Origin: Polynucleobacter sp. JS-Mosq-20-D10
GTDB taxonomy: Bacteria > Pseudomonadota > Gammaproteobacteria > Burkholderiales > Burkholderiaceae
Direction: 5' to 3'
NCBI RefSeq assembly: GCF_018687755.1
Contig: NZ_CP061305.1
Location: 2,019,788 to 2,051,787, forward strand
Length of the DNA stretch: 32,000 nucleotides
The notes under the pieces are model-generated. The model did not search any database. It was not told where the DNA came from and saw nothing but the letters and a program-made list of their open reading frames with translations. Positions 1-32,000 of the stretch are shown piece after piece. The position numbers and the translations under genes are program-made. Within the stretch, counting starts at the first letter, position 1. Every line of letters begins with the position of its first letter.

Positions 1-272
1 CCGCCTGCACTAGTAGCATCAGGGGCGGAGCAATCTCCTTTTTCATGAACATGAAACCCTTGTTCAGCATTTGGCTTTAATCCAGAAAAATTTCCGGTGA
101 CCAAAACATCATGCCCTTGCCATACAAAATTTACTGTACCTTTTGCATTTGAGCCTGAGCGCGACTCTAGGCTGGCGGACGCTTTTTGACCGGCGCCCTG
201 CTCCATTGACTGGCAGGCTACCAGCAACAAAACCGATGCAGCGCCGACTGATAGGGAAATCTTTTTAATCAT
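1..272 (-). CDS. sodC: Cu/Zn superoxide dismutase, N-terminal part (3' end runs off the window)
   Basis: Absent from the ORF track because it is open at the window edge. Reverse translation from ATG (272-270) gives MIKKISLSVGAASVLLLVACQ (lipobox), then GFHVHEKGDCSAPDATSAGG, the copper-ligand region typical of periplasmic SodC. Confidence 0.7.
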   Translation of the reverse strand, partial: MIKKISLSVGAASVLLLVACQSMEQGAGQKASASLESRSGSNAKGTVNFVWQGHDVLVTGNFSGLKPNAEQGFHVHEKGDCSAPDATSAG

Positions 273-420
273 TTTTTGCCTCTTTTTGTTTATGTCAAAT
301 CAGAATAGAGCTTGTGCTGATACTCTTCAACCAAAACAAAAACCTTACTACAAGTAGTCTTATTGACTTACCCAACCAGAAGACATGAATTCACATGAAA
401 AAACCACCCGCGGATGGTTA

Positions 421-469
421 TTCTTGGCGGTCAAGAGCAAAGTAGGCTAGCGCCCACGATGCCTGAGCC
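421..469 (-). repeat. tRNA-3'-end-like element (TLE), degenerate copy
   Basis: ttcttggcgg...acgatgcctgagcc matches the head and tail of the consensus. Lies just 3' of gene 482-877. Confidence 0.45.
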
Positions 470-481
470 TATAAAATATTG

Positions 482-877
482 TTACATCTTGATAATGCGC
501 CAAGCACCTTCTGAGCGACCATCACCAGTCTTATCGCCCGGCTTGACATCTTTGACATAGAAATACAAAGGCATGCCGTTAAACGTTAACTGCTTTTTGC
601 CATCATCGCGGGTAATTACTGAATAATCACCAGACACAGCCGGACCACCTTCTGCCAATAGTGGCGGCCAATTGCTTGCGCACATACCATTACAAACTGA
701 CTTACCTGAACCAACGACATCCTTACTATAGGTGTACAAGGTCATACCATTGTTTCCAGCCAATACGCCATCGTTAGCTTTAGTAAATGGTGCTAATGCC
801 ACTCCGGTCATTGATGCACAGGCAGCCAAAATAGCCGCAGCCACCAAAGCCATTAATATACTTTTTATGCGATTCAT
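482..877 (-). CDS. Lipoprotein with Yx(FWY)xxD repeats (secreted repeat family)
   Basis: Track ORF 482..883 starts at GTG. The ATG at 877 follows an AGGGG RBS. Lipobox LAAC. Motifs LYTYSKD...C.G.CA..WPP and LYFYVKD. Confidence 0.7.
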   Translation of the reverse strand: MNRIKSILMALVAAAILAACASMTGVALAPFTKANDGVLAGNNGMTLYTYSKDVVGSGKSVCNGMCASNWPPLLAEGGPAVSGDYSVITRDDGKKQLTFNGMPLYFYVKDVKPGDKTGDGRSEGAWRIIKM

Positions 878-990
878 ATTCACCCCTTTTTGATTGATTT
901 AATACTTTAACCCTTATTGAGATCTATCGCCTTACTAAGCATTGGCCACCAATTGCATCAATAAAAACTGCGAGAAAAAGACTTTTGTAT

Positions 991-1023
991 TTCTTAGTAG
1001 CCCGAGCCTAGATCGACCTGGGC
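991..1023 (-). repeat. TLE, degenerate copy
   Basis: ttcttagtagcccgagcctagatcgacctgggc versus consensus ttcttggtggcccggggcggaatcgaccagggc. Lies 3' of the CBS gene. Confidence 0.5.
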
Positions 1024-1046
1024 TTTAAATTTATTTACAACAAAGA

Positions 1047-1484
1047 CTAAGCTCCGTGACCATGAATGTAAGTTTCTAGAAACTTAATCTGACTACCTTG
1101 ATGTTCAATAATGCTTTTTACTAAATCTCCAACAGAAATCACTCCAACCACTTGAGCTTCCTCTAGAACGGGTAAGTGTCTGATGTGCTTATGAACCATT
1201 ATTGCCATACACTCATCTAATGAGTTAGATAGCGTTACGGTAAGTGGTTTTGCTGTCATTATTTTTGAAACGGCCACTTGTTTTGGATTATTGTTCGGCA
1301 ATAACACTTTTATAGCGCAATCCCCCTGTGACACGATCCCCGCCAAAACACCGTCATCGATAACTAAAATGGCTCTTACTCGATGCTCGCGCATCAGCAT
1401 CAAGACATCTTCTACGGTATCAGATGATCGTACAGAAAAAATGGCTTTCGCTTTTTGCTCAATAACTTGCTTTACTGTTGTCAT
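1047..1484 (-). CDS. CBS-domain pair protein
   Basis: 145 aa with an ATG start and two CBS-like repeats (RAILVIDDGVLAGIVSQGD; HLPVLEEAQVVGVISVGD). Confidence 0.8.
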   Translation of the reverse strand: MTTVKQVIEQKAKAIFSVRSSDTVEDVLMLMREHRVRAILVIDDGVLAGIVSQGDCAIKVLLPNNNPKQVAVSKIMTAKPLTVTLSNSLDECMAIMVHKHIRHLPVLEEAQVVGVISVGDLVKSIIEHQGSQIKFLETYIHGHGA

Positions 1485-1606
1485 AAAAATCTACCTATTA
1501 AATTGAAATTTGAGTGTAGCTGCTGTTGCTTAATCATTTTTTATTTAAGTAAAATAATTATATTCTGAGAAGCCATTCCATCTAAAATAGGATTATCAAG
1601 TTGGGC

Positions 1607-1635
1607 AAAATAAAATAGCCCAACAAGTGGGCTAT
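1607..1635 (-). terminator. Rho-independent terminator following a TLE
   Basis: Stem atagccca/tgggctat, loop acaag. A-run on the plus strand gives a U-run on the minus strand. Confidence 0.6.
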
Positions 1636-1640
1636 TTTGA

Positions 1641-1688
1641 TTCTTGTTGGCTTAGGGTGGAATCGACCAAGAATAAGTGTGTCGAATC
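1641..1688 (-). repeat. TLE copy
   Basis: ttcttgttggcttagggtggaatcgaccaagaataagtgtgtcgaatc. Lies 3' of the FAH gene. Confidence 0.65.
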
Positions 1689-1705
1689 TTTTTATGCCAC
1701 CAATC

Positions 1706-2731
1706 TCAAGCCACGATAAATTTAAGATTGCCCAACTTCTCAATACGCGTTTCAAGTTTATCGCCTGGTTTAAGCCATACCTGTTTTTCTTTAGGGTACC
1801 CTGTAATAACACCCTCAGGCGTGCCGGTAAAAATAATATCGCCCGGCTCTAAGGTAAAAATTTTGGAGGCATAGCTCACAATCTGGGCACAATTAAAAAC
1901 CATGTCGTTAGTATTAGACGACTGACGAACCTCACCATTAACGTATTGCTCTATCTTCAGTTGATTTGGATTTCCAACTAAATCTGATGTCAAAATATAT
2001 GGCCCTATTGGGGCGAATCCATCATTGGTTTTACCAATCATCCACTGACTACTACGTTGCTGTAAATCACGCGCTGTAAAGTCTTGTCCTGTAGCATAGC
2101 CAAATACATATAACAAAGCATCAGCCTCACTAACGTTATATGCACGCTTACCCATCACAATAACCAACTCTGCTTCGTAATCAAACTTTTCTGCGTTGAC
2201 TAATGATGCCTTTACAACGCCGTTATGGCTATTAAGTGTGTTATTGAATTTATTGAATAAAATTGGTAACGTTGGAATGGGATTATTAGTTTCTTTAGCA
2301 TGCTTTGCGTAGTTCAATCCCACGCAGATGATTTTCTCGGGATTGGTAATAGCGGGCGCATATTCGATTTTAGATTCGTCCAAAAACAAATTTTGGCCGC
2401 CCTTGCTCAACGCCAGGCCCACCAGCTTACCTAGACCTTGATCACCATTCTGAATCAAATCATCAGTATTAATTGGCGCCTTAACCTTAAACTGTTTTGC
2501 CGCTTTAGCAACATCTAAAATTCCTTTATCTGTCTTTACGCCTAGAACATATTTATTGTCCACTTTGTAATTTAGAACAGTCATGTTCTTTGCCATGTCA
2601 GGATTGGCAATTCTGATAGCGCCTGCACCAGGTCCAGCTGCCTCAGCCTGATTTGCAATAAAGGGCGTGGTTAGCGCAGCGCCACCGGCTATGGCAGATG
2701 CCTTTAGGAATTCACGTCTTTGGTTGCTCAT
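1706..2731 (-). CDS. Fumarylacetoacetate hydrolase (FAH) family protein with Tat signal
   Basis: SNQRREFLKASAIAGGAAL twin-arginine leader. FDYEAELVIVMGKRA and GDIIFTGTPEGV are typical of the FAH family. GGAGA RBS. Confidence 0.8.
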   Translation of the reverse strand: MSNQRREFLKASAIAGGAALTTPFIANQAEAAGPGAGAIRIANPDMAKNMTVLNYKVDNKYVLGVKTDKGILDVAKAAKQFKVKAPINTDDLIQNGDQGLGKLVGLALSKGGQNLFLDESKIEYAPAITNPEKIICVGLNYAKHAKETNNPIPTLPILFNKFNNTLNSHNGVVKASLVNAEKFDYEAELVIVMGKRAYNVSEADALLYVFGYATGQDFTARDLQQRSSQWMIGKTNDGFAPIGPYILTSDLVGNPNQLKIEQYVNGEVRQSSNTNDMVFNCAQIVSYASKIFTLEPGDIIFTGTPEGVITGYPKEKQVWLKPGDKLETRIEKLGNLKFIVA

Positions 2732-2864
2732 AGTCTCTCCATATTAGATTCTTGTAATTAAAGTTTTTTACTCCGACTAGTAATCTATCATGCGGTTAAC
2801 ATCACTACACTAGGGATTACCCGTCTCTGGTCAAATATAAAACAACACAAAGGTAGTTTTATAT

Positions 2865-2914
2865 TTCATGGTGGCCCGGGGCCAAATCGACCAAGGCTTC
2901 AAGATATCTGAGTC
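2865..2914 (-). repeat. TLE copy
   Basis: ttcatggtggcccggggccaaatcgaccaaggcttcaagatatctgagtc. Abuts the stop codon at 2914-2916. Confidence 0.75.
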
Positions 2915-3504
2915 TATTGGATGTTTTTTTCTTTAATTACTTGCTTAATCATTGGAAGCATATATTGAGACCATTTTTGACAGCCTAGAACTGTCATATG
3001 CCCCCCACCGCCACCAGGAATATCAAACAACCTGTGCTCACTATCAGTTGGAATATTTTTATTCCAATGTCCGTAGTAATGAGCGCCATACTTGGTTGCC
3101 AATTCCTGAGCCTCTTCGTTGCTTTGAATCAAAATATGGGATACATAAATCGTTGGCATATTCTGTTTTTGAAGATAAGCCAAAATCTCCTCTGTAGGGC
3201 CAAGGTTAAATCTAGGATTCTTTTCGTTTGGCCCAGGCTCAAAAATCACTATCTTAGTATTGGGATTGGCCTTTAAGCCCTGCTGCAATCTAGTCATCAT
3301 AAAGGCGGGTCTATCACCATCTACCCCAGCATTAATTACAGTGGCATTAACTTTATCCTGAGCCAATAACTCATTTAGTTTTATCGTGTAGGCTTGACCA
3401 GAATTTTTACAATTTGTGTTACTTGTGCCCAAGGCAAATATCTCAAATCCGAATGAGTTAATTGAGAGCAAAGCCAGGGCCAAAGAAATGATTAGTTTTT
3501 TCAT
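2914..3504 (-). CDS. Secreted SGNH/GDSL-like hydrolase-fold protein (tentative)
   Basis: Signal peptide. GTSNT near the N-terminus, GVDGD in the middle and GGGGHMT near the C-terminus resemble SGNH blocks I, III and V. The assignment is weak. Confidence 0.5.
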   Translation of the reverse strand: MKKLIISLALALLSINSFGFEIFALGTSNTNCKNSGQAYTIKLNELLAQDKVNATVINAGVDGDRPAFMMTRLQQGLKANPNTKIVIFEPGPNEKNPRFNLGPTEEILAYLQKQNMPTIYVSHILIQSNEEAQELATKYGAHYYGHWNKNIPTDSEHRLFDIPGGGGGHMTVLGCQKWSQYMLPMIKQVIKEKNIQ

Positions 3505-3556
3505 AATCGAATACTAACAAACCTAGCTAAAAAACCGTACGAGAATGGTTTTAGTG

Positions 3557-3609
3557 TTTCTTTTTTGGCGTAAGGTGAAATCGAACCACCAACACAAGAA
3601 TTATCGACC
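3557..3609 (-). repeat. TLE copy, subfamily A (pairable T-stem)
   Basis: ggcgtaaggtgaaatcgaaccaccaacacaagaattatcgacc. The minus strand reads GGTGG TTCGATT TCACC. Contains the stop codon at 3601-3603. Confidence 0.7.
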
Positions 3610-3753
3610 TTGACATTCAATTGGAAGATCCCAAAAAGGCTTTCCTGTTCCATAGTTACAACTAACCCCAACCGGCGAACTAGAGCTAGCAAGACAACCG
3701 CCCAAGAACACAACTAACAACATTACAGTGGTCAGCTTTACCAATCGTTTCAT
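3601..3753 (-). CDS. Small lipoprotein (about 50 aa)
   Basis: Internal ATG at 3753 preceded by AAGGGA. MKRLVKLTTVMLLVVFLGGC lipobox. The longer track ORF (to 3813) lacks an RBS. Confidence 0.45.
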   Translation of the reverse strand: MKRLVKLTTVMLLVVFLGGCLASSSSPVGVSCNYGTGKPFWDLPIECQGR

Positions 3754-3863
3754 TTGAAATCCCTTATTTAAACCGTAGGTGTAAATTTTTACACCAAAAT
3801 CTAAAATCGACAAAGGGGGTGCGGATGGAGCATCCTTGTGGTGCTGGACACCACCACATGAGG

Positions 3864-3880
3864 CGTTGTTTAAAACGACG
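3864..3880. repeat. 17-bp palindrome family, near-perfect copy
   Basis: cgttgtttaaaacgacg. One T.G position in the stem. Lies 25 nt 3' of the acyltransferase stop. Confidence 0.7.
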
Positions 3881-3904
3881 TTTCATGGATTTACACCCAA
3901 ATTT

Positions 3905-5776
3905 CTATTCAGTAAATTTTTCAAAAATTTTCTCAGAGCCGGCAATTGATAAGTAGCCCTTGTTTCGATAAAGCAGACCACCCTCAATTCTTAATTGGCA
4001 CTTGTCCTGAATACAAATTTGCTGATATGTATCGAATAATTTAACGTTGGAATTTTCAGCTATCTTAATTAACTCAGTCCTTGCAATGAAGTATTGGGCG
4101 TTTATATCTTTTGCAAGCTGTATACATTCTTTATTAAGAGTCGGCCTAAATGGTGGCATACCAGTGCACTCAATGGGCTCAAAAGATAGGTGCGGCGGAG
4201 GGCTAATGAGTATTGCTTGCTTGCCATTATCTCTGAGGAATTTAATAGTTCTCTCTAACTGGACTTTTTCTAGGCTATTAATAGCCGTTTCACGAAATCC
4301 CAGAATTACCGTTTTTACGCTCTGATCGTGTGCCAATCCAATAATGAGTTGATTCATTTTATGCCCGGTCTCGAGCGAATAATTTTCTGCCTCAGTCTTT
4401 TTAAGAAATGGCTGAGTCCCTGGCCACCCCACCATGGCAAAACTCTTACCAATATTTGAATAATATCGCTCAAGCCCTGAAAAGTGATTATGAGCGATGC
4501 TATCTCCAATTAATACCGTCTCTATATTTTTGCCTACGTAAGATAATCTACAAAAAGTTGGTTGGTAACCTACGAACTCTTGTAAGCAGGCTTTATCTGA
4601 ATGTGGCGGCCTTCCTCCATGAAGATCTAAAACATATTTATGTCTAAAATCTAAGCCATCTCGAACATAAACACTCCACCCTTGATAGCCAATCGACGTC
4701 ATGAGGGCGATCAATAAAACAGCAACTTTTTTGCCCTGATAACGAAACAGTCTCTCCCAATATCTATGCGTAAGATAAGCTAGTCCGATCGCGACTAGGA
4801 TGAGCGCAATTTTATGAAAATCAGATAATTTTCCGGCCGAGATAATTTGTCCAAAGCTTAGCAAAATCCAATGCCACAAATACAATGGGTAGCTAATGAC
4901 TCCCAGCCAAACCATCACATTATTAGAAAGAAATACTCTATTTATACTTGCTTCGCTGTTCGCCGATATTAGTAGAACCGCCCCTACAGTCGGCAATAAT
5001 GCCCACCAACCCGGAAATGAATTTTTACCACTAATCCAAAAAATGGCGATGTTAATCAGTATTAGCCCGACCCAAGAAAACACATTTAAGGCGGCCTGAC
5101 TGAATTGTCTTGCTTCTTGGCTATTTCTAAGTGAAATACATGCCCAAAGTGCGCCAACTAATAACTCCCAAAAGCGACTAAGGGGTGAGTAGAAAGTGGT
5201 GATTGGATCAAATTTAATGTTATAAATATTTATAGAAAATGAAATTAATATTAAGATTAAAACTGCACCCAATAAATTAATTCGAGCCTTGTACAAGATC
5301 CAAATAATTGCTGGCCAAAGTAAATAAAATTGCTCTTCGATAGATAATGACCATAAATGAATTAATGGTTTTGTATCTACGCTTCTTTCAAAGTAGGCGA
5401 TTTCATTTAAAAGAATGAAATTTTGAAAAAAGCCGGCGCTGGCGGCTATATGCTCTCCCACCCCCTTGAATTCTGAGGCATAAAGTGCGAACCAGCCAAA
5501 TGCATAGCATGTTACGAGTATCAAAAATAATGCTGGAAATATTCGTCTGATCCGTCGGAAATAAAACTCTGCAAAGCTAAAACTATTTGACTCTAAATTT
5601 TCTAAAATAATTTTTGTGATTAAAAACCCAGAGATCACAAAAAAAATATCAACGCCTACAAAACCACCACTAACCAAGTTAGGAAATGCGTGGTAGGCAA
5701 TGGTTGAGAGCACGGCTAATGCTCTAAGCCCGTCAATATCCTTGCGATAATTTATAGAGTGGTATTTTAAATACAT
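3905..5776 (-). CDS. Acyltransferase-3 family O-acyltransferase with C-terminal SGNH domain (OafA/YrhL-like)
   Basis: 623 aa. DGLRALAVLSTIAYHAF motif, about 10 TM segments, C-terminal LIGDSIAHNH block. Confidence 0.85.
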   Translation of the reverse strand: MYLKYHSINYRKDIDGLRALAVLSTIAYHAFPNLVSGGFVGVDIFFVISGFLITKIILENLESNSFSFAEFYFRRIRRIFPALFLILVTCYAFGWFALYASEFKGVGEHIAASAGFFQNFILLNEIAYFERSVDTKPLIHLWSLSIEEQFYLLWPAIIWILYKARINLLGAVLILILISFSINIYNIKFDPITTFYSPLSRFWELLVGALWACISLRNSQEARQFSQAALNVFSWVGLILINIAIFWISGKNSFPGWWALLPTVGAVLLISANSEASINRVFLSNNVMVWLGVISYPLYLWHWILLSFGQIISAGKLSDFHKIALILVAIGLAYLTHRYWERLFRYQGKKVAVLLIALMTSIGYQGWSVYVRDGLDFRHKYVLDLHGGRPPHSDKACLQEFVGYQPTFCRLSYVGKNIETVLIGDSIAHNHFSGLERYYSNIGKSFAMVGWPGTQPFLKKTEAENYSLETGHKMNQLIIGLAHDQSVKTVILGFRETAINSLEKVQLERTIKFLRDNGKQAILISPPPHLSFEPIECTGMPPFRPTLNKECIQLAKDINAQYFIARTELIKIAENSNVKLFDTYQQICIQDKCQLRIEGGLLYRNKGYLSIAGSEKIFEKFTE

Positions 5777-5902
5777 AAAACTGTTATTAATAATCGATGT
5801 AGCTCATGAGCCTAAAATTGAATCGTTCCAATTTAACAGCATTTAACCAAATCCATATTGCTTTAAACAATATTGACAGGCACAAGGATGTCTAATTGAT
5901 TC

Positions 5903-5917
5903 ATCCTTTTAAAGGAT
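5903..5917. repeat. Palindrome family, arm-compensated variant
   Basis: atccttttaaaggat. Confidence 0.55.
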
Positions 5918-5977
5918 AGTTCTTGATGGGGGTATCTGAGATTAATAGCGTATAGCCCAACAAGTGGGCCATTGAGA

Positions 5978-6026
5978 TTCTTGGTGGCCCGGGGCAGAAT
6001 CGACTGGGACTGAGGATGTTTGACTC
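5978..6026 (-). repeat. TLE copy
   Basis: ttcttggtggcccggggcagaatcgactgggactgaggatgtttgactc. Confidence 0.8.
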
Positions 6027-6037
6027 TAGCTCAAGAC

Positions 6038-6054
6038 TATCGTTTAAAACGACA
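6038..6054. repeat. 17-bp palindrome family, one outer mismatch
   Basis: tatcgtttaaaacgaca. Confidence 0.75.
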
Positions 6055-6217
6055 TTCATATACGTTGGTAATTTGAGTCTTGATCTTGTGCTTCATATTT
6101 GATAGAGGCCTAAAACCTCTGAGCAAGCATCTCACAAATTATCAGCATCGATTTGACTCGTAGAAATTGGGCTGTTGGCTGATTAATCAATCCTAAATCG
6201 AATCTTCCAATACATCT

Positions 6218-6535
6218 CTAGTCTTGCTTTCTTAAAAAATGTGGGATTGATTCATCACAATCTTTAGCGGTAATGGACTCTACTTCTTTTATGGGGTCTG
6301 ATTTACTAGATATATCAGCACCAACCTCTTGTGCGTAACGGTCGGCTGATTCAGCAAATGCTTCTAATGAGTTATCAAATGCATACAGGTTGCCATCTTC
6401 AATAGCAACAATTTCAACTACGGTGAATTTCAGTTTTGAGGCAAGAATTGCTAAATTGAACCCCCGCTCTTCACGAACCTTACGCAAGCGCTTACCTAGC
6501 AACTTGGCGGCTTTTATTTGTTCTACGCCTGCCAT
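6218..6535 (-). CDS. Helix-turn-helix (XRE/RodZ-like) protein
   Basis: ATG at 6535 preceded by GGAGGGG. LGKRLRKVREERGFNLAILASKL is an HTH-like segment. The track start at 6553 is a GTG without an RBS. Confidence 0.55.
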   Translation of the reverse strand: MAGVEQIKAAKLLGKRLRKVREERGFNLAILASKLKFTVVEIVAIEDGNLYAFDNSLEAFAESADRYAQEVGADISSKSDPIKEVESITAKDCDESIPHFLRKQD

Positions 6536-6642
6536 TGTCCCCTCCAATGGCACGATCTTAATTATTAAAAAAGTTTTTAGATATTAGCCATTAGGTGAAC
6601 AAATGAAGATTATAGGTAGCGTCTGCAGAGATCAATTGACCC

Positions 6643-8064
6643 TTATTGATATGCTTGTGGCAACTTAATGACAAATCTAGCTCCACCCGCAACAGCATCC
6701 TCATATTGGATAAAGCCTCCATACCTAGTGACGATATGCTTACAAAGCCATAGTCCCAGACCCATACCAGTCTGCTTGGTAGTGCTCAATAACTCAAATA
6801 GTTGAGATTTGAAGTCCGCAATTACACCTGGGCCATTGTCAGAAACACTTAATTGAACCGACTTACCATCCCTAATGGCATCTATAACTATACGACGCTG
6901 GAGCGTGCCGGAATTTGCCAATGCTTGAATCGCGTTATTGAGCAAATTTAATATCACTTGTTCAATTTCTGCCGAATTAACCTGAATAAGTAAACCATTA
7001 TCAACTTGAAGCTGAATTTGGATATTTTTAGACTTGAGTTCCGGCTTAACAATATCTAGAACTTTTTCTATCAAATCACCCAACAGAACTTTTTGAGTAT
7101 TCGATTCACCTTCTGTAAATATTGACCTCAGTGACTTAACAATCGTAGCGGCTCTCTTGTTATCTTGCTCTAGGGAGTCTAAGATTTCTTTACCCAGCTC
7201 CGGATTAAGAACCCCCTTTTCTAGCTTCATTTTCAGAAACTGAATGTTGAGATTAGATGCGCCAAGAGGCTGGTTGAGTTCGTGGGCAATCGATGCAGAT
7301 AAGGCGCCAGTTGCCGCGGTTTTATTCGCTTTCATCAGGCCGTAGATGAGTCGCTCTTTTTCTTTTAAGAGCTCAGTAATTTTTTCATGTTCGCCAGCGA
7401 CTTGAATATTTTCAATGCTGAGCTTTTCTAGCCAATAACCAAGAACTGCTACATAAGATAGGATGGAGATGCCAAGCCACGCCCATCTAATTGACGCACT
7501 AACTACACCTTCTTGATATAAGTTAGGAGTAGAGAACCCACCATCAATATACAAAGCTACAAACCTAGCAACGGTAAGGGCTATCTCGATAGCGATGGTG
7601 TAAACCAAAAACCGGAGTTGAGTCGAGCCAATTCCTTTGAGACGCATTAACTCCTTTAGCTCCCAAACAAAACAGAGGGCTCCTATTATGCTGACCAAAC
7701 CAACCCTTTGTATAAATAATCCCCTTTGTCTTAAGTACTCAAATAAAACAGCGAAAAACAACAAGCCCGCAAGAACAAGCATGTTCACATTTTTTGGGAT
7801 CAAAATACTAAGAGAGCGACAAAATAATCCAAAGTAAATAAAGCTTGCAATAAAACATGTGTTTGCTAATGTAAGCAAGAATAAAGATATTGTTGACGCT
7901 AATGCGAAGAGCGTAAAGGAAGTAGCAGTAAGCGTGAGGGCGGTTAGCCAGAGTTTTTTGGACTGGTTAGTTTTGCCCGACATTAATATGAACCTTGAGC
8001 CGTAAAGTAATCCCCATAGGATCAGAGCAAAAACAAGGAAGAATATTTCGTTTGCGTATTTCAT
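6643..8064 (-). CDS. Sensor histidine kinase with multi-pass membrane N-terminus (no cognate response regulator nearby)
   Basis: H-box SASIAHELNQPL, N-box LLNNAIQA, G1 DNGPGV, G2 GMGLGL. About 6 TM helices in the first 210 aa. Confidence 0.85.
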   Translation of the reverse strand: MKYANEIFFLVFALILWGLLYGSRFILMSGKTNQSKKLWLTALTLTATSFTLFALASTISLFLLTLANTCFIASFIYFGLFCRSLSILIPKNVNMLVLAGLLFFAVLFEYLRQRGLFIQRVGLVSIIGALCFVWELKELMRLKGIGSTQLRFLVYTIAIEIALTVARFVALYIDGGFSTPNLYQEGVVSASIRWAWLGISILSYVAVLGYWLEKLSIENIQVAGEHEKITELLKEKERLIYGLMKANKTAATGALSASIAHELNQPLGASNLNIQFLKMKLEKGVLNPELGKEILDSLEQDNKRAATIVKSLRSIFTEGESNTQKVLLGDLIEKVLDIVKPELKSKNIQIQLQVDNGLLIQVNSAEIEQVILNLLNNAIQALANSGTLQRRIVIDAIRDGKSVQLSVSDNGPGVIADFKSQLFELLSTTKQTGMGLGLWLCKHIVTRYGGFIQYEDAVAGGARFVIKLPQAYQ

Positions 8065-8405
8065 TAATTTGAATATTACTACTTAGAACTAAATGCGATG
8101 GTATATCGTTTTAAATAATATAACCAACGCAGGGATATCTAATGGATTTGACCTTTTAAAAGACAGTGCTTGATAGGCATATCCAAGATTGATGGCGTCC
8201 AACCCTGTCAAGCCTCAAAAGAAAATAGGCCATTAAGAGCGCTACCGAACGGTGAATGCTCCCTTGAGGGAATAATATCTGCGTGTCAGTACCGGTTAAA
8301 TTTACCTAATCAAATTTTTATTCCTATGGAGATATTCGTAATTCATGGTTGAACCAGATAAAGGCAATAAAAATAGGGGCAAAAACTACAGGGCATGGTG
8401 TTGGT

Positions 8406-8831
8406 ATGAAAACTATAGATATTTCAGATTTTAATCTTCGCAGTCCAGTACAAAGTTTGAACTTAAAGCCGTCTTCCATTTACGCCAAAGGCAAACTGCT
8501 GACGGCAAGCGCCGAAAAAACACTTGAGGCGGAACAATTTATAGCGGCTCATCAGGCTCTTATTGCTGATTTGAAGAATCAAATAAAAGAGTCAACTGAC
8601 CATACAAACGCAGCCCTATCTGCACTCTTCAAGAATCACAATAAGATTGTTGATTCATGCCAAGAACAAATAATATTAAGTTCAAGCTTAATAAATTGCT
8701 ATTTCAAAGTTAATAGATGCTCAAAAAGCCCCTCAACAGAAATAGCCTTAATTTTAAATAATTTGGTATTAAAAAGTATCTCAGTATTTAACGGCTATAA
8801 GGAGTATTTAAAAAAATACTTAGTTAGCTGA
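8406..8831 (+). CDS. Hypothetical protein (coding status uncertain)
   Basis: The only plus-strand ORF in the left 12 kb. The track start at 8349 is TTG and the first ATG is at 8406. Weak RBS and no recognisable motif. Confidence 0.3.
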   Translation: MKTIDISDFNLRSPVQSLNLKPSSIYAKGKLLTASAEKTLEAEQFIAAHQALIADLKNQIKESTDHTNAALSALFKNHNKIVDSCQEQIILSSSLINCYFKVNRCSKSPSTEIALILNNLVLKSISVFNGYKEYLKKYLVS

Positions 8832-8858
8832 ATTTAGGGCACCTCTAGGTAAGGATAT

Positions 8859-8902
8859 CCATGGTCCGAGGTGGCAAGGACCAAAACCAAAGACGCTAAT
8901 CC
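8859..8902 (-). repeat. TLE, degenerate copy
   Basis: ccatggtccgaggtggcaaggacc...agacgctaatcc. Abuts the patatin stop codon. Confidence 0.4.
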
Positions 8903-10008
8903 TATGCCCAGAATTCTTTGATTTTTGGTGCCTCAATTTTTGATCGATCATAGCCTGTACGCAATGCTCCAGCAATTTGCTTTGGGTCAAGCAAGTCAAC
9001 CCCCTTAGGTGTGCCGGCAACTATCCACTTCACCTTTGTACCAGTCGCCTTGATATCTTCAATATTTTGAGCAACGGGATGCGGAATGGTGGTGAGAATT
9101 GCGCCCGTCACCCCATCAGTCAAAGTAATGATCAAAGCTCTTTTTGAGCCAGCCACTAAATCTACATGGGCTGGATTAGAGCAAATACCCCCGTCCATGA
9201 CATAACGTTGACCTAATAATGTTGGTCCAGCAACCCCTGGTAAGGAGCTGCTTGCCGCCGCACCATGAGATAAGGGAATACCATTCTTTCTAGCGGTTAG
9301 TTGACCAACAACAATACGCTCACCCGTATAGCAATCTATTCCCGTTGTGAACATACGACTAGCCGGCCAATCTTTTTTGCTATCACCCGTTAACAATGCG
9401 ACTAGACTTTCAATGCGTTCGCTGTTCAGCTTATTGTTCGCTGCTAAAGCAGCATGGCCGATTATTTTAAGTGTCTCAATACTGCCGTCCTTTGCACTCA
9501 TATTAATTTGATCGGCCCTCACCTGACTAATATTGGGCTTAGTTAAAGGCGCAATCTTGGCAAAAATCTCGGGGAACTTACCAAAAAAATCAAACTCTTT
9601 TCGCAAACGGGAAAACTCTCCCGAGAGCAATGATGAACCCATATAAGAACCAGCAGAAGTACCAACTACCATTTCAGGAAGTTGAGCCATGTCTAACCCG
9701 GACTCAATAAGACCATGAAAGAATCCGCAATACCAAGCGATGTAATATTCTCCGCCGCCGCCGAGGACCATTGTTCGATCGAGACCTTTTGCTAATTTTG
9801 AAAACATAGGCTTGGTGGCAATTGGCAATGACAGGCCATCGTCAGAAAATAAATTATTAGATATTTCATTGGCCCTAGCTTGAATATTTGACTTTAGGGA
9901 CATTGACTGGGCTCTAGCAGCATCAGCCATAACTCCAGAGGTGCTAGTAATAGCTACAGCACTAACGGCAGAAGTTTTTAAGAAATTACGTCGGGAGGAT
10001 TGGGTCAT
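8902..10008 (-). CDS. Patatin-like phospholipase with Tat signal
   Basis: SSRRNFLKTSAV leader. GGGGEYY oxyanion motif, GTSAGS nucleophile elbow, DGG catalytic Asp motif. Confidence 0.85.
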   Translation of the reverse strand: MTQSSRRNFLKTSAVSAVAITSTSGVMADAARAQSMSLKSNIQARANEISNNLFSDDGLSLPIATKPMFSKLAKGLDRTMVLGGGGEYYIAWYCGFFHGLIESGLDMAQLPEMVVGTSAGSYMGSSLLSGEFSRLRKEFDFFGKFPEIFAKIAPLTKPNISQVRADQINMSAKDGSIETLKIIGHAALAANNKLNSERIESLVALLTGDSKKDWPASRMFTTGIDCYTGERIVVGQLTARKNGIPLSHGAAASSSLPGVAGPTLLGQRYVMDGGICSNPAHVDLVAGSKRALIITLTDGVTGAILTTIPHPVAQNIEDIKATGTKVKWIVAGTPKGVDLLDPKQIAGALRTGYDRSKIEAPKIKEFWA

Positions 10009-10053
10009 CTTTGCTCCATAGATCTTTTATTAATTTATAGCAGATCCCCAAAT

Positions 10054-10078
10054 AAAAAAACCACCCGAAGGGGGTTTT
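10054..10078. terminator. Bidirectional-looking terminator hairpin following a TLE
   Basis: aaaaaaaccacccgaagggggtttt. Confidence 0.6.
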
Positions 10079-10083
10079 GATGC

Positions 10084-10133
10084 CTCTTGGTGGCCCGAGG
10101 CGGAATCGAACCAGGGCCAAGGATGCTCAATCC
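10084..10133 (-). repeat. TLE copy, subfamily B
   Basis: ctcttggtggcccgaggcggaatcgaaccagggccaaggatgctcaatcc. Lies 3' of the BLUF gene. Confidence 0.85.
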
Positions 10134-10169
10134 CGCCCTCTCAATAAGCAACCTAATGAAAGCGGCGGA

Positions 10170-10568
10170 TTATTTCAGATCTCTCAGAGCGATCAAGAGT
10201 GGGTGTCCAGCAGGAAAATTTACATTCTCAACGGCCATAGCTATTTCAGGTAATTTTTTAGCTACTTCTTCACTACCCTGAAAAACCATAGTCCACTTAC
10301 TAAAGCTTCTATGTTCAATTGGCTTTGACTCTACGAGGTGAATATTTTTATGCCTAGTATCTTTTTGAATTTTTTCCCATAAACCTTCGATCTGAGTCCT
10401 TGGCCCTTCAATGACTTGACCAAAGCGATTATTTTCAAAAATCAGGGCGCCTGTAATCTCCATGCTCGTATTTCTCAAATAGGAGTGATAAAGCAAACGC
10501 ATCAAACCGAGAAAAGACATTTCTTGAGCCGGCTCGCTCACATAAGTTAATTCGATCAAATGGGTCAT
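10170..10568 (-). CDS. BLUF-domain blue-light FAD sensor
   Basis: LTYVS..., ITGALIFENNRFGQVIEGP, DTRHKNI and W.M follow the BLUF pattern. Confidence 0.85.
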   Translation of the reverse strand: MTHLIELTYVSEPAQEMSFLGLMRLLYHSYLRNTSMEITGALIFENNRFGQVIEGPRTQIEGLWEKIQKDTRHKNIHLVESKPIEHRSFSKWTMVFQGSEEVAKKLPEIAMAVENVNFPAGHPLLIALRDLK

Positions 10569-10643
10569 ATCGTTCTAATATAAAGAAATATCTCAATTAT
10601 TACAGACAATGCTAATAATTCCTCACAATAAGTAGTGACAAAT

Positions 10644-10666
10644 AAAAAACCACCCAAAGGTGGTTT
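10644..10666 (-). terminator. Rho-independent terminator following a TLE
   Basis: aaaaaaccacccaaaggtggttt. Confidence 0.65.
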
Positions 10667-10671
10667 CAGTG

Positions 10672-10721
10672 ATTCTTGGTGGCGTAGGGCGGAATCGACC
10701 AGAGCAGAGGATGTCTAATCC
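10672..10721 (-). repeat. TLE copy, subfamily B
   Basis: attcttggtggcgtagggcggaatcgaccagagcagaggatgtctaatcc. The tail contains the tautomerase stop codon (10715-10717). Confidence 0.8.
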
Positions 10722-11104
10722 TTTGGTGCGTATTGCATTTCTCCATTGCCAAATGACCAGTTTTCCTTACTCACCTCAACTAAATTAATAACGATATCCT
10801 GGGGTCTGACCTTGAGCTTTTCAACCAAACCTTCACATATGGCTTTGTAGAACTTCTTCTTTATCTCCGTAGTTCTGCCCTCATTTAGAGTCACCTGGAT
10901 GAAAACAATATCTTCAGAATACTCAATGCCTAGATAACTTTTGGGTATAACCAGCTCCTGGCTTTCGTGCCTAGTAATAACTTGAAACTTATCATCTTTA
11001 GGCACATTAATGTGCCCCATCATCACTTCATAAACAATCTCGCCCACTTGCTGGGCAAAGCTTTCTGAATGTTTTTTACTTAAATCAATTCTGACAAATG
11101 GCAT
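10715..11104 (-). CDS. Tautomerase-superfamily protein (Pro-1)
   Basis: MPFVRIDL N-terminus, 129 aa, tautomerase_2-like length. Confidence 0.65.
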   Translation of the reverse strand: MPFVRIDLSKKHSESFAQQVGEIVYEVMMGHINVPKDDKFQVITRHESQELVIPKSYLGIEYSEDIVFIQVTLNEGRTTEIKKKFYKAICEGLVEKLKVRPQDIVINLVEVSKENWSFGNGEMQYAPKD

Positions 11105-11123
11105 CTAAATATCTCCTTACATT

Positions 11124-11807
11124 TTATTTTTTGAGTCGTTCATTGCTGGGAAAAAGATTTTTTTTGGACTCTTCATCTACCTCTGTCTTGAATGTGTACT
11201 TAGCCTTAATCGCCTCAACAGCCTGGGCACTTGGCTTGGCATTAATCTCGTCTAAAAGGCGTTTCACACTAGGTAGTTTTTCCCAGGCACCTTCGCCCAA
11301 TACAAACGGTATCACCCTGGCCCAGCCCCAAACAGACATATCAACAATGCTGTATTCACTAAGCATATAGGGCTGTTTAGATAGACGCTCTTCAATTAAT
11401 AGCCAGTGACGCCATGCTTCAAAGTCATAACGATTAACGGCATATTCTTTTGGCTCTGGGGCAAAGTGCTTGAAGTGAACAGCCTGTCCGCAATACGGAC
11501 CAATGCCAGTCGCAACAAACATGAGCCATGAATAAAGCTCAGCATGTGCCTGTGGCGTATTTGCCGGCATAAACTTACCAATCTTCTCGCCCAAGTAAAG
11601 CATGATGGCATTGCTATCGAACACCTTAATGTCGCCATCAACTAAAGCAGGCGTCTTTCCATTAGGATTGATTGCTCTAAATTCTGGTTTGTGTTGATCG
11701 CCCTTACGGGTATCGGTAACAATAATTTCGTAAGGCGTATTGGTCTCTTCTAAATACAAAGCTACTTTTGCTGGATTAGGTGATGGGTGATAGTAGAGCT
11801 TAAGCAT
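11124..11807 (-). CDS. Glutathione S-transferase
   Basis: N-terminal thioredoxin-like fold motifs (YHPSPNPAKV, NPNGKTPALVD) and a helical C-terminal domain. Lies 19 nt from the tautomerase gene. Confidence 0.85.
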   Translation of the reverse strand: MLKLYYHPSPNPAKVALYLEETNTPYEIIVTDTRKGDQHKPEFRAINPNGKTPALVDGDIKVFDSNAIMLYLGEKIGKFMPANTPQAHAELYSWLMFVATGIGPYCGQAVHFKHFAPEPKEYAVNRYDFEAWRHWLLIEERLSKQPYMLSEYSIVDMSVWGWARVIPFVLGEGAWEKLPSVKRLLDEINAKPSAQAVEAIKAKYTFKTEVDEESKKNLFPSNERLKK

Positions 11808-11851
11808 TTTTTATTCCTAGAGATGGACGTCTTTAATGATACCCACAAATG

Positions 11852-11875
11852 AAAAAGCCACCCGAAGGTGGTTTT
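11852..11875. terminator. Terminator hairpin following a TLE
   Basis: aaaaagccacccgaaggtggtttt. Confidence 0.65.
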
Positions 11876-11879
11876 AGTG

Positions 11880-11938
11880 TTTCTTGGTGGCCCGGGGCGG
11901 AATCGAACCACCGACACAAGGATTTTCAAATATCCTCC
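11880..11938 (-). repeat. TLE copy, subfamily A, the most tRNA-like
   Basis: The minus strand reads AGGAT-ATTTGAAA-ATCCT TGTGTC GGTGG TTCGATT CCGCC CCGGGCC A CCA. No 5' acceptor strand or D arm is present. Confidence 0.85.
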
Positions 11939-12097
11939 GATAGACCGCTTTCGCTTTGATTTCAAGTGGTTAACCCCACCTGAGACATTTCGTGCGCAAA
12001 AATCCTGAGCGTAATCAAAAAGTTACGATAGCGTGTAAAAACTGTGCGCAAACAGTAAAGCCAATATGTGTCGGTCACCCACCATGGTTACTCGCAA

Positions 12098-12114
12098 TGT
12101 CGTTTAAAACGACA
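12098..12114. repeat. 17-bp palindrome, perfect
   Basis: tgtcgtttaaaacgaca. Confidence 0.9.
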
Positions 12115-12170
12115 AACTATTTTTACTATGCCTGCTTAATGAATCAGATCTTTAATTTGAATCGTATATA

Positions 12171-12635
12171 TCACTCAGGAAACCAAGGTTTTGATTCGTT
12201 ATCGCGGTTTTGAAGTTCATAGTCTTTTCTAGCCAGATCCAGATTCTTATTGAACTCAGCATCAACCCCACCAATAGGGCTAATAATATTCCTTGGTAAT
12301 GGCTGAAGAGACTTAGGCATCTTCACATTATCCTTATCGAAAGTCTTTTTGACGGTCTGAGCAAAGTCATGTTGATGCTTGTGCTGTTGATGTTTTATTT
12401 GTGTTGGCGTTTTTGGTATTGGCTTAGCTTTAGGCAATGGTTTAGGTGGGGCTGCCACTGGCGCTCGTTTTGGTACTCGAGGCTTTGCTTTGGTAGCGAT
12501 TGGTTTTGCTACAGGCTTAGCTACAGGCCTTGGCATTTGCGGTACTTCATTAGCCAGCTGATTAAATGTATTGTTAAAGATCAGTCTGGCTAGTTTCATC
12601 TTTTCATCTGCAGTGATGATTTCATCAAGTTTCAT
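12171..12635 (-). CDS. Pro/Lys-rich hypothetical protein
   Basis: Strong RBS AAGGAGA. Low-complexity PVAKPVAKPIATKAKPRVPKRAPVAAPPKPLPKAKP core. Confidence 0.55.
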   Translation of the reverse strand: MKLDEIITADEKMKLARLIFNNTFNQLANEVPQMPRPVAKPVAKPIATKAKPRVPKRAPVAAPPKPLPKAKPIPKTPTQIKHQQHKHQHDFAQTVKKTFDKDNVKMPKSLQPLPRNIISPIGGVDAEFNKNLDLARKDYELQNRDNESKPWFPE

Positions 12636-12808
12636 CGTTATCTCCTTTTCATATATTTAGCGAGAGATATTCAAACCCACAAGATTAATCATGTCGCATT
12701 CGGCTCTCGGCCATGTGGCTCGCCTCTGCGAAGTGGGCTTCAGCACCCAATTCATTTCTAATCCCGCCAGCAGGCGAGAAATTTCATTGACGCCGTTACC
12801 CCAAAAAC

Positions 12809-12899
12809 GCCCTAGCTAGGGCTGGTGTAGACGTCTTGTGCTTCGCTAGTTCGTCGGGATTAGCTAATCCCGACTATGGGGTGCCAAGCACGGCACCCC
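12809..12899. other. Cluster of three GC-rich perfect palindromes or hairpins
   Basis: gccctagctagggc (12809-12822); gtcgggattagctaatcccgac (12853-12874); ggggtgcc-aagcac-ggcacccc (12878-12899). Confidence 0.7.
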
Positions 12900-12904
12900 T
12901 AGTT

Positions 12905-13342
12905 TTATCGTCTAAAGCCTGCACGTACTGCGCCACTCGCCGCTTCAATCTGGGTATCTAATTCCCCAGCCTCTACAGCAACCTTAATAATCTCTAATGC
13001 TTTAATTAGCTCGTCTGCAGAATTTACTTCCACAGCAGTCTTGCCTTTAGCAAATTCAATGATCTTGGCACCATAGCGAACGTTTAAGCAAACCTTGCCA
13101 TCGGCAGCTACAAACCACCACTGTCGAATACGCTTTTCATGCTCAATATTTTTACGTGCGCCATCACTGTCTTTAACTGTCTTAAATTTCTTAACAGTAA
13201 AAGTTCCGCCATCTTTACTAGCTTTGGCTAGCTGGAGCTGCTCCCATACCTTGTTTGCTAATTTATTACGGCGATGCAGAACTGGTGGAATACTTGTCGG
13301 TTTTCTTGAATTAACCATTTTCAAACTGTTTAATGTGCTCAT
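12905..13342 (-). CDS. Hypothetical island protein
   Basis: ATG at 13342 preceded by AAGGAGAA. 145 aa with no motif I recognise. Confidence 0.55.
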   Translation of the reverse strand: MSTLNSLKMVNSRKPTSIPPVLHRRNKLANKVWEQLQLAKASKDGGTFTVKKFKTVKDSDGARKNIEHEKRIRQWWFVAADGKVCLNVRYGAKIIEFAKGKTAVEVNSADELIKALEIIKVAVEAGELDTQIEAASGAVRAGFRR

Positions 13343-13961
13343 CGTTTTCTCCTTTAAGTTAAATGGGCACACTTAATTTATTGTCATAAGTTTTGGTTGG
13401 ACAACCACTTTTTGCCAAAAGCCACAGAGATCTAATAAATTTCAACCAGATCTATTCTTCTTTTATTAGGTTTTGCTAAATAACTTTATAAATTACTACT
13501 GAAACAAGAGCAGTGACACTCAGTTGTTATGTCACCCTAAAGCTGGACTTAGAGTCGCAGTCATGGAAATTCTGGGCAGTAGCAGAGACTTAGTATCACT
13601 ATCCTTTACAGGACGCCATTAGAGTTGCTTACTAATTGATATAAGAATATTTCAGCACAAAGATTAAAAGATCACGAGCAAGCCCTGCTTACACAGCAAC
13701 TTGCAAACACGACATAGGTAGCCACTTAATGCTTATGTCATTGTTGCGTTTTACGGCCGCACATAAAAGGAGATAGCGAAACCGCCCTTACCCAATCGGG
13801 TTGTGCCCTAAGTGGTGTAGTAAAGAACTCGGCGAAAGTCCTTTCCTATAACTGAGCCTGTTGCTTAAGGCTCAGTGTAGGTTGAATCTAGCGAAAATCA
13901 ATCAAAGAAAAAAGGAATGTGTGAGCGAGAGCGAAACACAGGCGAATGTAGTTCGCCTTAC

Positions 13962-14381
13962 TTATTCATAATATCTTTTGTATAGCTCCTGAAGAATATT
14001 CGATAACTGTTCCTCGTCTAATCCAGATTCTTCAAAATCATCCAGAATATTGATATCCCAGTAATCTTCCTCGACGTTATAGATTACAGGTATTCTCACT
14101 TCTTCTAAGTGATGAATAATAGTTCCTCTAAAAGTTTCATGCTCTGGAAATACAAAGCCATCGTTTAGTGAGTCTTTATGGACAAACATATAGTACGTTT
14201 CGATATTCTTATCCATACTTTCACCAAGCTCATCATCATCGCCATATGCGTTAAACATTATTTTGATCTCTTGAGCGCGGGATAAGTCTTCGTTGTACTC
14301 TAATTCATCAACAATTTCTCTAGCATCAATCATGAACTGCTCTACTATTTCATAGTCTGTCGGCATTTGATCCTCACTCAT
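13962..14381 (-). CDS. Highly acidic small protein (Asp/Glu-rich)
   Basis: 139 aa, very D/E-rich (DDDELGES, EEDYWDINILDDFEESGLDEE), AT-rich codons. Confidence 0.6.
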   Translation of the reverse strand: MSEDQMPTDYEIVEQFMIDAREIVDELEYNEDLSRAQEIKIMFNAYGDDDELGESMDKNIETYYMFVHKDSLNDGFVFPEHETFRGTIIHHLEEVRIPVIYNVEEDYWDINILDDFEESGLDEEQLSNILQELYKRYYE

Positions 14382-14745
14382 TAAATATTCTTTAGACTAA
14401 TTCTATAAGAGTATCAAGACAAAATCTCCTCTGTAATTTTTCATAAGTCGAAAATTTAATAGCTTTAGACTCATTCAATGTAAATCCGTCGTATAAGCGG
14501 TGAACTGAAGCTATCGCTTACTTGGGTAGCTGAACCCAAAATCAAACAGCTTATAGGGCTTATAAATACATCATGAATGATCGTGGCGAAAATGCCACGA
14601 AAAGATAATCTAATACATAAAAGATTATGAAATCAGCTAAGTCTTTGAATTTTGGAAGGTTCTTTCTTAGCCAATTTCGGTTGCTCTAACCAAACATAAG
14701 AAAACATACTGTAGCTCTGTATTTATTACATTTCAGGGAGAACGT

Positions 14746-15312
14746 ATGTCACAAGCAAGAGTTTTAAATCCACAAGAACTACGCCGAGTTTTAGACCATG
14801 TTGCTACACGTAGGCACAGCGCTCGTAATCGCGCTATGTTGCTACTTACGCACTACGCGGGTATGCGAGTAGGTGAAGTTGCCGCCCTACGCATAAACGA
14901 CGTTTTAAATAGCGACAACACGATTAAGGATGAAGTGCGCTTAATGCCCGAGCAAACCAAAGGAAAGCATGCTCGTACTGTTTACCTAAATGAACGTATG
15001 CGTAAGGAGATTAGCCAGTACTTGCGTGTACTTCGTATTAAAGATGCCAGCAAGCCTTTGTTCTACACACAAAAACAAGCTGGTTTCTCTGCTAACTCAT
15101 TAGCCCAGTACTTCTTTTATCTCTATCGAGCCTGCTTACTAGATGGTGCAAGCAGCCATAGTGGCAGACGTAGCTTTCTAACTGGGCTTGCTAATAAGGG
15201 TACGGCGATCCATATTTTGAAGAGCCTAGCAGGACATAGAAACATTAGCACTACCGCAAGCTATCTCTATAGCAGTCCAACACAACTTAAGGCCGCAGTT
15301 GAACTTGTGTAA
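14746..15312 (+). CDS. Short tyrosine recombinase (catalytic domain only, 188 aa)
   Basis: GGGAG RBS. AGMRVGEV (Arg I), HSGRRSF (HxxR), GHRNISTTASYLY (His...Tyr nucleophile). Confidence 0.8.
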   Translation: MSQARVLNPQELRRVLDHVATRRHSARNRAMLLLTHYAGMRVGEVAALRINDVLNSDNTIKDEVRLMPEQTKGKHARTVYLNERMRKEISQYLRVLRIKDASKPLFYTQKQAGFSANSLAQYFFYLYRACLLDGASSHSGRRSFLTGLANKGTAIHILKSLAGHRNISTTASYLYSSPTQLKAAVELV

Positions 15313-15651
15313 TTACTTGGCTATGTTAGTTACGACATCACCAACATAGTCTTGCTTAACTTGTGCCGAAGCTAGCTGTACCAATAATTTGATACCCCTC
15401 TCAGAAGGTAGCTTATGTCCAAACCAGCAACAATAAACTTCAACTCGCTTCTTTCCAATCTTACCTAACGGCAACTTAACAGAAGGGGCAAGTACAAAGG
15501 TGCCGTTTACTTCTGCATTTCTATACATCGCATTGACAACCTTTATTACCCTCTCCGCTTTTACAGTCTTAAAACTCTTTTCTATTGCTGTGGAAGATAA
15601 TTTTGGGCATTTGGCATGATTCCATGCTGGTGCTTTTAGATAGAAATCCAT
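15313..15651 (-). CDS. Hypothetical protein
   Basis: GAGGG RBS, 112 aa. The stop abuts the stop of the convergent recombinase gene. Confidence 0.5.
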   Translation of the reverse strand: MDFYLKAPAWNHAKCPKLSSTAIEKSFKTVKAERVIKVVNAMYRNAEVNGTFVLAPSVKLPLGKIGKKRVEVYCCWFGHKLPSERGIKLLVQLASAQVKQDYVGDVVTNIAK

Positions 15652-15695
15652 ATAACCCTCATAGTTGATTACAAGTAGTTAATAGGATATCAAAT

Positions 15696-15712
15696 TGTCG
15701 TTTTAAACGTCA
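15696..15712. repeat. 17-bp palindrome family, one mismatch
   Basis: tgtcgttttaaacgtca. Overlaps the stop codon at 15703-15705. Confidence 0.75.
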
Positions 15713-16452
15713 TTCTTTGTTAACGGGAATCTACCTAATCCTGTATTGCTTATCAATTTTTCTGCGTTAGCTATGTAACGCTTCACACTCGCAGCCATGA
15801 CATTTCTAAACACTTGTCGCTCATTCATACTCATATTATCGGTAGTCATAGCAGAGGGCACTAATCGCATTTGCTCGCCAATCTTCCACAAGGGTATCTT
15901 GGGCTTTTCGTCTTTAACTTTTAGATATTCGTCATAAACCTGTAATGTCTTTTGTAAGTTCTCAATCGTGTAGTTACGCTCAAGTGGATAGTTAGCTGTA
16001 CTTTTATCTAAGTTACCTTTCTTGCGCCCAGGCTTATCTGCATGATGGCGCTTATCTAGCAACCTTATTAGGCGACTTTGAATATACCTCCTGCTAGATG
16101 TTAACGGGATAGCAACTACAAGTACCTTATCGTTTGTCCATGCCTCATCCCATTGAGATTTATCTTCAATCTCCCTAAGTGTTAATTCAGGAATAGTTTC
16201 AGCAAATAAATTAGCGCCACGCTTGTCCTCAGTCCACCACTTCTTAAAGTTATCTTCACGCACATCGCCAAAGTCTTTGTATAGCTTGGCTAACTTACCT
16301 TTGCCGCCCTTTTCACAACAAGCCAAATAGTCTTTATTTCGGCGTAGATACACCCACCACCAGTAATAAGGACTTTGTTGTTGATAAGACAAAGTACGCG
16401 GTTTGTTCTTAGTGCCAAAAGTGGGGTGAGGAGCGAGAAATCTTCTTAACAT
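15703..16452 (-). CDS. Island protein with W-rich YYWWWVYLRRNKDY motif (resembles DUF6499/DUF2285-type regulator domains of integrative elements; tentative)
   Basis: 249 aa. The motif resembles the WxFLRRNPxY signature recalled from ICE-borne regulator-like proteins. Confidence 0.55.
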   Translation of the reverse strand: MLRRFLAPHPTFGTKNKPRTLSYQQQSPYYWWWVYLRRNKDYLACCEKGGKGKLAKLYKDFGDVREDNFKKWWTEDKRGANLFAETIPELTLREIEDKSQWDEAWTNDKVLVVAIPLTSSRRYIQSRLIRLLDKRHHADKPGRKKGNLDKSTANYPLERNYTIENLQKTLQVYDEYLKVKDEKPKIPLWKIGEQMRLVPSAMTTDNMSMNERQVFRNVMAASVKRYIANAEKLISNTGLGRFPLTKNDV

Positions 16453-16578
16453 TTCTTAACATTCTAATTAACACTATTTGATTGTACATCGAAAAAATAG
16501 GCTAAATCCTGATAATACATACATGGCTAAGCGGTTAAATTTCTTAACAAGCACCCATAAATTGAAAGGTAATAAATC

Positions 16579-17370
16579 ATGAATACACTTATGAACGCAG
16601 CAGAAGTAACAGTAACTAGCAATGTCGTTTTAAACGACAAACCAGCACAAACTGCTGGAAATTCCAATGTAGTAGTTAATGCGACTAAATTGCTTGCCGG
16701 CATGGAAGCAAAGCGCATTTCATGGGAACAAGGTGCATATAGAACTAGTAATTTAGAGCTCTATAACGTTTTAGCTGAATGCCTACTATTTGCAGGCGAA
16801 CTATCTGTTAGCGAGTCTAAACAGCGTAGTGCCGCATTAGAAGCATTCTTCAAGGAGCGTGGGTATAAGTACAAGAAGGACTCACACATCATTGCTCGTG
16901 TAGTTCGCGCTGTATTTGGCAATATTGACCGTCGCCGTATCAGCACGTACGTCTTGGTACTACGCCAAGCTCAAAAGTCCAAAGTTGAAGCAACGCAATT
17001 AGCACAGTGGATTGAAGATAACCATGGCATTCAAGAAATCAAGCTTGCGCGTAGTGCCACTTTTATCAGCCCTACAGTAAAAGCATCTATCGCTAAAGCA
17101 GACTTTGAAAACCTGCCAGTACTAGCAATTGCTAAGTCTGAGCAACTTAGTCAGCTTGCTGATGCTGGATTCGTTGGTGAGGATTGTGTGCTTATTGCAC
17201 AGCAACTGGCTGATGGTAGCTTTGCCATTCGTGCATTGGTACGCAAAGAAGGTGCAGTCAATGCGGCTTTCACAGCATTGTATGGCGATATCAAATCGCA
17301 AGAGGTTGCCGCCAAGAAAGAAGTGGATGCGGCTAATGATGCTGATGGCGCTATTGCTAAACAAGCGTAA
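16579..17370 (+). CDS. Hypothetical protein, first gene of the plus-strand module
   Basis: 263 aa with no recognisable motif. Contains one copy of the 17-bp palindrome in frame (NVVLNDK). Confidence 0.6.
   Translation: MNTLMNAAEVTVTSNVVLNDKPAQTAGNSNVVVNATKLLAGMEAKRISWEQGAYRTSNLELYNVLAECLLFAGELSVSESKQRSAALEAFFKERGYKYKKDSHIIARVVRAVFGNIDRRRISTYVLVLRQAQKSKVEATQLAQWIEDNHGIQEIKLARSATFISPTVKASIAKADFENLPVLAIAKSEQLSQLADAGFVGEDCVLIAQQLADGSFAIRALVRKEGAVNAAFTALYGDIKSQEVAAKKEVDAANDADGAIAKQA
16623..16639. repeat. 17-bp palindrome, perfect, inside a CDS
   Basis: tgtcgttttaaacgaca within ORF 16579-17370. Confidence 0.9.
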
Positions 17371-17378
17371 TTAAAAAC

Positions 17379-17403
17379 ATGGGGGTGTTATGAGCACCCC
17401 CAT
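17379..17403 (+). other. Intra-operon 9-bp hairpin between the 263-aa gene and the AAA+ gene
   Basis: atgggggtg-ttatgag-cacccccat, with no U-run. Confidence 0.5.
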
Positions 17404-17430
17404 ATAAACAAATAACCGAAAGGAATCAAA

Positions 17431-18099
17431 ATGTTTATTAGAAAGGATTTTAAATATGAGCCCAACCAAATTGGTGACATCATCTGGGGCAATGCTGAGA
17501 GTCGTTTGCGAATCGAAGATATTGTCAGTGGTGCCGAAGCATTACCTTACTGCGGCAAATCAGCCATTCTTCTTTACGGAGTCTTTGGTACCGGCAAAAC
17601 CACACTCGCAAAGATGCTACCTAACGCAATTGAAAAAGGTAGAAGTGGCGAAAGCTTAGGCTTTGAAGCTGAATTTATTGGATGCCAGCAAGGATTCAAT
17701 GGCCCACAGGTAATGACGCTTATTGAAAGAATACTAAGTAAAACATCGTTCAATGCCAGCGGACTTCATTACTTCATACTAGACGAGGTGGATAACTTAT
17801 CTAGTCTGGCTCAGCAAAGTTTGAAATCAGCACTCAATACTGACAGGGGCATATTCATTCTCACAACAAACAATATCTCCGAGCTCGATAAGGGCTTGAA
17901 GGACAGGTGCGTGTTAGTTGAAATGAATGCCGCGCCAGTTAGCTCTTATCTACCACTGGCTAAGAGTTTAATAAGTGATATGGGTATTGTTATGAGTGAC
18001 ATTGACTTATTGCCTACTATTTCTGCGGCCAATGGATCTTTACGAAATCTCATACGTAACGTGGAAAGACTTGCTCGACGTAATAAGGGGGTCTTATGA
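17431..18099 (+). CDS. Compact AAA+ ATPase, clamp-loader/RFC-like core
   Basis: Walker A GVFGTGKT, Walker B FILDEVD, sensor-1 ILTTNN, SRC-like KDRCVLV. AAGGA RBS. Confidence 0.8.
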   Translation: MFIRKDFKYEPNQIGDIIWGNAESRLRIEDIVSGAEALPYCGKSAILLYGVFGTGKTTLAKMLPNAIEKGRSGESLGFEAEFIGCQQGFNGPQVMTLIERILSKTSFNASGLHYFILDEVDNLSSLAQQSLKSALNTDRGIFILTTNNISELDKGLKDRCVLVEMNAAPVSSYLPLAKSLISDMGIVMSDIDLLPTISAANGSLRNLIRNVERLARRNKGVL

Positions 18100-18275
18100 A
18101 GCAAATATGGATCGTTCAACCGAAAGACGATAGGTGTCTTGTAAATGCTTATGACAATGAGGCGGCAGCAAGGGATTGTGCTGATTTTTATAGAGGCTGG
18201 ATTGTTAAATGCTATTCGGTTAATGTCGAATCAGAATTTATAAATCCAGACGATTGGGGAGATGACGACGATTAA
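18096..18275 (+). CDS. Small protein (59 aa) with acidic tail, translationally coupled to the AAA+ gene
   Basis: Not in the track (under 60 aa). Its ATG overlaps the upstream TGA (ATGA at 18096-18099). MKQIWIVQPKDD...DDWGDDDD. Followed by the terminator at 18306. Confidence 0.5.
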   Translation: MKQIWIVQPKDDRCLVNAYDNEAAARDCADFYRGWIVKCYSVNVESEFINPDDWGDDDD

Positions 18276-18305
18276 CAATTAGGCAACATGCACACACCAT
18301 CTTAA

Positions 18306-18331
18306 AGCCCGCTTATTAGCGGGCTATTTTA
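18306..18331 (+). terminator. Rho-independent terminator of the plus-strand AAA+ module
   Basis: agcccgct-tatt-agcgggct, followed by attttattt. Confidence 0.75.
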
Positions 18332-18333
18332 TT

Positions 18334-18350
18334 TGTCGTTTTAAACGACA
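18334..18350. repeat. 17-bp palindrome, perfect
   Basis: tgtcgttttaaacgaca, between the convergent operon ends and followed by a T-run. Confidence 0.9.
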
Positions 18351-18362
18351 TTTTTTCTATTC

Positions 18363-19358
18363 CTACAAATTGAGAGATTCCAAGTAGACTTCATCTCCCC
18401 GCCTCTTAATTAAAGTATTTGATAAAAGTCCGACCGTATTTGCATCCTTAAATACGTTTAAAAAGATCTCATCTGCTGAGTTATTAGAATTTGTAAACTT
18501 AGCCATCGCAAGCGATAAAAGTCCTCTTGCAGATATAAATTGGATGTTGTGCTTCAAAATACTTTTATAGAAATTCTGGGATAAATTCCCCACCTTGCTA
18601 GAACACAACTCATGATCTTGCGGAAGCAGATCCTTCTCATCATCACCAATTAGGAGCAATTTAATTGAGGAAACTTTGTATTTGCTTTCGAGCTTTAGCC
18701 CAGATAGCTCCTCGTCATATGCCAATATTTGTGACTCATATCTTCCTTCGGCCATAAGCTTTTTTAGCCCAATTTTTGCTTCCATGACAATTAAAGTGTC
18801 TTTCGCTAGCACACATATATCTAGACGCCCGTTACGATCTCTACCTCCAATCGTGAGGGGAATTTCTAAACCAATCTTTTCATTAATGCCAAATAGGTAT
18901 CTAGCAGTATTACCGCCCCATATCGATATATTTGTTGTTTCATGTATACCAGTATATTTTTCGAAACTTTTGTATTTGACGTTAAGGCTATCCAAAGAAT
19001 TTTCGGAGAAGCTAATAAGATGGGCTTTAATTTCTGCTAATTCGACCTTGGTATGCCCACTAAAGCTCGAGCAAGATGGAACTGCCTTAAGGCCATCTGA
19101 GAAGTTAATTTTTCCACCGGGACAGCTAAACGCACATGAGCCACATGAGAGGCACTGATCTTGATCAATACTAATTGCGTTTAATGCTCTATCGTAAGAA
19201 ATGCAGTTGATCTCGGTTGTTAATAACTCATCTTTGCTATTAACCACACCTTCGTCACCAAGAAAAATGGGCAGGTTTTTATAGATCTTATGCGTAAAGA
19301 CCAAGCATGGCGGGAGGCCATCGCCGCCAACGGGAGTCAGTTTATAACTACATGTCAC
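18363..19358 (-). CDS. Fe-S-motif protein with PD-(D/E)xK-like nuclease core (candidate restriction/effector nuclease)
   Basis: CLSCGSCAFSCP (CxxCxxCxxxCP) at about aa 69-80. GRLDICVLAKDTLIVMEAKIG gives D-x13-E-x-K. The GTG start overlaps the upstream stop (GTGA). Confidence 0.65.
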   Translation of the reverse strand: MTCSYKLTPVGGDGLPPCLVFTHKIYKNLPIFLGDEGVVNSKDELLTTEINCISYDRALNAISIDQDQCLSCGSCAFSCPGGKINFSDGLKAVPSCSSFSGHTKVELAEIKAHLISFSENSLDSLNVKYKSFEKYTGIHETTNISIWGGNTARYLFGINEKIGLEIPLTIGGRDRNGRLDICVLAKDTLIVMEAKIGLKKLMAEGRYESQILAYDEELSGLKLESKYKVSSIKLLLIGDDEKDLLPQDHELCSSKVGNLSQNFYKSILKHNIQFISARGLLSLAMAKFTNSNNSADEIFLNVFKDANTVGLLSNTLIKRRGDEVYLESLNL

Positions 19359-20527
19359 TTTAGCCTAGCATTTATATCTGCAAGTAGTGCGGCGGGAGCG
19401 CCTAAACTCAATTCATTCAAGTCTATTTCGTTCATTGGTCGTAATACTTGCCCCGATCTTTCTACAATAATTCCCGCAGAATTAGCAATTTGGATTTCAA
19501 TCAGCACTACCTTCTTTAGCTCTGCTAAATTCAAAACATATAAGTCGGGATTGCCTTTTAAAAAATCTACTAGCGCATCTATCGATACTGTTTGGCTTTT
19601 TTTGAAAGCATTGTTTAGTAAATATAAAATTGCAAAACGCCTGTTTTGTATCACGGCTGTAGATTGCATTGTTGCCTCTCTCACCTCAGCCTGATTATTT
19701 TCGCGTAATGCCTTAGAGTTTTTTGTCAAATTGTTATAGTCGAGCGTTCTCTTAACGCAAAAATTATTCTGTGTAATTTTTGGAATATCTAGAACCTTAA
19801 ACATTCTTTTTCCCCTCTTTTTAGCAAGAATGTATGGTGCAGAATCTATATGTGCATTTTTTGCGCTATATGCCGGAAAATCCACTGGCTTGAAAAAGCC
19901 GGCGGAAATTCCCCATGCAATTAAGCAGGACCTCGTTCTAGTATTGCTATCTTGCTCGGATCCGCTTGAAATGGTGATTCGACTTCCGTTATAAGTTACT
20001 TTTTCTTCTGTAATTGGGTAGCCTACAACTAGCTCAGATGTGTCAAATTCATCTGTATTTTTTTGTAATATCTGCCCTAATAAACCAACCATTGGTCCAT
20101 AACTTAATACTGCCTTCACAATAATTGGGTGCATGTCCGCGGAATTGAAATCTGTCTCTGCAAACTTCTTTCCTAGTGGGGTTAGGGTCACAGCGCCCTT
20201 ATTGTCTCTAGTGACCAACCCTAAGCCATGGAGGCTATTTCCAGTATTGCTTACTTCTTTTGACTTTGTAGCGTCAATATCAATGCTATTAGTTAGAGCA
20301 CAGCCAGACTTATCAAGCGCCGCCTTATAGCGACAGTGCTGTATCCCCAAATTTGCTTTTTTTGTTAAGTAGTCACAGAAGGAGTGAATATTTACTGCGT
20401 TTACATTGAATTTAATCTCATTAAACCTAAATGAACTAGTCGTATTAAATTTATTGTTTATTAGCTTGCACATACTGTGCAAACACTGAAATCTAGCCGC
20501 TGGATTTCGATTGATTAAAAATGCCAC
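19355..20527 (-). CDS. Unknown 390-aa protein of the methyltransferase operon
   Basis: The long ORF overlaps both neighbours. The start is uncertain (GTG 20527 or ATG 20473). LHGLGLVTRDNKGAVTLTPLGKKF looks like a winged-helix element. Confidence 0.6.
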   Translation of the reverse strand: MAFLINRNPAARFQCLHSMCKLINNKFNTTSSFRFNEIKFNVNAVNIHSFCDYLTKKANLGIQHCRYKAALDKSGCALTNSIDIDATKSKEVSNTGNSLHGLGLVTRDNKGAVTLTPLGKKFAETDFNSADMHPIIVKAVLSYGPMVGLLGQILQKNTDEFDTSELVVGYPITEEKVTYNGSRITISSGSEQDSNTRTRSCLIAWGISAGFFKPVDFPAYSAKNAHIDSAPYILAKKRGKRMFKVLDIPKITQNNFCVKRTLDYNNLTKNSKALRENNQAEVREATMQSTAVIQNRRFAILYLLNNAFKKSQTVSIDALVDFLKGNPDLYVLNLAELKKVVLIEIQIANSAGIIVERSGQVLRPMNEIDLNELSLGAPAALLADINARLK

Positions 20528-20993
20528 TAAATTTGCCTGACTTGAGATTTTTTATATCCTCAAATCTTATATCAGGAAGCTGATCCCTAGCAAATTTATC
20601 AGTTATGGCCTTTTGAGTGATATCAGGGTAAATAACCAATCCTTTATAGAGCTTCTTATTTACATTGCCCTCAGCACTTGAAATGATTGTTTGAAGCTCG
20701 AGAGCGGCCTCATCTACTCGTTTTGAGCTAGTGAATTTACAAAGAACAACAAATTCATCAATCTTAAAGACCATTTCTATACGCTTTGGCCTGCTGCCAT
20801 AAGGAAACTTCACGGACAAAAAGACTTTCGTTTTAATTACCCCCTCAACATCGAAAGCATGATTTATTAACTGTTGATCTTTATCTAGGTCTGCATAATC
20901 AATTAAGCATTCGCGTACAACCCCGTCTGGCTCCCCAATAACTATTGATGCCAATGTGGAGTTGAAGTTAAATTTATTTGATATCAATTTCAT
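20493..20993 (-). CDS. Unknown 166-aa protein of the methyltransferase operon
   Basis: The ATG at 20993 overlaps the upstream MTase gene by 20 nt. No recognisable motif. Confidence 0.55.
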   Translation of the reverse strand: MKLISNKFNFNSTLASIVIGEPDGVVRECLIDYADLDKDQQLINHAFDVEGVIKTKVFLSVKFPYGSRPKRIEMVFKIDEFVVLCKFTSSKRVDEAALELQTIISSAEGNVNKKLYKGLVIYPDITQKAITDKFARDQLPDIRFEDIKNLKSGKFSGIFNQSKSSG

Positions 20994-21822
20994 ATTGCTG
21001 ACCTACTGCGTTCAGCTTTCTTTTAATAAGCGGCGCATAGTCAGCATTTAACTCGTAACCGATCGCCTTACGACCTAGGGCTAGGGCCATTTTCGCCGTA
21101 GTACCAGTGCCCATAAATGGATCAAGGACCGTATCCCCCCAAAAACTATATAACTTAATCAAGCGTTTTGGTAACTCATCTGGGAAAGGGGCTGGATGCT
21201 CCTCAGACTTTGCCTTAGCTGGCTGCATTTCCCAGATAGAATTGATTGCCCAGTCTTGCCACTCTTTTGTAGTCAGCTTTGATTTTTCCTTAATCTCTTT
21301 TGGGACTGGCTCTCTTTTCCCTTTTTTAGAAAAAACTGTAATCCACTCATAAGGGTACGTAGTAAAGATATTTGGTGGATATGGATAACTGCCAAATGAA
21401 CTAAATCTTACGATTTTTCTCTTATCCCATATGAACAAGCCAAACTGATACATCTCGTTTGTTTCAAACATAAACCTGCTGATGTCATCCAATACCAATC
21501 TTGTCTCTCGACGATCAAATCTTGCGGCCTTACCCGTCAACAAGAATGGCATGATGTTTATGCAGAGCTTTCCATCTGGAGCCAATACTCTTATGCACTC
21601 TTTCCAAACCTTATTTAATTCTTCAATATAGGCTTCGTATGAAGTGCTACCAGTTCCAATTTGGGCATCATTGTCATAGTCTTTCAGTGTCCAATATGGC
21701 GGGCTAGTTATTACAAGATTGACTGAGCCGTCTTTAATATCAGACATATCTTGTGACGACTTAATATAAATTTGTGCGTCACCAATCTGAAAGCTAGTAT
21801 CTTTTGTTTTTACTTTTGCCAT
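20974..21822 (-). CDS. DNA methyltransferase, N4/N6 family, beta-type motif order (IV then I)
   Basis: VITSPPYW near the N-terminus. HPAPFPDELPKRLIKLYSFWGDTVLDPFMGTGTTA near the C-terminus. Confidence 0.9.
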   Translation of the reverse strand: MAKVKTKDTSFQIGDAQIYIKSSQDMSDIKDGSVNLVITSPPYWTLKDYDNDAQIGTGSTSYEAYIEELNKVWKECIRVLAPDGKLCINIMPFLLTGKAARFDRRETRLVLDDISRFMFETNEMYQFGLFIWDKRKIVRFSSFGSYPYPPNIFTTYPYEWITVFSKKGKREPVPKEIKEKSKLTTKEWQDWAINSIWEMQPAKAKSEEHPAPFPDELPKRLIKLYSFWGDTVLDPFMGTGTTAKMALALGRKAIGYELNADYAPLIKRKLNAVGQQYEIDIK

Positions 21823-22844
21823 ACGATGATCTGCTCTTTTCTGGCTGTTTTATTAATTTCATCAAATACTTGAGATGTTGAATTTGTATAGGTTCTTTCT
21901 ACAACCTCAAGCAACTTAAAGGGAGTTAGCTTATTAAAAAATTCCCCTCCATTTATAACTTTTCCGTGAATTTTTTTATCCCCCACCACAAAAATTATTT
22001 TTGCGCCTGGCTTGCACACCAGATACAAATCGTCTAATACTTCTTTCATGCTTTTTTCATAAGTATTAAATTTTTGTATCAAAGAGTCCCGAATGGAATC
22101 TCGTTTTACATCAAAAATATCGTAAATAATTTTTGCATAGTAAGCCGTGTAATCTAGGCAATCAAAATATGGTGGGCTGGTAAAAATATAGTCTACCGAA
22201 TTCTTTGGCAATATCTTTGAAACTTGTCTAGCATCTGAATAGTAGATCTTTGAATTATTCTTCTCTAGAGGATAAAAATGCTTCTTCAGCTTGTTAAGAA
22301 AGCATTCATAAAAATCAATAAATTTCTTAGGTTCAATATTTTTTCCAACAGAGCTTGATGTCCACATGTAGTGATTGCAACCCCTAGCCGTCAAGCAAAC
22401 AGCCCCCATAAAGCAAGACTTTAAATACGCGGGCATATCACCATAAAAGCTTGCTATGGCTGCGATTTGGTCCCCACTCTTTTCATGAAAATAAAATTGG
22501 GCTTGAGTGGAGAGCTTTTTCTTACCCTCAATTTTCTTTGCTTTATCAATAAATGTATTTGCAACTGAGAGCATCTCTTCTTTTTGGTGGGGAATATTAA
22601 GCTTACCCTCTGCAATTGTTACAGCAACTGGATTCATATCGAACCCAACAACATCCATTCCAAGTTTTGCGCCTTCGTAGAGTATGGTGCCAGATCCACA
22701 GAAAGGGTCCAATAAGATTGAATTCTTATCAAATTGCCCCACAATCTTTTGAGCATCTATAGAGGAAATTTTTCCTCTATACGGATACATCCCATGGACT
22801 GACTTAGGGTTATTAACTGAAGTTAAGGTCTCAAATTTGAACAT
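21810..22844 (-). CDS. DNA methyltransferase, N4/N6 family, permuted order (I then IV)
   Basis: HGMYPYRGKI...LLDPFCGSGTILYEGAKLG at aa 17-62. FTSPPYFD at about aa 220. Overlaps the next MTase gene by 13 nt. Confidence 0.85.
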   Translation of the reverse strand: MFKFETLTSVNNPKSVHGMYPYRGKISSIDAQKIVGQFDKNSILLDPFCGSGTILYEGAKLGMDVVGFDMNPVAVTIAEGKLNIPHQKEEMLSVANTFIDKAKKIEGKKKLSTQAQFYFHEKSGDQIAAIASFYGDMPAYLKSCFMGAVCLTARGCNHYMWTSSSVGKNIEPKKFIDFYECFLNKLKKHFYPLEKNNSKIYYSDARQVSKILPKNSVDYIFTSPPYFDCLDYTAYYAKIIYDIFDVKRDSIRDSLIQKFNTYEKSMKEVLDDLYLVCKPGAKIIFVVGDKKIHGKVINGGEFFNKLTPFKLLEVVERTYTNSTSQVFDEINKTARKEQIIVWQK

Positions 22845-22870
22845 TTTTATTTCTATTTTTTTACTGTTTC

Positions 22871-22876
22871 ATTATA
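22871..22876 (-). promoter_or_regulatory. Candidate -10 box (TATAAT on the minus strand) for the MTase operon
   Basis: Perfect TATAAT 27 nt upstream of the ATG at 22844. The -35 region is poor and is overlapped by the palindrome at 22892-22908. Confidence 0.3.
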
Positions 22877-22891
22877 TGGCCTCGATCTTCA

Positions 22892-22908
22892 TGTCGTTTA
22901 AAACGACA
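22892..22908. repeat. 17-bp palindrome, perfect (19 bp with flanks)
   Basis: a tgtcgtttaaaacgaca t. Lies 10 nt 3' of the integrase stop and upstream of the MTase operon. Confidence 0.9.
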
Positions 22909-22917
22909 TTGTGAGTT

Positions 22918-24192
22918 TTAGGCCAATTGCTCAGCCGCCATAGTAGGAGTTAGCTTTGAATAGTGCCGCTCAATCATGGCCGCACTATTGCCCATTTGTT
23001 TTGCCAGCGTATGAATATCAGTCTTATTTTCTAATAACTCTAAAGTAGCATAGGTATGACGTAGTGAATACAAGGTACGCATCTGCCCATCTTGACTCAT
23101 CGCTAGTCCACTATCTCTCATGAGCTTCTTGAATGTGCCATCTATGCGTAAAGGTTGATGCCCATCTGCCATCACAAATATCCTCTGTGGCGTACGTGTT
23201 TCAAACAGCCTATCGAATGGAATGTCATATACCGCCTTTTGGCGACTATGTAATCTCTTGAGGACATCAACAGCCCTATGCTTGGCTATGAGCCAACGCC
23301 CTCCAGTTTTGCCATCTACCCATATGCGCAAATACTTCTTGCCATCATTGGTATGCCATTCAATATTGTTCCAGCAGATATTGAGCGCTTCAGTGCCATG
23401 CCGCATACCGGTTAGTAACAGCATCTCTACGTAATCACGCACTAATGGGCGAATCTCACGCTCTATCTCAAGGCGACCTTCTTTAGCCCATCTCTCCATA
23501 TAGTCAAATAACTTAGTAATCTCTTCGCGACTAAAGGCAGGGCGGGTTTTGCCTTTATGCCCTCGAGTAGTTAATTTAGGTATTGCCACACGCTCACTAA
23601 TCCAACCTTTATTAACTGCCGTCTGCTGTAGCTTTGCCCATGCACTGGCAAAGTTCATTAAAGTACTGGATTTGGGTACTAGCCGCATCTGCCTATTACG
23701 CCAAATCTCAAACTCGTGAACATCTGTATAAGTAATTTCCTCAAGTCGCTTATCCATGAAATAAGGCAAGAAGTATTTCTCAATACAGGTGATGTAGCTT
23801 AGATAAACACTCTTGCCTATACCCTCACCCAAATCACGCCGCATTTCATAAAGCGTGGTGTGCGCTATTTCTGCAAACGTGGGTGACTTTTGTGCAAGCC
23901 CCAGTCTTTGGCGAAATCTGGCCTCATCATATAAATCACAGGCAACTCGGACAGCATGCTCAATTGAAGCTTGCTTGGTTGAGACTCTATCCCATGTGTT
24001 GTCATGTCGTTTAAAACGACATTGCCAGAGAGGGCTACTAGGCCTACGAAAGAGAACTACGTCGCCGTCACGTAAATAAAGCTCTGTAGGCTCTACGTAT
24101 TTGAGATGGCTTAGGGCTGTGAGCTGGGATTCTTGGAGTGGTGAGGAGATTACTTCTAGGTGACTTTCGGTTACTTTGATTACCTTAGTCAC
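22918..24192 (-). CDS. int: Tyrosine integrase (phage-integrase family)
   Basis: 424 aa. LLTGMRHGTE (Arg I), YSLRHTYAT (HxxR), IERHYSKL (His, Tyr). GTG start in the track. Confidence 0.9.
   Translation of the reverse strand: MTKVIKVTESHLEVISSPLQESQLTALSHLKYVEPTELYLRDGDVVLFRRPSSPLWQCRFKRHDNTWDRVSTKQASIEHAVRVACDLYDEARFRQRLGLAQKSPTFAEIAHTTLYEMRRDLGEGIGKSVYLSYITCIEKYFLPYFMDKRLEEITYTDVHEFEIWRNRQMRLVPKSSTLMNFASAWAKLQQTAVNKGWISERVAIPKLTTRGHKGKTRPAFSREEITKLFDYMERWAKEGRLEIEREIRPLVRDYVEMLLLTGMRHGTEALNICWNNIEWHTNDGKKYLRIWVDGKTGGRWLIAKHRAVDVLKRLHSRQKAVYDIPFDRLFETRTPQRIFVMADGHQPLRIDGTFKKLMRDSGLAMSQDGQMRTLYSLRHTYATLELLENKTDIHTLAKQMGNSAAMIERHYSKLTPTMAAEQLA
24005..24021. repeat. 17-bp palindrome, perfect (19 bp with flanks), inside the integrase CDS
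   Basis: a tgtcgtttaaaacgaca t, encoding CRFKRHD on the minus strand. Confidence 0.9.
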
Positions 24193-24368
24193 GATCCTAA
24201 GGCTGAAATTCTTTTTTCATATAGCTATATTAAATTCTGAGTTTTATTTGGACAACCTAGCCTTGTAATGTCGCTTCAAAAAACATTTTGCAGATTTATA
24301 TAACAGGCTCATTTAATGAGCTTTGCAGTCATTAAGCTTACTATTCCCAACAAATTTGAGGGGTAGTC

Positions 24369-24671
24369 ATGAAATCCATTGTTCTTTCGCTGTTGATAGT
24401 CATTTCACACCCCATTTGGGCTCAGGTGACCAATTTTGACAATAGCCCATACAACATGCAAAACAGTCCATACAACATGGATAACTCGCCTTACAACATG
24501 CGTAATAGCCCTTACAACATGGATAACAGCCCTTACAACGCCAGCTCAACTAATGGCGTTTATGACAATACAGGCAATCGGATTGGGTATGAAGTTAAGG
24601 CGCCAAGTGGCGTAACAAACTACTTTGATAACAGTGGTAACCGAATTGGCTATACCCCATCAAAAAAGTAA
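24369..24671 (+). CDS. Secreted repeat protein (5 x NSPYNM heptads, 2 x GNRIGY)
   Basis: Signal peptide MKSIVLSLLIVISHPIWAQ. 21-bp tandem repeats at 24441-24545. Confidence 0.65.
   Translation: MKSIVLSLLIVISHPIWAQVTNFDNSPYNMQNSPYNMDNSPYNMRNSPYNMDNSPYNASSTNGVYDNTGNRIGYEVKAPSGVTNYFDNSGNRIGYTPSKK
24441..24545 (+). repeat. 5 x 21-bp in-frame tandem repeat
   Basis: aayagyccwtacaacatgnnn units encoding NSPYNM(Q/D/R). Confidence 0.85.
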
Positions 24672-24700
24672 ATTTTTTGACTGTCTAAGAAAGGAATCTC

Positions 24701-25045
24701 ATGCGTGACTACACCTACATAGAAGGCTATCGTTTCAGCATTTGGAATGTCTACCGTAGTAAGAGGTTTGATGTTGATAGGCTAGATATCAACTGGGCAG
24801 ATAAAGATAAGCCTGAATTTATTCGGGGATTAAGAATAGTTGATCACAACGAATCTGAAACTTACATAGTGCATGGTGATGAGGCTGATAACTTAGCTTA
24901 CAGCATGTGTTTTCTAAATGGCGAGAATAGAGATAACAAGCCTGATCATTTTGATAGCTATTTAACGCTGGCGACAAGTAAGAAAGAATATTTAGTTCAT
25001 AAGTTATTTGAAGGTGAAAAACCTGCTGAAGAGGCTGTTCACTAA
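24701..25045 (+). CDS. Hypothetical protein
   Basis: AAGGA RBS, 114 aa, no motif recognised. Confidence 0.55.
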   Translation: MRDYTYIEGYRFSIWNVYRSKRFDVDRLDINWADKDKPEFIRGLRIVDHNESETYIVHGDEADNLAYSMCFLNGENRDNKPDHFDSYLTLATSKKEYLVHKLFEGEKPAEEAVH

Positions 25046-25048
25046 ACC

Positions 25049-25621
25049 ATGTCTGGATCTTTAGTAATTGATACAAGCGAATTCTTGGCGGCATTAATCA
25101 GACTAAAACCTGTTGCCCCTAGACGCAGGAAAACAACTCGTATTGGTATTGCTAAAAAAGTTATTGAGGATGATTTTTATATTTCCTTTTTATTTGGGGA
25201 AGCTGTCTTTAGTAGTCATGGTGTACAAACAAGGTGCGTAGTTGAAAAGGCAAACTGGCGGGGCTATGTCAGCACTGACTTTGGTATGGTGCTTACCTTT
25301 CTTAAAGGTAAGCCCTCAGGCAAAACGGTCACCATTTCTTTTCTTGGTAACAAATTAAAAATCGAATCCTTAACTATTGCCTGTCAATGGGCGCCAGTCC
25401 CTGACTGGATTGGGGAAATGAGCACCGAAGCTCTTTTTCTAAGCGAGAAGGCCAAGATAAAAGAAGATCTTATGTACTGTCCCAAGTGTGGAAAAAGACA
25501 AATTATTGTCTTAAGTCATAAGCCACACATGCAACTGGAGCTCGACTCTCCAAAGTTACCGAAGATCCTACCTAATCGCCAATGTAAATCCTGCAAGCAT
25601 GGCTGGTTAGAAATCTCATAA
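25049..25621 (+). CDS. Hypothetical protein with C-terminal zinc-ribbon (CPKCG...CKSCKHG)
   Basis: Starts 3 nt after the previous stop. Two CxxC pairs at the C-terminus. Confidence 0.55.
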   Translation: MSGSLVIDTSEFLAALIRLKPVAPRRRKTTRIGIAKKVIEDDFYISFLFGEAVFSSHGVQTRCVVEKANWRGYVSTDFGMVLTFLKGKPSGKTVTISFLGNKLKIESLTIACQWAPVPDWIGEMSTEALFLSEKAKIKEDLMYCPKCGKRQIIVLSHKPHMQLELDSPKLPKILPNRQCKSCKHGWLEIS

Positions 25622-25634
25622 ATGACGAGAAATT

Positions 25635-25880
25635 ATGAAGAACATAACTATTAGAAACTGTACCTTTGCCTTTCGCTGTAAAGCGAACTGGGATGCCATG
25701 ACGCAAACAGATACGGAGGGTAAAGTTCGCTTTTGTTTGGACTGCCAAAAAGAAGTTTTTTTATGTGAAAACGATGAAGAGCTAATTAGCAACGTAGTGA
25801 ACAATCGCTGTATCGCATTGATACGAGAAGAGCGCGGTCAGTCACGCAGGTTGCTCGGCGAAGTGATCAATAGAGGCTAA
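25635..25880 (+). CDS. Small Cys-rich protein
   Basis: 81 aa. C-x5-C...C-x2-C-x7-C pattern (NCTFAFRC...FCLDCQKEVFLC). Confidence 0.5.
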   Translation: MKNITIRNCTFAFRCKANWDAMTQTDTEGKVRFCLDCQKEVFLCENDEELISNVVNNRCIALIREERGQSRRLLGEVINRG

Positions 25881-25882
25881 CT

Positions 25883-26413
25883 ATGAAGAAAAGTCTTTAC
25901 ATCACCTTAGCCATAATCCTAGCAACACCTTTCACAGCATATTTGGTGATCCAATGTATCGATCCGTCAGATCCTGATTTGGTCTATGTTAAAAAGCCCA
26001 GTCTGTTTTCTGGTGCGTGGCAAAAAGTAGCCTACTCCGATAACTTTTCTGAATATATTGAGCCTAAAAAAATGGCGAGGAATTTAGATTCGACAGTAGA
26101 TATAGTAACGATGAGAAATTACTTTAAGCCTCAGTTAGACGACGATAGCGACAAAAGTATCAGTTATAAATCCCAAGTCTCTTATGAAACTATCGACTGC
26201 TTCAATCAAACAGTTACCGTCACTAAGATGTATCGATTGAGCGAGCAGTTTACTAAAGGATCTTTAATTGACGAGCCTATTGAACCAGTCTCTACCCCCA
26301 TCCGCGTTAATGCTCGATCAATTGGTTTTAGCAAAATTCGTAAAGTCTGCGAATTATCTAATTTATCTACCGATCCTCAGTATATTAAAAGTAGCTTTAT
26401 GAATAGCATTTAA
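25883..26413 (+). CDS. Membrane-anchored or secreted hypothetical protein
   Basis: GAGG RBS and an N-terminal hydrophobic helix. Starts 2 nt after the previous stop. Confidence 0.55.
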   Translation: MKKSLYITLAIILATPFTAYLVIQCIDPSDPDLVYVKKPSLFSGAWQKVAYSDNFSEYIEPKKMARNLDSTVDIVTMRNYFKPQLDDDSDKSISYKSQVSYETIDCFNQTVTVTKMYRLSEQFTKGSLIDEPIEPVSTPIRVNARSIGFSKIRKVCELSNLSTDPQYIKSSFMNSI

Positions 26414-26478
26414 AAATACATAACGAGCTAGTAATCACCTATAGTTATAGAAACTGTGTTTATTTCAGGAAATGAGCA

Positions 26479-27447
26479 ATGAGTGACCTAGAGCGCCTCC
26501 ATCGCATCAAATATATGATTCAGGCCCGCAAATGCGTGCCCATTCAAGACTTCCTAGAAGAGCTTGAAATCTCTAAGGCCACCTTTAAGCGTGATTTAGA
26601 GTATCTAAGAGACAGGATGAATGCCTCAATCATCTTTGATCGTTCCGAAGGTGGTTATCGCTTTGATAAACCTAATTCGGGAGAAAAGATTGAACTACCA
26701 GGATTATGGTTCTCGGAAAAAGAAGTAACCGCCCTTGTACTAATGCAACATCTTCTATCAGGCTTAGATAAAGGGGGGTTGATTGAACCACACATTGCTC
26801 CACTTACCTCAATCATTGATGGCATTCTTGGGCAAAGTAACACTCCAGCAAAAGAACTGCGTAAGAGACTAAAAGTATTTGGAATGTCGTCACGTAAAAG
26901 TTCTATCGAAAGTTTTGAAGAAGTTGGTAATGCTCTCCTAACTCGCAAAAGGCTTCACATTACCTACTATGCACGCGGCAAAGATGAAACCACTGAGCGT
27001 GAAATATCTCCACAACGATTAATCTTTTATAGAGATAACTGGTATCTAGATGCCTACTGTCACCTACGGAATGATTTGCGTAGCTTTGCCGTGGACTGTA
27101 TTGGCAAGGTAATCATTACTAATATAAAGGCAGATGAAATTTCAGAAAAACAATTACACGAACACTTTGCAGAAAGCTATGGAATTTTCTCAGGCAAAGC
27201 TATTCAACGTTGCAAGTTAAAGTTCTCGCCTGAAAAGGCTAGATGGGTAAGTGCCGAGACTTGGCATGGCCAACAGGTTGGCACTTTCGACAAAGAAGGC
27301 AACTACCTTCTAGAGTTTGATTACAACCAAGATCCAGAATTGGTAATGGATATATTGAAACATGGGGCAGGGGTTGAGGTTTTGGCGCCAGCAAGTTTAC
27401 GTAAGCGGGTTCAAGACGAACTTTTAAAAGCATTAAGTAACTATTAA
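26479..27447 (+). CDS. WYL-domain transcriptional regulator (HTH-WYL-WCX, YafY/BrxR/CapW-like)
   Basis: N-terminal wHTH (VPIQDFLEELEISKATFKRDLEYLR) and a literal WYL motif (FYRDNWYLDAYCHLRNDLRSF). Confidence 0.85.
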   Translation: MSDLERLHRIKYMIQARKCVPIQDFLEELEISKATFKRDLEYLRDRMNASIIFDRSEGGYRFDKPNSGEKIELPGLWFSEKEVTALVLMQHLLSGLDKGGLIEPHIAPLTSIIDGILGQSNTPAKELRKRLKVFGMSSRKSSIESFEEVGNALLTRKRLHITYYARGKDETTEREISPQRLIFYRDNWYLDAYCHLRNDLRSFAVDCIGKVIITNIKADEISEKQLHEHFAESYGIFSGKAIQRCKLKFSPEKARWVSAETWHGQQVGTFDKEGNYLLEFDYNQDPELVMDILKHGAGVEVLAPASLRKRVQDELLKALSNY

Positions 27448-27603
27448 ACGTCTGGTAACTAGATGCTTTATTCAAAGGTTGATTATTTTTACTTTATGAT
27501 TTAACCTATTAATACATCAAGAGATGGCTTAGTCGCCACAGCAACCTGCTAACGCAGTAAGGTGCTAAAAAGATGAGGCTCCCAGTGAGCAATCAAAGCG
27601 ACT

Positions 27604-27628
27604 AACCCACCCATTGGTGGGTTTTTTT
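27604..27628 (+). terminator. Rho-independent terminator about 155 nt after the WYL gene
   Basis: aacccacc-catt-ggtgggtt, followed by ttttt. Confidence 0.7.
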
Positions 27629-27690
27629 ATTGGCGATTTAACTCAACTTGCTAAGCCAGACATTCGTCAAATTAGCTAAAAGGAGGAAGT

Positions 27691-28050
27691 ATGACTATCT
27701 ATGAATTTAGAGAATGGCGCTTTAGACTAGGACTAACTACAGAGGCTTCCGCTGAGCTCTTAGGGGTTTCAAAAGATGCCGTATTGGGCTGGGAGCTTGG
27801 TAAGCATCCAATTACAAAGCAGACCCGCCTAGCAACATTAGCTTGTGAACTTGCCTATATTGCCGCAGACCAATATGTAAAGGCTCACCCTTATCCATCA
27901 GTCAACAACGGGATTAAAAACTTTGTAGCACATTCTGGAAGGAAAAAAATTAGAGAGGGCATCATCAATGGAAGGAATCCCATTGAAAGAGAGTTATCAA
28001 TACTTCTCGCGCCTAAGTCCCTCATCCACTGTGAGGGCAAGAGATCATGA
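27691..28050 (+). CDS. XRE-type HTH protein
   Basis: Strong RBS AAGGAGGA. FRLGLTTEASAELLGVSKDAVLGWELGK. Confidence 0.65.
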   Translation: MTIYEFREWRFRLGLTTEASAELLGVSKDAVLGWELGKHPITKQTRLATLACELAYIAADQYVKAHPYPSVNNGIKNFVAHSGRKKIREGIINGRNPIERELSILLAPKSLIHCEGKRS

Positions 28051-28724
28051 AAACAAATGAATTTGCGTTTTACCGAAAACGAATCCGTCAAACCCAAGAG
28101 AAGATCGCTGAAGTTCTCAATATCCCTCTAGATATCTATATCGAAATTGAGGATAACAAACGAGAGCCTTCTCAGCAGGTTAGAGAGGCTTTTGGTTCTC
28201 TATTAGCCAGGTTTCCAGGAAGTACAGACCTATCAAGGCCTAAGATTAAGGCGATTGATGAATATAAAGTTCAATACCAATTTAAAACTGGGAAACTGCC
28301 CGTTGGTAAGCATTGGATTCCATTCAATATTTTAGGATGTAAAAAGGTATTGATTGATTTCAGTCCATACGATGATGATCTAGATAAAGGAGTAATTAAG
28401 ACAGAAAAGGAGATGTGGAATTGGATAAATGCTCATGACATATCACCCGTAATTACTCCCGAGTATTTCAATCACCTTACCACTCTAAATAATCGTGAAC
28501 TTCAGGAAGAGGTTGATTTTTGGGATAGATTCTATACAGCTCAGCATTATGGGAAATATAAGTCTAGAACAACGCCAAAAGAACTTGAGGAGCAAATCTC
28601 GAAAAAGAAAGAGCGTACTAGAGCATATTGGATAGATAAGGCTAATCGGGTTTTAATAAAAACTCTACTTGGACTTATTGCTTTATGGGGGTTGGCTCAC
28701 CTAATAGTTTTTTTAGATAAATGA
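28047..28724 (+). CDS. XRE-type HTH protein with C-terminal transmembrane anchor
   Basis: ATGA overlap with the upstream gene. N-terminal IRQTQEKIAEVLNIPLDIYIEIE and C-terminal VLIKTLLGLIALWGLAHLIVFL. Confidence 0.6.
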   Translation: MKTNEFAFYRKRIRQTQEKIAEVLNIPLDIYIEIEDNKREPSQQVREAFGSLLARFPGSTDLSRPKIKAIDEYKVQYQFKTGKLPVGKHWIPFNILGCKKVLIDFSPYDDDLDKGVIKTEKEMWNWINAHDISPVITPEYFNHLTTLNNRELQEEVDFWDRFYTAQHYGKYKSRTTPKELEEQISKKKERTRAYWIDKANRVLIKTLLGLIALWGLAHLIVFLDK

Positions 28725-28740
28725 AGTGCTGGTAATGAAG

Positions 28741-28757
28741 TGTCCTTTAAAAGGACA
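28741..28757. repeat. Palindrome family, arm-compensated variant
   Basis: tgtcctttaaaaggaca. Lies 17 nt after the stop at 28724. Confidence 0.7.
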
Positions 28758-28926
28758 TTACATGAAAAGGGTACCCCGAGCAATGCCACCCCTATAGTTG
28801 AAACGGTCAAACAGGATTCTCAATCCCCACCACTAGATTAGAAGCTCTGGGCAATGACATAAGGCGCTGGAACTAAGGTGGTGGCACCATTGCTTAACTT
28901 AGACGCAAATAGCTAGGGTAGAAATG

Positions 28927-28955
28927 AAAAAAGAGAGCTAGAAGCTCTCTTTTTG
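28927..28955. terminator. Bidirectional terminator hairpin following a TLE
   Basis: aaaaaagagagc-tagaa-gctctcttttt. Confidence 0.7.
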
Positions 28956-29006
28956 AATCTTGGTGGCCCGGGGCGGAATCGAACCAGGGCCGAGGATGCC
29001 TGATCC
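28956..29006 (-). repeat. TLE copy, subfamily B
   Basis: aatcttggtggcccggggcggaatcgaaccagggccgaggatgcctgatcc. 29 bp (28958-28986) are identical to 11882-11910. Confidence 0.9.
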
Positions 29007-29062
29007 AAGCTCTTTTTAATTTCGTTGTACTCAAATCGAGCTTTTGGATTTACCTTGGAATG

Positions 29063-29464
29063 TTACTGAGCCCATTGCTCACAAAGTACAGTTGGGTTTC
29101 CATAGCCCCGCCCATTTTCCATTCCAGAATTCATGCAATAGTTAAATCTTTCTAAAGCACGCCCAGTTAAGCCTGTGTTGTATACGCCCGCTCCTGACGT
29201 TCCTACTGAAGGAGGCGGCCCCCCGGAGCAAACCAATTGACCGTTTTGTGCAGAGATATTCGTACATTGGGTGGCATTTGTAAGTCTTGCCGCTACCCAT
29301 TGGCCTCGCCCATTCTGACAAGACGCTACCATAGTTGTCCCCTCCATAGCTGATGCTTGACATGAATTAGACCAATTGCCAGGAATCATTCGATATGGCT
29401 GAGCATTTGTCTGAAATGCAAGAAGTGTGAAGAAAGTAAAAACCGATACTCTAAGAAATAACAT
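29063..29464 (-). CDS. Secreted cysteine-rich protein (possible CVNH-like lectin half-repeat; tentative)
   Basis: Signal peptide. W.NSC...G..MVASCQNGRGQW....L.....N..GQL.C resembles the CVNH spacing. Confidence 0.55.
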   Translation of the reverse strand: MLFLRVSVFTFFTLLAFQTNAQPYRMIPGNWSNSCQASAMEGTTMVASCQNGRGQWVAARLTNATQCTNISAQNGQLVCSGGPPPSVGTSGAGVYNTGLTGRALERFNYCMNSGMENGRGYGNPTVLCEQWAQ

Positions 29465-29583
29465 GGCAGTTCCTTTTAATTATTTAAATATCCGTTGGTG
29501 ATAAGAACAAACTTAATCTCCCTCTCTTTGGAGGCTGTACTTCAGAGTGAAGTCATACTGTCTGGCAAAAAGCATGCTGGACA

Positions 29584-30822
29584 TTAACGCAAGAGAATTC
29601 CTGGTGATGCTGGGATACTGCCAGGGACTTTATTAAGGCTTAATAATTGCGAAATAATCTTCAAGACCATTGGCGAATAGCCGTTATCGTTTGCTGGAAT
29701 ACTATGAACATCGTCATCAATATTTTTTACTCTTGCAAAATTTTTATTACTTGAGTCATTTTTTCTGACAATCAATAAGGCATATTGATTTTCTTGGCCG
29801 ATTTTTCGAGCTTGAGTAGTTGCTGATGGAGGCAATGTAACAATGAAGGGGTTTTCTTGATTCTGGGCGGATACTACCTGTCCAAGATATTCGAAGACTG
29901 TATTGGGTGATCGAATGGTTAAGATTAGTTCAGATTTAGAGCTCTTATTTTTAGGGGCGTTTAGACTTGCTTTGCAAAAAATGTCAGAGCTAAATTCTTC
30001 TTTAACAAAGTTGGCAAATTTGTTCTCATCAACGCAAATCTTAAATTGAGGTTGCAGTTGCATTTGGCCGTACATTGCACCATAAGCACCGGATGATCCA
30101 CCATACCCACCTGGACTTTGATAAGGCGATGGCATGTTAGGTTGTGAATAGTTTGCTGTTCTACCTAATGCAGGAGAACTATTTTTCTTTGGCCCCTCTT
30201 TGACCTGATCAACAGTCAAGCCGTAACTTAGCAACTTATAAAGCTCGGCTTGGAAGGCGGGATATTCTGGTAAAAGCGGATTGTTTATATACCGAGTAGA
30301 TTTACCATCAGCTTGCTTAATTTCAATTGAAGCAACTACTAGACTAAACATTACCTCTCTCGGGATATTATCGGAAATAAAAAACTTGGCAGTTCCAATA
30401 GGGATTTGAGATAAAAATCCTTGCAGAAAAGTGGCATTATCAAGTGAGGACTGGGAAAAGTTAAAACTATTACCAAAAGATGGGTTGAGACTCGGGCTAA
30501 ATGAGCTTATGCCAAGAGGGCCGCCTGCAAGCCCTCCAATGAATCCATTCATTGATGGACCTAATCCTGTATTAAAACTTACATTTCCAGATCCATTGAT
30601 GCTGGGAATATCTAGAAAACTTAACGGGCGCTCATTGGATGCGCGGATGATATTAATCAGGATGCTATTTAATTGGTACTGCTCCAAAATGACGGCGTAG
30701 CGTGCCGACATCTCTGTAAAGTCTGGAGTGACGGGAGTAGTGCAACCCCCAATCAATATTGTTATTGAAATTGAGCTACAAATTGCTTTGATGCCATTAA
30801 TGATGGTGGAATTCACTGACAC
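29584..30822 (-). CDS. Lipoprotein, Gly/Ser/Pro-rich, unknown function
   Basis: GTG start, lipobox LIGGC, 412 aa. Confidence 0.6.
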   Translation of the reverse strand: MSVNSTIINGIKAICSSISITILIGGCTTPVTPDFTEMSARYAVILEQYQLNSILINIIRASNERPLSFLDIPSINGSGNVSFNTGLGPSMNGFIGGLAGGPLGISSFSPSLNPSFGNSFNFSQSSLDNATFLQGFLSQIPIGTAKFFISDNIPREVMFSLVVASIEIKQADGKSTRYINNPLLPEYPAFQAELYKLLSYGLTVDQVKEGPKKNSSPALGRTANYSQPNMPSPYQSPGGYGGSSGAYGAMYGQMQLQPQFKICVDENKFANFVKEEFSSDIFCKASLNAPKNKSSKSELILTIRSPNTVFEYLGQVVSAQNQENPFIVTLPPSATTQARKIGQENQYALLIVRKNDSSNKNFARVKNIDDDVHSIPANDNGYSPMVLKIISQLLSLNKVPGSIPASPGILLR

Positions 30823-30959
30823 CCCAAGAATTGAACTATGTTCGAAATCTAGGGCGGTAGGTTTGGCAGAATGCCAAGTCAGCTCAGAGGTCTGTTGGAA
30901 TCATACTAACTGATTACAGTTGGTGATGGAGTAGAGAAAGGGTAAACACTTGAAATATT

Positions 30960-30976
30960 TGTCGTTTAAAACGACA
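30960..30976. repeat. 17-bp palindrome, perfect
   Basis: tgtcgtttaaaacgaca. Confidence 0.9.
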
Positions 30977-31058
30977 TCGCAAGCACCGGCCCTAGATGAC
31001 AGTCGCTTAAATAGACGCAGGACCGACACAGGGATGACAAATCCCCAATAAATAAAGC

Positions 31059-31073
31059 GTCCTTTTAAAGGAC
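31059..31073. repeat. Palindrome family, arm-compensated variant
   Basis: gtccttttaaaggac. Confidence 0.65.
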
Positions 31074-31158
31074 AGTTCATGATGGGGGGATGTGAACGGC
31101 AACTGTAAACCATGTGGTCGGTACCGGATGTAAACCATGTGTCCGGTACGTACCAGTG

Positions 31159-31209
31159 TTTCTTGGTGGCCCGGGGCGGAGTCGAACCAGGGCCGAGGAT
31201 GCCTGATTC
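31159..31209 (-). repeat. TLE copy, subfamily B
   Basis: tttcttggtggcccggggcggagtcgaaccagggccgaggatgcctgattc. Confidence 0.9.
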
Positions 31210-31293
31210 AAAGAATTGAGCCCACAAAAGTTGATTTTTAGTGCCCTTAATCATTGGTGATAATAAAGATATCTATTCTAGAAAAAAGAGGCT

Positions 31294-31620
31294 ATGGTAA
31301 CAATCATGCTCAAATATTTATCTAACATCGATAAAGCAAGGTCAACCAATAAAAACTATCGCATAAACGATAGGCAAGCATTCATCCTGGACTATATATG
31401 TGAAAAACATCTTTCCCATAAGGTCTGCCACATCCAAGAGATTATTTTATTAAAAACAGTTGGATCTCAGGCAACGCTTCATGCTGTTACAAAAGTTCTG
31501 GCTAAACTAGGTCTGATTCAAGTTAGGATCGATCCGGTTGATAACAGAATGAAAAATGTTCTGCCAACCCCTCTAGCTCTACAACGTTTAAAGACTTTAG
31601 TAGCTATTTTTCAGAAATAG
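31294..31620 (+). CDS. MarR-like winged-helix regulator (short)
   Basis: AGAGG RBS. IQEIILLKTVGSQATLHAVTKVLAKLGLIQVRIDPVDNRMKNV resembles the MarR recognition helix and wing. Confidence 0.55.
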   Translation: MVTIMLKYLSNIDKARSTNKNYRINDRQAFILDYICEKHLSHKVCHIQEIILLKTVGSQATLHAVTKVLAKLGLIQVRIDPVDNRMKNVLPTPLALQRLKTLVAIFQK

Positions 31621-31680
31621 CCCTTAAGCAATACCACATAGCAACGTCATACTAATCAACGGAACCTCATCCGCCCGACC

Positions 31681-31715
31681 AAAAGAAAATGCCCCGCACG
31701 GAGCAGGGCATTATT
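31681..31715. terminator. Bidirectional terminator between the MarR-like gene and a TLE
   Basis: aaaagaaaatgccc-cgcacggagc-agggcattattt. Confidence 0.6.
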
Positions 31716-31716
31716 T

Positions 31717-31767
31717 GAGTTTGGTGGCCCGGGGCGGAATCGACCAGGGCATCAGGATATCTGACTC
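31717..31767 (-). repeat. TLE copy, subfamily B
   Basis: gagtttggtggcccggggcggaatcgaccagggcatcaggatatctgactc. Confidence 0.85.
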
Positions 31768-31775
31768 TAGTCAGC

Positions 31776-31790
31776 GTCGATTAAATCGAC
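31776..31790. repeat. Palindrome family, arm-compensated variant
   Basis: gtcgattaaatcgac. Confidence 0.65.
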
Positions 31791-31830
31791 ACTTACTTAT
31801 GGCCCCTTATTCCACTGTAAGGACTGACTT

Positions 31831-32000
31831 TTATAGTCCATTTTTATCTCGATACTCTTTTATCATCTTTTGAGTAACATTTGATGGGTAGCAAAGAGTA
31901 GCAAATCGATCTATTTTGGAATAGGCGCTATTAAGCCCACATTGCCCACCTTTGGGTGACTTACTGTACGGACAAGGACACTCGCCGCCATAGGCTTGAA
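31831..32000 (-). CDS. Cys-rich hypothetical protein, C-terminal part (5' end off the window)
   Basis: Open frame to the window edge: QAYGGECPCPYSKSPKGGQCGLNSAYSKIDRFATLCYPSNVTQKMIKEYRDKNGL*. Confidence 0.4.
   Translation of the reverse strand, partial: QAYGGECPCPYSKSPKGGQCGLNSAYSKIDRFATLCYPSNVTQKMIKEYRDKNGL

Follow-up and report, generated by a model that had tools for sequence, protein, structure and literature searches.

Cassette array bounded by tRNA-Phe-derived sites in Polynucleobacter sp. JS-Mosq-20-D10: a probable additive flexible genomic island with integron-like layout

Genes and repeat copies in the window

The window (the whole 32,000-nucleotide [nt] stretch of Polynucleobacter sp. 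JS-Mosq-20-D10 DNA analyzed here) begins with a row of genes of unrelated function. All main open reading frames (ORFs) listed within 1-12635 lie on the minus strand, and Pfam assigned them to Lipoprotein_15, CBS, FAH, AT3-SGNH, HTH plus histidine kinase, patatin, BLUF, tautomerase and GST; the uniform orientation and miscellaneous cargo described in a first-pass annotation were thus both borne out. Another gene, sodC at the left edge of the window, lies between sites in relatives. The genes are punctuated by a repeat that corresponds, on the minus strand, to the 3' portion of the tRNA-Phe(GAA) gene; in most cases a terminator hairpin comes next. Class I sites duplicate 45 nt of tRNA-Phe, from the anticodon loop through CCA. 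The majority of copies belong to class II; in these ~50-nt sites, a conserved non-tRNA arm (TAGGATnAGnCATCCTnGGCCCTGG) precedes ~26 nt that match the tRNA exactly, T-loop through CCA. Features in positions 1 to 11,938 were as follows:

392..471, minus strand: decayed class II site (~421-471; 24.4 bits) and T1-type terminator hairpin (392-419; terminator scan); most distal copy of the window
482..883, minus strand: cassette gene, Lipoprotein_15 repeat protein (Pfam, E=1.7e-28); a 71% nucleotide homologue in locus L053 adjoins a site
975..1023, minus strand: decayed site (19.1 bits)
1047..1484, minus strand: cassette gene, CBS-pair protein (Pfam)
1626..1693, minus strand: class II site (22.6, 22.1 bits) and T2-type terminator (1611-1639; terminator scan)
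1706..2731, minus strand: cassette gene, fumarylacetoacetate hydrolase (FAH) family (Pfam, E=1.7e-64)
2833..2919, minus strand: class II site and weak hairpin (39.0, 45.7 bits)
2914..3504, minus strand: cassette gene, 196 aa, weak SGNH/thioesterase-like match (NCBIfam only, E=0.0018); the TAG of the site serves as its stop codon
3525..3612, minus strand: decayed class I-like site (TTGTGTTGGTGGTTCGATTTCACC...) and T1 terminator (32.6 bits)
3601..3813, minus strand: small ORF, 70 aa, no assigned function (ORF list); the region 3546-3800 is 72% identical to L004 6290-6542
3905..5776, minus strand: AT3-SGNH acyltransferase gene (Pfam), preceded by a 47-nt repeat module (5893-5939, repeat family D7)
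5976..6032, minus strand: class II site (45.4, 35.4 bits), preceded in the tRNA sense by a palindrome at 6038-6054
6218..8064, minus strand: HTH regulator (6218-6553) and histidine kinase (6643-8064; Pfam); ~80% nucleotide homologues of the pair in L136 and L147
8902..10008, minus strand: cassette gene, patatin-like phospholipase (Pfam)
10049..10136, minus strand: class II site and T1 terminator (49.6, 79.9 bits)
10170..10568, minus strand: cassette gene, BLUF photoreceptor (Pfam, E=2.9e-26)
10639..10724, minus strand: class II site and T1 terminator (43.9, 69.5 bits)
10715..11807, minus strand: two-gene cassette, GST (11124-11807) and tautomerase (10715-11104; Pfam); the tautomerase stop codon is the TAG within GGATTAGACATCC
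11845..11936, minus strand: class I site, 45 nt the same as the intact gene by alignment with intact tRNA-Phe genes, and T1 terminator (84.4 bits)

The repeat family is real and far above chance level. A class II profile found nine copies in the window (22 to 55 bits; best of 50 shuffled windows, 10.2), and a site-plus-terminator (site+T1) profile, trained solely on copies from other genomes or loci, found 12 (19 to 84 bits; shuffled maximum, 8.9). Where two scores are listed for a site, the first comes from the class II profile and the second from site+T1; single scores come from site+T1 in positions 1 to 11,938 and from the class II profile beyond them. The profile searches together supported 12 window copies, all in the same orientation. 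Nine of the 11 copies first proposed were retained (421-469, 991-1023, 1641-1688, 2865-2914, 3557-3609, 5978-6026, 10084-10133, 10672-10721 and 11880-11938). The other two were not supported: 3823-3863 was not reported by nhmmer at E≤50, and 8859-8902 (8862..8902, minus strand), a strongly decayed candidate at the patatin stop codon, scored 2.1 bits (E=4). By eye, 3823-3863 resembles an inverted, internally deleted site in the opposite orientation beside a palindrome (3864-3880).

Three further copies (28953-29013, 31156-31212 and 31720-31771) lie outside 1-11938, to which the array had been thought limited; the cassette array extends over the whole window. Site quality within it drops with distance from the tRNA-proximal end (rho 0.72, p 0.005). 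The same decay gradient had the expected sign in 14 of 20 arrays, which was not significant (p 0.12).

Architecture of the sites

Within class II, CATCCT and the core are at least 90% conserved and the remainder is variable. High-GC relatives and viral contigs carry nearly exclusively class I duplicates, class II being found in cassette arrays; class I is an ordinary scar, and the class II arm is missing from both the tRNA and class I scars. Stop codons fall within the site or just 5' of it. Among 58 class II sites from the window and related loci (frames of at least 60 codons, stop to stop), a co-oriented open frame ended no more than 30 nt before the T-loop in 27 and within 60 nt of it in 42. 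A terminator-like hairpin follows most sites ahead of the next gene, so the description of the genes as promoterless-looking is doubtful.

This position between stop codon and terminator means that the site is probably transcribed and, with its T-loop, 3' acceptor strand and CCA, it could be read as a 3' untranslated signal for mRNA processing or stabilization that mimics a T-arm and acceptor. We consider such an RNA-level function very unlikely. Covariation in candidate hairpin helices was the same as in shuffled controls, no common fold was found among the sites (z-scores −1.9 to +0.5), a proper 5' acceptor strand is lacking, and the conserved part is identical to the tRNA gene at the DNA level. 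The non-integron character of the array, as originally argued, is upheld by the lack of IntI, of RYYYAAC/GTTRRRY cores and of any attC-type hairpin signal.

A ~17-kb integrative element and the tRNA-proximal sites

The rest of the window contains one large element and three class II sites:

11937..28952, minus strand: integrative element of ~17 kb between tRNA-Phe-derived sites (Pfam, Rfam, homology)
14746..15312, plus strand: 188-aa tyrosine recombinase, catalytic domain only (Pfam PF00589, E=7e-25)
18334..18350: 17-bp palindrome TGTCGTTTTAAACGACA, left boundary of an inserted 4.5-kb module
22892..22908: 17-bp palindrome TGTCGTTTAAAACGACA, right boundary of the inserted 4.5-kb module
22918..24192, minus strand: 424-aa divergent tyrosine integrase (Pfam, at threshold)
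28953..29013, minus strand: class II site, best copy (55.1 bits), then T4 terminator
31156..31212, minus strand: class II site (49.2 bits)
31720..31771, minus strand: class II site and T3 terminator (51.7 bits); the copy closest to the expected tRNA-Phe

The element carries DUF6641, a Polynucleobacter-1 RNA, the 188-aa recombinase, an AAA ATPase, a 4.5-kb methyltransferase module, the 424-aa integrase, WYL and HTH regulators and a SAM-I/IV riboswitch, and shares 72 to 79% nucleotide homology with a 16.6-kb element lying between sites in L122. The class I site at 11845..11936 is its right end, the arrangement being the same in L122; the supposed cassette of 12171-12635 with 11880-11938 is actually this end of the element. 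While the absence of IntI stands, the earlier statement that no integrase lies nearby does not, because the two tyrosine recombinase genes sit inside a repeat-bounded element. The 188-aa protein has XerC/XerD and invertase-type NCBIfam matches, all under cutoff; it is about FimB/FimE size, and its length is kept at 188 aa in L005 and L122. The 424-aa integrase has more than 3000 full-length homologues; a 42% homologue directly adjoins tRNA-Phe in L054. L121 has one copy of the palindrome, between the integrase and AAA genes, versus two in the window.

Anchoring at intact tRNA-Phe in related genomes

A search of the window found no intact tRNA-Phe, and anchoring is therefore inferred from relatives. 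Across 120 genome loci, the core pattern matched 91 intact copies of tRNA-Phe(GAA) along with 82 fragments. In L014, L035, L052, L063, L080, L097, L031 and L039, the array begins at an intact copy of the gene and the fragments follow it downstream, oriented alike; in Polynucleobacter-like relatives such arrays consist of 0.4- to 1.3-kb cassettes of one or two genes each, toxin-antitoxin pairs among them. The sequence after the CCA of the intact tRNA varies by genome, being one of the few terminator types that also follow the fragments (T4, for example, lies directly 3' of intact tRNA-Phe in L012).

These loci bear on the alternative, named in the first-pass annotation as one that would refute it, that a short tRNA-derived, miniature inverted-repeat transposable element (MITE)-like sequence was inserted later into the terminators of an existing gene row. 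The unit is indeed short (50 to 95 nt), abundant and placed between stop codon and terminator. However, terminal inverted repeats were not seen in the copies inspected, the genes between copies vary widely in order instead of being syntenic, and every copy has the same orientation, with copies in relatives contiguous with the intact tRNA-Phe gene; this speaks against MITE insertion and makes such an explanation scarcely credible.

Cassette recurrence and breakpoints

The GST, BLUF, FAH, CBS and patatin cassettes of the window recur in lake metagenome contigs beside many different neighbors, with homology stopping in the repeats. In 31 of 80 GST metagenome loci, all 103 sites detected (103/103) were co-oriented with GST. 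In a context set of 27 contigs (GST at least 94% identical in amino acids), an upstream site lay ~78 to 82 nt before the GST start codon in 17 and a downstream site overlapped the stop codon in 18; there were nine types of upstream neighbor among 15 loci and 12 types of downstream neighbor among 19. CBS, FAH, patatin and BLUF likewise recur from site to site beside other neighbors: window 1017-1671 (CBS) matches L123 5834-6489 at 90.7%; window 1638-2892 (FAH) matches L136 557-1813 at 90.4%, the next cassette there being GST, not CBS; window 8901-10126 (patatin) matches L125 1023-2247 at 80.6%, the match stopping within the upstream site; and 89% homologues of BLUF directly follow the GST cassette in L123, L124, L125 and L131. 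The same cassettes occur between repeats with 9 to 12 different neighbors, and the locus is not invariant; this supports a flexible region to which units were added one at a time, cassettes being gained and lost with breakpoints in the tRNA-like repeats. The comparison across relatives suggested in the first-pass annotation, together with the outcomes that would have refuted it, thus favored that reading. The original observation is partly confirmed and its interpretation partly supported.

Small cassettes of 371 to 680 bp, 90 to 99% identical to one another, recur between sites in different genomes with different neighbors. A BrnA cassette is 98.6% identical between L052, where it directly follows the intact tRNA, and L122, where it follows a class II site, with identity beginning and ending at TCGATTCC. 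This mobility weighs against the possibility that the repeats are scars only, left by successive full-size islands at tRNA-Phe that lost their integrases and most of their cargo, the small units being immobile. The full-size element, the class I fragments and the decay of distal sites would fit such a history, and tycheposon islands do contain degenerate elements and scattered partial tRNAs (bioRxiv 10.1101/2020.12.28.424599). We nonetheless regard it as quite improbable: near-identical small cassettes recur beside varied neighbors, the conserved class II arm has no counterpart in the tRNA or in class I scars, and a repeated pattern of one gene and one site with the stop codon inside would not arise from independent deletions.

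These comparisons place exchange inside the tRNA-identical core, with some breakpoints elsewhere. After exchange, the terminator and leader 3' of a site go with the next gene and the arm with the preceding gene. T1 stays with GST in the examined loci that have an upstream site. The same Phd/YoeB gene has a different arm in L004 than in L063. A BrnTA cassette is linked to T1 in L102 versus T3 in L063. GST stands alone between sites in L102 and many metagenome loci; the tautomerase is present in a subset only (L126, L128, L130, L133, L134, L146 and L147), and its presence/absence breakpoint is the GST stop codon. The Phd/YoeB, BrnTA and tautomerase breakpoints lie off the T-loop, so gene conversion or other recombination is needed to account for them.

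Homologous recombination could in principle suffice. Sites with terminators (50 to 95 nt, highly similar) would then serve as portable homology for RecA-type swapping, deletion and insertion of cassettes by no dedicated recombinase, each being a duplicated tRNA-Phe 3' end with its native terminator. Breakpoints at the outer edges of homology (at the stop codon or the edge of the arm, and immediately past the terminator) as well as in the core fit heteroduplex formation and gene conversion, and arms and cores are far more diverged than the gene where GST is 97 to 98% identical (protein). In Massilia and other genera, the T1 hairpin (CCACCTTCGGGTGG) likewise serves as the terminator of the intact tRNA-Phe gene, which makes a site with T1 resemble a copied native locus. 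Moreover, most array contigs have no visible integrase: integrases were seen only in elements with class I ends, and ~600 kb of GST-containing contigs held one homologue, beside tRNA-Met. On the other hand, the initial insertion next to a tRNA gene present in one copy would depend on crossing over within 26 to 65 nt of homology, an inefficient process; the non-tRNA arm holds a selectively conserved block (CATCCT, GGCCCTGG), which suggests protein recognition; and tRNA-Phe-specific integrases occur in the same arrays. We therefore judge recombination as the only process to be unlikely.

A probable route of array assembly

On balance, the locus is probably an additive island at tRNA-Phe in which integrase-less cassettes recombine at the core by means of a recombinase predicted to act in trans. 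The island would grow downstream of tRNA-Phe(GAA) in a Polynucleobacter-like freshwater betaproteobacterium, with units stacked in the orientation of the tRNA. Two kinds of unit may be distinguished: a classical integrase-bearing element of ~17 kb with a class I site at the distal end, and many integrase-less cassettes of 0.4 to 3 kb, usually of one or two genes, with a class II site at the end. A trans-acting candidate recombinase for the cassettes is likely; we infer a putative tyrosine recombinase that is specific for tRNA-Phe and would exchange strands at the T-loop. New units would enter at the intact tRNA while older ones are shifted distally and decay, and homologous recombination and gene conversion among site copies would add further shuffling. 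The logic would be integron-like, with tRNA-Phe as attI and class II sites as attC, from parts unrelated to those of integrons; toxin-antitoxin cassettes would stabilize the array. Phe-type cassettes downstream of tRNA-Met in L130 and L126 count against this explanation.

Comparison with known systems

A new kind of mechanism, as implied at first, is not supported: cassettes inserted between repeats of a tRNA 3' end have been described as the hallmark of both additive flexible genomic islands and tRNA-targeting integrative elements (PMC4898812, PMC10872708, bioRxiv 10.1101/2020.12.28.424599), and this kind of hotspot is already known from Alteromonas, Methylopumilus and tycheposons. Alteromonas has additive islands at tRNA-Phe and tRNA-Met hotspots (PMC4898812), and in fGI-2 of "Ca. 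Methylopumilus" the repeats copy the final 20 bp of tRNA-Lys (PMC10872708). As in those islands (PMC4898812, PMC10872708), the hotspot is fixed and lies downstream of a tRNA gene, its units vary in number and content and each bears the tRNA 3' end as a direct repeat, near-identical cassettes occur across strains and species, and the cargo is miscellaneous and niche-related, toxin-antitoxin genes included. Unlike in them, units here are mostly single genes with the stop codon packed to the site and a hairpin after most sites, and the repeat, ~50 nt long, has a conserved non-tRNA arm in addition to the tRNA end; neither this arm nor such regularity is reported in PMC4898812 or PMC10872708. Tycheposons are similar as tyrosine-recombinase elements at tRNA genes with full and partial tRNA flanks that pile up in islands and leave remnants (bioRxiv 10.1101/2020.12.28.424599), but they have their own integrase and replication modules, whereas the small cassettes here have none.

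With chromosomal integrons the array shares co-oriented one- or two-gene cassettes, each closed by a recombination site, one privileged insertion site, toxin-antitoxin cassettes and the occurrence of the same cassettes in differing array contexts. It differs in having no IntI, no R''/L''/L'/R' cores, no structured attC and no hairpin covariation, in being anchored at a tRNA gene, and in the terminator-like hairpin between most cassettes, where integrons rely on read-through from the Pc promoter. Cis-mobilizable elements (CIMEs) are att-flanked, lack recombination genes and take part in accretion of the Streptococcus ICESt type; they are a few kilobases long, few in number and derived from integrative and conjugative elements (ICEs). 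The cassettes resemble CIMEs as integrase-less, att-bounded units accreting at one att site and possibly moved in trans by a related integrase, yet here there are dozens of gene-sized units and a dedicated site type. What is new here is this integron-like fine structure, an unusually tidy layout of a tRNA-anchored hotspot.

A repeat array built on the 3' end of tRNA-Phe

The array is an unusually regular new form of an already known type, the additive genomic island: direct repeats of a tRNA 3' end bound its units, and its content differs among close relatives with breakpoints at the repeats. Comparison with related loci (genomes, MAGs and metagenome contigs; L-numbers below) largely confirmed the observations of the first-pass annotation, which had described a cassette-like array of 11 repeats assembled by a non-integron mechanism. 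Its interpretation was supported in part: the breakpoints do fall at the repeats and the system is not an integron, while the supposed absence of an integrase and two of the 11 elements did not hold up.

Read in the minus-strand sense, the repeat unit consists of a short arm, then GG(T)TCGATTCCGCCCCGGGCCACCA, usually followed by AGAA and a T-run hairpin. Its geometry is that of a tRNA 3' end (7-nt T-loop, T-stem 3' strand CCGCC, acceptor 3' strand CCGGGCC, discriminator A, CCA). When one genome per species was scanned for the core pattern, 120 loci matched; ARAGORN assigned 91 of the core matches to intact tRNA-Phe(GAA) genes (in Oxalobacteraceae, Polynucleobacter and other taxa), and the remaining 82 were fragments. 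The window itself (GC content of ∼40%, a strong match to the Polynucleobacter-1 RNA, and top nucleotide matches to Polynucleobacter genomes and MAGs, all indicative of a Polynucleobacter-like genome) contained no tRNA or tmRNA according to ARAGORN, and the fragments had no tRNA match in Rfam. The terminator hairpin T1 (CCACCTTCGGGTGG) also terminates intact tRNA-Phe in Massilia and others, which identifies the native tRNA end together with its terminator as the source of the unit.

A profile of the cassette-type site recovered nine window copies at 22 to 55 bits (best score of 10.2 in 50 shuffled windows), and a profile of site plus terminator, trained on sequences from other genomes only, recovered 12 copies at 19 to 84 bits (shuffled maximum, 8.9). 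Nine of the 11 repeats initially annotated were confirmed by these profiles; the element at 8859-8902 (2.1 bits) and a “remnant” at 3823-3863 were unsupported. Additional strong sites lay beyond the originally annotated span, and sodC, at the left edge of the window, lies between sites in relatives; the whole 32-kb window is therefore within the array.

Features of the window
11880-11938, class I site, tRNA-Phe duplicate from anticodon loop to CCA (TTGAAAATCCTTGTGTCGGTGGTTCGATTCC...)
14746-15312, 188-aa tyrosine recombinase, catalytic domain only, about the size of FimB/FimE, conserved in L005, L122, L035 and L116
28953-29013, additional strong site
31156-31212, additional strong site
31720-31771, additional strong site
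3864, 6038, 8149, 12098, 15696, 16623, 18334, 22892, 24005, 28741, 30960, 31058 and 31775, copies of a 17-bp palindrome

Two classes of site were distinguished. Class I, a duplicate of the tRNA-Phe(GAA) 3' half, is the site type of high-GC relatives and prophage-like viral contigs. Class II, the ∼50-nt cassette site with consensus TAGGATnAGnCATCCTnGGCCCTGG(T)TCGATTCCGCCCCGGGCCACCA, shows tRNA identity only from the T-loop onward, and CATCCT in its non-tRNA arm is at least 90% conserved. Helices of class II sites showed no covariation above shuffles, and folding energies were unremarkable with no consistent fold, which ruled out a hairpin or tRNA-like structure; class II looks like a site recognized as double-stranded sequence rather than as an attC-like hairpin or RNA structure. 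A phage origin was rejected because viral contigs had class I duplicates only and zero class II sites, and a MITE is disfavored because reading of the copies brought no terminal inverted repeats to light, all copies were co-oriented and the flanks were not syntenic.

Array layout and range

Cassettes are co-oriented, mostly carry a single gene and each end in a site, as in integrons. Most inter-site intervals (n = 54) span 370 to 1300 bp and carry one or two ORFs; among small cassettes in related loci, ∼30 were co-oriented with the tRNA and nine were reversed (our count from the ORF table). The window lacks a tRNA; in relatives, an intact tRNA-Phe comes directly before the array, followed by same-orientation fragments every 0.4 to 2 kb in L014, L035, L052, L063, L080, L097, L031 and L039. 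At least seven sites fall within 8 kb of L102, and L063 carries HigB/HigA-like, Phd/YoeB and BrnT/BrnA cassettes. At 27 of 58 class II sites (window plus related loci), a co-oriented frame ends ≤30 nt from the T-loop, i.e., within the site: the GST stop codon is the first TAG of TAGGAT, and that of the tautomerase is the TAG of GGATTAGAC.

Some related arrays follow tRNA-Met instead. In L130 (614-1400) and L126 (246-4283), Phe-type cassettes with class II sites, first Phd/YoeB and next GST plus tautomerase, come directly after tRNA-Met(CAT); in L126, an inserted island that encodes a 436-aa integrase (44% identity to that of the window) separates these cassettes from tRNA-Met. Class II arrays that include the Phd/YoeB cassette end were also found in L032 and L092 (MAGs labelled Alcaligenaceae and Bordetella; 48 to 54% GC), where the post-CCA flank differs (TCTGAAACTG...); from these MAGs, the cassette system appears to extend beyond Polynucleobacter. 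In L116 (2674-2834, compared with L035 1405-1565), an apparent second, 5'-partial tRNA-Phe with the native upstream flank lies ∼1.9 kb upstream of the intact copy, pointing to an insertion whose downstream end restored the tRNA.

Tyrosine recombinases within the array

The claim that no integrase lay nearby was wrong. A ∼17-kb element (11.9 to 29.0 kb), its distal end marked by the class I copy, encodes a divergent 424-aa tyrosine integrase and a 188-aa recombinase with a catalytic domain only, both inside the array, and a 42% homologue adjoins tRNA-Phe in L054. The element also has a clamp-loader-like AAA ATPase, and its 16.6-kb homologue in L122 likewise lies between sites. Identity of the 424-aa integrase to phage and plasmid collections was ≤31%, and it has no solved relative. 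The 188-aa recombinase accompanies the 424-aa integrase family in L005, L122 and L035; a 48% homologue of it lies 3.4 to 4.8 kb upstream of tRNA-Phe in L035 and L116, with a 424-aa homologue also in L035. No resident integrase was found within 4.3 kb upstream of tRNA-Phe in L063, and the upstream sequences of L063, L097 and L080 showed no nucleotide homology to the L035/L116 recombinase region. Against integron-integrase profiles, the 188-aa protein scored below both cut-offs (TIGR02249, 44 bits against 265; PRK15417, 25 bits against 435), and the 424-aa protein had no match.

Several other features lie in this element. The Polynucleobacter-1 RNA (Rfam RF01718; window 13508-13643, plus strand, 93.6 bits; L122 15939-16075, 77.4 bits) sits beside a DUF6641 gene and is itself a conserved part of the integrase-bearing element in both loci. 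A SAM-I/IV riboswitch aptamer (27509-27606, plus strand, 64 bits), in a mobile-element setting unusual for a SAM riboswitch, precedes an XRE-type HTH gene (27691-28050) and a 225-aa protein without a Pfam match. Five tandem 21-nt units (CCWTACAACATGSRTAAYAGY; 24447-24551) within a 100-aa ORF (24369-24671) encode a PYNM-type peptide repeat.

A palindrome and a 47-nt module

The 17-bp palindrome TGTCGTTTWAAACGACA (variant TGTCCTTTWAAAGGACA) has 13 copies in the window against 0.06 expected; Polynucleobacter-like loci totalling 279 kb hold 49 copies, and high-GC loci totalling 647 kb hold none. A perfect copy within the 424-aa integrase coding region encodes CRFKRH and is kept in L121 and L122. 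A 4.5-kb module (18334-22908; a 4Fe-4S protein, two DNA methyltransferases and others), between the integrase and AAA genes, has a palindrome at each side, the two differing at the central base only, and L121 has a single palindrome at the same junction (3237-3290). One palindrome there against two around the module suggests that it behaves as a second type of insertion site.

A ∼47-nt repeat module that includes a palindrome variant (window 5893-5939, 8140-8186 and 31049-31095; L063 4440-4580) precedes a piece resembling a tRNA arm (GGGGATTTGTCATCCCTGTG in the 31049-31095 copy and in L063). The larger units (AT3, histidine kinase and a 412-aa gene) lie downstream of the module, which in L063 comes soon after the intact tRNA-Phe. 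It may represent the second arm of the site at which a larger element attaches.

Cassette turnover and the putative exchange site

The 371-bp BrnA cassette is 98.6% identical between L052, where it directly follows the intact tRNA, and L122, where it follows a class II site; identity starts at TCGATTCC and falls off past the next TCGATTCC. Phd/YoeB, BrnTA, HigBA and further cassettes match over their full length between genomes in which their neighbors differ. CBS, FAH, patatin and BLUF recur at 80 to 92% identity, with homology stopping in the sites, and FAH is followed by GST in L136 and by CBS in the window. Querying metagenomes with the window GST yielded 80 lake contigs; 31 of them held 103 sites, every one in the GST orientation. 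In the 27 contigs whose GST was ≥94% identical at the amino acid level, an upstream site lay ∼78 to 82 nt before the start codon in 17 and a downstream site overlapped the stop codon in 18, with nine distinct upstream neighbor types at 15 loci and 12 distinct downstream types at 19 loci. At ≤92% identity, GST sat in an ordinary operon setting without sites, so the gene was recruited into a cassette. The comparison proposed in the first-pass annotation, namely whether gain and loss breakpoints coincide with the repeats, was thus borne out by BrnA, GST, CBS, FAH, patatin and BLUF.

What follows the CCA of the intact tRNA varies by genome and is one of the few terminator types (T1 to T5) that also follow fragments, and, in compared loci having an upstream site, T1 and the leader remain with GST while the upstream arm varies with the neighbor. 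Together these patterns place exchange within the ∼26-nt tRNA-identical core, and a cassette comprises the 3' part of the core, terminator, leader, gene and arm; not every breakpoint fits. As exceptions, the Phd/YoeB arm differs between L004 and L063, the BrnTA terminator is T1 in L102 and T3 in L063, and presence or absence of the tautomerase switches at the GST stop codon. Such off-core breakpoints presumably reflect gene conversion or homologous recombination between site copies, and that homologous recombination alone shuffles the cassettes is a serious rival explanation.

From sequence comparison, the most likely mechanism for class II cassettes is insertion at tRNA-Phe by a tyrosine recombinase with crossover in the T-loop; the cassettes, which have no recombinase of their own, would rely on a putative enzyme supplied in trans. 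This is argued for by tRNA-Phe being a canonical target, by strict co-orientation, by the selectively conserved arm, by tRNA-Phe-associated integrases in or near arrays (including the L054 homologue) and by sites decaying distally within the window (rho = 0.72, P = 0.005; across 20 arrays the trend lacked significance). A predicted circular cassette junction would consist of the arm, TTCGATTCCGCCCCGGGCCACCA and the cassette's own upstream terminator, e.g., BLUF 10170-10568 with 10569-10700.

Significance and relation to known systems

Polynucleobacter are among the most abundant freshwater bacterioplankton, and their microdiversity has been attributed to genomic islands. This locus reveals the construction of an additive island at nucleotide resolution: its building block is a gene-sized cassette without an integrase plus a defined ∼50-nt site from the tRNA-Phe 3' half, and its cassettes are found in more than one species and also in the Alcaligenaceae- and Bordetella-labelled MAGs. 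This testable definition of the site (conserved arm plus T-loop-to-CCA core) could be used to mine cassette pools in lake metagenomes, as attC models are for integrons, and it raises the biochemical question of which recombinase acts on class II sites.

The array is not an integron. No IntI-type integrase adjoins it (profile matches are well under cut-off), and the site consensus lacks the RYYYAAC...GTTRRRY cores of attC, as already recognized from the window alone. A bolder reading, which we consider improbable as a whole, would make class II the attC equivalent of a dedicated, convergent system with tRNA-Phe as its attI. A resident or element-borne tyrosine recombinase would capture and reshuffle single-gene cassettes at tRNA-Phe in Polynucleobacter and other freshwater Burkholderiales, the in-frame TAG codons of the site would give captured ORFs their stops, and the 17-bp palindrome would serve as a second site type for insertion of larger modules. 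Should a dedicated recombinase exist, the integron principle would have been invented a second time, independently.

Our literature search found no paper linking Polynucleobacter with tRNA-Phe, and no description of a Polynucleobacter tRNA-Phe array or of the conserved non-tRNA arm; a population-genomics study of Polynucleobacter mentions neither tRNA nor integrase (PMC5644125). Elsewhere, tRNA-Phe and tRNA-Met are the most used hotspots in Alteromonas (PMC4898812), and repeats of the last 20 bp of tRNA-Lys occur in “Ca. Methylopumilus” (PMC10872708). Related, too, are tycheposon islands with their partial tRNAs. The array described here works like an integron although IntI and attC are absent.

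Follow-up and report, generated by a model that had tools for sequence, protein, structure and literature searches.

The 32,000 nucleotides of Polynucleobacter sp. JS-Mosq-20-D10 analysed here (the window) contain a short repeat that resembles a tRNA 3' end, and the question is what this repeat is and how so many copies came to stand in a row. An original prediction had offered three readings: scars of many tRNA-targeting integrations, a mobile tRNA-derived repeat, or a processing signal in 3' untranslated regions (3' UTRs). We consider it highly likely that the copies are att scars of the tRNA-Phe 3' end left by serial site-specific integration, that they mark the successive insertion of about a dozen small cassettes and one 17-kb element, and that the window represents the inner and distal portion of a genomic island of the additive kind, growing at the tRNA-Phe 3' end.

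Repeat copies in the window

A 21-nt core pattern matched the window five times at three or fewer mismatches, compared with 0.00 times in 100 shuffles. Fuzzy searching returned ten copies, all on the plus strand, and an nhmmer profile recovered the identical ten (E 7e-13 to 1.7e-5), starting at 1648, 2869, 3566, 5982, 10088, 10677, 11885, 28961, 31164 and 31722. Scanning with the 22-nt core added one decayed copy (995-1016), and at ~423-470 a further copy has lost its core and kept its arm and terminator. The repeat is real, with none expected by chance, and its orientation is not random: all 12 copies (10 clear and 2 decayed) lie on a single strand. Thirteen same-orientation copies had been predicted; the single orientation holds, and the count of 12 comes near that figure with two arm-only relics (5877-5897 and ~8120-8145). 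Listed from the tRNA side to the distal end, the array reads as follows.

31722-31770, minus: tRNA-Phe 3' fragment, arm and perfect 22-nt core, 6-nt T-loop form
~31681-31712: GCCCCGC-type terminator after the 31722 copy, shared with the intact tRNA-Phe of L037
31164-31211, minus: tRNA-Phe 3' fragment, majority arm, 1 core mismatch
31102-31160: tandem repeat after the 31164 copy, in place of a canonical terminator
29009-31163, minus: two-gene cassette (412-aa and 133-aa ORFs), opening with a conserved module that contains palindromes at 31058 and 30960
28961-29008, minus: tRNA-Phe 3' fragment, majority arm, perfect core
~28925-28952: GAGAGC-type terminator after the 28961 copy, shared with the intact tRNA-Phe of L016
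11933-28960, minus: 17-kb integrative element X and cargo
11885-11932, minus: tRNA-Phe 3' fragment, anticodon-loop type, 0 core mismatches
11854-11875: CCACC-type terminator after the 11885 copy
10724-11853, minus: cassette, glutathione S-transferase (GST, 11124-11807) and tautomerase (10715-11104)
10677-10723, minus: tRNA-Phe 3' fragment, 3 core mismatches, 6-nt loop
10646-10667: CCACC-type terminator after the 10677 copy
10134-10645, minus: single-gene cassette, BLUF blue-light sensor (10170-10568)
10088-10133, minus: tRNA-Phe 3' fragment, 1 core mismatch
~10052-10080: terminator after the 10088 copy
6030-10051, minus: composite cassette, patatin (8902-10008), histidine kinase (6643-8064) and HTH protein (6218-6553), with an internal relic at ~8120-8240 (terminator remnant, palindrome and arm-like piece)
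5982-6029, minus: tRNA-Phe 3' fragment, 1 core mismatch, 6-nt loop
~5950-5975: TAGCCCA-type terminator after the 5982 copy, then a conserved module (5877-5945)
3613-5876, minus: cassette, AT3-SGNH acyltransferase (3905-5776)
3566-3612, minus: tRNA-Phe 3' fragment, anticodon-loop type, old and decayed, 8 core mismatches
~3526-3560: decayed terminator after the 3566 copy
2869-2917, minus: tRNA-Phe 3' fragment, 2 core mismatches; upstream cassette, ORF 2914-3504
2833-2864: AT-rich hairpin after the 2869 copy
1648-1690, minus: tRNA-Phe 3' fragment, 5 core mismatches; upstream, FAA hydrolase gene 1706-2731
1611-1639: TAGCCCA-type terminator after the 1648 copy
995-1030, minus: decayed fragment, 7 core mismatches; upstream, CBS-domain gene 1047-1484
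423-470, minus: most distal and most decayed fragment, core lost; upstream, Lipoprotein_15 gene 482-883
402-419: CCACC-type terminator of the 423 fragment, kept
3-272: sodC gene, after the 423 fragment

Parentage and anatomy of the copies

Read on the minus strand, the copies correspond to a tRNA 3' end, as predicted, each being the last 22-48 nt of tRNA-Phe(GAA). The core pattern corresponds to the tRNA-Phe(GAA) 3' end of Burkholderiales. From this pattern and from the intact genes of relatives, the parent sought by the original prediction was found: judged by sequence, it is the tRNA-Phe(GAA) of a Polynucleobacter-like Burkholderiales, a freshwater betaproteobacterium. No tRNA gene lies within the window; because an intact tRNA-Phe is missing there, we infer the link between its copies and that gene from relatives, and the intact gene should lie past coordinate 32000 on the minus strand. 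Copy 11885 spans 45 tRNA nucleotides, from anticodon loop to CCA; it and its terminator share 97-98% identity with the 3' part and terminator of the real tRNA-Phe in L041, L116 and L114 (P. sinensis, P. aenigmaticus and a Polynucleobacter MAG). This copy is attR, the right junction of element X.

Copies 3566 and 11885 retain the T-stem and an anticodon-arm remnant, and the 5' acceptor strand and D arm are absent from every window copy, both as described originally. The canonical 7-nt T-loop ascribed to the repeat is present in five of the ten clear copies; the other five read GG-TCGATTCC, with a 6-nt loop, and among non-redundant copies of the wider sample this form outnumbers the 7-nt form by 136 to 72. 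Some 25 nt taken for non-tRNA sequence proved homologous, though diverged, to the anticodon arm and variable loop of tRNA-Phe (GGATTGAGCATCCTTGGCCCTGG aligned against GGATTGAAAATCCTTGTGTCGGTGG), the arm of copy 10088 being the nearest to the tRNA anticodon arm. Varied rho-independent terminators (hairpin and T-run, differing in sequence from copy to copy) do trail most window copies; 31164 has its tandem repeat there instead. The four alternative terminator types of the window copies recur behind intact tRNA-Phe genes of different strains, and the gene of L036 is trailed by both the terminator and the module of copy 5982.

Geometry, breakpoints and decay across strains

Our sample comprised 241 sources (the window and 240 related genome and freshwater-metagenome stretches), fetched by exact-match patterns and so skewed to well-preserved cores. 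It contained 463 fragments, with at least two in 110 sources, and orientation was mixed in one of these 110. Of the 32 loci having an intact tRNA-Phe, 31 have every fragment on its 3' side. In L006, a homologue of sodC sits past that source's own array.

Homology between strains breaks within the 22-nt core: 257 of 383 upstream-homologous alignments stop 0-10 nt past CCA, and 580 of 632 downstream-homologous alignments begin within arm or core. Of the two flanks, the terminator is co-inherited with the downstream cassette, and the 25-nt arm follows the upstream one. At the aligned junction of copy 28961, three sources match through arm and core to ACCAAGA, with one arm base differing, and beyond it diverge into three different terminators and neighbours. 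The same cassette recurs in differing neighbourhoods, its junctions in the core. Upstream, the two-gene cassette common to the window and L241 has its junction in copy 31164; this cassette shares 97.6% identity with L241 8256-10510 and 97-99% with L242-L245, and its homology stops in the cores at either side. The GST junction is an exception, the window and L084, in which the GST flank is also conserved, parting between hairpin and T-tract and not in the core. Comparison of strains at element borders, suggested as a check, places breakpoints in the core and finds the cassettes variable.

Mean core mismatches were 0.27 in the tRNA-proximal and 1.88 in the distal copy (52 arrays, p = 3e-5), and in the window they likewise rise away from the tRNA side. 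'Decayed att scars', the wording of the original prediction, suits the distal copies and not the tRNA-proximal ones, which remain perfect and could probably still serve as recombination sites.

Element X and its integrase

Element X, which has relatives in L007, L177, L246, L160 and L157, contains the following.

27509-27606: SAM-I/IV riboswitch, with the left-hand cargo
22918-24192, minus: int424 integrase
18351-22891: restriction-modification (RM) cargo; the module (18334-22908) has two DNA methyltransferases and three other ORFs
17431-18099: AAA clamp-loader-like ATPase
14746-15312, plus: int188 small recombinase
13508-13643: Polynucleobacter-1 RNA
12905-13372: DUF6641 gene

The RM module is flanked by two copies of a 17-nt palindrome, TGTCGTTT(A/T)AAACGACA, and L007 and L246 have one palindrome at the empty RM site. 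This palindrome at cargo junctions is island-specific. Separately, the Polynucleobacter-1 RNA, an orphan, travels on the 17-kb element.

The integrase int424 matches phage integrase families. Five sources (L063, L108, L206, L195 and L122) have a homologue of it immediately 3' of the tRNA or of a fragment, and in L241 and L187, where the integrase is divergent, one adjoins the tRNA. On these sequences, the tyrosine integrase family int424 is the predicted cognate integrase of the site. Small cassettes mostly lack an integrase, the majority of arrays are without one as far as they are sequenced, and in most loci no resident integrase adjoins the tRNA. We infer that the small integrase-less cassettes (0.4-1.2 kb) were moved in trans as circles by such integrases and not reshuffled through homologous recombination between cores alone; a search for circular contigs or arm-core-own-terminator junctions found none, and viral contigs lack the majority junction.

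Probable serial integration and its alternatives

Parentage, one-orientation geometry, core breakpoints, co-inheritance and shared terminators together lead us to conclude that the array very probably records serial integration. Of the readings offered originally, it is the integration scars that the evidence favours, with the parent found, arrays 3' of the gene, a decay gradient, core breakpoints and a cognate integrase family. An incoming circular element or cassette would carry a three-part attachment site: an arm of ~25 nt (a diverged copy of the tRNA anticodon arm and variable loop), a core (the 22 nt from tRNA T-loop to CCA or, in element X, 45 nt from the anticodon loop) and its own terminator. 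An int424-family tyrosine integrase would recombine the element's core with the tRNA gene; the tRNA would be rebuilt using the element's core and terminator, and the former 3' end and terminator would be pushed downstream, with the element's arm now in front. Repeated rounds would build a one-orientation array of the form core, terminator-genes-arm, core and so on, the newest unit adjoining the tRNA, and distal cores, no longer required, would decay. The 22-nt identity could also allow rare homologous recombination with the same breakpoint pattern.

A possible but doubtful alternative is an active integron-like platform, with the tRNA-Phe 3' end as primary site and the ~50-nt arm-core unit as cassette-borne site, at which a trans-acting int424-type integrase captures, excises and reorders single-gene circles as a regular adaptive mechanism. 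Short units would suit it (median fragment spacing 950 bp, with 65% of units <1.2 kb, across the 241 sources), as would the same cassette in different neighbourhoods with core junctions, the conservation of arms over hundreds of unrelated cassettes, the divergent integrase beside the tRNA in L241 and L187, and a bias in gene orientation, the main ORF being co-oriented with the fragment in 121 of 188 cassettes. That bias is, however, just 64%, the other 36% being opposite, and most loci lack a resident integrase beside the tRNA. Distal cores decay and hence are not maintained; every cassette begins with a terminator, which leaves no common promoter logic; no circles were found; and integron-defining features are missing, int188 scoring 44 bits on the integron-integrase model against a cut-off of 265.

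Somewhat less plausible again is that large integrase-bearing elements alone integrated, small cassettes being deletion remnants and strain shuffling being RecA-dependent exchange between cores after transformation or transduction. Such exchange would also break in the core, since this is the sole perfectly shared stretch, and distal core decay, the rarity of integrases in arrays and the odd GST breakpoint fit as well. An identity of 22 nt is, however, about the lower limit for RecA-dependent exchange. Hundreds of cassettes keep a whole arm and a whole terminator, a pairing that random deletion would lose, and the arms are conserved though homologous recombination has no need of them.

We regard as very improbable a tRNA-like 3'-UTR module on which RNase P, RNase Z or the CCA-adding enzyme acts as processing enzyme, or which stabilises the mRNA in front of the terminator. 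In window positions 1-12000, 11 of 12 genes are co-oriented with the fragments, which sit between stop codon and terminator, and GGCCC/GGGCC pairing is possible. Against the processing signal or minihelix proposed earlier, the 5' acceptor strand is missing, and the majority of copies show a T-loop of 6 nt on a T-stem of 3 bp. No compensatory covariation was found among copies (paired cells 88.3% versus 87.6% in shuffles; double changes only 7/858), folding is nothing unusual (z-scores -0.25, 0.03, -1.13 and 0.28), and window copies have no Rfam match; the opposite-strand ORFs and distal decay also tell against it. Least likely of all is a MITE-, REP- or SINE-like repeat that derives from a tRNA and is dispersed through its own transposition, which would explain many copies of a conserved 50-nt unit but not their confinement, in 31 of 32 loci, to arrays of one orientation on the 3' side of tRNA-Phe, the lack of terminal inverted repeats or target-site duplications, flanks co-inherited as an att junction predicts, or a motif found only beside one bona fide tRNA gene, a finding that the original prediction itself had set against it; what survives of the mobile repeat is an attachment site borne by mobile cassettes, not dispersal.

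Comparison with known systems

Serial integration at tRNA-Phe can be set beside several described systems. Integron cassette arrays likewise stack short, often single-gene units at one primary site, separated by a conserved recombination site. Identity with integrons was rejected: IntI, attC structure and a common promoter are lacking here, and the orientation bias is only 64%. Crossover classes in the Williams 2002 sublocation scheme reportedly include the anticodon loop and the T-loop to the 3' end, and both occur here (anticodon loop in 11885 and 3566, T-loop to 3' end in the majority). The scheme is cited in the Dehalococcoides ssrA study (PMC3146451). The tDNA islands mapped by Islander also have a regenerated tRNA and a displaced 3' fragment at their ends (PMC4383910); here, unlike in such islands, many junctions follow one another, mostly without an adjacent integrase.

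Dehalococcoides ssrA islands share a tandem arrangement downstream of one small-RNA gene, ~20-bp direct repeats of the gene 3' end as bounds, an extra conserved motif just upstream of the repeats that is unmatched in the gene, insertion inferred in the T-loop region, and some units without an integration module, discussed as cis-mobilizable elements (PMC3146451). They use a serine recombinase, DsiB (CcrB-like), and a tmRNA target, whereas here a tyrosine integrase family and tRNA-Phe are indicated; their units run from kb to tens of kb (PMC3146451), whereas many here are single-gene. Prochlorococcus tycheposon islands also show repeated integration at a tRNA gene, older elements pushed inward by newer ones, and partial tRNAs and degenerate remnants scattered throughout (bioRxiv 10.1101/2020.12.28.424599). 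Tycheposons are defined by a specific integrase clade and replication genes (bioRxiv 10.1101/2020.12.28.424599); element X has only the clamp-loader-like ATPase.

Additive flexible genomic islands sit at tRNA genes, such as Alteromonas tRNA-Phe, and combine, as here, a fixed tRNA hot spot, cassettes whose number and identity differ from strain to strain, a copy of the tRNA 3' part downstream of every cassette, and cargo that is largely accessory or of unknown function (PMC4898812). The Methylopumilus case differs in host lineage and in tRNA. By analogy with these islands, and with the Dehalococcoides ssrA and tycheposon islands, the array fits a described kind, the additive flexible genomic island; the co-inheritance rules, replacement terminators and decay gradient are resolved here and are not spelled out in the additive-island papers. 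Serial insertion at one gene is a known route by which bacteria build variable genomic islands.

Repeat copies in the window

The repeats are real, tRNA-derived and of a single orientation, as the original prediction had it. A 21-nt core pattern gave five matches in the window at three mismatches or fewer (0.00 in shuffles), a fuzzy search of the window returned ten copies, on the + strand only, and an nhmmer profile built from those ten recovered the same ten (E values 7e-13 to 1.7e-5). Scanning with the 22-nt core added a decayed copy at 995-1016; a copy at ~423-470 has lost its core and retained arm and terminator, and arm-only relics lie at 5877-5897 and ~8120-8145. The resulting 12 copies plus relics come near the thirteen copies first claimed. 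ARAGORN found no tRNA gene in the 32-kb window. Copies are named below by their window start coordinate, and typical ones have four parts.

Parts of a typical copy (tRNA sense, window minus strand)
Arm: tAGGATyAGrCATCCTmGGCCCTGG
Core, tRNA T-loop to CCA: (T)TCGATTCCGCCCCGGGCCACCA, at least 90% conserved
After the core: bases AGAA
Last part: a hairpin and T-run of one among several unrelated sequence types

The 25 nt of the arm had been taken for non-tRNA sequence; they align with the anticodon arm and variable loop of tRNA-Phe, and the arm is therefore a diverged tRNA homologue. The proposed 7-nt T-loop does not hold for half of the clear window copies, which have a 6-nt 'T-loop', GG-TCGATTCC, and this shorter loop is the commoner form in the wider sample too. 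Unlike typical copies, 11885 and 3566 retain tRNA sequence from the anticodon loop onward, and the match to the tRNA begins at one of two canonical crossover positions: the anticodon loop in copy 11885 (45 nt) and the T-loop in the majority (22-23 nt). Copy 31164 is followed by two tandem ~24-nt units (GTAAACCATGTG.TC.GGTAC; window 31102-31160) and no terminator, an arrangement seen again at ~8282-8340 of L241, the genome CP061314.1 (L-numbers denote related genome or freshwater-metagenome stretches).

The parent gene and its terminators

Using TGGTGGCCCGRGGCGGARTCGA as a scan pattern on one genome per bacterial species, we matched at least 120 stretches, nearly all from Burkholderiales among the matches listed, and ARAGORN showed the match to be the 3' end of tRNA-Phe(GAA). 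Among the matches listed, most genera have one, the gene itself, and several per 8-kb block are often found in Polynucleobacter and uncultured freshwater betaproteobacteria. Copy 11885 and its terminator are 97-98% identical to the 3' part and terminator of the genuine tRNA-Phe of P. sinensis, P. aenigmaticus and a Polynucleobacter MAG.

Terminators after the intact tRNA-Phe differ among strains (CCACC, TAGCCCA, GAGAGC and GCCCYGC types), and the window fragments carry these same types. An automated terminator test scored 19%, an undercount: it looks for a T tail, and in the minimum-energy fold that tail is lost to pairing between the T-tract and the A-tract upstream; the terminator claim therefore rests on the sequences, the consensus and the terminator scan.

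Arrays, decay and breakpoints across loci

Loci were obtained by exact-match patterns, in 8-kb blocks, and a metagenome scan for the arm-core junction was added to the sample. Profile matches comprised 463 fragments in 241 sources, many of the metagenome units being mutually non-independent; at least two fragments occurred in 110 sources, with mixed orientation in one. Fragments are spaced at a median of 950 bp (<1.2 kb in 65% of spacings). In 31 of the 32 loci with both fragments and an intact tRNA-Phe, all fragments lie 3' of that gene and in the same orientation. As in tRNA-gene-targeted integrative elements (tDNA genomic islands), the target tRNA of related loci is intact at one end, and the other end has a 3' fragment displaced in direct orientation; for the window, the intact gene lies outside the 32 kb.

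The arrays decay with distance from the gene. Over 52 arrays the core has a mean of 0.27 mismatches in the copy nearest the tRNA and 1.88 in the distal one (Wilcoxon p = 3e-5). Within the window, copies from 11885 up have 0-1 core mismatches, and the six lowest-coordinate copies have 2-8 or an unrecognisable core.

Breakpoints were located by comparing every fragment-centred window with the others. Of the alignments sharing the upstream side, 257 of 383 end 0-10 nt past CCA, and of those sharing the downstream side, 580 of 632 start within arm or core. These endpoints imply that the terminator is inherited with the downstream cassette and the arm with the upstream one, the junction being the core.

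Comparing strains for presence or absence at the element borders, as the original prediction had suggested, gave a positive result. The clearest case is a two-gene cassette (29009-31163), with both junctions in the core: the window, L241 and L244 (a lake contig) are identical from the cassette end through arm and core to ACCAAGA, with one arm base as the sole difference, and past ACCAAGA they have three different terminators and neighbours, while on the upstream side identity begins at GGTTCGA of the core. Over this 2.2-kb cassette the window is 97.6% identical to the complete 2.05-Mb genome CP061314.1, and the window also has Polynucleobacter-1 RNA and a SAM-I/IV riboswitch, so that a Polynucleobacter-like host is probable. 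One and the same junction is occupied differently in different strains, which may be read as indirect evidence of excision and an empty site, and the cassette set at one tRNA-adjacent chromosomal position varies across strains, as in an additive flexible genomic island.

One junction has another form. Between window 11808-11880 and L084 7479-7560, conservation of 90% covers the GST gene with its 5' flank and reaches the T-tract of the upstream terminator, and hairpin, fragment and arm differ (CCACC type versus TAGCCCA type). This breakpoint, at the hairpin/T-tract boundary, is not what a simple crossover in the core would give.

RNA-processing and dispersed-repeat readings

The fragment might instead act as a tRNA-like RNA element, a substrate of RNase P, RNase Z or the CCA-adding enzyme that serves as a 3'-UTR processing signal. 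We consider this unlikely, as the reading is left without an acceptor strand, covariation or unusual folding. The 5' acceptor strand is absent in all copies, and in most the T-stem is cut to 3 bp and closed by the 6-nt loop. A covariation test of the putative minihelix gave no signal: the share of paired cells is 88.3%, against 87.6% in shuffles, double changes number 7 of 858, and column conservation explains the pairing. Folding z-scores range from -1.13 to 0.28, no more than 121 of 188 units have a main ORF that points the same way as the fragment, and distal copies decay. Rfam gave no match at the copies.

The other reading offered at the outset, a mobile tRNA-derived repeat, fails as a dispersed repeat of the REP, MITE or SINE-like kind because in the 8-kb blocks analysed the copies are confined to one array per tRNA-Phe locus and to one orientation.

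Element X and its integrases

We read window 11933-28960 as a single 17-kb integrative element, X, that entered by an anticodon-loop crossover. Its right junction we read as copy 11885, and its left junction as formerly the tRNA itself, as is still the case in L016, until later T-loop-type insertions turned it into copy 28961.

Features of X (window coordinates)
13508-13643 (+): RF01718, Polynucleobacter-1 RNA, an orphan Rfam family
14746-15312 (+): int188, a 188-aa tyrosine recombinase, catalytic domain only
22918-24192 (-): int424, a 424-aa tyrosine integrase
24447-24551: ~5 tandem 21-nt repeats (CCWTACAACATGSRWAAC...)
27509-27606 (+): SAM-I/IV riboswitch

The smaller enzyme, int188, is FimB/Xer-like by NCBIfam, with scores below the cut-offs. 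At least ten other loci (L177, L007, L246, L160, L157, L187, L206, L240, L159 and L041) carry both genes, pointing in opposite directions, and int188 is always present alongside int424. int424 matches generic integrase profiles only; a comparison with PDB sequences gave no match, and a search for relatives in viral contigs gave one weak partial match only. An exact-protein look-up with the FAA hydrolase, from a cassette outside X, returned no record. X encodes an AAA clamp-loader-like ATPase; primase, helicase and polymerase, the replication module of a tycheposon, had no match in X.

In L063, L108, L206, L195 and L122 an int424 homologue comes immediately 3' of a fragment or of the intact tRNA-Phe, and the window gene is 4.7 kb from copy 28961. 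In the complete genome L241 (1899-3495) and the metagenome contig L187 (675-2268), an integrase of this family is divergent to the intact tRNA-Phe at ~270-280 nt on its 5' side, with the cassette array on the other side; this integron-like layout is not general across loci. An adjacent integrase is absent at most tRNA heads, and small cassettes have none beside the tRNA-proximal junction. The window cassettes in 471-11853 and 29009-31721 lack an integrase and stand in tandem with X, as do the units of a CIME or accretion element.

An integron does not account for the locus. On the integron-integrase model int188 scores 44 bits versus a 265-bit cut-off, and int424 has no match. Integron attC sites are imperfect palindromes ending GTTRRRY; the site here is a tRNA-derived arm and core, and in place of co-oriented promoterless cassettes there are cassettes that each begin with a terminator and have an orientation bias of 64%.

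X also carries two RNA elements. Polynucleobacter-1 RNA, near the int188 gene, has a conserved place in every close relative of X that covers the region (L177 10109-10244, L246 3184-3320, L157 3715-3852, L160 10401-10538), so this RNA family travels with a mobile element. L160, another X-like element, has the SAM-I/IV riboswitch in its equivalent left-hand cargo as well (2468-2565). Downstream of the window riboswitch are a small HTH protein (27691-28050) and a protein of 225 aa that matches no family (28047-28724), an unusual gene context for a SAM riboswitch. The tandem 21-nt repeats encode a heptapeptide repeat in an ORF at 24369-24671, whose 100-aa equivalent in L246 was called HU-like.

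A palindrome and a conserved module

A near-perfect 17-nt palindrome, TGTC[G/C]TTT[A/T]AAA[C/G]GACA, occurs 11 times in the window versus 0.01 expected, and often belongs to a longer module of ~130 nt that includes an arm-like piece.

Palindromes and modules (window coordinates)
17-nt palindrome, 17 nt each: 6038, 8149, 12098, 15696, 16623, 18334, 22892, 24005, 28741, 30960, 31058
~130-nt module: 5877-5945, ~8120-8240, ~31040-31100

The island side of tRNA-Phe has a 7-fold enrichment of the palindrome, which mostly lies 50-200 nt 3' of a core, at the start of the downstream cassette. One-sided homology between loci stops at its far edge. Two palindromes flank a 4.5-kb restriction-modification cargo of X (18334-22908; two DNA methyltransferases and three other ORFs), and X relatives have an empty site with a single palindrome and no cargo (L007 4030-4046, L246 7909-7925). 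A 386-bp indel (15311-15696) also abuts a palindrome, and the int424 gene holds a perfect copy in its N-terminal coding region (24005) that is conserved in L246. A systematic search for one palindrome at an empty site versus two around an insert yielded seven cases, which were ambiguous. As a promoter -35 element, with a -10 element at 16-18 nt, the palindrome showed no sense-side excess over antisense, and this role was discarded. The palindrome may be a recombination or protein-binding site.

In about one cassette in four, at many loci, the terminator is followed by the ~130-nt module. Its order is GGCTTGGCAGGG...GGATATCCCCATCTAGAAC, palindrome CGTCCTTTAAAAGGACA, the arm-like piece ending GTCGA, and palindrome TGTCGTTTAAAACGACA. 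It could be the long arm of an attachment site.

Proposed growth of the array

Among the readings of the original prediction, integration scars left by tycheposon-like island building explain the feature, given the demonstrated parent gene, core junctions and age gradient; array geometry, co-inheritance rules and the association with one integrase family are likewise established by the comparison of loci. We propose that the array grows by serial site-specific integration at the tRNA-Phe 3' end. Each incoming unit would contribute a new terminator together with the final 22 nt (or 45 nt) of the tRNA, and the previous 3' end with its terminator would be pushed behind the newcomer's arm.

We infer that circles are the intermediates and that int424-type enzymes catalyse the exchange. 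The small integrase-less cassettes would likewise be mobilised in trans, and not be leftovers of deletion that homologous recombination at the cores has reshuffled. Hundreds of unrelated cassettes have kept a conserved arm at one end and a full terminator at the other, which argues for selection on a functional site. A search for circular forms among metagenome contigs by terminal overlaps found none. In viral contigs the majority arm-core junction had 0 matches, and the plain tRNA core matched nine stretches, eight of them with an intact tRNA-Phe.

The ninth stretch, an IMG/VR contig (L251, 13065 bp), has the same 51 nt at 1-51 and 13015-13065, running from the tRNA-Phe anticodon loop to CCA and on through AGAATA. 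The contig is an excised prophage or else a circular element that has this attP, and in either case its terminal repeats indicate that the tRNA-Phe anticodon-loop site is also used by virus-like elements.

More speculatively, and with doubt outweighing confidence, the tRNA-Phe locus of Polynucleobacter and related freshwater Burkholderiales might be a two-level cassette platform that combines integrase-less circles moved in trans with cargo loading at palindromes. At the first level, circles, often of a single gene, would carry an arm-core-terminator site of ~100-230 bp, and int424-family integrases acting in trans would carry out their insertion, excision and reordering at the tRNA-Phe core. 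At the second, the island-specific palindrome TGTCGTTTAAAACGACA would be a further recombination site that loads cargo modules into cassettes and X; the restriction-modification module (18351-22891) would be one such cargo, and the FimB-sized int188 a possible recombinase.

Significance and known systems

A conspicuous repeat family is accounted for without invoking a new RNA function. The locus gives an unusually clean, base-resolved view of accessory-gene storage and exchange in a streamlined, abundant freshwater bacterium, with a single tRNA gene as the entry point and the array as a time-ordered record of insertion. Core, arm and terminator types are ready markers for cassette turnover in lake metagenomes, and the array supplies substrates on which an uncharacterised integrase family can be tested. 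What makes the locus interesting are its base-level rules and the possible movement of single-gene cassettes in trans; if small cassettes do move in this way, the locus would be a natural integron analogue on a tRNA gene.

No paper on this Polynucleobacter locus turned up in a literature search whose coverage excluded the study of Polynucleobacter islands by Hoetzinger et al. 2017. The pattern of the tRNA-Phe array matches that of additive flexible genomic islands at tRNA genes, examples being those at tRNA-Phe in Alteromonas (PMC4898812) and at tRNA-Lys in 'Ca. ...'. The same push-down has been described for Prochlorococcus, in the tycheposon paper; X has no replication module. A close structural precedent is found in the ssrA islands of Dehalococcoides, where tandem units lie between 20-bp repeats with an extra conserved motif just upstream of each, the inferred insertion point is in the T-loop, and integrase-less units are discussed as cis-mobilizable elements (PMC3146451).

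What the first reader, a model, noticed from the sequence alone, without database searches (positions are those of the whole stretch)
3864..31790. Over-represented 17-bp perfect palindrome TGTCGTTT(A/T)AAACGACA, with variants that change both arms together
Seen: there are six exact copies (12098, 16623, 18334, 22892, 24005, 30960) and three one-mismatch copies (3864, 6038, 15696). Four variants keep the symmetry by changing both arms: GTCCTTT.AAAGGAC (28741, 31059), ATCCTTT.AAAGGAT (5903) and GTCGATT.AATCGAC (31776). The chance expectation for any given 17-mer in 32 kb is far below one occurrence. Most copies sit 10-60 nt after a stop codon. Two are inside CDSs (integrase, encoding CRFKRHD; ORF 16579, encoding NVVLNDK). 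Copies occur both in the repeat-rich flanks and inside the island. The core contains TTTAAA. Inference: the paired arm changes argue for selection on a hairpin or cruciform, or on a symmetric dimer-binding site. The density, gene-end bias and presence in imported DNA resemble inverted DNA-uptake-sequence pairs or REP-type elements. An operator for an island or host regulator, or a site related to the adjacent R-M system, are alternatives.
Basis: partly seen in the sequence, partly recalled or inferred. Interest (0 to 1): 0.72.

Follow-up and report, generated by a model that had tools for sequence, protein, structure and literature searches.

The report
Palindromes punctuating Polynucleobacter tRNA-Phe islands
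The 17-bp palindrome is real and is the signature cis-element of a family of integrase-carrying genomic islands inserted next to the tRNA-Phe gene of the freshwater bacterium Polynucleobacter, where it marks island ends and gene-module junctions in two lineage-specific "dialects", most likely as a binding site for the islands' own recombination proteins.

Summary
The window has six exact copies, against zero in shuffles, plus near copies and symmetric variants. The window comes from Polynucleobacter, closest to P. paneuropaeus. The motif is not genome-wide. It clusters 3' of the tRNA-Phe(GAA) gene, in an array of integrative islands bounded by direct repeats of the tRNA-Phe 3' end.

In 80 related islands from metagenomes, palindromes sit about 150-230 bp inside both ends. 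They also bracket and lie inside the integrase gene. One lies in codons 15-20 of a conserved 263-aa gene in 43 of 43 islands. Others flank inserted defence cassettes.

There are two discrete forms, TGTCG..CGACA and TGTCC..GGACA. Each tracks an island lineage: 195:12 in one and 5:105 in the other. Hybrid forms are almost absent (1 in 230). At the intragenic site the switch changes two amino acids.

This points to a sequence-specific symmetric protein-binding site, not to a free hairpin. The best reading is a site for the island's recombination machinery that also serves as a module junction (confidence about 0.4). An island-wide operator is the main rival. The DNA-uptake, REP/RAYT, terminator and R-M readings are weak. 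The binding protein was not identified.

The parts
12098..12114 (.). G-type palindrome, exact. It lies about 165-215 bp inside the island end marked by the tRNA-Phe 3' fragment at 11885-11932.
   Evidence: The same 'tRNA fragment, about 145-230 bp, palindrome' layout recurs at island ends in more than 20 related loci.
15696..15712 (.). G-type palindrome with one mismatch (TGTCGTTTTAAACGTCA). It overlaps the stop codon of the 249-aa ORF (15703-16452, - strand). A 112-aa ORF (15313-15651) is inserted between it and the small recombinase.
   Evidence: Relatives L035 and L065 have the palindrome directly after the recombinase stop. A copy at the 249-aa stop is present in 28 of 40 islands.
16623..16639 (.). 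G-type palindrome, exact, encoding N-V-V-L-N-D at codons 15-20 of the 263-aa ORF (16579-17370, + strand).
   Evidence: It is present at this site in 43 of 43 islands, as G-type in G islands and as C-type (N-V-L-L-K-D) in C islands. The N-terminal 29 residues are predicted disordered.
18334..18350 (.). G-type palindrome, exact. It is the distal boundary of the inserted R-M cassette and sits immediately after an intrinsic terminator (18306-18325).
18351..22891 (-). R-M or defence cassette (two N6/N4 methyltransferases and three further ORFs). It is flanked by two palindromes, while relatives L141 and L035 have one palindrome and no cassette.
22892..22908 (.). G-type palindrome, exact, 10 nt after the integrase stop codon (the '+13/+14 site').
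   Evidence: It is present in 27 of 65 related islands, always in the dialect of that island.
22918..24192 (-). Tyrosine integrase of the island (424 aa).
24005..24021 (.). G-type palindrome, exact, inside the integrase CDS (C-R-F-K-R, about codon 58, in the N-terminal region).
   Evidence: It is exact in 39 of 43 G-lineage integrases, down to 74% protein identity. It is absent from C-lineage integrases, which read TGCCGCTTTAGACTGCA.
24269..24285 (.). Decayed palindrome (TGTCGCTTCAAAAAACA) at the '-89 site' upstream of the integrase promoter.
   Evidence: In relatives an intact palindrome here marks the point where homology to other islands stops.
28741..28757 (.). C-type palindrome, exact (TGTCCTTTAAAAGGACA), 17 nt after the stop of ORF 28047-28724 and about 200 bp inside the other island end (tRNA-Phe fragment at 28961-29008).
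   Evidence: Loci L191 and L193 have the same C-type end module on a G-type island.
30960..30976 (.). G-type palindrome, exact. It is the first unit of a composite repeat: G-pal, a third hairpin (GTCGCTTAAATAGAC at about 31002), then a C-pal at 31058.
31058..31074 (.). C-type palindrome (CGTCCTTTTAAAGGACA) of the composite repeat, next to the tRNA-Phe fragment at 31164-31211.
6038..6054 (.). G-type palindrome with one mismatch. It directly abuts a tRNA-Phe-like 3' fragment (5982-6037) in a module that has no integrase.
5902..5918 (.). C-type-derived palindrome ATCCTTTTAAAGGAT within a composite repeat. An upstream AAGGATG covaries with its left arm.
3864..3880 (.). Decayed relative CGTTGTTTAAAACGACG, 25 nt after the stop of the acyltransferase ORF.
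31775..31791 (.). Third-type hairpin CGTCGATTAAATCGACA, abutting the tRNA-Phe fragment at 31722-31769.
11885..11932 (-). tRNA-Phe(GAA) 3' fragment (anticodon loop to CCA) serving as the att-type direct repeat at the island end. Further copies start at about 1645, 2869, 5982, 10088, 10677, 28961, 31164 and 31722.
14746..15312 (+). Small tyrosine recombinase (188 aa, catalytic domain only; Xer-, integron- or invertase-like) of the island backbone.

Best explanation
The palindrome is a protein-recognition site that belongs to a family of integrative islands. These islands are tycheposon-like, or 'additive' flexible islands, and they accumulate in tandem at the tRNA-Phe(GAA) gene of Polynucleobacter.

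Shown:
- The islands are bounded by direct repeats of the tRNA-Phe 3' end.
- A palindrome lies about 150-230 bp inside each end and is the first conserved element after the tRNA gene.
- Further copies bracket the integrase gene and lie inside it.
- Further copies separate the backbone transcription units.
- Copies flank inserted defence cassettes.
- Two discrete forms exist, with half-sites TGTCGTTT and TGTCCTTT. Each is used throughout one island lineage, and hybrids are almost absent.

Inferred:
- The site is read on double-stranded DNA by a symmetric dimer encoded by the island. The most likely candidates are the integrase, through its N-terminal arm-type domain, or a partner such as a directionality factor or the small 188-aa recombinase.
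- Binding at the copies near both ends helps to assemble the integration/excision complex at the tRNA-derived core.
- The internal copies are junctions left by, and reused for, the gain and loss of modules: X-pal-Y becomes X-pal-cassette-pal-Y, and the reverse.
- The 5+7+5 layout (TGTCG / TTTWAAA / CGACA, the geometry of a tRNA arm) would also let the site act as a core-type crossover site. In that case the G and C forms would be mutually incompatible site classes.
For: (1) Island confinement. There are 81 palindromes in 182 kb 3' of complete tRNA-Phe genes, against 4 in 82.6 kb on the 5' side. Of the 120 genome tiles picked only for holding the 17-mer, 17 also hold tRNA-Phe. Density is 0.3-0.4 per kb in islands. 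IMG/VR yields only 7 singletons.

(2) End architecture. The order 'tRNA fragment, about 145-230 bp, palindrome ... palindrome, about 145-340 bp, tRNA fragment' appears in more than 20 islands and in the window. The empty site in L076 shows that the tRNA fragment is the duplicated att repeat.

(3) Junction behaviour. The R-M cassette (window 18351-22891) and a 2.5-kb defence cassette (L194) each have a palindrome on both sides, while relatives have one palindrome and no cassette. The breakpoints fall exactly at the palindrome edges. Homology upstream of the integrase stops at the -89 palindrome in about 30 different contexts. The integrase module recurs as an isolated block bounded by two palindromes. 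Alignment ends lie within 15 bp of a palindrome 13.6% of the time, against 1.9% for random positions.

(4) Sequence-specific and symmetric recognition. Position 5/13 is G:C 129, C:G 83 and hybrid 1. The centre is A or T in 218 of 230 copies. Lineage counts are 195 G: 12 C and 5 G: 105 C.

(5) DNA-level constraint overrides the protein. Synonymous sites are frozen in the integrase: 39 of 43 copies are exact across 74-96% protein identity. The intragenic site in the 263-aa gene is kept in 43 of 43 islands and switches dialect at the cost of V-to-L and N-to-K changes.

(6) Association with att remnants. Composite repeats place palindromes next to tRNA-Phe-derived fragments, which look like old att junctions.
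Against: - No binding protein was identified. The two conserved backbone proteins of unknown function have no Pfam, PDB or fold match.
- Distances from the palindrome to the tRNA core fall into several classes rather than one fixed spacing.
- Of about 100 indels between related islands, 61 have no palindrome at either edge. Some insertions have a palindrome on one side only, for example L148 and window 15313-15695.
- The palindrome plus about 10 nt can itself be present or absent between the integrase and ATPase stops.
- Recombination breakpoints inside the integrase are not at the internal palindrome.
- No inversion between palindromes was seen in 80 loci.
- Copies inside two coding regions are awkward for a crossover site.
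- The -89 site is C-type even in some G islands.
- The alignment-end enrichment was tested against random positions, not against intergenic positions only.
Confidence: 0.4

Rival explanations
1. The palindromes are an island-wide operator set. An island-encoded dimeric regulator, or a replication or partition factor, binds them to control or silence the island's modules. The operators of KorA and KorB, which are dispersed over IncP plasmids, and parS sites inside genes, work in this way. Under this reading the dialects reflect co-evolution of the regulator and its sites.
For: - The most conserved position is the 5' end of the replication-module operon, in 43 of 43 islands.
- A copy sits about 14 nt upstream of the -35 of a sigma70-like integrase promoter, TTGTCC-17-TAAAAT (read from the sequence).
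- One copy lies inside the integrase gene.
- Copies are perfect, spaced every 2-3 kb and specific to a lineage.
- The window's copies in integrase-less modules are mostly decayed, while those inside the integrase island are mostly perfect.
Against: - Many copies lie just after stop codons, between convergent genes or behind terminators, where there is no promoter.
- The model does not explain copies about 200 bp inside both att ends.
- It does not explain the duplication around inserted cassettes.
- No HTH or ParB-like protein was detected in the backbone.
- The promoter scan gave fewer hits than shuffled sequence.
Confidence: 0.25
2. The palindromes are a REP/BIME- or NIME/dRS3-like intergenic palindromic repeat. 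On this view a small self-propagating or host-maintained hairpin element piles up in permissive 3' intergenic DNA, forms mosaic composites and incidentally promotes rearrangements.
For: - 66 of 76 copies are intergenic, against about 20% intergenic sequence, with a bias to gene 3' ends.
- Mosaic composites with two other hairpin types occur at about 45-bp spacing.
- The unit plus about 10 nt can be present or absent on its own.
- The single-stranded hairpins are moderately stable, at about -7 kcal/mol.
Against: - The copies are confined to the tRNA-Phe island array rather than spread over the genome.
- Conserved positions inside two genes and the lineage-matched replacement at orthologous sites are not expected of a selfish insertion.
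- The GTAG-type REP head is absent.
Confidence: 0.12
3. The palindrome is a DNA uptake signal, as DUS and USS are. Biased uptake during natural transformation would enrich it, and the G and C forms would be dialects of different host lineages.
For: - The motif is restricted to one genus and is hugely over-represented.
- Exact and one-mismatch copies are about equally common.
- Dialects switch in concert, even at coding sites.
- Recombination is high in Polynucleobacter and its mechanism is not discussed in the literature I could read.
Against: - The density differs about 9-fold between the two sides of tRNA-Phe, and host flanks are nearly free of copies.
- A C-type island sits beside a G-type copy on one contig.
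- Half-sites never occur alone.
- Positional conservation at specific backbone sites is not required by uptake.
- I found no evidence on competence in this genus.
Confidence: 0.05
4. The palindrome acts at the RNA level or as a terminator. On this view it is a weak bidirectional intrinsic terminator or a 3'-end protective hairpin that insulates neighbouring modules.
For: - It has an A-tract, hairpin and T-tract flavour, especially the C-type.
- Several copies are picked up by the terminator scan.
- Copies tend to lie after stop codons.
- G.U-type changes occur on one strand in composite copies.
Against: - Copies often lie directly behind strong canonical terminators, for example at 18306-18325.
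- There are only 3 G-C pairs and usually 2-3 T residues.
- A pure structural role would allow any compensatory change, yet only two sequence forms exist, and these are uniform within a lineage.
- Copies occur inside coding regions and upstream of promoters.
Confidence: 0.05

Closest known systems
Arm-type and accessory protein sites in the att regions of tyrosine-integrase elements (lambda P/P' arms, DR2 repeats of Tn916). Basis: my own knowledge.
   Same: - The sites are short and specific.
- They lie 100-200 bp inside both ends of the integrated element.
- They flank a tRNA-derived core.
- They are specific to the element lineage.
   Different: - Known arm sites are about 10-bp non-palindromic repeats confined to att.
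- Here the site is a perfect 17-bp palindrome.
- It also recurs every 2-3 kb inside the element and inside two genes.
- Its distance to the core is not fixed.
Cassette-bounding recombination sites: integron attC, and pdif (XerC/D) modules of Acinetobacter plasmids. Basis: my own knowledge.
   Same: - Short palindromic sites separate exchangeable gene modules.
- A filled site has a copy on each side of the cassette, and an empty site has one copy.
- A tyrosine recombinase gene lies nearby.
   Different: - attC sites are 57-141 bp, imperfect and conserved in structure rather than sequence.
- pdif is an 11-6-11 Xer site.
- Here many indels lack the site, and no circular cassettes or recombination activity are shown.
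Neisseria dRS3/NIME and E. coli REP/BIME mosaic intergenic repeats. Basis: my own knowledge.
   Same: - Both involve short palindromic units of several types arranged in mosaics at gene 3' ends.
- They are associated with variable gene cassettes and serve as integration targets.
   Different: - Those repeats are dispersed genome-wide in hundreds of copies.
- REPs have cognate RAYT transposases.
- Here the copies are confined to the tRNA-Phe island array, and no RAYT was found.
KorA/KorB operators of IncP plasmids and parS sites. Basis: my own knowledge.
   Same: - Both are perfectly conserved 12-16-bp palindromes scattered over a mobile element.
- Some lie in promoters, some far from promoters and some inside genes.
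- They are read by element-encoded dimers.
   Different: - No ParB, KorB or HTH protein was detected in these islands.
- Those operators do not mark element ends or cassette junctions.
DUS dialects of Neisseriaceae. Basis: PMC3868556 (title and abstract seen) and my own knowledge.
   Same: - Lineage-specific variants of one short motif replace each other at orthologous sites, including coding sites.
   Different: - DUS are non-palindromic 10-12-mers at about 1 per kb across the whole genome, and they are read by a pilin.
- This motif is confined to islands.
Tycheposons and additive flexible genomic islands (bioRxiv 10.1101/2020.12.28.424599; PMC10872708). This entry describes the host element, not the palindrome.
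   Same: - The host is a streamlined planktonic bacterium.
- A tyrosine integrase is present.
- Arrays of partial tRNA repeats occur.
- A small replication-like module sits next to the integrase.
- The cargo is defence and nutrient genes.
   Different: - Neither paper mentions palindromes.
- The integrase here is not shown to belong to the tycheposon lineage.
- The integrase often lies inside the island rather than at its end.

Membership tests
DNA uptake sequence (DUS/USS) | Dense, roughly even distribution over the whole chromosome, core genes included | tested here: not met
   There are 4 copies in 82.6 kb 5' of tRNA-Phe and 81 in 182 kb on the 3' side. Hits from one genome fall in neighbouring tiles. 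Whole genomes were not available.
DNA uptake sequence (DUS/USS) | Preferential uptake by a competence machinery | not testable with these tools
   This needs uptake assays. The papers I read contain no data on competence in Polynucleobacter.
REP / REPIN | A cognate RAYT (Y1 HUH transposase) gene, typically flanked by the repeats | tested here: not met
No transposase family appears among the 108 neighbouring proteins.
REP / REPIN | Extragenic location, hundreds of copies genome-wide, imperfect 20-40-nt palindrome with a GTAG-type head | tested here: not met
   The copies are mostly extragenic. However, they are perfect 17-mers without a GTAG head, they are confined to islands, and two conserved sites lie inside genes.
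Integron attC | An imperfect 57-141-bp palindrome with R''/L''-L'/R' boxes, one per cassette, in an array next to intI/attI | tested here: not met
   The site is a perfect 17-bp palindrome with no R/L boxes. Cassettes are often without it. The small recombinase matches the integron-integrase model only far below its cut-off.
Tyrosine-recombinase core-type site | Inverted binding arms around a 6-8-bp crossover region | tested here: met
   The site reads TGTCG / TTTWAAA / CGACA, with weak AA..TT extensions. Matching this geometry is necessary but not sufficient.
Tyrosine-recombinase core-type site | Strand exchange occurs there, so insertions are bounded by two copies and the empty site has one | tested here: inconclusive
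   There are two clean cases, the window R-M cassette against L141 and L194 against L187. Other insertions have one copy or none. No inversions were seen.
Integrase arm-type / accessory att site | Copies in both arms, about 100-250 bp from the core, specific to the element lineage | tested here: met
   See the end architecture and the lineage dialects.
Integrase arm-type / accessory att site | Bound by the integrase N-terminal domain or by an RDF | not testable with these tools
   This needs EMSA, footprinting or DAP-seq.
Intrinsic terminator | A G+C-rich stem followed by a run of T | tested here: not met
   There are only 3 G-C pairs and usually 2-3 T residues. Copies often sit directly behind a canonical terminator.
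Known RNA family (Rfam 15) | A match to a curated covariance model | tested here: not met
   The gathering scan of the window found only Polynucleobacter-1 and SAM-I/IV, both located elsewhere. E-value scans of the composite regions found nothing credible.

The most novel reading that the evidence does not exclude
The palindromes could be the crossover sites of an integron-like cassette system embedded in tRNA-targeting islands of a streamlined freshwater bacterium. Under this reading, gene cassettes (R-M, TIR/NTase defence genes, even the integrase module itself) are inserted, excised and swapped between islands by an island tyrosine recombinase acting on a 5+7+5 site that mimics a tRNA arm. 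The G and C forms would then be mutually incompatible site classes that keep two island gene pools apart.
Probability: 0.2. Interest if true: 0.8.

Novelty: new variant of a known kind. Interest (0 to 1): 0.55.

Why it matters
Polynucleobacter is a model for abundant freshwater plankton with streamlined genomes. Its microdiversity is attributed to genomic islands and high gene flow, but the mechanism is not described in the papers I could read.

A short, perfectly conserved, lineage-coded site that marks island ends and module junctions gives three things:

- A simple sequence tag. It can be used to find these islands and their cassette boundaries in genomes and metagenomes.
- A concrete, testable handle on how cargo such as defence systems is plugged into tRNA-linked islands, the same class as tycheposons and additive islands.
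- A clean natural example of a protein-DNA recognition code switching in concert. The switch extends to positions inside genes, where it overrides the amino-acid sequence.

Tried and rejected
- Phage origin. A scan of IMG/VR gave 7 singletons.
- RAYT, IS200 or IS608 transposases. tblastn found nothing.
- Enrichment of a gene family next to the palindromes. The neighbours are diverse accessory genes, and only 3 of 108 are integrases.
- Palindrome-mediated inversion by the FimB-sized small recombinase. No inverted segment was found in 80 loci.
- Known RNA families. None matched.
- Promoter association from a consensus scan. The scan was uninformative, with fewer hits than in shuffles.
- Identity of the two conserved backbone proteins (263 aa and 249 aa). 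There was no Pfam, PHROG, NCBIfam or PDB sequence hit. The AlphaFold models (pLDDT 72.6 and 86.1) had no Foldseek match below E = 0.2.
- Recombination breakpoints at the intragenic integrase palindrome. The breakpoints lie near codons 20-35, not at the palindrome.
- Exact look-up of the R-M methyltransferase in public assemblies. It is not on record.
- Literature. No paper holds the sequence, and none links Polynucleobacter to this palindrome. Hoetzinger et al. 2017 (PMC5244307) was not available.
- The idea that the palindrome is the anticodon arm of a tRNA. ARAGORN finds no tRNA that contains it, and the flanking fragments derive from tRNA-Phe, whose anticodon arm reads GAGGA-TTGAAAA-TCCTT. 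Only the 5+7+5 geometry and 6 of 7 loop bases are shared.

Full report
1. THE OBSERVATION

TGTCGTTTWAAACGACA occurs exactly six times in the window, at 12098, 16623, 18334, 22892, 24005 and 30960. It occurred zero times in 100 dinucleotide-preserving shuffles. One-mismatch copies lie at 6038 and 15696. The copy at 3864 (CGTTGTTTAAAACGACG) has three mismatches, not one.

There are also a copy at 8149 and a decayed copy at 24269. The 8-mer half-site never occurs outside a palindrome; all 7 occurrences are inside one.

Most window copies lie 10-60 nt after a stop codon, or overlap one (ORF table). Both 'intragenic' copies are truly coding.

2. WHERE THE WINDOW COMES FROM

Rfam finds the Polynucleobacter-1 RNA at 13508-13643. 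The 263-aa protein is 98% identical to a P. paneuropaeus protein.

About half of the tiles are labelled Polynucleobacter, with up to three copies per 8 kb. The hits in other taxa are singletons. By my own arithmetic, about 70 chance hits are expected in 596 Gb. IMG/VR holds only seven singletons.

3. THE MOTIF BELONGS TO THE tRNA-Phe ISLAND ARRAY, NOT TO THE WHOLE GENOME

The window's most abundant repeat (families D1 and D2; nine copies) is the 3' part of tRNA-Phe(GAA). ARAGORN finds no complete tRNA in the window. It does find complete tRNA-Phe genes in 26 related loci, including 17 of the 120 tiles that were selected only for holding the palindrome.

Relative to these genes, palindromes number 81 in 182 kb on the 3' side and 4 in 82.6 kb on the 5' side. 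Locus L076 is an empty site with one tRNA-like copy where the window has two copies, at 10088 and 31164, flanking 21 kb.

The whole window is therefore a tandem array of integrated modules separated by tRNA-Phe 3' fragments. This is the architecture described for additive flexible islands and tycheposons in other streamlined plankton. Neither of those papers mentions palindromes.

4. ISLAND ANATOMY

A metagenome scan with the window's integrase returned 80 related loci totalling 796 kb. When oriented on the integrase, they share one plan:

- Each island end has a tRNA-Phe fragment, with a palindrome about 145-230 bp (up to 340 bp) inside it.
- A palindrome lies 89 bp upstream of the integrase start. 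It sits just upstream of a sigma70-like promoter, and homology between islands stops exactly there.
- A palindrome lies inside the integrase at +172, in one lineage only.
- A palindrome lies 13-14 nt after the integrase stop in 27 of 65 islands.
- A palindrome lies in codons 15-20 of the 263-aa gene in 43 of 43 islands.
- A palindrome lies at the stop of the 249-aa gene in 28 of 40 islands.

The window's island spans about 11.9-29.0 kb and fits this plan. The end copies are at 12098 and 28741. The others are at 15696, 16623, 18334/22892 and 24005, with the decayed copy at 24269.

Directly downstream of the real tRNA-Phe gene lies a composite repeat: about 85 nt, a C-type palindrome, 29 nt, then a G-type palindrome. 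The 29-nt spacer is the reverse complement of tRNA-Phe positions 39-51. The 'variants' at 5902, 31058 and 31775 are units of such composites. A third hairpin type (GCGTCG-N7-CGACGC) also belongs to them.

5. TWO DIALECTS

Contigs fall into two groups. One has 195 G-type and 12 C-type copies. The other has 5 G-type and 105 C-type copies.

Among 230 unique-context copies in these unbiased loci, position 5/13 is G:C 129 times, C:G 83 times and a CC or GG hybrid once. The centre is A or T in 218.

Orthologous sites switch dialect. The site after the integrase stop is G-type in G islands and C-type in C islands, with the same terminator behind it. The site inside the 263-aa gene encodes N-V-V-L-N-D in G islands and N-V-L-L-K-D in C islands. 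That stretch of the protein is predicted disordered.

The integrase-internal copy (C-R-F-K-R) is exact in 39 of 43 G-lineage genes, down to 74% protein identity. It is absent from C-lineage genes, where a C-type version would not code for the required residues.

Outside the G/C pair I see no excess of compensatory double changes. A change of one base in the half-site of a symmetric dimer automatically changes both arms.

On contig L003 a C-type island abuts a G-type copy next to the tRNA fragment. The dialect therefore follows the island or module, not simply the host.

6. JUNCTION BEHAVIOUR

The R-M cassette (18351-22891) is flanked by two palindromes. L141 and L035 have the same flanks with one palindrome and no cassette, and the breakpoints fall at the palindrome edges. 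In L194 a 2.5-kb cassette with TIR- and nucleotidyltransferase-like genes is inserted in the same way relative to L187.

The integrase module recurs as an isolated block bounded by its two palindromes. Alignment ends are enriched about 7-fold near palindromes compared with random positions.

There are counter-examples:

- 61 of about 100 indels have no palindrome at their edges.
- Some insertions have a palindrome on one side only, such as L148 and window 15313-15695.
- The palindrome plus about 10 nt can itself be present or absent.
- Mosaic breakpoints inside the integrase lie elsewhere.
- No inversions were seen.

7. WHAT IT MOST LIKELY IS

The site is confined to islands and recurs at fixed backbone positions and near both att ends. 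It is perfectly conserved against the coding constraint, and it exists in two lineage-wide symmetric forms. Together these features point to a sequence-specific dimeric protein encoded by the island.

Three further facts make the recombination machinery my preferred reader (confidence about 0.4):

- The placement inside both ends and next to tRNA-derived junctions.
- The duplication around cassettes.
- The 5+7+5 geometry.

The candidate readers are the integrase arm-type domain, an accessory factor or the small recombinase. On this reading the internal copies are junctions at which modules are gained and lost. This step is inferred, because no protein was identified.

The main rival (0.25) is an island-wide operator set, as with KorA/KorB or parS. 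It is favoured by the universal site at the start of the replication-module operon and by the site upstream of the integrase promoter. It does not explain the end copies or the cassette duplication.

The other readings are weak, for the reasons given in the rivals section:

- REP-like: 0.12.
- DNA uptake: 0.05.
- Terminator: 0.05.

A link to the R-M system is excluded, because the cassette is an insertion between pre-existing sites.

8. NOVELTY

I found no description of this motif. The host element is of a known kind, a tRNA-targeting integrative island. A perfect palindrome that punctuates such islands in lineage-specific dialects, including inside genes, is to my knowledge a new variant.

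Noticed in passing
window 1645-1669, 2869-2893, 5982-6006, 10088-10112, 10677-10701, 11885-11909, 28961-28985, 31164-31188, 31722-31746 (all on the - strand): There are nine copies of the tRNA-Phe(GAA) 3' end, although the window holds no complete tRNA. On the - strand the usual order is gene, tRNA fragment, then intrinsic terminator. The whole 32 kb therefore reads as a tandem array of 1-17-kb integrated modules. Two sub-types exist: one is identical to the tRNA from the anticodon loop onward, and the other only from the T-loop onward.
   Followed up: partly
window 13508-13643 (+): The Polynucleobacter-1 RNA (RF01718, 93.6 bits) lies in the conserved island backbone, between the DUF6641 gene and a 139-aa ORF. 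This suggests that the orphan RNA motif is a component of this island family.
   Followed up: no
window 27509-27606 (+): A SAM-I/IV riboswitch aptamer (64.3 bits) followed by a terminator (27604-27623) sits inside the island. It lies upstream of a small HTH gene (27691-28050) rather than a methionine or SAM gene, which is an unusual context.
   Followed up: no
window 5862-6054 and 30960-31215; about 20 related copies (e.g. L113:1104-1300): A composite repeat of about 200 bp contains a G-pal, a spacer, a C-pal and the motif 'gttcatgatgggg'. An upstream AGGGAYG covaries with the left arm of the C-pal (GGGATG/TGTCC, GGGACG/CGTCC, AAGGATG/CATCC). This gives two mutually exclusive helices, and the changes are G.U-type on one strand only.
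   Followed up: partly
L194:4091-6613: At the same hotspot as the window's R-M cassette, another island carries a different cassette. It has a 266-aa nucleotidyltransferase-like ORF and a 247-aa ORF with a TIR-like C-terminus. This makes the hotspot look like a swappable defence slot. The ORF annotations are by eye only.
   Followed up: no
window 15703-16452 (-) and 16579-17370 (+): Two backbone proteins are conserved in hundreds of Polynucleobacter sequences (353 and 594 homologues). Neither has a family, PDB or fold match, even though the 249-aa protein gives a confident model (pLDDT 86).
   Followed up: yes
L007:5488-5560 and L103:4049-4120: A G-type palindrome is followed by a 5' fragment of tRNA-Phe (..GTAGAGCAGAGGATT) joined head-to-head to the reverse complement of its 3' part (CCGACAC..). 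This inverted junction at the anticodon loop suggests past recombination between att sites in opposite orientation.
   Followed up: no
window 24447-24551 (+), within ORF 24369-24671: Four to five tandem 21-bp repeats encode a (N/D)SPYNM heptad in a small secreted-looking protein.
   Followed up: no
L180:5536-5610: ARAGORN calls an odd tRNA-like gene ('tRNA-Phe', anticodon AAA) inside a C-type island. It is unrelated in sequence to the host tRNA-Phe.
   Followed up: no
window 17431-18099 (+): The island ATPase is a clamp-loader/RFC-like AAA+ protein (PHROG 'clamp loader', NCBIfam RFC/DnaX N-terminal matches below cut-off). This fits a small replication module next to the integrase.
   Followed up: partly

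Follow-up and report, generated by a model that had tools for sequence, protein, structure and literature searches.

Type IIS restriction enzymes are modular, made up of recognition and cleavage parts, and their asymmetric sites need two methyltransferase (MTase) activities (PMC4081073, PMC12707154). Both separate and fused arrangements of the two MTases have been noted in general (PMC4081073). In FokI (1fok, 2fok), a single polypeptide holds an N-terminal multi-winged-helix recognition domain and a non-specific PD-(D/E)xK nuclease for cleavage. The two methylase activities needed for its asymmetric site are provided by M.FokI, which is a single fused protein. R.BspD6I/BstNBI (Type IIS/IIT; 2ewf, 2p14) is a multi-subunit Type IIS endonuclease; R.BspD6I consists of a large nickase subunit and a 186-aa small catalytic subunit (PMC4081073). 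The FokI-type triple winged helix-turn-helix is already known in stand-alone form from DndG/DptG, SspB, and BrxA (PMC10853773, PMC12839542), which show that the recognition module of FokI can serve as a separate subunit in multi-protein defense systems.

In the window (the whole stretch of 32,000 nucleotides from Polynucleobacter sp. JS-Mosq-20-D10 that was analyzed), five intact minus-strand open reading frames at 18363-22844 form a cassette, which we named M1, M2, P3, P4, and P5. It shares with FokI the recognition fold (P4), a PD-(D/E)xK nuclease (P5), and two methylase activities. However, where FokI uses one polypeptide, recognition and cleavage are divided between two; the MTases are two separate proteins, unlike M.FokI; and P3 is a conserved extra gene. 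In having several subunits it is similar to R.BspD6I. The cassette probably encodes a Type II restriction-modification (R-M) system that is Type IIS in character and has the parts of its endonuclease on separate polypeptides. A characterized isoschizomer of its enzyme may already be on record.

Three of the five genes go unrecognized in current annotation. P3, P4, and P5 are not named by any family library, as none has a match that reaches a family's own cutoff in Pfam, NCBIfam, PADLOC, or PHROGs. Sub-threshold matches are all that was found, of P4 to PF09821 and of P5 to ferredoxin-type models. The first-pass annotation had called the composition of this operon unrecognized and its three non-MTase proteins unplaceable. 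This holds for the family libraries, and P3 is still an orphan, but by their folds P4 (FokI-like) and P5 (nuclease) can be placed. Not all three proteins fall into characterized families with this arrangement: the endonuclease is in two parts, P5 has a ferredoxin-type motif, and P3 has no family.

Gene layout and flanking sequences

Neighboring genes overlap at all four junctions, and the coordinates and junctions given in the first-pass annotation were reproduced from the sequence. The features are as follows.

22918-24192, minus strand: tyrosine recombinase (integrase), 424 aa; Pfam PF00589, 27.1 bits, exactly at the cutoff
22871-22908, minus strand: putative upstream control region, a 17-bp palindrome and then a TATAAT hexamer
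21810-22844, minus strand: M1, DNA methyltransferase, 344 aa
20974-21822, minus strand: M2, DNA methyltransferase, 282 aa
20493-20993, minus strand: P3, orphan small protein, 166 aa
19355-20527, minus strand: P4, 390 aa, GTG start
18363-19358, minus strand: P5, 331 aa, GTG start
18306-18350, no strand assigned: downstream hairpins, a palindrome and a GC-rich hairpin after P5

The overlaps read from the sequence are 13 nt for M1/M2 (21810-21822), 20 nt for M2/P3 (20974-20993), 35 nt for P3/P4 (20493-20527), and GTGA for P4/P5 (19355-19358). P3 is translationally coupled to M2 and overlaps the start of P4. Homologues support the GTG start of P4, since its N-terminal residues M1, A2, L4, N6, R7, and C15 are invariant or nearly so across 57 family members. 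For P5, the conserved C3 and C18 speak for the long GTG start; both are lost in the NCBI call, which is 18 aa shorter (313 aa). Family-library searches found no NTPase or helicase among the cassette genes, which argues for a Type II system.

As had been claimed, there is no strong internal terminator in the operon, where the minus strand has three weak 5-bp stems only; the whole region has 9 terminator-like sites, compared with 5.0 ± 2.4 in shuffles. The operon is also more AT-rich than the integrase gene, a real but modest difference (GC of 0.381 versus 0.449, with 0.404 for the window).

The palindrome TGTCGTTTAAAACGACA lies upstream of M1 at 22892-22908, and the TATAAT hexamer at 22871-22876 is 27 nt ahead of the M1 start codon. 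A consensus promoter scan made no call upstream of M1, the −35 hexamer being poor; from its sequence, this region is a putative promoter. The palindrome recurs at 18334-18350, 13 nt past the P5 stop codon, a position kept in the close relative L012, and the GC-rich hairpin is found at 18306-18325. These hairpins likely mark the end of the transcript. The tyrosine recombinase directly upstream was counted as context and not as part of the cassette; integrases are also found near the cassette in the related loci L005 to L008 and L010.

Methyltransferases, conservation, and modules

As first proposed, M1 and M2 are genuine MTases, and their motifs come in opposite orders. In M1, the SAM-binding DPFCGSGT (aa ~46-53) is followed after ~165 aa by the catalytic TSPPYF, which is an alpha-like order with a central target-recognition region. 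M1 matches Pfam PF01555 (9e-14) and PF02086 (D12 class, 6e-8) over aa 33-262 and PADLOC MTase_II (3e-21), is labeled “DNA adenine methylase” at NCBI (QWE00438.1), and has 53-63% identity across phyla. In M2, TSPPYW precedes DPFMGTGT, which is the beta order. M2 matches PF01555 over its full length (8.7e-47) and MTase_II at 2e-68, and among PDB entries it is closest to 2zie, a 297-aa putative modification methylase (6.6e-41); with 70-77% identity across phyla, it is the most conserved gene of the cassette. The TSPPY[FW] motifs are compatible with either N4-cytosine or N6-adenine as the methylated base. The recognition sequence would be asymmetric, with one strand methylated by M1 and the other by M2.

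The five genes were found in the same order in 28 of the 29 related loci, which come from Bacteroidota, Pseudomonadota, a CPR MAG, and a DPANN MAG. Gene order and strand are the same in every locus long enough to show five genes, with one decayed exception. Since order and strand recur, the arrangement is not due to chance, and the co-occurrence across genomes that the first-pass annotation had suggested testing is confirmed. The related cassettes sit in mobile elements and defense islands beside pAgo, GmrSD, and Mrr-type genes, and in some Bacteroidota an HTH_3 gene is found upstream, where the controller protein of an R-M system would sit.

On one metagenomic contig, M1-M2-P3 and P4-P5 are convergent. 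Between the window and L012, identity is 97-100% for M1-M2-P3 and 79-92% for P4-P5. These comparisons indicate that the cassette is composed of two modules, M1-M2-P3 and P4-P5, which apparently recombine independently.

Such recombination sits uneasily with a dependence of the methylases on P4, which would exist if P4 were a specificity subunit shared by the methylases and the nuclease, like Type I HsdS or the BcgI B subunit, with P3 as an adaptor. P4 has no catalytic domain, as is the case for S subunits, P3 joins the methylase genes to P4 through overlaps at both of its ends, and a separate S module is used by Type IIG and IIB systems (PMC4081073). However, both MTases look self-sufficient, M1 from the ~165 aa between its motifs and M2 because it aligns along its whole length with beta-class MTases that are stand-alone proteins of comparable size (2zie). 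We therefore consider a shared specificity subunit very unlikely.

P4 and P5 as a proposed recognition and cleavage pair

The AF2 model of P4 (pLDDT of 90.6) has a FokI-like fold. The top three Foldseek matches in the PDB are all FokI (2fok_B, 2fok_A, and 1fok_A; E of 2e-7 to 7e-7, prob of 1.0, TMq of 0.46-0.54), and the next match has an E of 0.09. The only sensible PDB match of the P4 family profile, which is not significant (E of 0.03), is FokI residues 112-180; it aligns with P4 101-163, at nearly equal positions in both proteins. In size, P4 is close to the portion of FokI ahead of the cleavage domain, which begins at residue 381 (1fok_A). No nuclease domain was detected in P4 from the AF2 model and Foldseek against the PDB, whereas the recognizing subunit of BspD6I bears a catalytic domain (PMC4081073); the BspD6I nickase is also a weak match of P4. 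None of DndG/DptG, SspB, and BrxA is within the top 50 PDB matches of P4, with FokI standing alone. Those proteins belong to phosphorothioate/BREX systems with ATPases, while P4 is accompanied by an ordinary pair of MTases and by a PD-(D/E)xK protein. Based on the model, we read P4 as a stand-alone FokI-like DNA-recognition subunit of the multi-winged-helix type. As FokI is the archetypal Type IIS enzyme, this likeness supports the logic of an asymmetric target, and with it the initial proposal of a multi-subunit restriction or defense module with two MTases for such a target. P4 has five conserved cysteines (C15, C51, C65, C76, and C201).

P5 is found in every cassette locus, and a word-indexed search gave a family of 18 clusters at 90% identity. 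It carries CLSCGSCAFSCP and has two regions of interest.

19059-19358, minus strand: P5 aa 1-100, Cys-rich ferredoxin-type region (motif, Cys conservation, profile match)
18714-18953, minus strand: P5 aa 136-215, PD-(D/E)xK catalytic core (conserved residues, Foldseek)

The core residues are E140 and D180-x12-E193-A-K195, all four of which are kept in 20 of 20 diverse homologues. The first-pass annotation had recognized this motif, although with a spacing of D-x13, and its guess of a nuclease is supported by the invariant catalytic residues and the structural neighbors. The AF2 model has a pLDDT of 67.5 as a whole and block means of 67-94 in the C-terminal domain. The best structural neighbors of this domain in the PDB are Nt.BspD6I (1.3e-3, prob of 1.0) and the BspD6I small subunit (2p14, TMt of 0.48), followed by Cdn1/Can2 and R2 endonuclease; all these matches are marginal, with E of about 1e-3 and TM of 0.2-0.5. 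In BFVD, annotated PD-(D/E)xK nucleases and restriction enzymes were matched, the top-scoring matches being uncharacterized proteins. No relationship with the FokI cleavage domain is detectable at the sequence level, and, unlike that domain, P5 has a Cys motif at its N terminus. The evidence supports P5 as the catalytic subunit, with a C-terminal PD-(D/E)xK nuclease domain.

The N-terminal motif is C69-x2-C72-x2-C75-x3-C79-P. CxxCxxCxxxC is kept in 20 of 20 homologues, with the following proline variable. Six cysteines, including C18 and C52, are present in all 20 sequences, and C3 and C96 are present in 18, being absent from two homologues from CPR/DPANN MAGs. From these sequence features, the region is a probable site for one or two [4Fe-4S] clusters. 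BspD6I does not have such a motif. A PD-(D/E)xK nuclease is combined with a [4Fe-4S] cluster also in AddB, Cas4, Dna2, and Exo5, where four cysteines flanking the nuclease domain form an “iron staple”; in P5, by contrast, the motif is contiguous and in a separate N-terminal region, and none of these enzymes is among the P5 structural matches listed.

Alternatively, the cysteines of P5 (and P4) could hold zinc or form a structural knot in an otherwise ordinary split Type IIS system. The host is an aerobe, nucleases commonly carry Cys-rich zinc modules (PMC3592412), the Fer4-type scores of P5 are under the cutoffs (PF12797, 22.3 versus 24.5 bits; PF00037, 20.7 versus 21.1 bits), and AF2 models the region poorly, with pLDDT below 50 for aa 66-101 and no confident ferredoxin fold. 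Nevertheless, the motif is the canonical [4Fe-4S] ferredoxin signature, some family members pass PF00037 or PF12797 in precomputed annotation, and the P5 family profile matches the repeats of polyferredoxins in the PDB at 2e-10, so that zinc or a knot has a limited, though appreciable, chance of being correct.

In the mechanism that we propose, P4 would read the sequence with no nuclease of its own and bring P5 to the DNA as the cutter. P5 would act like the FokI cleavage domain, cutting at a fixed offset with two copies per double-strand break, and its Cys-rich domain may be a docking or structural module standing in for the covalent linker of FokI. No Fe-S Type II enzyme came up in the literature that we searched, and this missing precedent would suit another methylase-linked activity of P3 to P5 in place of restriction of unmethylated DNA, such as that of a nuclease dependent on modification or of a complex for repair or regulation. 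Such an activity is hardly to be expected, because the strict linkage to two MTases, the FokI-like P4, and the intact nuclease triad of P5 suit an R-M system, as do HTH genes resembling controllers and the placement in defense islands of mobile elements.

The orphan protein P3

P3 had no match in Pfam, PADLOC, NCBIfam, PHROGs, or the PDB, and no gene of the cassette evolves faster (21-33% identity), yet it was found in 27 of the 28 informative loci. Its invariant residues are G24, R68, V75, and K86. Our preferred reading of a Type IIS-kind system split between P4 and P5 gives this strongly conserved protein no necessary function. It would have one if the endonuclease consisted of three subunits in the manner of BspD6I/BtsI (Type IIT): P4 would only recognize the site, and P5 and P3, a second and divergent catalytic subunit, would each cut one strand, making dimerization of P5 unneeded. 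P3 comes close in size to the small subunit of BspD6I (186 aa, PMC4081073) and lies immediately upstream of P4. In what look like consecutive beta-strands, the invariant R68 and K86 are joined by a nearly invariant R71 and by an acid at position 73 (E or D in all sequences), and certain PD-(D/E)xK enzymes borrow catalytic residues from another part of the protein (PMC4081073). However, P3 does not have the (D/E)xK triad, as all sequences have a hydrophobic residue two positions ahead of K86, and its profile was negative against the PDB, the FokI cleavage domain, and the nuclease domain of P5; no similarity to the BspD6I small subunit was found. Its fast evolution also speaks against a catalytic role, and in both the split locus and the recombination mosaic it accompanies M1-M2 and not P4-P5. 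A three-subunit endonuclease is thus unlikely.

Genetically, P3 belongs to the methylase module. Our best guess is that it is an accessory or regulatory subunit for the modification side or for assembly of the complex. No real fusion was seen among the 78 cluster representatives of its family, which are stand-alone proteins of 85-172 aa, apart from one weak match of 268 aa.

The conserved five-gene cassette

The cassette lies on the minus strand and is preceded directly by a tyrosine recombinase (integrase) gene. Its five genes, in the order M1-M2-P3-P4-P5, are all intact:

21810-22844, minus strand: M1, DNA methyltransferase, 344 aa, intact ORF
20974-21822, minus strand: M2, DNA methyltransferase, 282 aa, intact ORF
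20493-20993, minus strand: P3, small orphan protein, 166 aa, intact ORF
19355-20527, minus strand: P4, predicted recognition subunit, 390 aa, GTG start, intact ORF
18363-19358, minus strand: P5, predicted nuclease subunit, 331 aa, GTG start, intact ORF

The first-pass annotation had described overlapping ends at the four junctions, and these are confirmed in the sequence as overlaps of 13 nt, 20 nt, and 35 nt and a shared GTGA. It had seen no internal terminator, in agreement with our finding of just weak 5-bp hairpins inside the operon. Its remark that the operon is more AT-rich than the integrase gene was right, with a contrast that is real and modest in size, since the GC content is 0.381 in the operon, 0.449 in the integrase gene, and 0.404 in the window. 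Both GTG starts are backed by conservation among homologues. In 57 homologues of P4, residues 1 to 17 (MAFLINRNPAAR..CLH) show little or no variation, and the first 18 residues of P5 hold two conserved cysteines, C3 and C18. These cysteines are lost from the GenBank version of P5 (QWE00434.1), which at 313 aa is 18 aa shorter, and the deposited start lies 18 codons too late. GenBank names M1 a "DNA adenine methylase" and M2 a "site-specific DNA-methyltransferase," while P3, P4, and P5 are each a "hypothetical protein."

M1 and M2 both pass PF01555 and the PADLOC model MTase_II, and their translations show the motifs for SAM binding and for catalysis, the latter of the form (S/D/N)PP(Y/F/W). 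M2 is covered by PF01555 across its full length (8.7e-47). Its motifs are in the beta order, and it resembles stand-alone methyltransferases of the same size, e.g., 2zie (6.6e-41). In M1 the SAM motif comes first, followed by about 165 residues and then TSPPYF, and the protein matches the D12 class at aa 33 to 262; by its motifs, M1 is alpha-like in order with a central recognition region. Each methyltransferase looks self-sufficient from its sequence. The TSPPY motif does not settle the modified base, being compatible with either N4-cytosine or N6-adenine.

We investigated the distribution of the cassette in 29 loci, assembled from the metagenome contexts of homologues and by scanning a single genome for each species, by running HMMs of the five proteins against all ORFs. 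The co-occurrence across genomes that the first-pass annotation had proposed to test was borne out: M1-M2-P3-P4-P5 stand on one strand and in the same order in 28 of the 29 loci. The five-gene order is present in every locus long enough to show all genes, excepting decayed copies, namely, L027, with a deletion from the C terminus of M2 to the N terminus of P4, and L028, with a frameshift in M2. The cassette is carried, among others, by Flavobacterium, Bacteroidales, Odoribacter, Prevotella, Muribaculum, and a Pseudomonadota single-cell genome, and it also occurs in metagenome-assembled genomes (MAGs) labeled Nealsonbacteria and Aenigmatarchaeota. The P4 family alone comprises at least 220 clusters at 90% identity, from gut and rumen Bacteroidales, Flavobacterium, freshwater Polynucleobacter, and CPR/DPANN MAGs. 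Identity to the window protein across phyla varies strongly among the five genes: it is 70 to 77% for M2, 53 to 63% for M1, 42 to 57% for P4, 31 to 40% for P5, and 21 to 33% for P3.

The surroundings of the cassette are mobile elements (integrases and PriCT/DUF3987 primases) and defense islands (pAgo/Piwi, GmrSD, and Mrr). In the Bacteroidales loci L005 to L007, an ORF of 61 to 63 aa and a long pAgo (Piwi) gene lie directly 3' of the cassette, followed in L005 (about 10.2 to 14.2 kb) by a GmrSD-type gene and, farther on in L006 and L007, by an Mrr/NA-iREase gene; the cassette there is therefore within a defense island on an integrative element. Upstream of M1, an HTH_3 gene occupies the place of a restriction-modification (R-M) controller protein in the Flavobacterium loci and in some of those from Bacteroidales. 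The idea that every cassette has a controller (C) protein as its sixth gene was rejected, since HTH_3 is absent before M1 in the window and in most Prevotella-type loci.

The predicted recognition protein P4 and predicted nuclease P5

Searches of Pfam, NCBIfam, PADLOC, and PHROGs named no family for P4, the sole match being a sub-threshold one to PF09821, a winged-helix-type domain. A single-sequence search of the PDB gave no match, and no named relative was found in annotated plasmid and phage collections. When a profile of 57 members was compared with the PDB sequences, FokI was the sole sensible match (P4 residues 101 to 163 on FokI residues 112 to 180; E value, 0.03). The best three Foldseek matches of the P4 AlphaFold model (pLDDT, 90.6; pTM, 0.91) in the PDB are all FokI entries, with E values of 2e-7 to 7e-7, a probability of 1.0, and TMq values of 0.46 to 0.54 over 338 to 442 alignment columns; next comes the FokI-like nickase BspD6I (E value, 0.09). 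As modeled, P4 is a FokI-like recognition subunit with a multi-winged-helix domain of the kind that forms the N terminus of FokI.

P4 is about as long as the part of FokI that lies before the cleavage domain (residue 381 of 1fok_A onward), and at its C terminus (390 aa) P4 has a winged-helix-like helix/strand pattern. All 120 homologues listed are 331 to 402 aa long, so there is no fused nuclease in the family. Pfam, the AlphaFold model, and Foldseek gave no nuclease-like domain or motif for P4, and the next gene is that of the predicted nuclease P5. Three very conserved motifs, TKSKEVSNT, SSGSExDSNTRT.SC, and NRRFAILY, may be the recognition elements of three subdomains; P4 also has five conserved cysteines (C15, C51, C65, C76, and C201). 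A lesser alternative is that P4 is an S subunit shared with the methyltransferases, which sits poorly with the apparent self-sufficiency of these two enzymes. FokI-type triple-wHTH modules are separate subunits in other defense systems, as in DndG, SspB, and BrxA (PMC10853773, PMC12839542). None of these three was among the best 50 PDB matches of the P4 model.

In P5, residues E140, D180, E193, and K195 are invariant in 20 diverse homologues. The spacing of the nuclease motif, reported in the first-pass annotation as D-x13, needs correction to D180-x12-E193-A-K195. In the P5 model, the C-terminal domain is good, with pLDDT means of 67 to 94 over 10-residue blocks, while residues 66 to 101 are poor. 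Foldseek against the PDB returned Nt.BspD6I (E value, 1.3e-3; probability, 1.0), with the nuclease domain matching 2p14, the small catalytic subunit of BspD6I (TMt, 0.48; E value, 0.018), and further Cdn1/Can2 and the R2 restriction-like endonuclease. A viral structure library gave annotated PD-(D/E)xK nucleases and restriction enzymes, the best-scoring matches being uncharacterized proteins. These structural scores are marginal. P5 as a homologue of the FokI cleavage domain by sequence was rejected, as hhalign of the P5 family against 1fok_A residues 381 to 576 gave a probability of 0.4%. Because the scores are marginal and no sequence link to FokI is detectable, we keep to the safe statement that P5 is a predicted PD-(D/E)xK nuclease, with Type IIS catalytic modules as its nearest solved relatives.

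In front of the nuclease domain, P5 has the motif C69-x2-C72-x2-C75-x3-C79(-P), whose four cysteines are present in 20/20 sequences; P80 is found in most of them, not all. Two further cysteines, C18 and C52, are invariant too, with C3 and C96 occurring in 18/20 sequences. The conserved cysteines are all N-terminal of residue 97, with C252 present in just 10/20 sequences. Nothing in Pfam, NCBIfam, PADLOC, or PHROGs reached a family's cutoff with P5. With the window protein, the Pfam Fer4 models PF12797 and PF00037 scored just below their gathering cutoffs (22.3 versus 24.5 bits and 20.7 versus 21.1 bits, respectively), and some members of the P5 family have precomputed matches to one or the other. 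The family profile matches polyferredoxin repeats at 2e-10, and ferredoxin motifs were the sole matches in a single-sequence search of the PDB. The Cys-rich region is thus probably a ferredoxin-type Fe-S site. Eight cysteines would fit two [4Fe-4S] clusters, and six would fit one cluster with spare ligands. Zinc binding by the same cysteines is a lesser alternative, compatible with Fer4 scores that stay below cutoff, whereas the polyferredoxin matches favor Fe-S. In the AddB/Cas4/Dna2 iron-staple nucleases, four cysteines flank the nuclease domain, a difference from the wholly N-terminal conserved cysteines of P5. In the literature searched, including the two large reviews PMC4081073 and PMC12707154, no Type II restriction enzyme was found with an Fe-S cluster, and a literature search for a split FokI gave nothing relevant.

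The orphan P3 and the place of the cassette among R-M systems

P3 has no match in Pfam, PADLOC, NCBIfam, PHROGs, or the PDB, either with single sequences or with a 13-sequence profile; the Pfam test took in 13 P3 sequences. No PADLOC-DB v2 HMM matched P3, P4, or P5 from the window and three divergent loci at an E value of ≤0.1. P3 as a domain of larger proteins was rejected by an exhaustive HMM search of 1.84 billion representatives. The family has 78 cluster representatives, all stand-alone and 85 to 172 aa long except for one weak match of 268 aa. Residues G24, R68, V75, and K86 are invariant, R71 is nearly so, and position 73 is always acidic.

The main rival explanation is that P3 is a second catalytic subunit, as in BspD6I. 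The hydrophobic stretches of P3 could be compatible with an alpha-beta-beta-beta-alpha-beta core, but P3 is without a (D/E)xK triad. The small catalytic-only subunit of BspD6I (2p14) resembles the nuclease domain of P5; P3 is similar to nothing searched. P3 as a hidden nuclease was rejected at the level of profiles, where it matched neither P5 nor P4, nor the FokI cleavage domain, nor anything in the PDB.

Two observations tie P3 to the methylase side of the cassette. In one contig (JGI 3300059473, holding P0015), the cassette is in two parts, with P4-P5 and M1-M2-P3 convergent. The second is a comparison of window positions 18309-22810 with L012, a close relative: identity is 97 to 100% from M1 through P3 and about 120 nt into P4, 79 to 92% over the remaining P4 and P5, and 99% at the 3' end of P5 and just past it (18309-18458). 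From the alignment, this pattern is a recombination mosaic with a breakpoint at the P3/P4 border; in both cases P3 stays with M1-M2. Upstream in the JGI contig are a GmrSD_N gene, an HNH_2 gene, and a gene for a 620-aa protein with faint Fer4, DUF3470, and HEAT matches, another Cys-cluster protein in a defense setting.

We propose that M1 and M2 would each protect one strand of an asymmetric site, which P4 would read. P5 would dock on P4, probably via its Cys-rich N-terminal region, and cut nearby. As with FokI, a double-strand break would need two P5 nuclease domains. P3 would serve as an accessory, either to the modification module or to assembly. In this proposal the domain assignments and the conserved cassette are shown, and the complex, its geometry, the metal content, and the part played by P3 are inferred. 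A more far-reaching reading, which we consider unlikely, is that P5 is the first restriction endonuclease subunit with one or more ferredoxin-type [4Fe-4S] clusters, which would do more than support the structure, gating assembly with P4 or cleavage by redox or iron status or acting in DNA sensing, and that the fast-evolving P3 is a new R-M accessory coupling the methylation module to the nuclease, e.g., by holding restriction back when the system enters a new host or by detecting anti-restriction proteins.

Family-library searches found no P-loop or helicase domain in the five proteins. As in Type II systems, the predicted endonuclease is a separate protein with a recognized catalytic motif, and NTPase and translocase are lacking; the cassette would work like a Type IIS R-M system. 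A non-restriction function is a lesser alternative. FokI and P4 have the N-terminal multi-winged-helix recognition domain in common. The cleavage domain, however, is fused C-terminally in FokI and lies on a separate protein here, and P5 shares with it the general PD-(D/E)xK fold alone, without sequence homology. The cassette is therefore outside the FokI family in the strict sense. Nor is it of the BspD6I type, in which the large subunit recognizes the site and also cuts one strand, because its recognizing subunit, P4, has no catalytic domain. The most fitting description is a Type IIS-like system of five genes, split and probably bearing Fe-S, which current annotation tools miss. The overall logic would be that of classical R-M; the surprising parts would be the split, the ferredoxin motif, and the lack of an explained role for P3.

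The cassette is widespread. With P3, P4, and P5 labeled "hypothetical" in GenBank and unseen by Pfam, NCBIfam, and PADLOC, censuses of defense systems miss it. FokI-type recognition existing naturally apart from cleavage bears on the evolution of Type IIS enzymes via domain shuffling. ZFNs and TALENs rest on the separable cleavage domain of FokI, and a natural split is relevant to engineering. If Fe-S in P5 is confirmed, restriction enzymes would join the Fe-S-carrying DNA-processing enzymes. P3 is a conserved component not called for by current R-M models.

Other elements of the window

Five further features were recorded:

13508-13643, plus strand: Polynucleobacter-1 sRNA (Rfam RF01718, 93.6 bits), in agreement with the source organism
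14746-15312, plus strand: short tyrosine recombinase, 188 aa (PF00589, 7e-25), the second in the putative island
16579-18099, plus strand: 263-aa unknown ORF and 222-aa AAA+ protein, convergent with the cassette
24369-24671, plus strand: 100-aa ORF with a signal-peptide-like start
27509-27606, plus strand: SAM-I/IV riboswitch (Rfam RF01725, 64.3 bits)

The 222-aa AAA+ protein is similar to clamp-loader/RFC subunits (PHROG 168, 7e-18), and together with the 263-aa ORF it looks like a set of mobile-element replication genes. The 100-aa ORF, which has no family match, contains tandem 21-nt repeats (family D6) encoding NSPYNM(D/Q/R) heptads. Downstream of the riboswitch are an HTH_31-like ORF (27691-28050) and an unknown 225-aa ORF (28047-28724), an unusual gene set for this position.

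A 17-bp perfect palindrome, TGTCGTTTWAAACGACA, lies just upstream of M1 (22892-22908), beside a TATAAT at 22871-22876, and again 13 nt past the P5 stop codon (18334-18350), where it is conserved in L012. In the 32 kb there are nine occurrences of 17 nt each, starting at 6038, 12098, 15696, 16623, 18334, 22892, 24005, 28741, and 30960; six are exact, and none is expected in shuffles. The copies are mostly intergenic or just past stop codons, with one inside the integrase ORF and one inside the ORF at 16579-17370, and two bracket the cassette. Its role could be that of a REP-like element or terminator, of an operator, or of an uptake-type sequence.

Integration next to a tRNA was rejected, as ARAGORN finds no intact tRNA within the window, just repeats resembling tRNA 3' ends. 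This repeat, GGTTCGATTCCGCCCCGGGCCACCA, occurs on the minus strand at 10088-10112, 11885-11909, 28961-28985, 31164-31188, and 31722-31746, with weaker copies near 1640, 2866, 5980, and 10674, and several copies are followed by a hairpin. They could mark island borders as att-like sites or be a dispersed repeat derived from a tRNA. Two of the copies, at 11.9 kb and 29.0 kb, lie 17,076 nt from each other and bracket both recombinase genes, the cassette, and a WYL regulator.

Follow-up and report, generated by a model that had tools for sequence, protein, structure and literature searches.

Results

Two methyltransferase genes and three further genes form one operon

The window analysed here, a 32,000-nucleotide stretch of Polynucleobacter sp. 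JS-Mosq-20-D10 (contig NZ_CP061305.1), contains a minus-strand operon in which five genes follow one another in the order M1, M2, small subunit, Rec and Nuc. M1 (positions 21810–22844; 344 aa) is a D12-like DNA methyltransferase in which the AdoMet motif comes first (FCGSG at residue 48, then SPPY at residue 223); it is matched by the Pfam models N6_N4_Mtase and MethyltransfD12 and by PADLOC MTase_II. M2 (20974–21822; 282 aa) is a beta-class N6/N4 DNA methyltransferase in which SPPY (residue 40) precedes FMGTG (residue 236), and it is recognised by Pfam N6_N4_Mtase (8.7e-47) and PADLOC MTase_II (2e-68). As SPPY is found in both enzymes, the methylated base could be either m4C or m6A. The methyltransferase genes are followed by those for the small subunit (20493–20993; 166 aa), for Rec, a predicted DNA-recognition subunit (19355–20527; 390 aa), and for Nuc, the predicted nuclease subunit (18363–19358; 331 aa), all on the minus strand. 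Genes of the operon overlap, indicating translational coupling; the GTG start codon of Nuc, for instance, shares the sequence GTGA with the TGA stop codon of Rec.

Downstream, a GC-rich hairpin (GCCCGC-loop-GCGGGC, 18306–18325) lies between the convergent Nuc and AAA-ATPase genes and is likely to be the terminator at the 3' end of the operon. The AAA ATPase itself (17431–18099) was considered as a member of the system and rejected, as it is encoded by the other strand and none of the other loci has it. Immediately upstream, the cassette is flanked by a tyrosine recombinase/integrase gene (22918–24192, minus strand; Pfam Phage_integrase, XerA-like in NCBIfam), which marks a mobile-island context and falls outside the system.

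The NCBI gene model for Nuc (FD967_10480, 313 aa) begins 18 codons late and omits Cys3 and Cys18. Residue numbers in this text refer to the full ORF; numbers in the alignments (A1–A3) and the structure model, from which the start codon is missing, are one lower. A first, sequence-only reading of this DNA had proposed that Nuc joins a ferredoxin-type Fe-S motif to a nuclease core, and the strings on which it relied are all present in the ORF: NCISYD (Cys52), CLSCGSCAFSCPGG (Cys69/72/75/79-Pro80), PSCSS (Cys96) and GRLDICVLAKDTLIVMEAKIGLKK (D180, E193, K195). Its inventory of cysteines was correct for Cys52, the motif and Cys96; two further conserved cysteines at the extreme N-terminus had been overlooked. 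Chance is ruled out as the origin of the Cys and nuclease motifs by their conservation in homologues and by a ferredoxin profile match (see below).

Eighteen close homologues of Nuc were found, and its relatives make up about 90 clusters at 50% identity; the conservation counts given here rest on 51 diverse members, reaching down to ∼20% identity. A conserved-block scan of genome collections with the close Nuc alignment returned one metagenome-assembled locus only. When Nuc, Rec and the small subunit were compared with PADLOC 2.0, NCBIfam and PHROGs, nothing except generic ferredoxin fragments was obtained and the methylases alone were recognised; likewise, none of the three proteins matched a restriction-enzyme model of Pfam, NCBIfam or PADLOC. 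Pfam, NCBIfam, PADLOC and PHROGs identify the methylases alone, so these loci are presumably counted at present as orphan methyltransferases. What emerges here is a five- to six-gene restriction–modification architecture that had lacked annotation.

The small subunit, Rec and Nuc are conserved together beside the methyltransferases

Wherever a contig extends far enough to reveal the neighbourhood, the small subunit–Rec–Nuc triplet adjoins the same two types of methyltransferase. Such loci occur in Proteobacteria, Bacteroidota and metagenomes, and at each one examined the three genes lie side by side in a fixed order, mostly with overlaps, even at loci whose methylase pair is encoded by the other strand. 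In the three Bacteroidota contigs (L010–L013), an HTH_3 controller gene is located directly upstream of M1. The linked methyltransferases, together with loci that hold no conserved ATPase or helicase motor, correspond to a Type II restriction–modification system. The restriction–modification context suggested by the sequence-only reading is therefore borne out by the two adjoining methyltransferases, whereas its picture of a stand-alone restriction effector does not hold: Nuc belongs to a set of three non-methylase genes that are conserved together. The cassette was found within defence or mobile islands. In Bacteroidota defence islands, the system lies beside pAgo and GmrSD.

The C-terminal half of Nuc has a PD-(D/E)xK core

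The nuclease domain of Nuc (approximately residues 126–331; 18366–18983, minus strand) was assigned from invariant residues, the order of secondary-structure elements, Foldseek comparisons and the Pfam model PDDEXK_4. Its family signature, RxGRxD(x12)ExK, corresponds to RNGRLDICVLAKDTLIVMEAK (18774–18836, minus strand). The five residues E140, E165, D180, E193 and K195 occur without exception in the 51 members. An initial AlphaFold2 prediction from a shallow alignment of close homologues reached a pLDDT of 63 and left the N-terminal domain unusable; repeated with the 51 diverse sequences, it gave a confident model (pLDDT 92.8, pTM 0.93). In this model E140 opens the core helix, E165 lies on strand 1, D180 on strand 2 and E193-x-K195 on strand 3, and the elements succeed one another as H139–155, E160–167, E176–184, E187–194, H197–219 and E229–236 (model numbering). 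This order of helix, three strands, helix and strand is the one that defines the PD-(D/E)xK superfamily, and a restriction-endonuclease-like fold around D...EAK had been named beforehand as the feature to look for.

Foldseek searches point in the same direction. The interpretable top matches in both libraries are PD-(D/E)xK nucleases, namely Cdn1, Nt.BspD6I, the BspD6I small subunit, VC1899, Can2/Card1, McrC and viral RecB-like proteins. R.BspD6I, which consists of Nt.BspD6I and a small catalytic subunit, is the highest-probability structural match (0.99 for Nt.BspD6I, 0.97–0.99 for the pair, E ∼0.02), with a TM score of 0.48 on the 186-aa small subunit as target. The best E-values were 2e-3 to 4e-3 (PDB, BFVD); since none reaches 1e-3, the fold assignment is one of consistency among weak matches. 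At the sequence level, PDDEXK_4 (PF14281) matches seven of the 51 members over the RxGRxD...ExK core (best E 5.8e-6), and one of them, P0064, scores 22.9 bits, above the curated cut-off of 22.3, while Nuc of the window gives no match to this model at E-values up to 1. As a generic superfamily model, PDDEXK_4 comes with neither an assigned system nor an Fe-S domain. No similarity was detected by hhalign between the Nuc family profile and the FokI cleavage domain (probability 0.5%), whereas the fold resembles the BspD6I cleavage domains. We conclude from the alignment and the model that the C-terminal half of Nuc is a PD-(D/E)xK nuclease with an intact predicted catalytic set, as the sequence-only reading had placed it.

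The N-terminal domain of Nuc carries two co-varying sets of cysteines

The N-terminal ferredoxin-like domain (approximately residues 1–125; 18984–19358, minus strand) contains Cys3, Cys18, Cys52, Cys69, Cys72, Cys75, Cys79 and Cys96. Four of these, together with Pro80, form the CxxCxxCxxxCP motif, CLSCGSCAFSCP (19119–19154, minus strand), which is invariant among the eight-Cys members; all eight are invariant in homologues down to ∼31–34% identity. The nuclease domain has only Cys182 and Cys252, both of which are variable. Using a profile of the eight-Cys members, residues 58–82 align with the second CxxCxxCxxxCP half of clostridial ferredoxin (hhalign probability 91.7%, E 7.8e-7), and the preceding strand is included, as it is for the 2x[4Fe-4S] and 7Fe ferredoxins of the Fer4 clan. 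Against Pfam, Nuc of the window falls just under the curated cut-offs (Fer4_2, 22.3 versus 24.5 bits; Fer4, 20.7 versus 21.1 bits); Fer4_6 is matched by 18 of the 51 members, and some homologues pass Fer4-clan thresholds (precomputed PF00037, PF12797). Foldseek matches of the domain are the Fe-S subunits of WOR5 and AOR (probability 0.57–0.72). These results, together with the invariance of the cysteines, support the earlier proposal of a ferredoxin-type region preceding the nuclease core.

Across the 51 members the cysteines fall into grades: 21 proteins have all eight, 13 have only Cys52 and CxxCxxC, and 13 have none. Cys3, Cys18, Cys79 and Cys96 vanish together. The residues behave as two blocks, {52, 69, 72, 75} and {3, 18, 79, 96}, each retained or lost as a unit, which implies two four-Cys sites, and the pattern fits the ferredoxin rule by which the fourth Cys of the motif serves the neighbouring cluster. 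Site A would accordingly consist of Cys52 with Cys69, Cys72 and Cys75, and the predicted ligands of site B are Cys79, which as in ferredoxins probably belongs to the other site, with Cys3, Cys18 and Cys96. Most likely, as judged from motif and co-variation, the domain binds two [4Fe-4S]-type clusters, both the metal and the stoichiometry being inferred. Of the single four-Cys module proposed at first, the Fe-S character is thus likely to stand and the number is not, eight conserved cysteines in two co-varying sets making two sites likely.

The arrangement has features in common with ferredoxins and features of its own. The cross-ligand pattern, in which the upstream Cys and CxxCxxC serve one site and the Cys of Cys-Pro the other, matches the Nuc sets, and the 17 residues from Cys52 to Cys69 are close to the 19 that separate Cys20 from Cys39 in 7Fe ferredoxin. 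On the other hand, the first motif of Nuc is non-canonical, Cys3, Cys18 and Cys96 are widely spaced, and the domain forms one chain with an enzyme while ferredoxins are free electron carriers.

We considered whether structural zinc might instead occupy the conserved cysteines, wholly or in part, which would make the domain a module for interaction or DNA binding that is stabilised by zinc. Structural zinc sites are common in restriction enzymes, the second set (Cys3, Cys18, Cys79, Cys96) does not follow canonical Fe-S spacing, the Fer4 scores of Nuc are sub-threshold as described above, and Rec also has four invariant, widely spaced cysteines (residues 15, 51, 65 and 76) that resemble a zinc site. 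However, the exact CxxCxxCxxxCP motif with its preceding strand fits the ferredoxin profile, the fold matches are polyferredoxin-type Fe-S subunits, and the division of the motif cysteines between two co-varying sets is a ferredoxin cross-ligand signature that would be pointless for zinc. We therefore regard zinc as an improbable ligand.

Automatic JGI annotations name Nuc homologues 'ferredoxin' or 'NAD-dependent dihydropyrimidine dehydrogenase PreA subunit', and a search of all PDB chains with the Nuc sequence and family profile returned ferredoxin-motif matches only, with no nuclease relative of solved structure; 7Fe ferredoxins and ABCE1 (6tmf_d) were among these weak matches. The names would make Nuc a metabolic ferredoxin or oxidoreductase subunit and its methylase neighbours a coincidence. 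Against this, the ferredoxin likeness spans only ∼25 residues, two thirds of Nuc is a nuclease-type domain with the invariant D...ExK, many members have no Cys at all, and the methylase linkage is conserved in the absence of redox enzymes nearby; a metabolic identity is effectively refuted.

The proposed Fe-S module of Nuc also differs from that of the iron-staple nucleases AddB, Cas4, Dna2 and Exo5. In both, a PD-(D/E)xK core is combined with a Cys-ligated Fe-S cluster (predicted in Nuc) that is thought to be structural. In the iron staple, however, one Cys before and three after the nuclease core pin the core, whereas the eight candidate ligands of Nuc all sit in a separate N-terminal domain (residues 3–96), with CxxCxxCxxxCP and two likely sites, and the family alignment shows no Cys triad of the CxxCx5C type after the core. 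Because of this ligand placement the arrangement is not an iron staple, as the sequence-only reading had recognised. The iron-staple proteins form a RecB-like clade, to which no homology of Nuc was detected.

Rec and the small subunit as candidate recognition and nuclease-like subunits

Rec is always found immediately upstream of Nuc. It has more than 220 homologues, every one named hypothetical, and surpasses the other two non-methylase proteins in conservation, with 42–50% identity between Proteobacteria and Bacteroidota. No match was obtained by tblastn in plasmid and phage collections. In a comparison of the Rec profile with the PDB, the FokI recognition domain was the sole match under an E-value of 0.1 (E 0.033, and 0.01 with a broader profile; ∼65 residues). 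A weak Pfam match to the winged-helix model AAA_assoc_C was also seen. The similarity to FokI is marginal, and a generic winged-helix motif alone may explain it.

The small subunit, whose position is conserved in every locus examined, carries the pattern RxKR-I-E...x-x-K, in which the acid of ExK is missing; its E73 and K86 are conserved. Its profile has no match in the PDB; aligned with the Nuc family by hhalign, it gives a match that is weak but in register (E 1.6e-3, probability 16%). At two loci (L007 and L014) an N-terminal C...CxxCxxC(xxxCP) domain forms part of the small subunit itself, which supports paralogy with Nuc. A probable interpretation of these alignments is that the small subunit is a degenerate paralogue of the nuclease core.

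A conserved operon of two methyltransferases, a nuclease-like small protein and a Rec protein with a weak FokI match makes a multi-subunit, type IIS-like restriction enzyme likely. Our preferred reading, to which we assign a probability of roughly 60%, is that Nuc provides nuclease catalysis in a conserved, hitherto unannotated multi-subunit Type II restriction–modification system, that recognition is provided by Rec, and that the ferredoxin-like N-terminal domain holds two clusters with a structural role. M1 and M2 would protect the host DNA; a pair of methyltransferases is usual where an asymmetric site requires a different enzyme for each strand. Rec would confer sequence recognition through winged-helix modules weakly resembling the FokI recognition domain, and Nuc would cut DNA at a canonical PD-(D/E)xK site (E140, E165, D180, E193, K195), probably working with the small subunit, a nuclease-core paralogue with an incomplete active site, in a manner comparable to the heterodimeric type IIS enzyme BspD6I.

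Alternatively, Nuc could be a conventional Type II endonuclease that acts alone as a homodimer, with Rec and the small protein acting elsewhere, for example in regulation, methylase specificity or anti-anti-restriction. Its catalytic site is complete, its nuclease domain of ∼200 residues could house recognition elements, and the similarities of Rec to FokI and of the small subunit to Nuc are weak. Nevertheless, the three genes stay together in order across phyla irrespective of methylase orientation, Rec is the best conserved of the three, and Nuc has no detectable DNA-recognition domain, so a homodimer seems quite unlikely.

Comparison of the proposed multi-subunit enzyme with FokI and BspD6I reveals a similar catalytic layout, with an acid on the helix, D in strand 2 and ExK in strand 3. 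Recognition apart from cleavage, more than one nuclease-type polypeptide and two methylase activities that protect the host would likewise be common to them. Unlike in FokI, whose recognition domain is N-terminal in the same chain, recognition would here be provided by a separate polypeptide; there are three R genes in place of one or two; and neither FokI nor BspD6I has a Cys-rich or Fe-S domain. An asymmetric site and distant cutting, typical of FokI and BspD6I, are predicted for the proposed enzyme. Should recognition and cleavage prove to be divided between separate chains, modular, programmable nucleases could be derived from the system.

Discussion

Possible roles of the clusters

Orthologues of Nuc with four cysteines or with none retain both the operon and the catalytic residues, from which it follows that the clusters are accessory and dispensable for the basic restriction function. 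The N-terminal domains of the Cys-free members are collinear with the ferredoxin domain in hhalign (probability 3%, E 0.013), below significance; since their homology is thus undetected, loss of cysteines from a retained fold is unproven for these members. We consider that the Fe-S clusters are probably structural or serve assembly, in that they would support domain folding and subunit docking rather than redox chemistry. Analogues are ABCE1/Rli1 and archaeal RNA polymerase subunit D, components of nucleic-acid machinery in which an N-terminal or inserted di-cluster ferredoxin-type [4Fe-4S] domain has a structural or assembly role. In subunit D, the cysteines have been lost in many lineages while function persists, an analogy to the eight-, four- and zero-Cys grades of the Nuc family. 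The catalytic partners in these cases, an ABC ATPase and RNA polymerase, are unrelated to Nuc, and the demonstrated likeness is limited to the ferredoxin motif.

The sequence-only reading had suggested redox or DNA-charge sensing as a possibility. In such a sensor, the redox state of the cluster, oxygen or iron status, or DNA charge transport would turn the nuclease on or off, so that restriction would follow physiology. [4Fe-4S] clusters that are exposed are sensitive to oxygen; they serve as sensors in FNR and have been proposed as charge-transport reporters in EndoIII and MutY. The eight cysteines are strictly kept across the largest clade, down to ∼31% identity, and in the four-Cys clade extra ferredoxin-type cysteines are present on the small subunit, as if the number of clusters per system were maintained and not simply lost. 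However, orthologues devoid of cysteines retain this operon and the catalytic residues, so sensing cannot be an indispensable part of the mechanism. Redox or DNA-charge sensing is unsupported. In addition, no reductase partner or redox gene was found at any locus examined, the host Polynucleobacter, an aerobe, still keeps all eight cysteines, and the sequence contains nothing that separates a sensing from a structural role. We consider a sensor unlikely. About as doubtful is a more specific version, a three-subunit 'split FokI-like' class in which the di-cluster ferredoxin domain, on Nuc or in some lineages shared with the paralogous small subunit, is a switch: cleavage would depend on whether the clusters are intact or on their redox state (oxygen, iron or the oxidative stress of an infection), or electrons would be relayed between subunits. 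Were such a switch to operate, the system would be the first restriction endonuclease gated by an Fe-S domain.

Few proteins are as well catalogued as restriction enzymes, none of which is known to carry a ferredoxin-type Fe-S domain. A full-text literature search did not find an Fe-S or ferredoxin-type restriction enzyme. One paper, on a frataxin-like toxin, surfaced as a candidate report and was discarded, its topic being unrelated. The eight-, four- and zero-Cys orthologues in the same operon constitute a natural series in which variant swaps can tell a structural from a sensing role, and this makes the question of what Fe-S clusters do on DNA enzymes unusually tractable.

A kinship with DpnII-like systems, which comprise two methylases and one nuclease, was also considered as a possibility. 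The pairing of a D12-like with an N6_N4 methyltransferase is similar here, with three non-methylase genes instead of one.

Nuc closes a five-gene restriction–modification operon

Nuc, the predicted 331-aa nuclease subunit (window 18363–19358, minus strand), is encoded by the last of five close-packed, overlapping minus-strand genes. The first two specify methyltransferases of opposite motif order, M1 (21810–22844, minus), which is D12-like and carries FCGSG before SPPY, and M2 (20974–21822, minus), a beta-class N6_N4 enzyme with SPPY before FMGTG. They are followed by a small protein of 166 aa (20493–20993, minus) and the 390-aa partner Rec (19355–20527, minus), and the GTG start of Nuc shares GTGA with the TGA stop of the gene upstream. 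The SPPY catalytic motif, carried by both M1 and M2, is more typical of N4-cytosine than of N6-adenine methyltransferases, and the base that they modify may be either.

A module consisting of a small protein (140–201 aa), a protein of ∼390–400 aa and Nuc, adjoining the same two methylase types, was found for every homologue on a long enough contig. It is present in a locus whose Nuc is 34% identical (L001), in two loci with a 4-Cys relative, one keeping four conserved N-terminal cysteines (L007 and L014, both with convergent methylases), in L009, which has a 0-Cys relative, and in genomes of Bacteroidota (L010–L013). In L010–L012, M1 has an HTH_3 controller gene ahead of it and a prokaryotic Argonaute with a Piwi domain adjoins the cassette, as do GmrSD-type genes in L010 and L012. 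Since integrase or primase-type mobile-element genes occur in all of L010–L013, we regard these loci as defence islands on integrative elements. No conserved ATPase was found across the module loci examined; the short RFC/clamp-loader-like AAA ATPase gene at 17431–18099 is specific to this genome and convergent with Nuc, and was rejected as a part of the system. We conclude that the operon has the signature of a Type II restriction–modification system with three non-methylase components, and the restriction role first proposed for Nuc holds.

On another contig (JGI 3300059473, carrying homologue P0015), the small protein, Rec and Nuc genes run towards the two methylase genes. Ahead of the three stand GmrSD_N, HNH_2 and a 620-aa protein; its matches to Fer4_2, DUF3470 and HEAT are faint, and it may be a further Fe-S protein in a defence setting.

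The Nuc family and its gene model

Among 5.8 billion proteins, a word-indexed search picked out 18 Nuc relatives; 'ferredoxin' and 'PreA subunit' are the only functional names they carry. When 1.84 billion cluster representatives were scanned exhaustively with HMMER, 98 matched at E ≤ 1e-3, about 90 of them true family members and the remainder polyferredoxins matching the Cys motif only. Apart from generic ferredoxin fragments, Nuc matches no PADLOC, NCBIfam or PHROGs model, and no relative was found in the plasmid and phage collections searched. The C-terminal two thirds form the conserved core, where E140, W147, E165, R175, G177, R178, D180, E193, K195, R206 and Y214 are invariant in 51 members down to ∼20% identity. 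Residues are given here in full-ORF numbering; the first codon is absent from alignments A1–A3 and from the structure model, whose numbering is one lower.

In the public annotation, the identical protein is FD967_10480 of Polynucleobacter sp. JS-Mosq-20-D10, a hypothetical protein whose 313-aa gene model begins 18 codons past the conserved GTG. The missing part (window 19305–19358, minus) contains Cys3 and Cys18, both invariant in homologues; the start of FD967_10480 is annotated too late.

A well-supported PD-(D/E)xK nuclease domain at the C-terminus

All strings quoted in the sequence-only reading are found in the Nuc ORF, among them the RxGRxD…ExK segment RNGRLDICVLAKDTLIVMEAK (residues 175–195, window 18774–18836, minus). 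An AlphaFold2 model built from the 51-sequence alignment is confident (pLDDT 92.8, pTM 0.93) and orders the C-terminal domain as helix, three strands, helix and strand, with E140 at the helix start, E165 on strand 1, D180 on strand 2 and E193-x-K195 on strand 3. This predicted arrangement is the canonical PD-(D/E)xK layout. Foldseek searches of two libraries returned nothing at E 1e-3 or better, so that Nuc has no close structural relative there, and the best interpretable matches are all PD-(D/E)xK-superfamily nucleases: Cdn1, VC1899, Can2/Card1, McrC, R2 endonuclease, OkrAI, viral RecB-like or PDDEXK proteins, Nt.BspD6I (probability up to 0.99) and the R.BspD6I small subunit (TM 0.48 on the target). 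Pfam PF14281 (PDDEXK_4) is matched by 7/51 members (best E 5.8e-6), in homologue P0064 across the RxGRxD…ExK region and above the curated threshold, and is not matched by the window Nuc itself in the Pfam search. The nuclease assignment is thus well supported, and the core proposed from sequence stands, with D180, E193 and K195 in canonical positions and invariant.

A ferredoxin-like N-terminal domain with two probable metal sites

The proposed architecture, a ferredoxin-type motif N-terminal to the nuclease core, was borne out. The Nuc cysteines are at 3, 18, 52, 69, 72, 75, 79, 96, 182 and 252, and the CxxCxxCxxxCP motif CLSCGSCAFSCP spans residues 69–80 (window 19119–19154, minus). Iron-staple nucleases carry a Cys triad C-terminal of the core; Nuc lacks one and is therefore, as had been stated, not of that type. 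Residues 62–82 match Pfam Fer4 models slightly below the cut-offs, so Nuc is not a Fer4 member by Pfam thresholds; both its motif and the profile match stand out clearly. A profile of 8-Cys members (residues 58–82, a strand plus the motif) was aligned with 91.7% probability to a clostridial 2x[4Fe-4S] ferredoxin, in its second half, and in Foldseek the modelled domain matched Fe-S subunits, those of WOR5 and of aldehyde oxidoreductases (probability 0.57–0.72).

All eight N-terminal cysteines are present in 21/51 members; 13 retain only the upstream cysteine and CxxCxxC (52, 69, 72, 75), another 13 have none and four are irregular. Cys3, 18, 79 and 96 are lost jointly, so that the fourth cysteine of the motif co-varies with three distant cysteines and not with its motif neighbours. 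In ferredoxins, the cysteine of Cys-Pro ligates the other cluster, and the behaviour of Cys79 fits the same rule. From this we infer two candidate sites, A (Cys52, 69, 72, 75) and B (Cys3, 18, 79, 96), a split patterned on published 7Fe ferredoxins. The domain is ferredoxin-like, with two probable metal sites. Cys-free N-terminal domains, tested by hhalign as relics of this fold, gave a non-significant match.

Rec and the small protein

Rec is the best conserved of the three non-methylase proteins (42–50% identity between Polynucleobacter and Bacteroidota), and its more than 220 homologues are all named hypothetical. Cys15, 51, 65 and 76, widely spaced, are invariant and retained even in L009, whose Nuc has none; they probably bind a structural zinc or some other metal in this predicted recognition subunit. 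Among 177,635 PDB sequences, the sole match of the Rec profile was FokI (E 0.033, or 0.01 with a more diverse profile), with Rec residues 100–163 aligned to FokI 112–177, within its recognition domain; a second, collinear piece is non-significant. The likeness is suggestive, not proof, of a recognition-domain relationship; what the two have in common may be a generic winged-helix motif.

The small protein conserves R68, K70, R71, K86 and usually E73, and lacks the acid of ExK. In an hhalign comparison of only 16% probability, its first strand aligned to Nuc strand 1 and its conserved residues fell on Nuc R175, R178, D180 and K195. In L007 (6188–6793) and L014 (4207–4806), the small protein is ∼200 aa long and built like Nuc, having at its N-terminus a ferredoxin-type Cys domain of its own, with five cysteines followed by CDNCMLCEIVCP in L007 and C-x17-CxxCxxC in L014. 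Given the residue register and this shared architecture, we read the small protein as a putative Nuc paralogue with a degenerate or non-canonical active site. Both loci belong to the clade whose Nuc keeps just four cysteines, and the Fe-S module would therefore appear on either paralogous subunit by lineage.

A proposed three-subunit restriction enzyme

We class the operon as a Type II PD-(D/E)xK restriction system, set apart by a putative Fe-S domain without precedent and by an uncommon build of three subunits; all that goes past sequence, conservation, synteny and predicted fold we infer. In full-text searches of the literature, no ferredoxin-type domain turned up on a restriction enzyme. 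M1 and M2 would protect host DNA, Rec would recognize the site and Nuc would cleave it, probably as the partner of the small subunit, on the model of the R.BspD6I heterodimer and other heteromeric type IIS or IIT enzymes. Most likely, the ferredoxin-like domain would be folded around two clusters and serve folding or subunit docking, since lineages with four cysteines or none still keep the operon and the catalytic residues and no redox partner gene is linked to Nuc at any locus examined. The same observations weigh against a sensing or gating role of the clusters and leave the redox or DNA-charge sensing suggested earlier unsupported; the compensating Cys motifs on the small subunit of the 4-Cys clade hint that cluster number matters, and we hold such a role to be unlikely. 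That the whole is an Fe-S-gated, split FokI-like restriction enzyme seems to us equally doubtful.

Surrounding island and repeats

A tyrosine integrase gene (22918–24192) lies directly upstream of the cassette and a truncated integrase at 14746–15312, which places the cassette in a mobile island. Two ORFs without a family match (15703–16452 and 16579–17370) are also present, and a WYL-WCX regulator (26479–27447) lies farther along. The ∼18–19-nt palindrome ATGTCGTTTWAAACGACA(T) occurs nine times in the 32 kb (at 6037, 12097, 15695, 16622, 18333, 22891, 24004, 28741 and 30959) against none expected from shuffles; it may belong to a REP-, terminator- or uptake-signal-like repeat spread across the Polynucleobacter genome. 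Two copies flank the cassette, one just past the Nuc stop (18333–18351) and one in the gap that separates the integrase stop from the M1 start (22891–22909), and one lies within the integrase ORF, where it encodes QCRFKRH.
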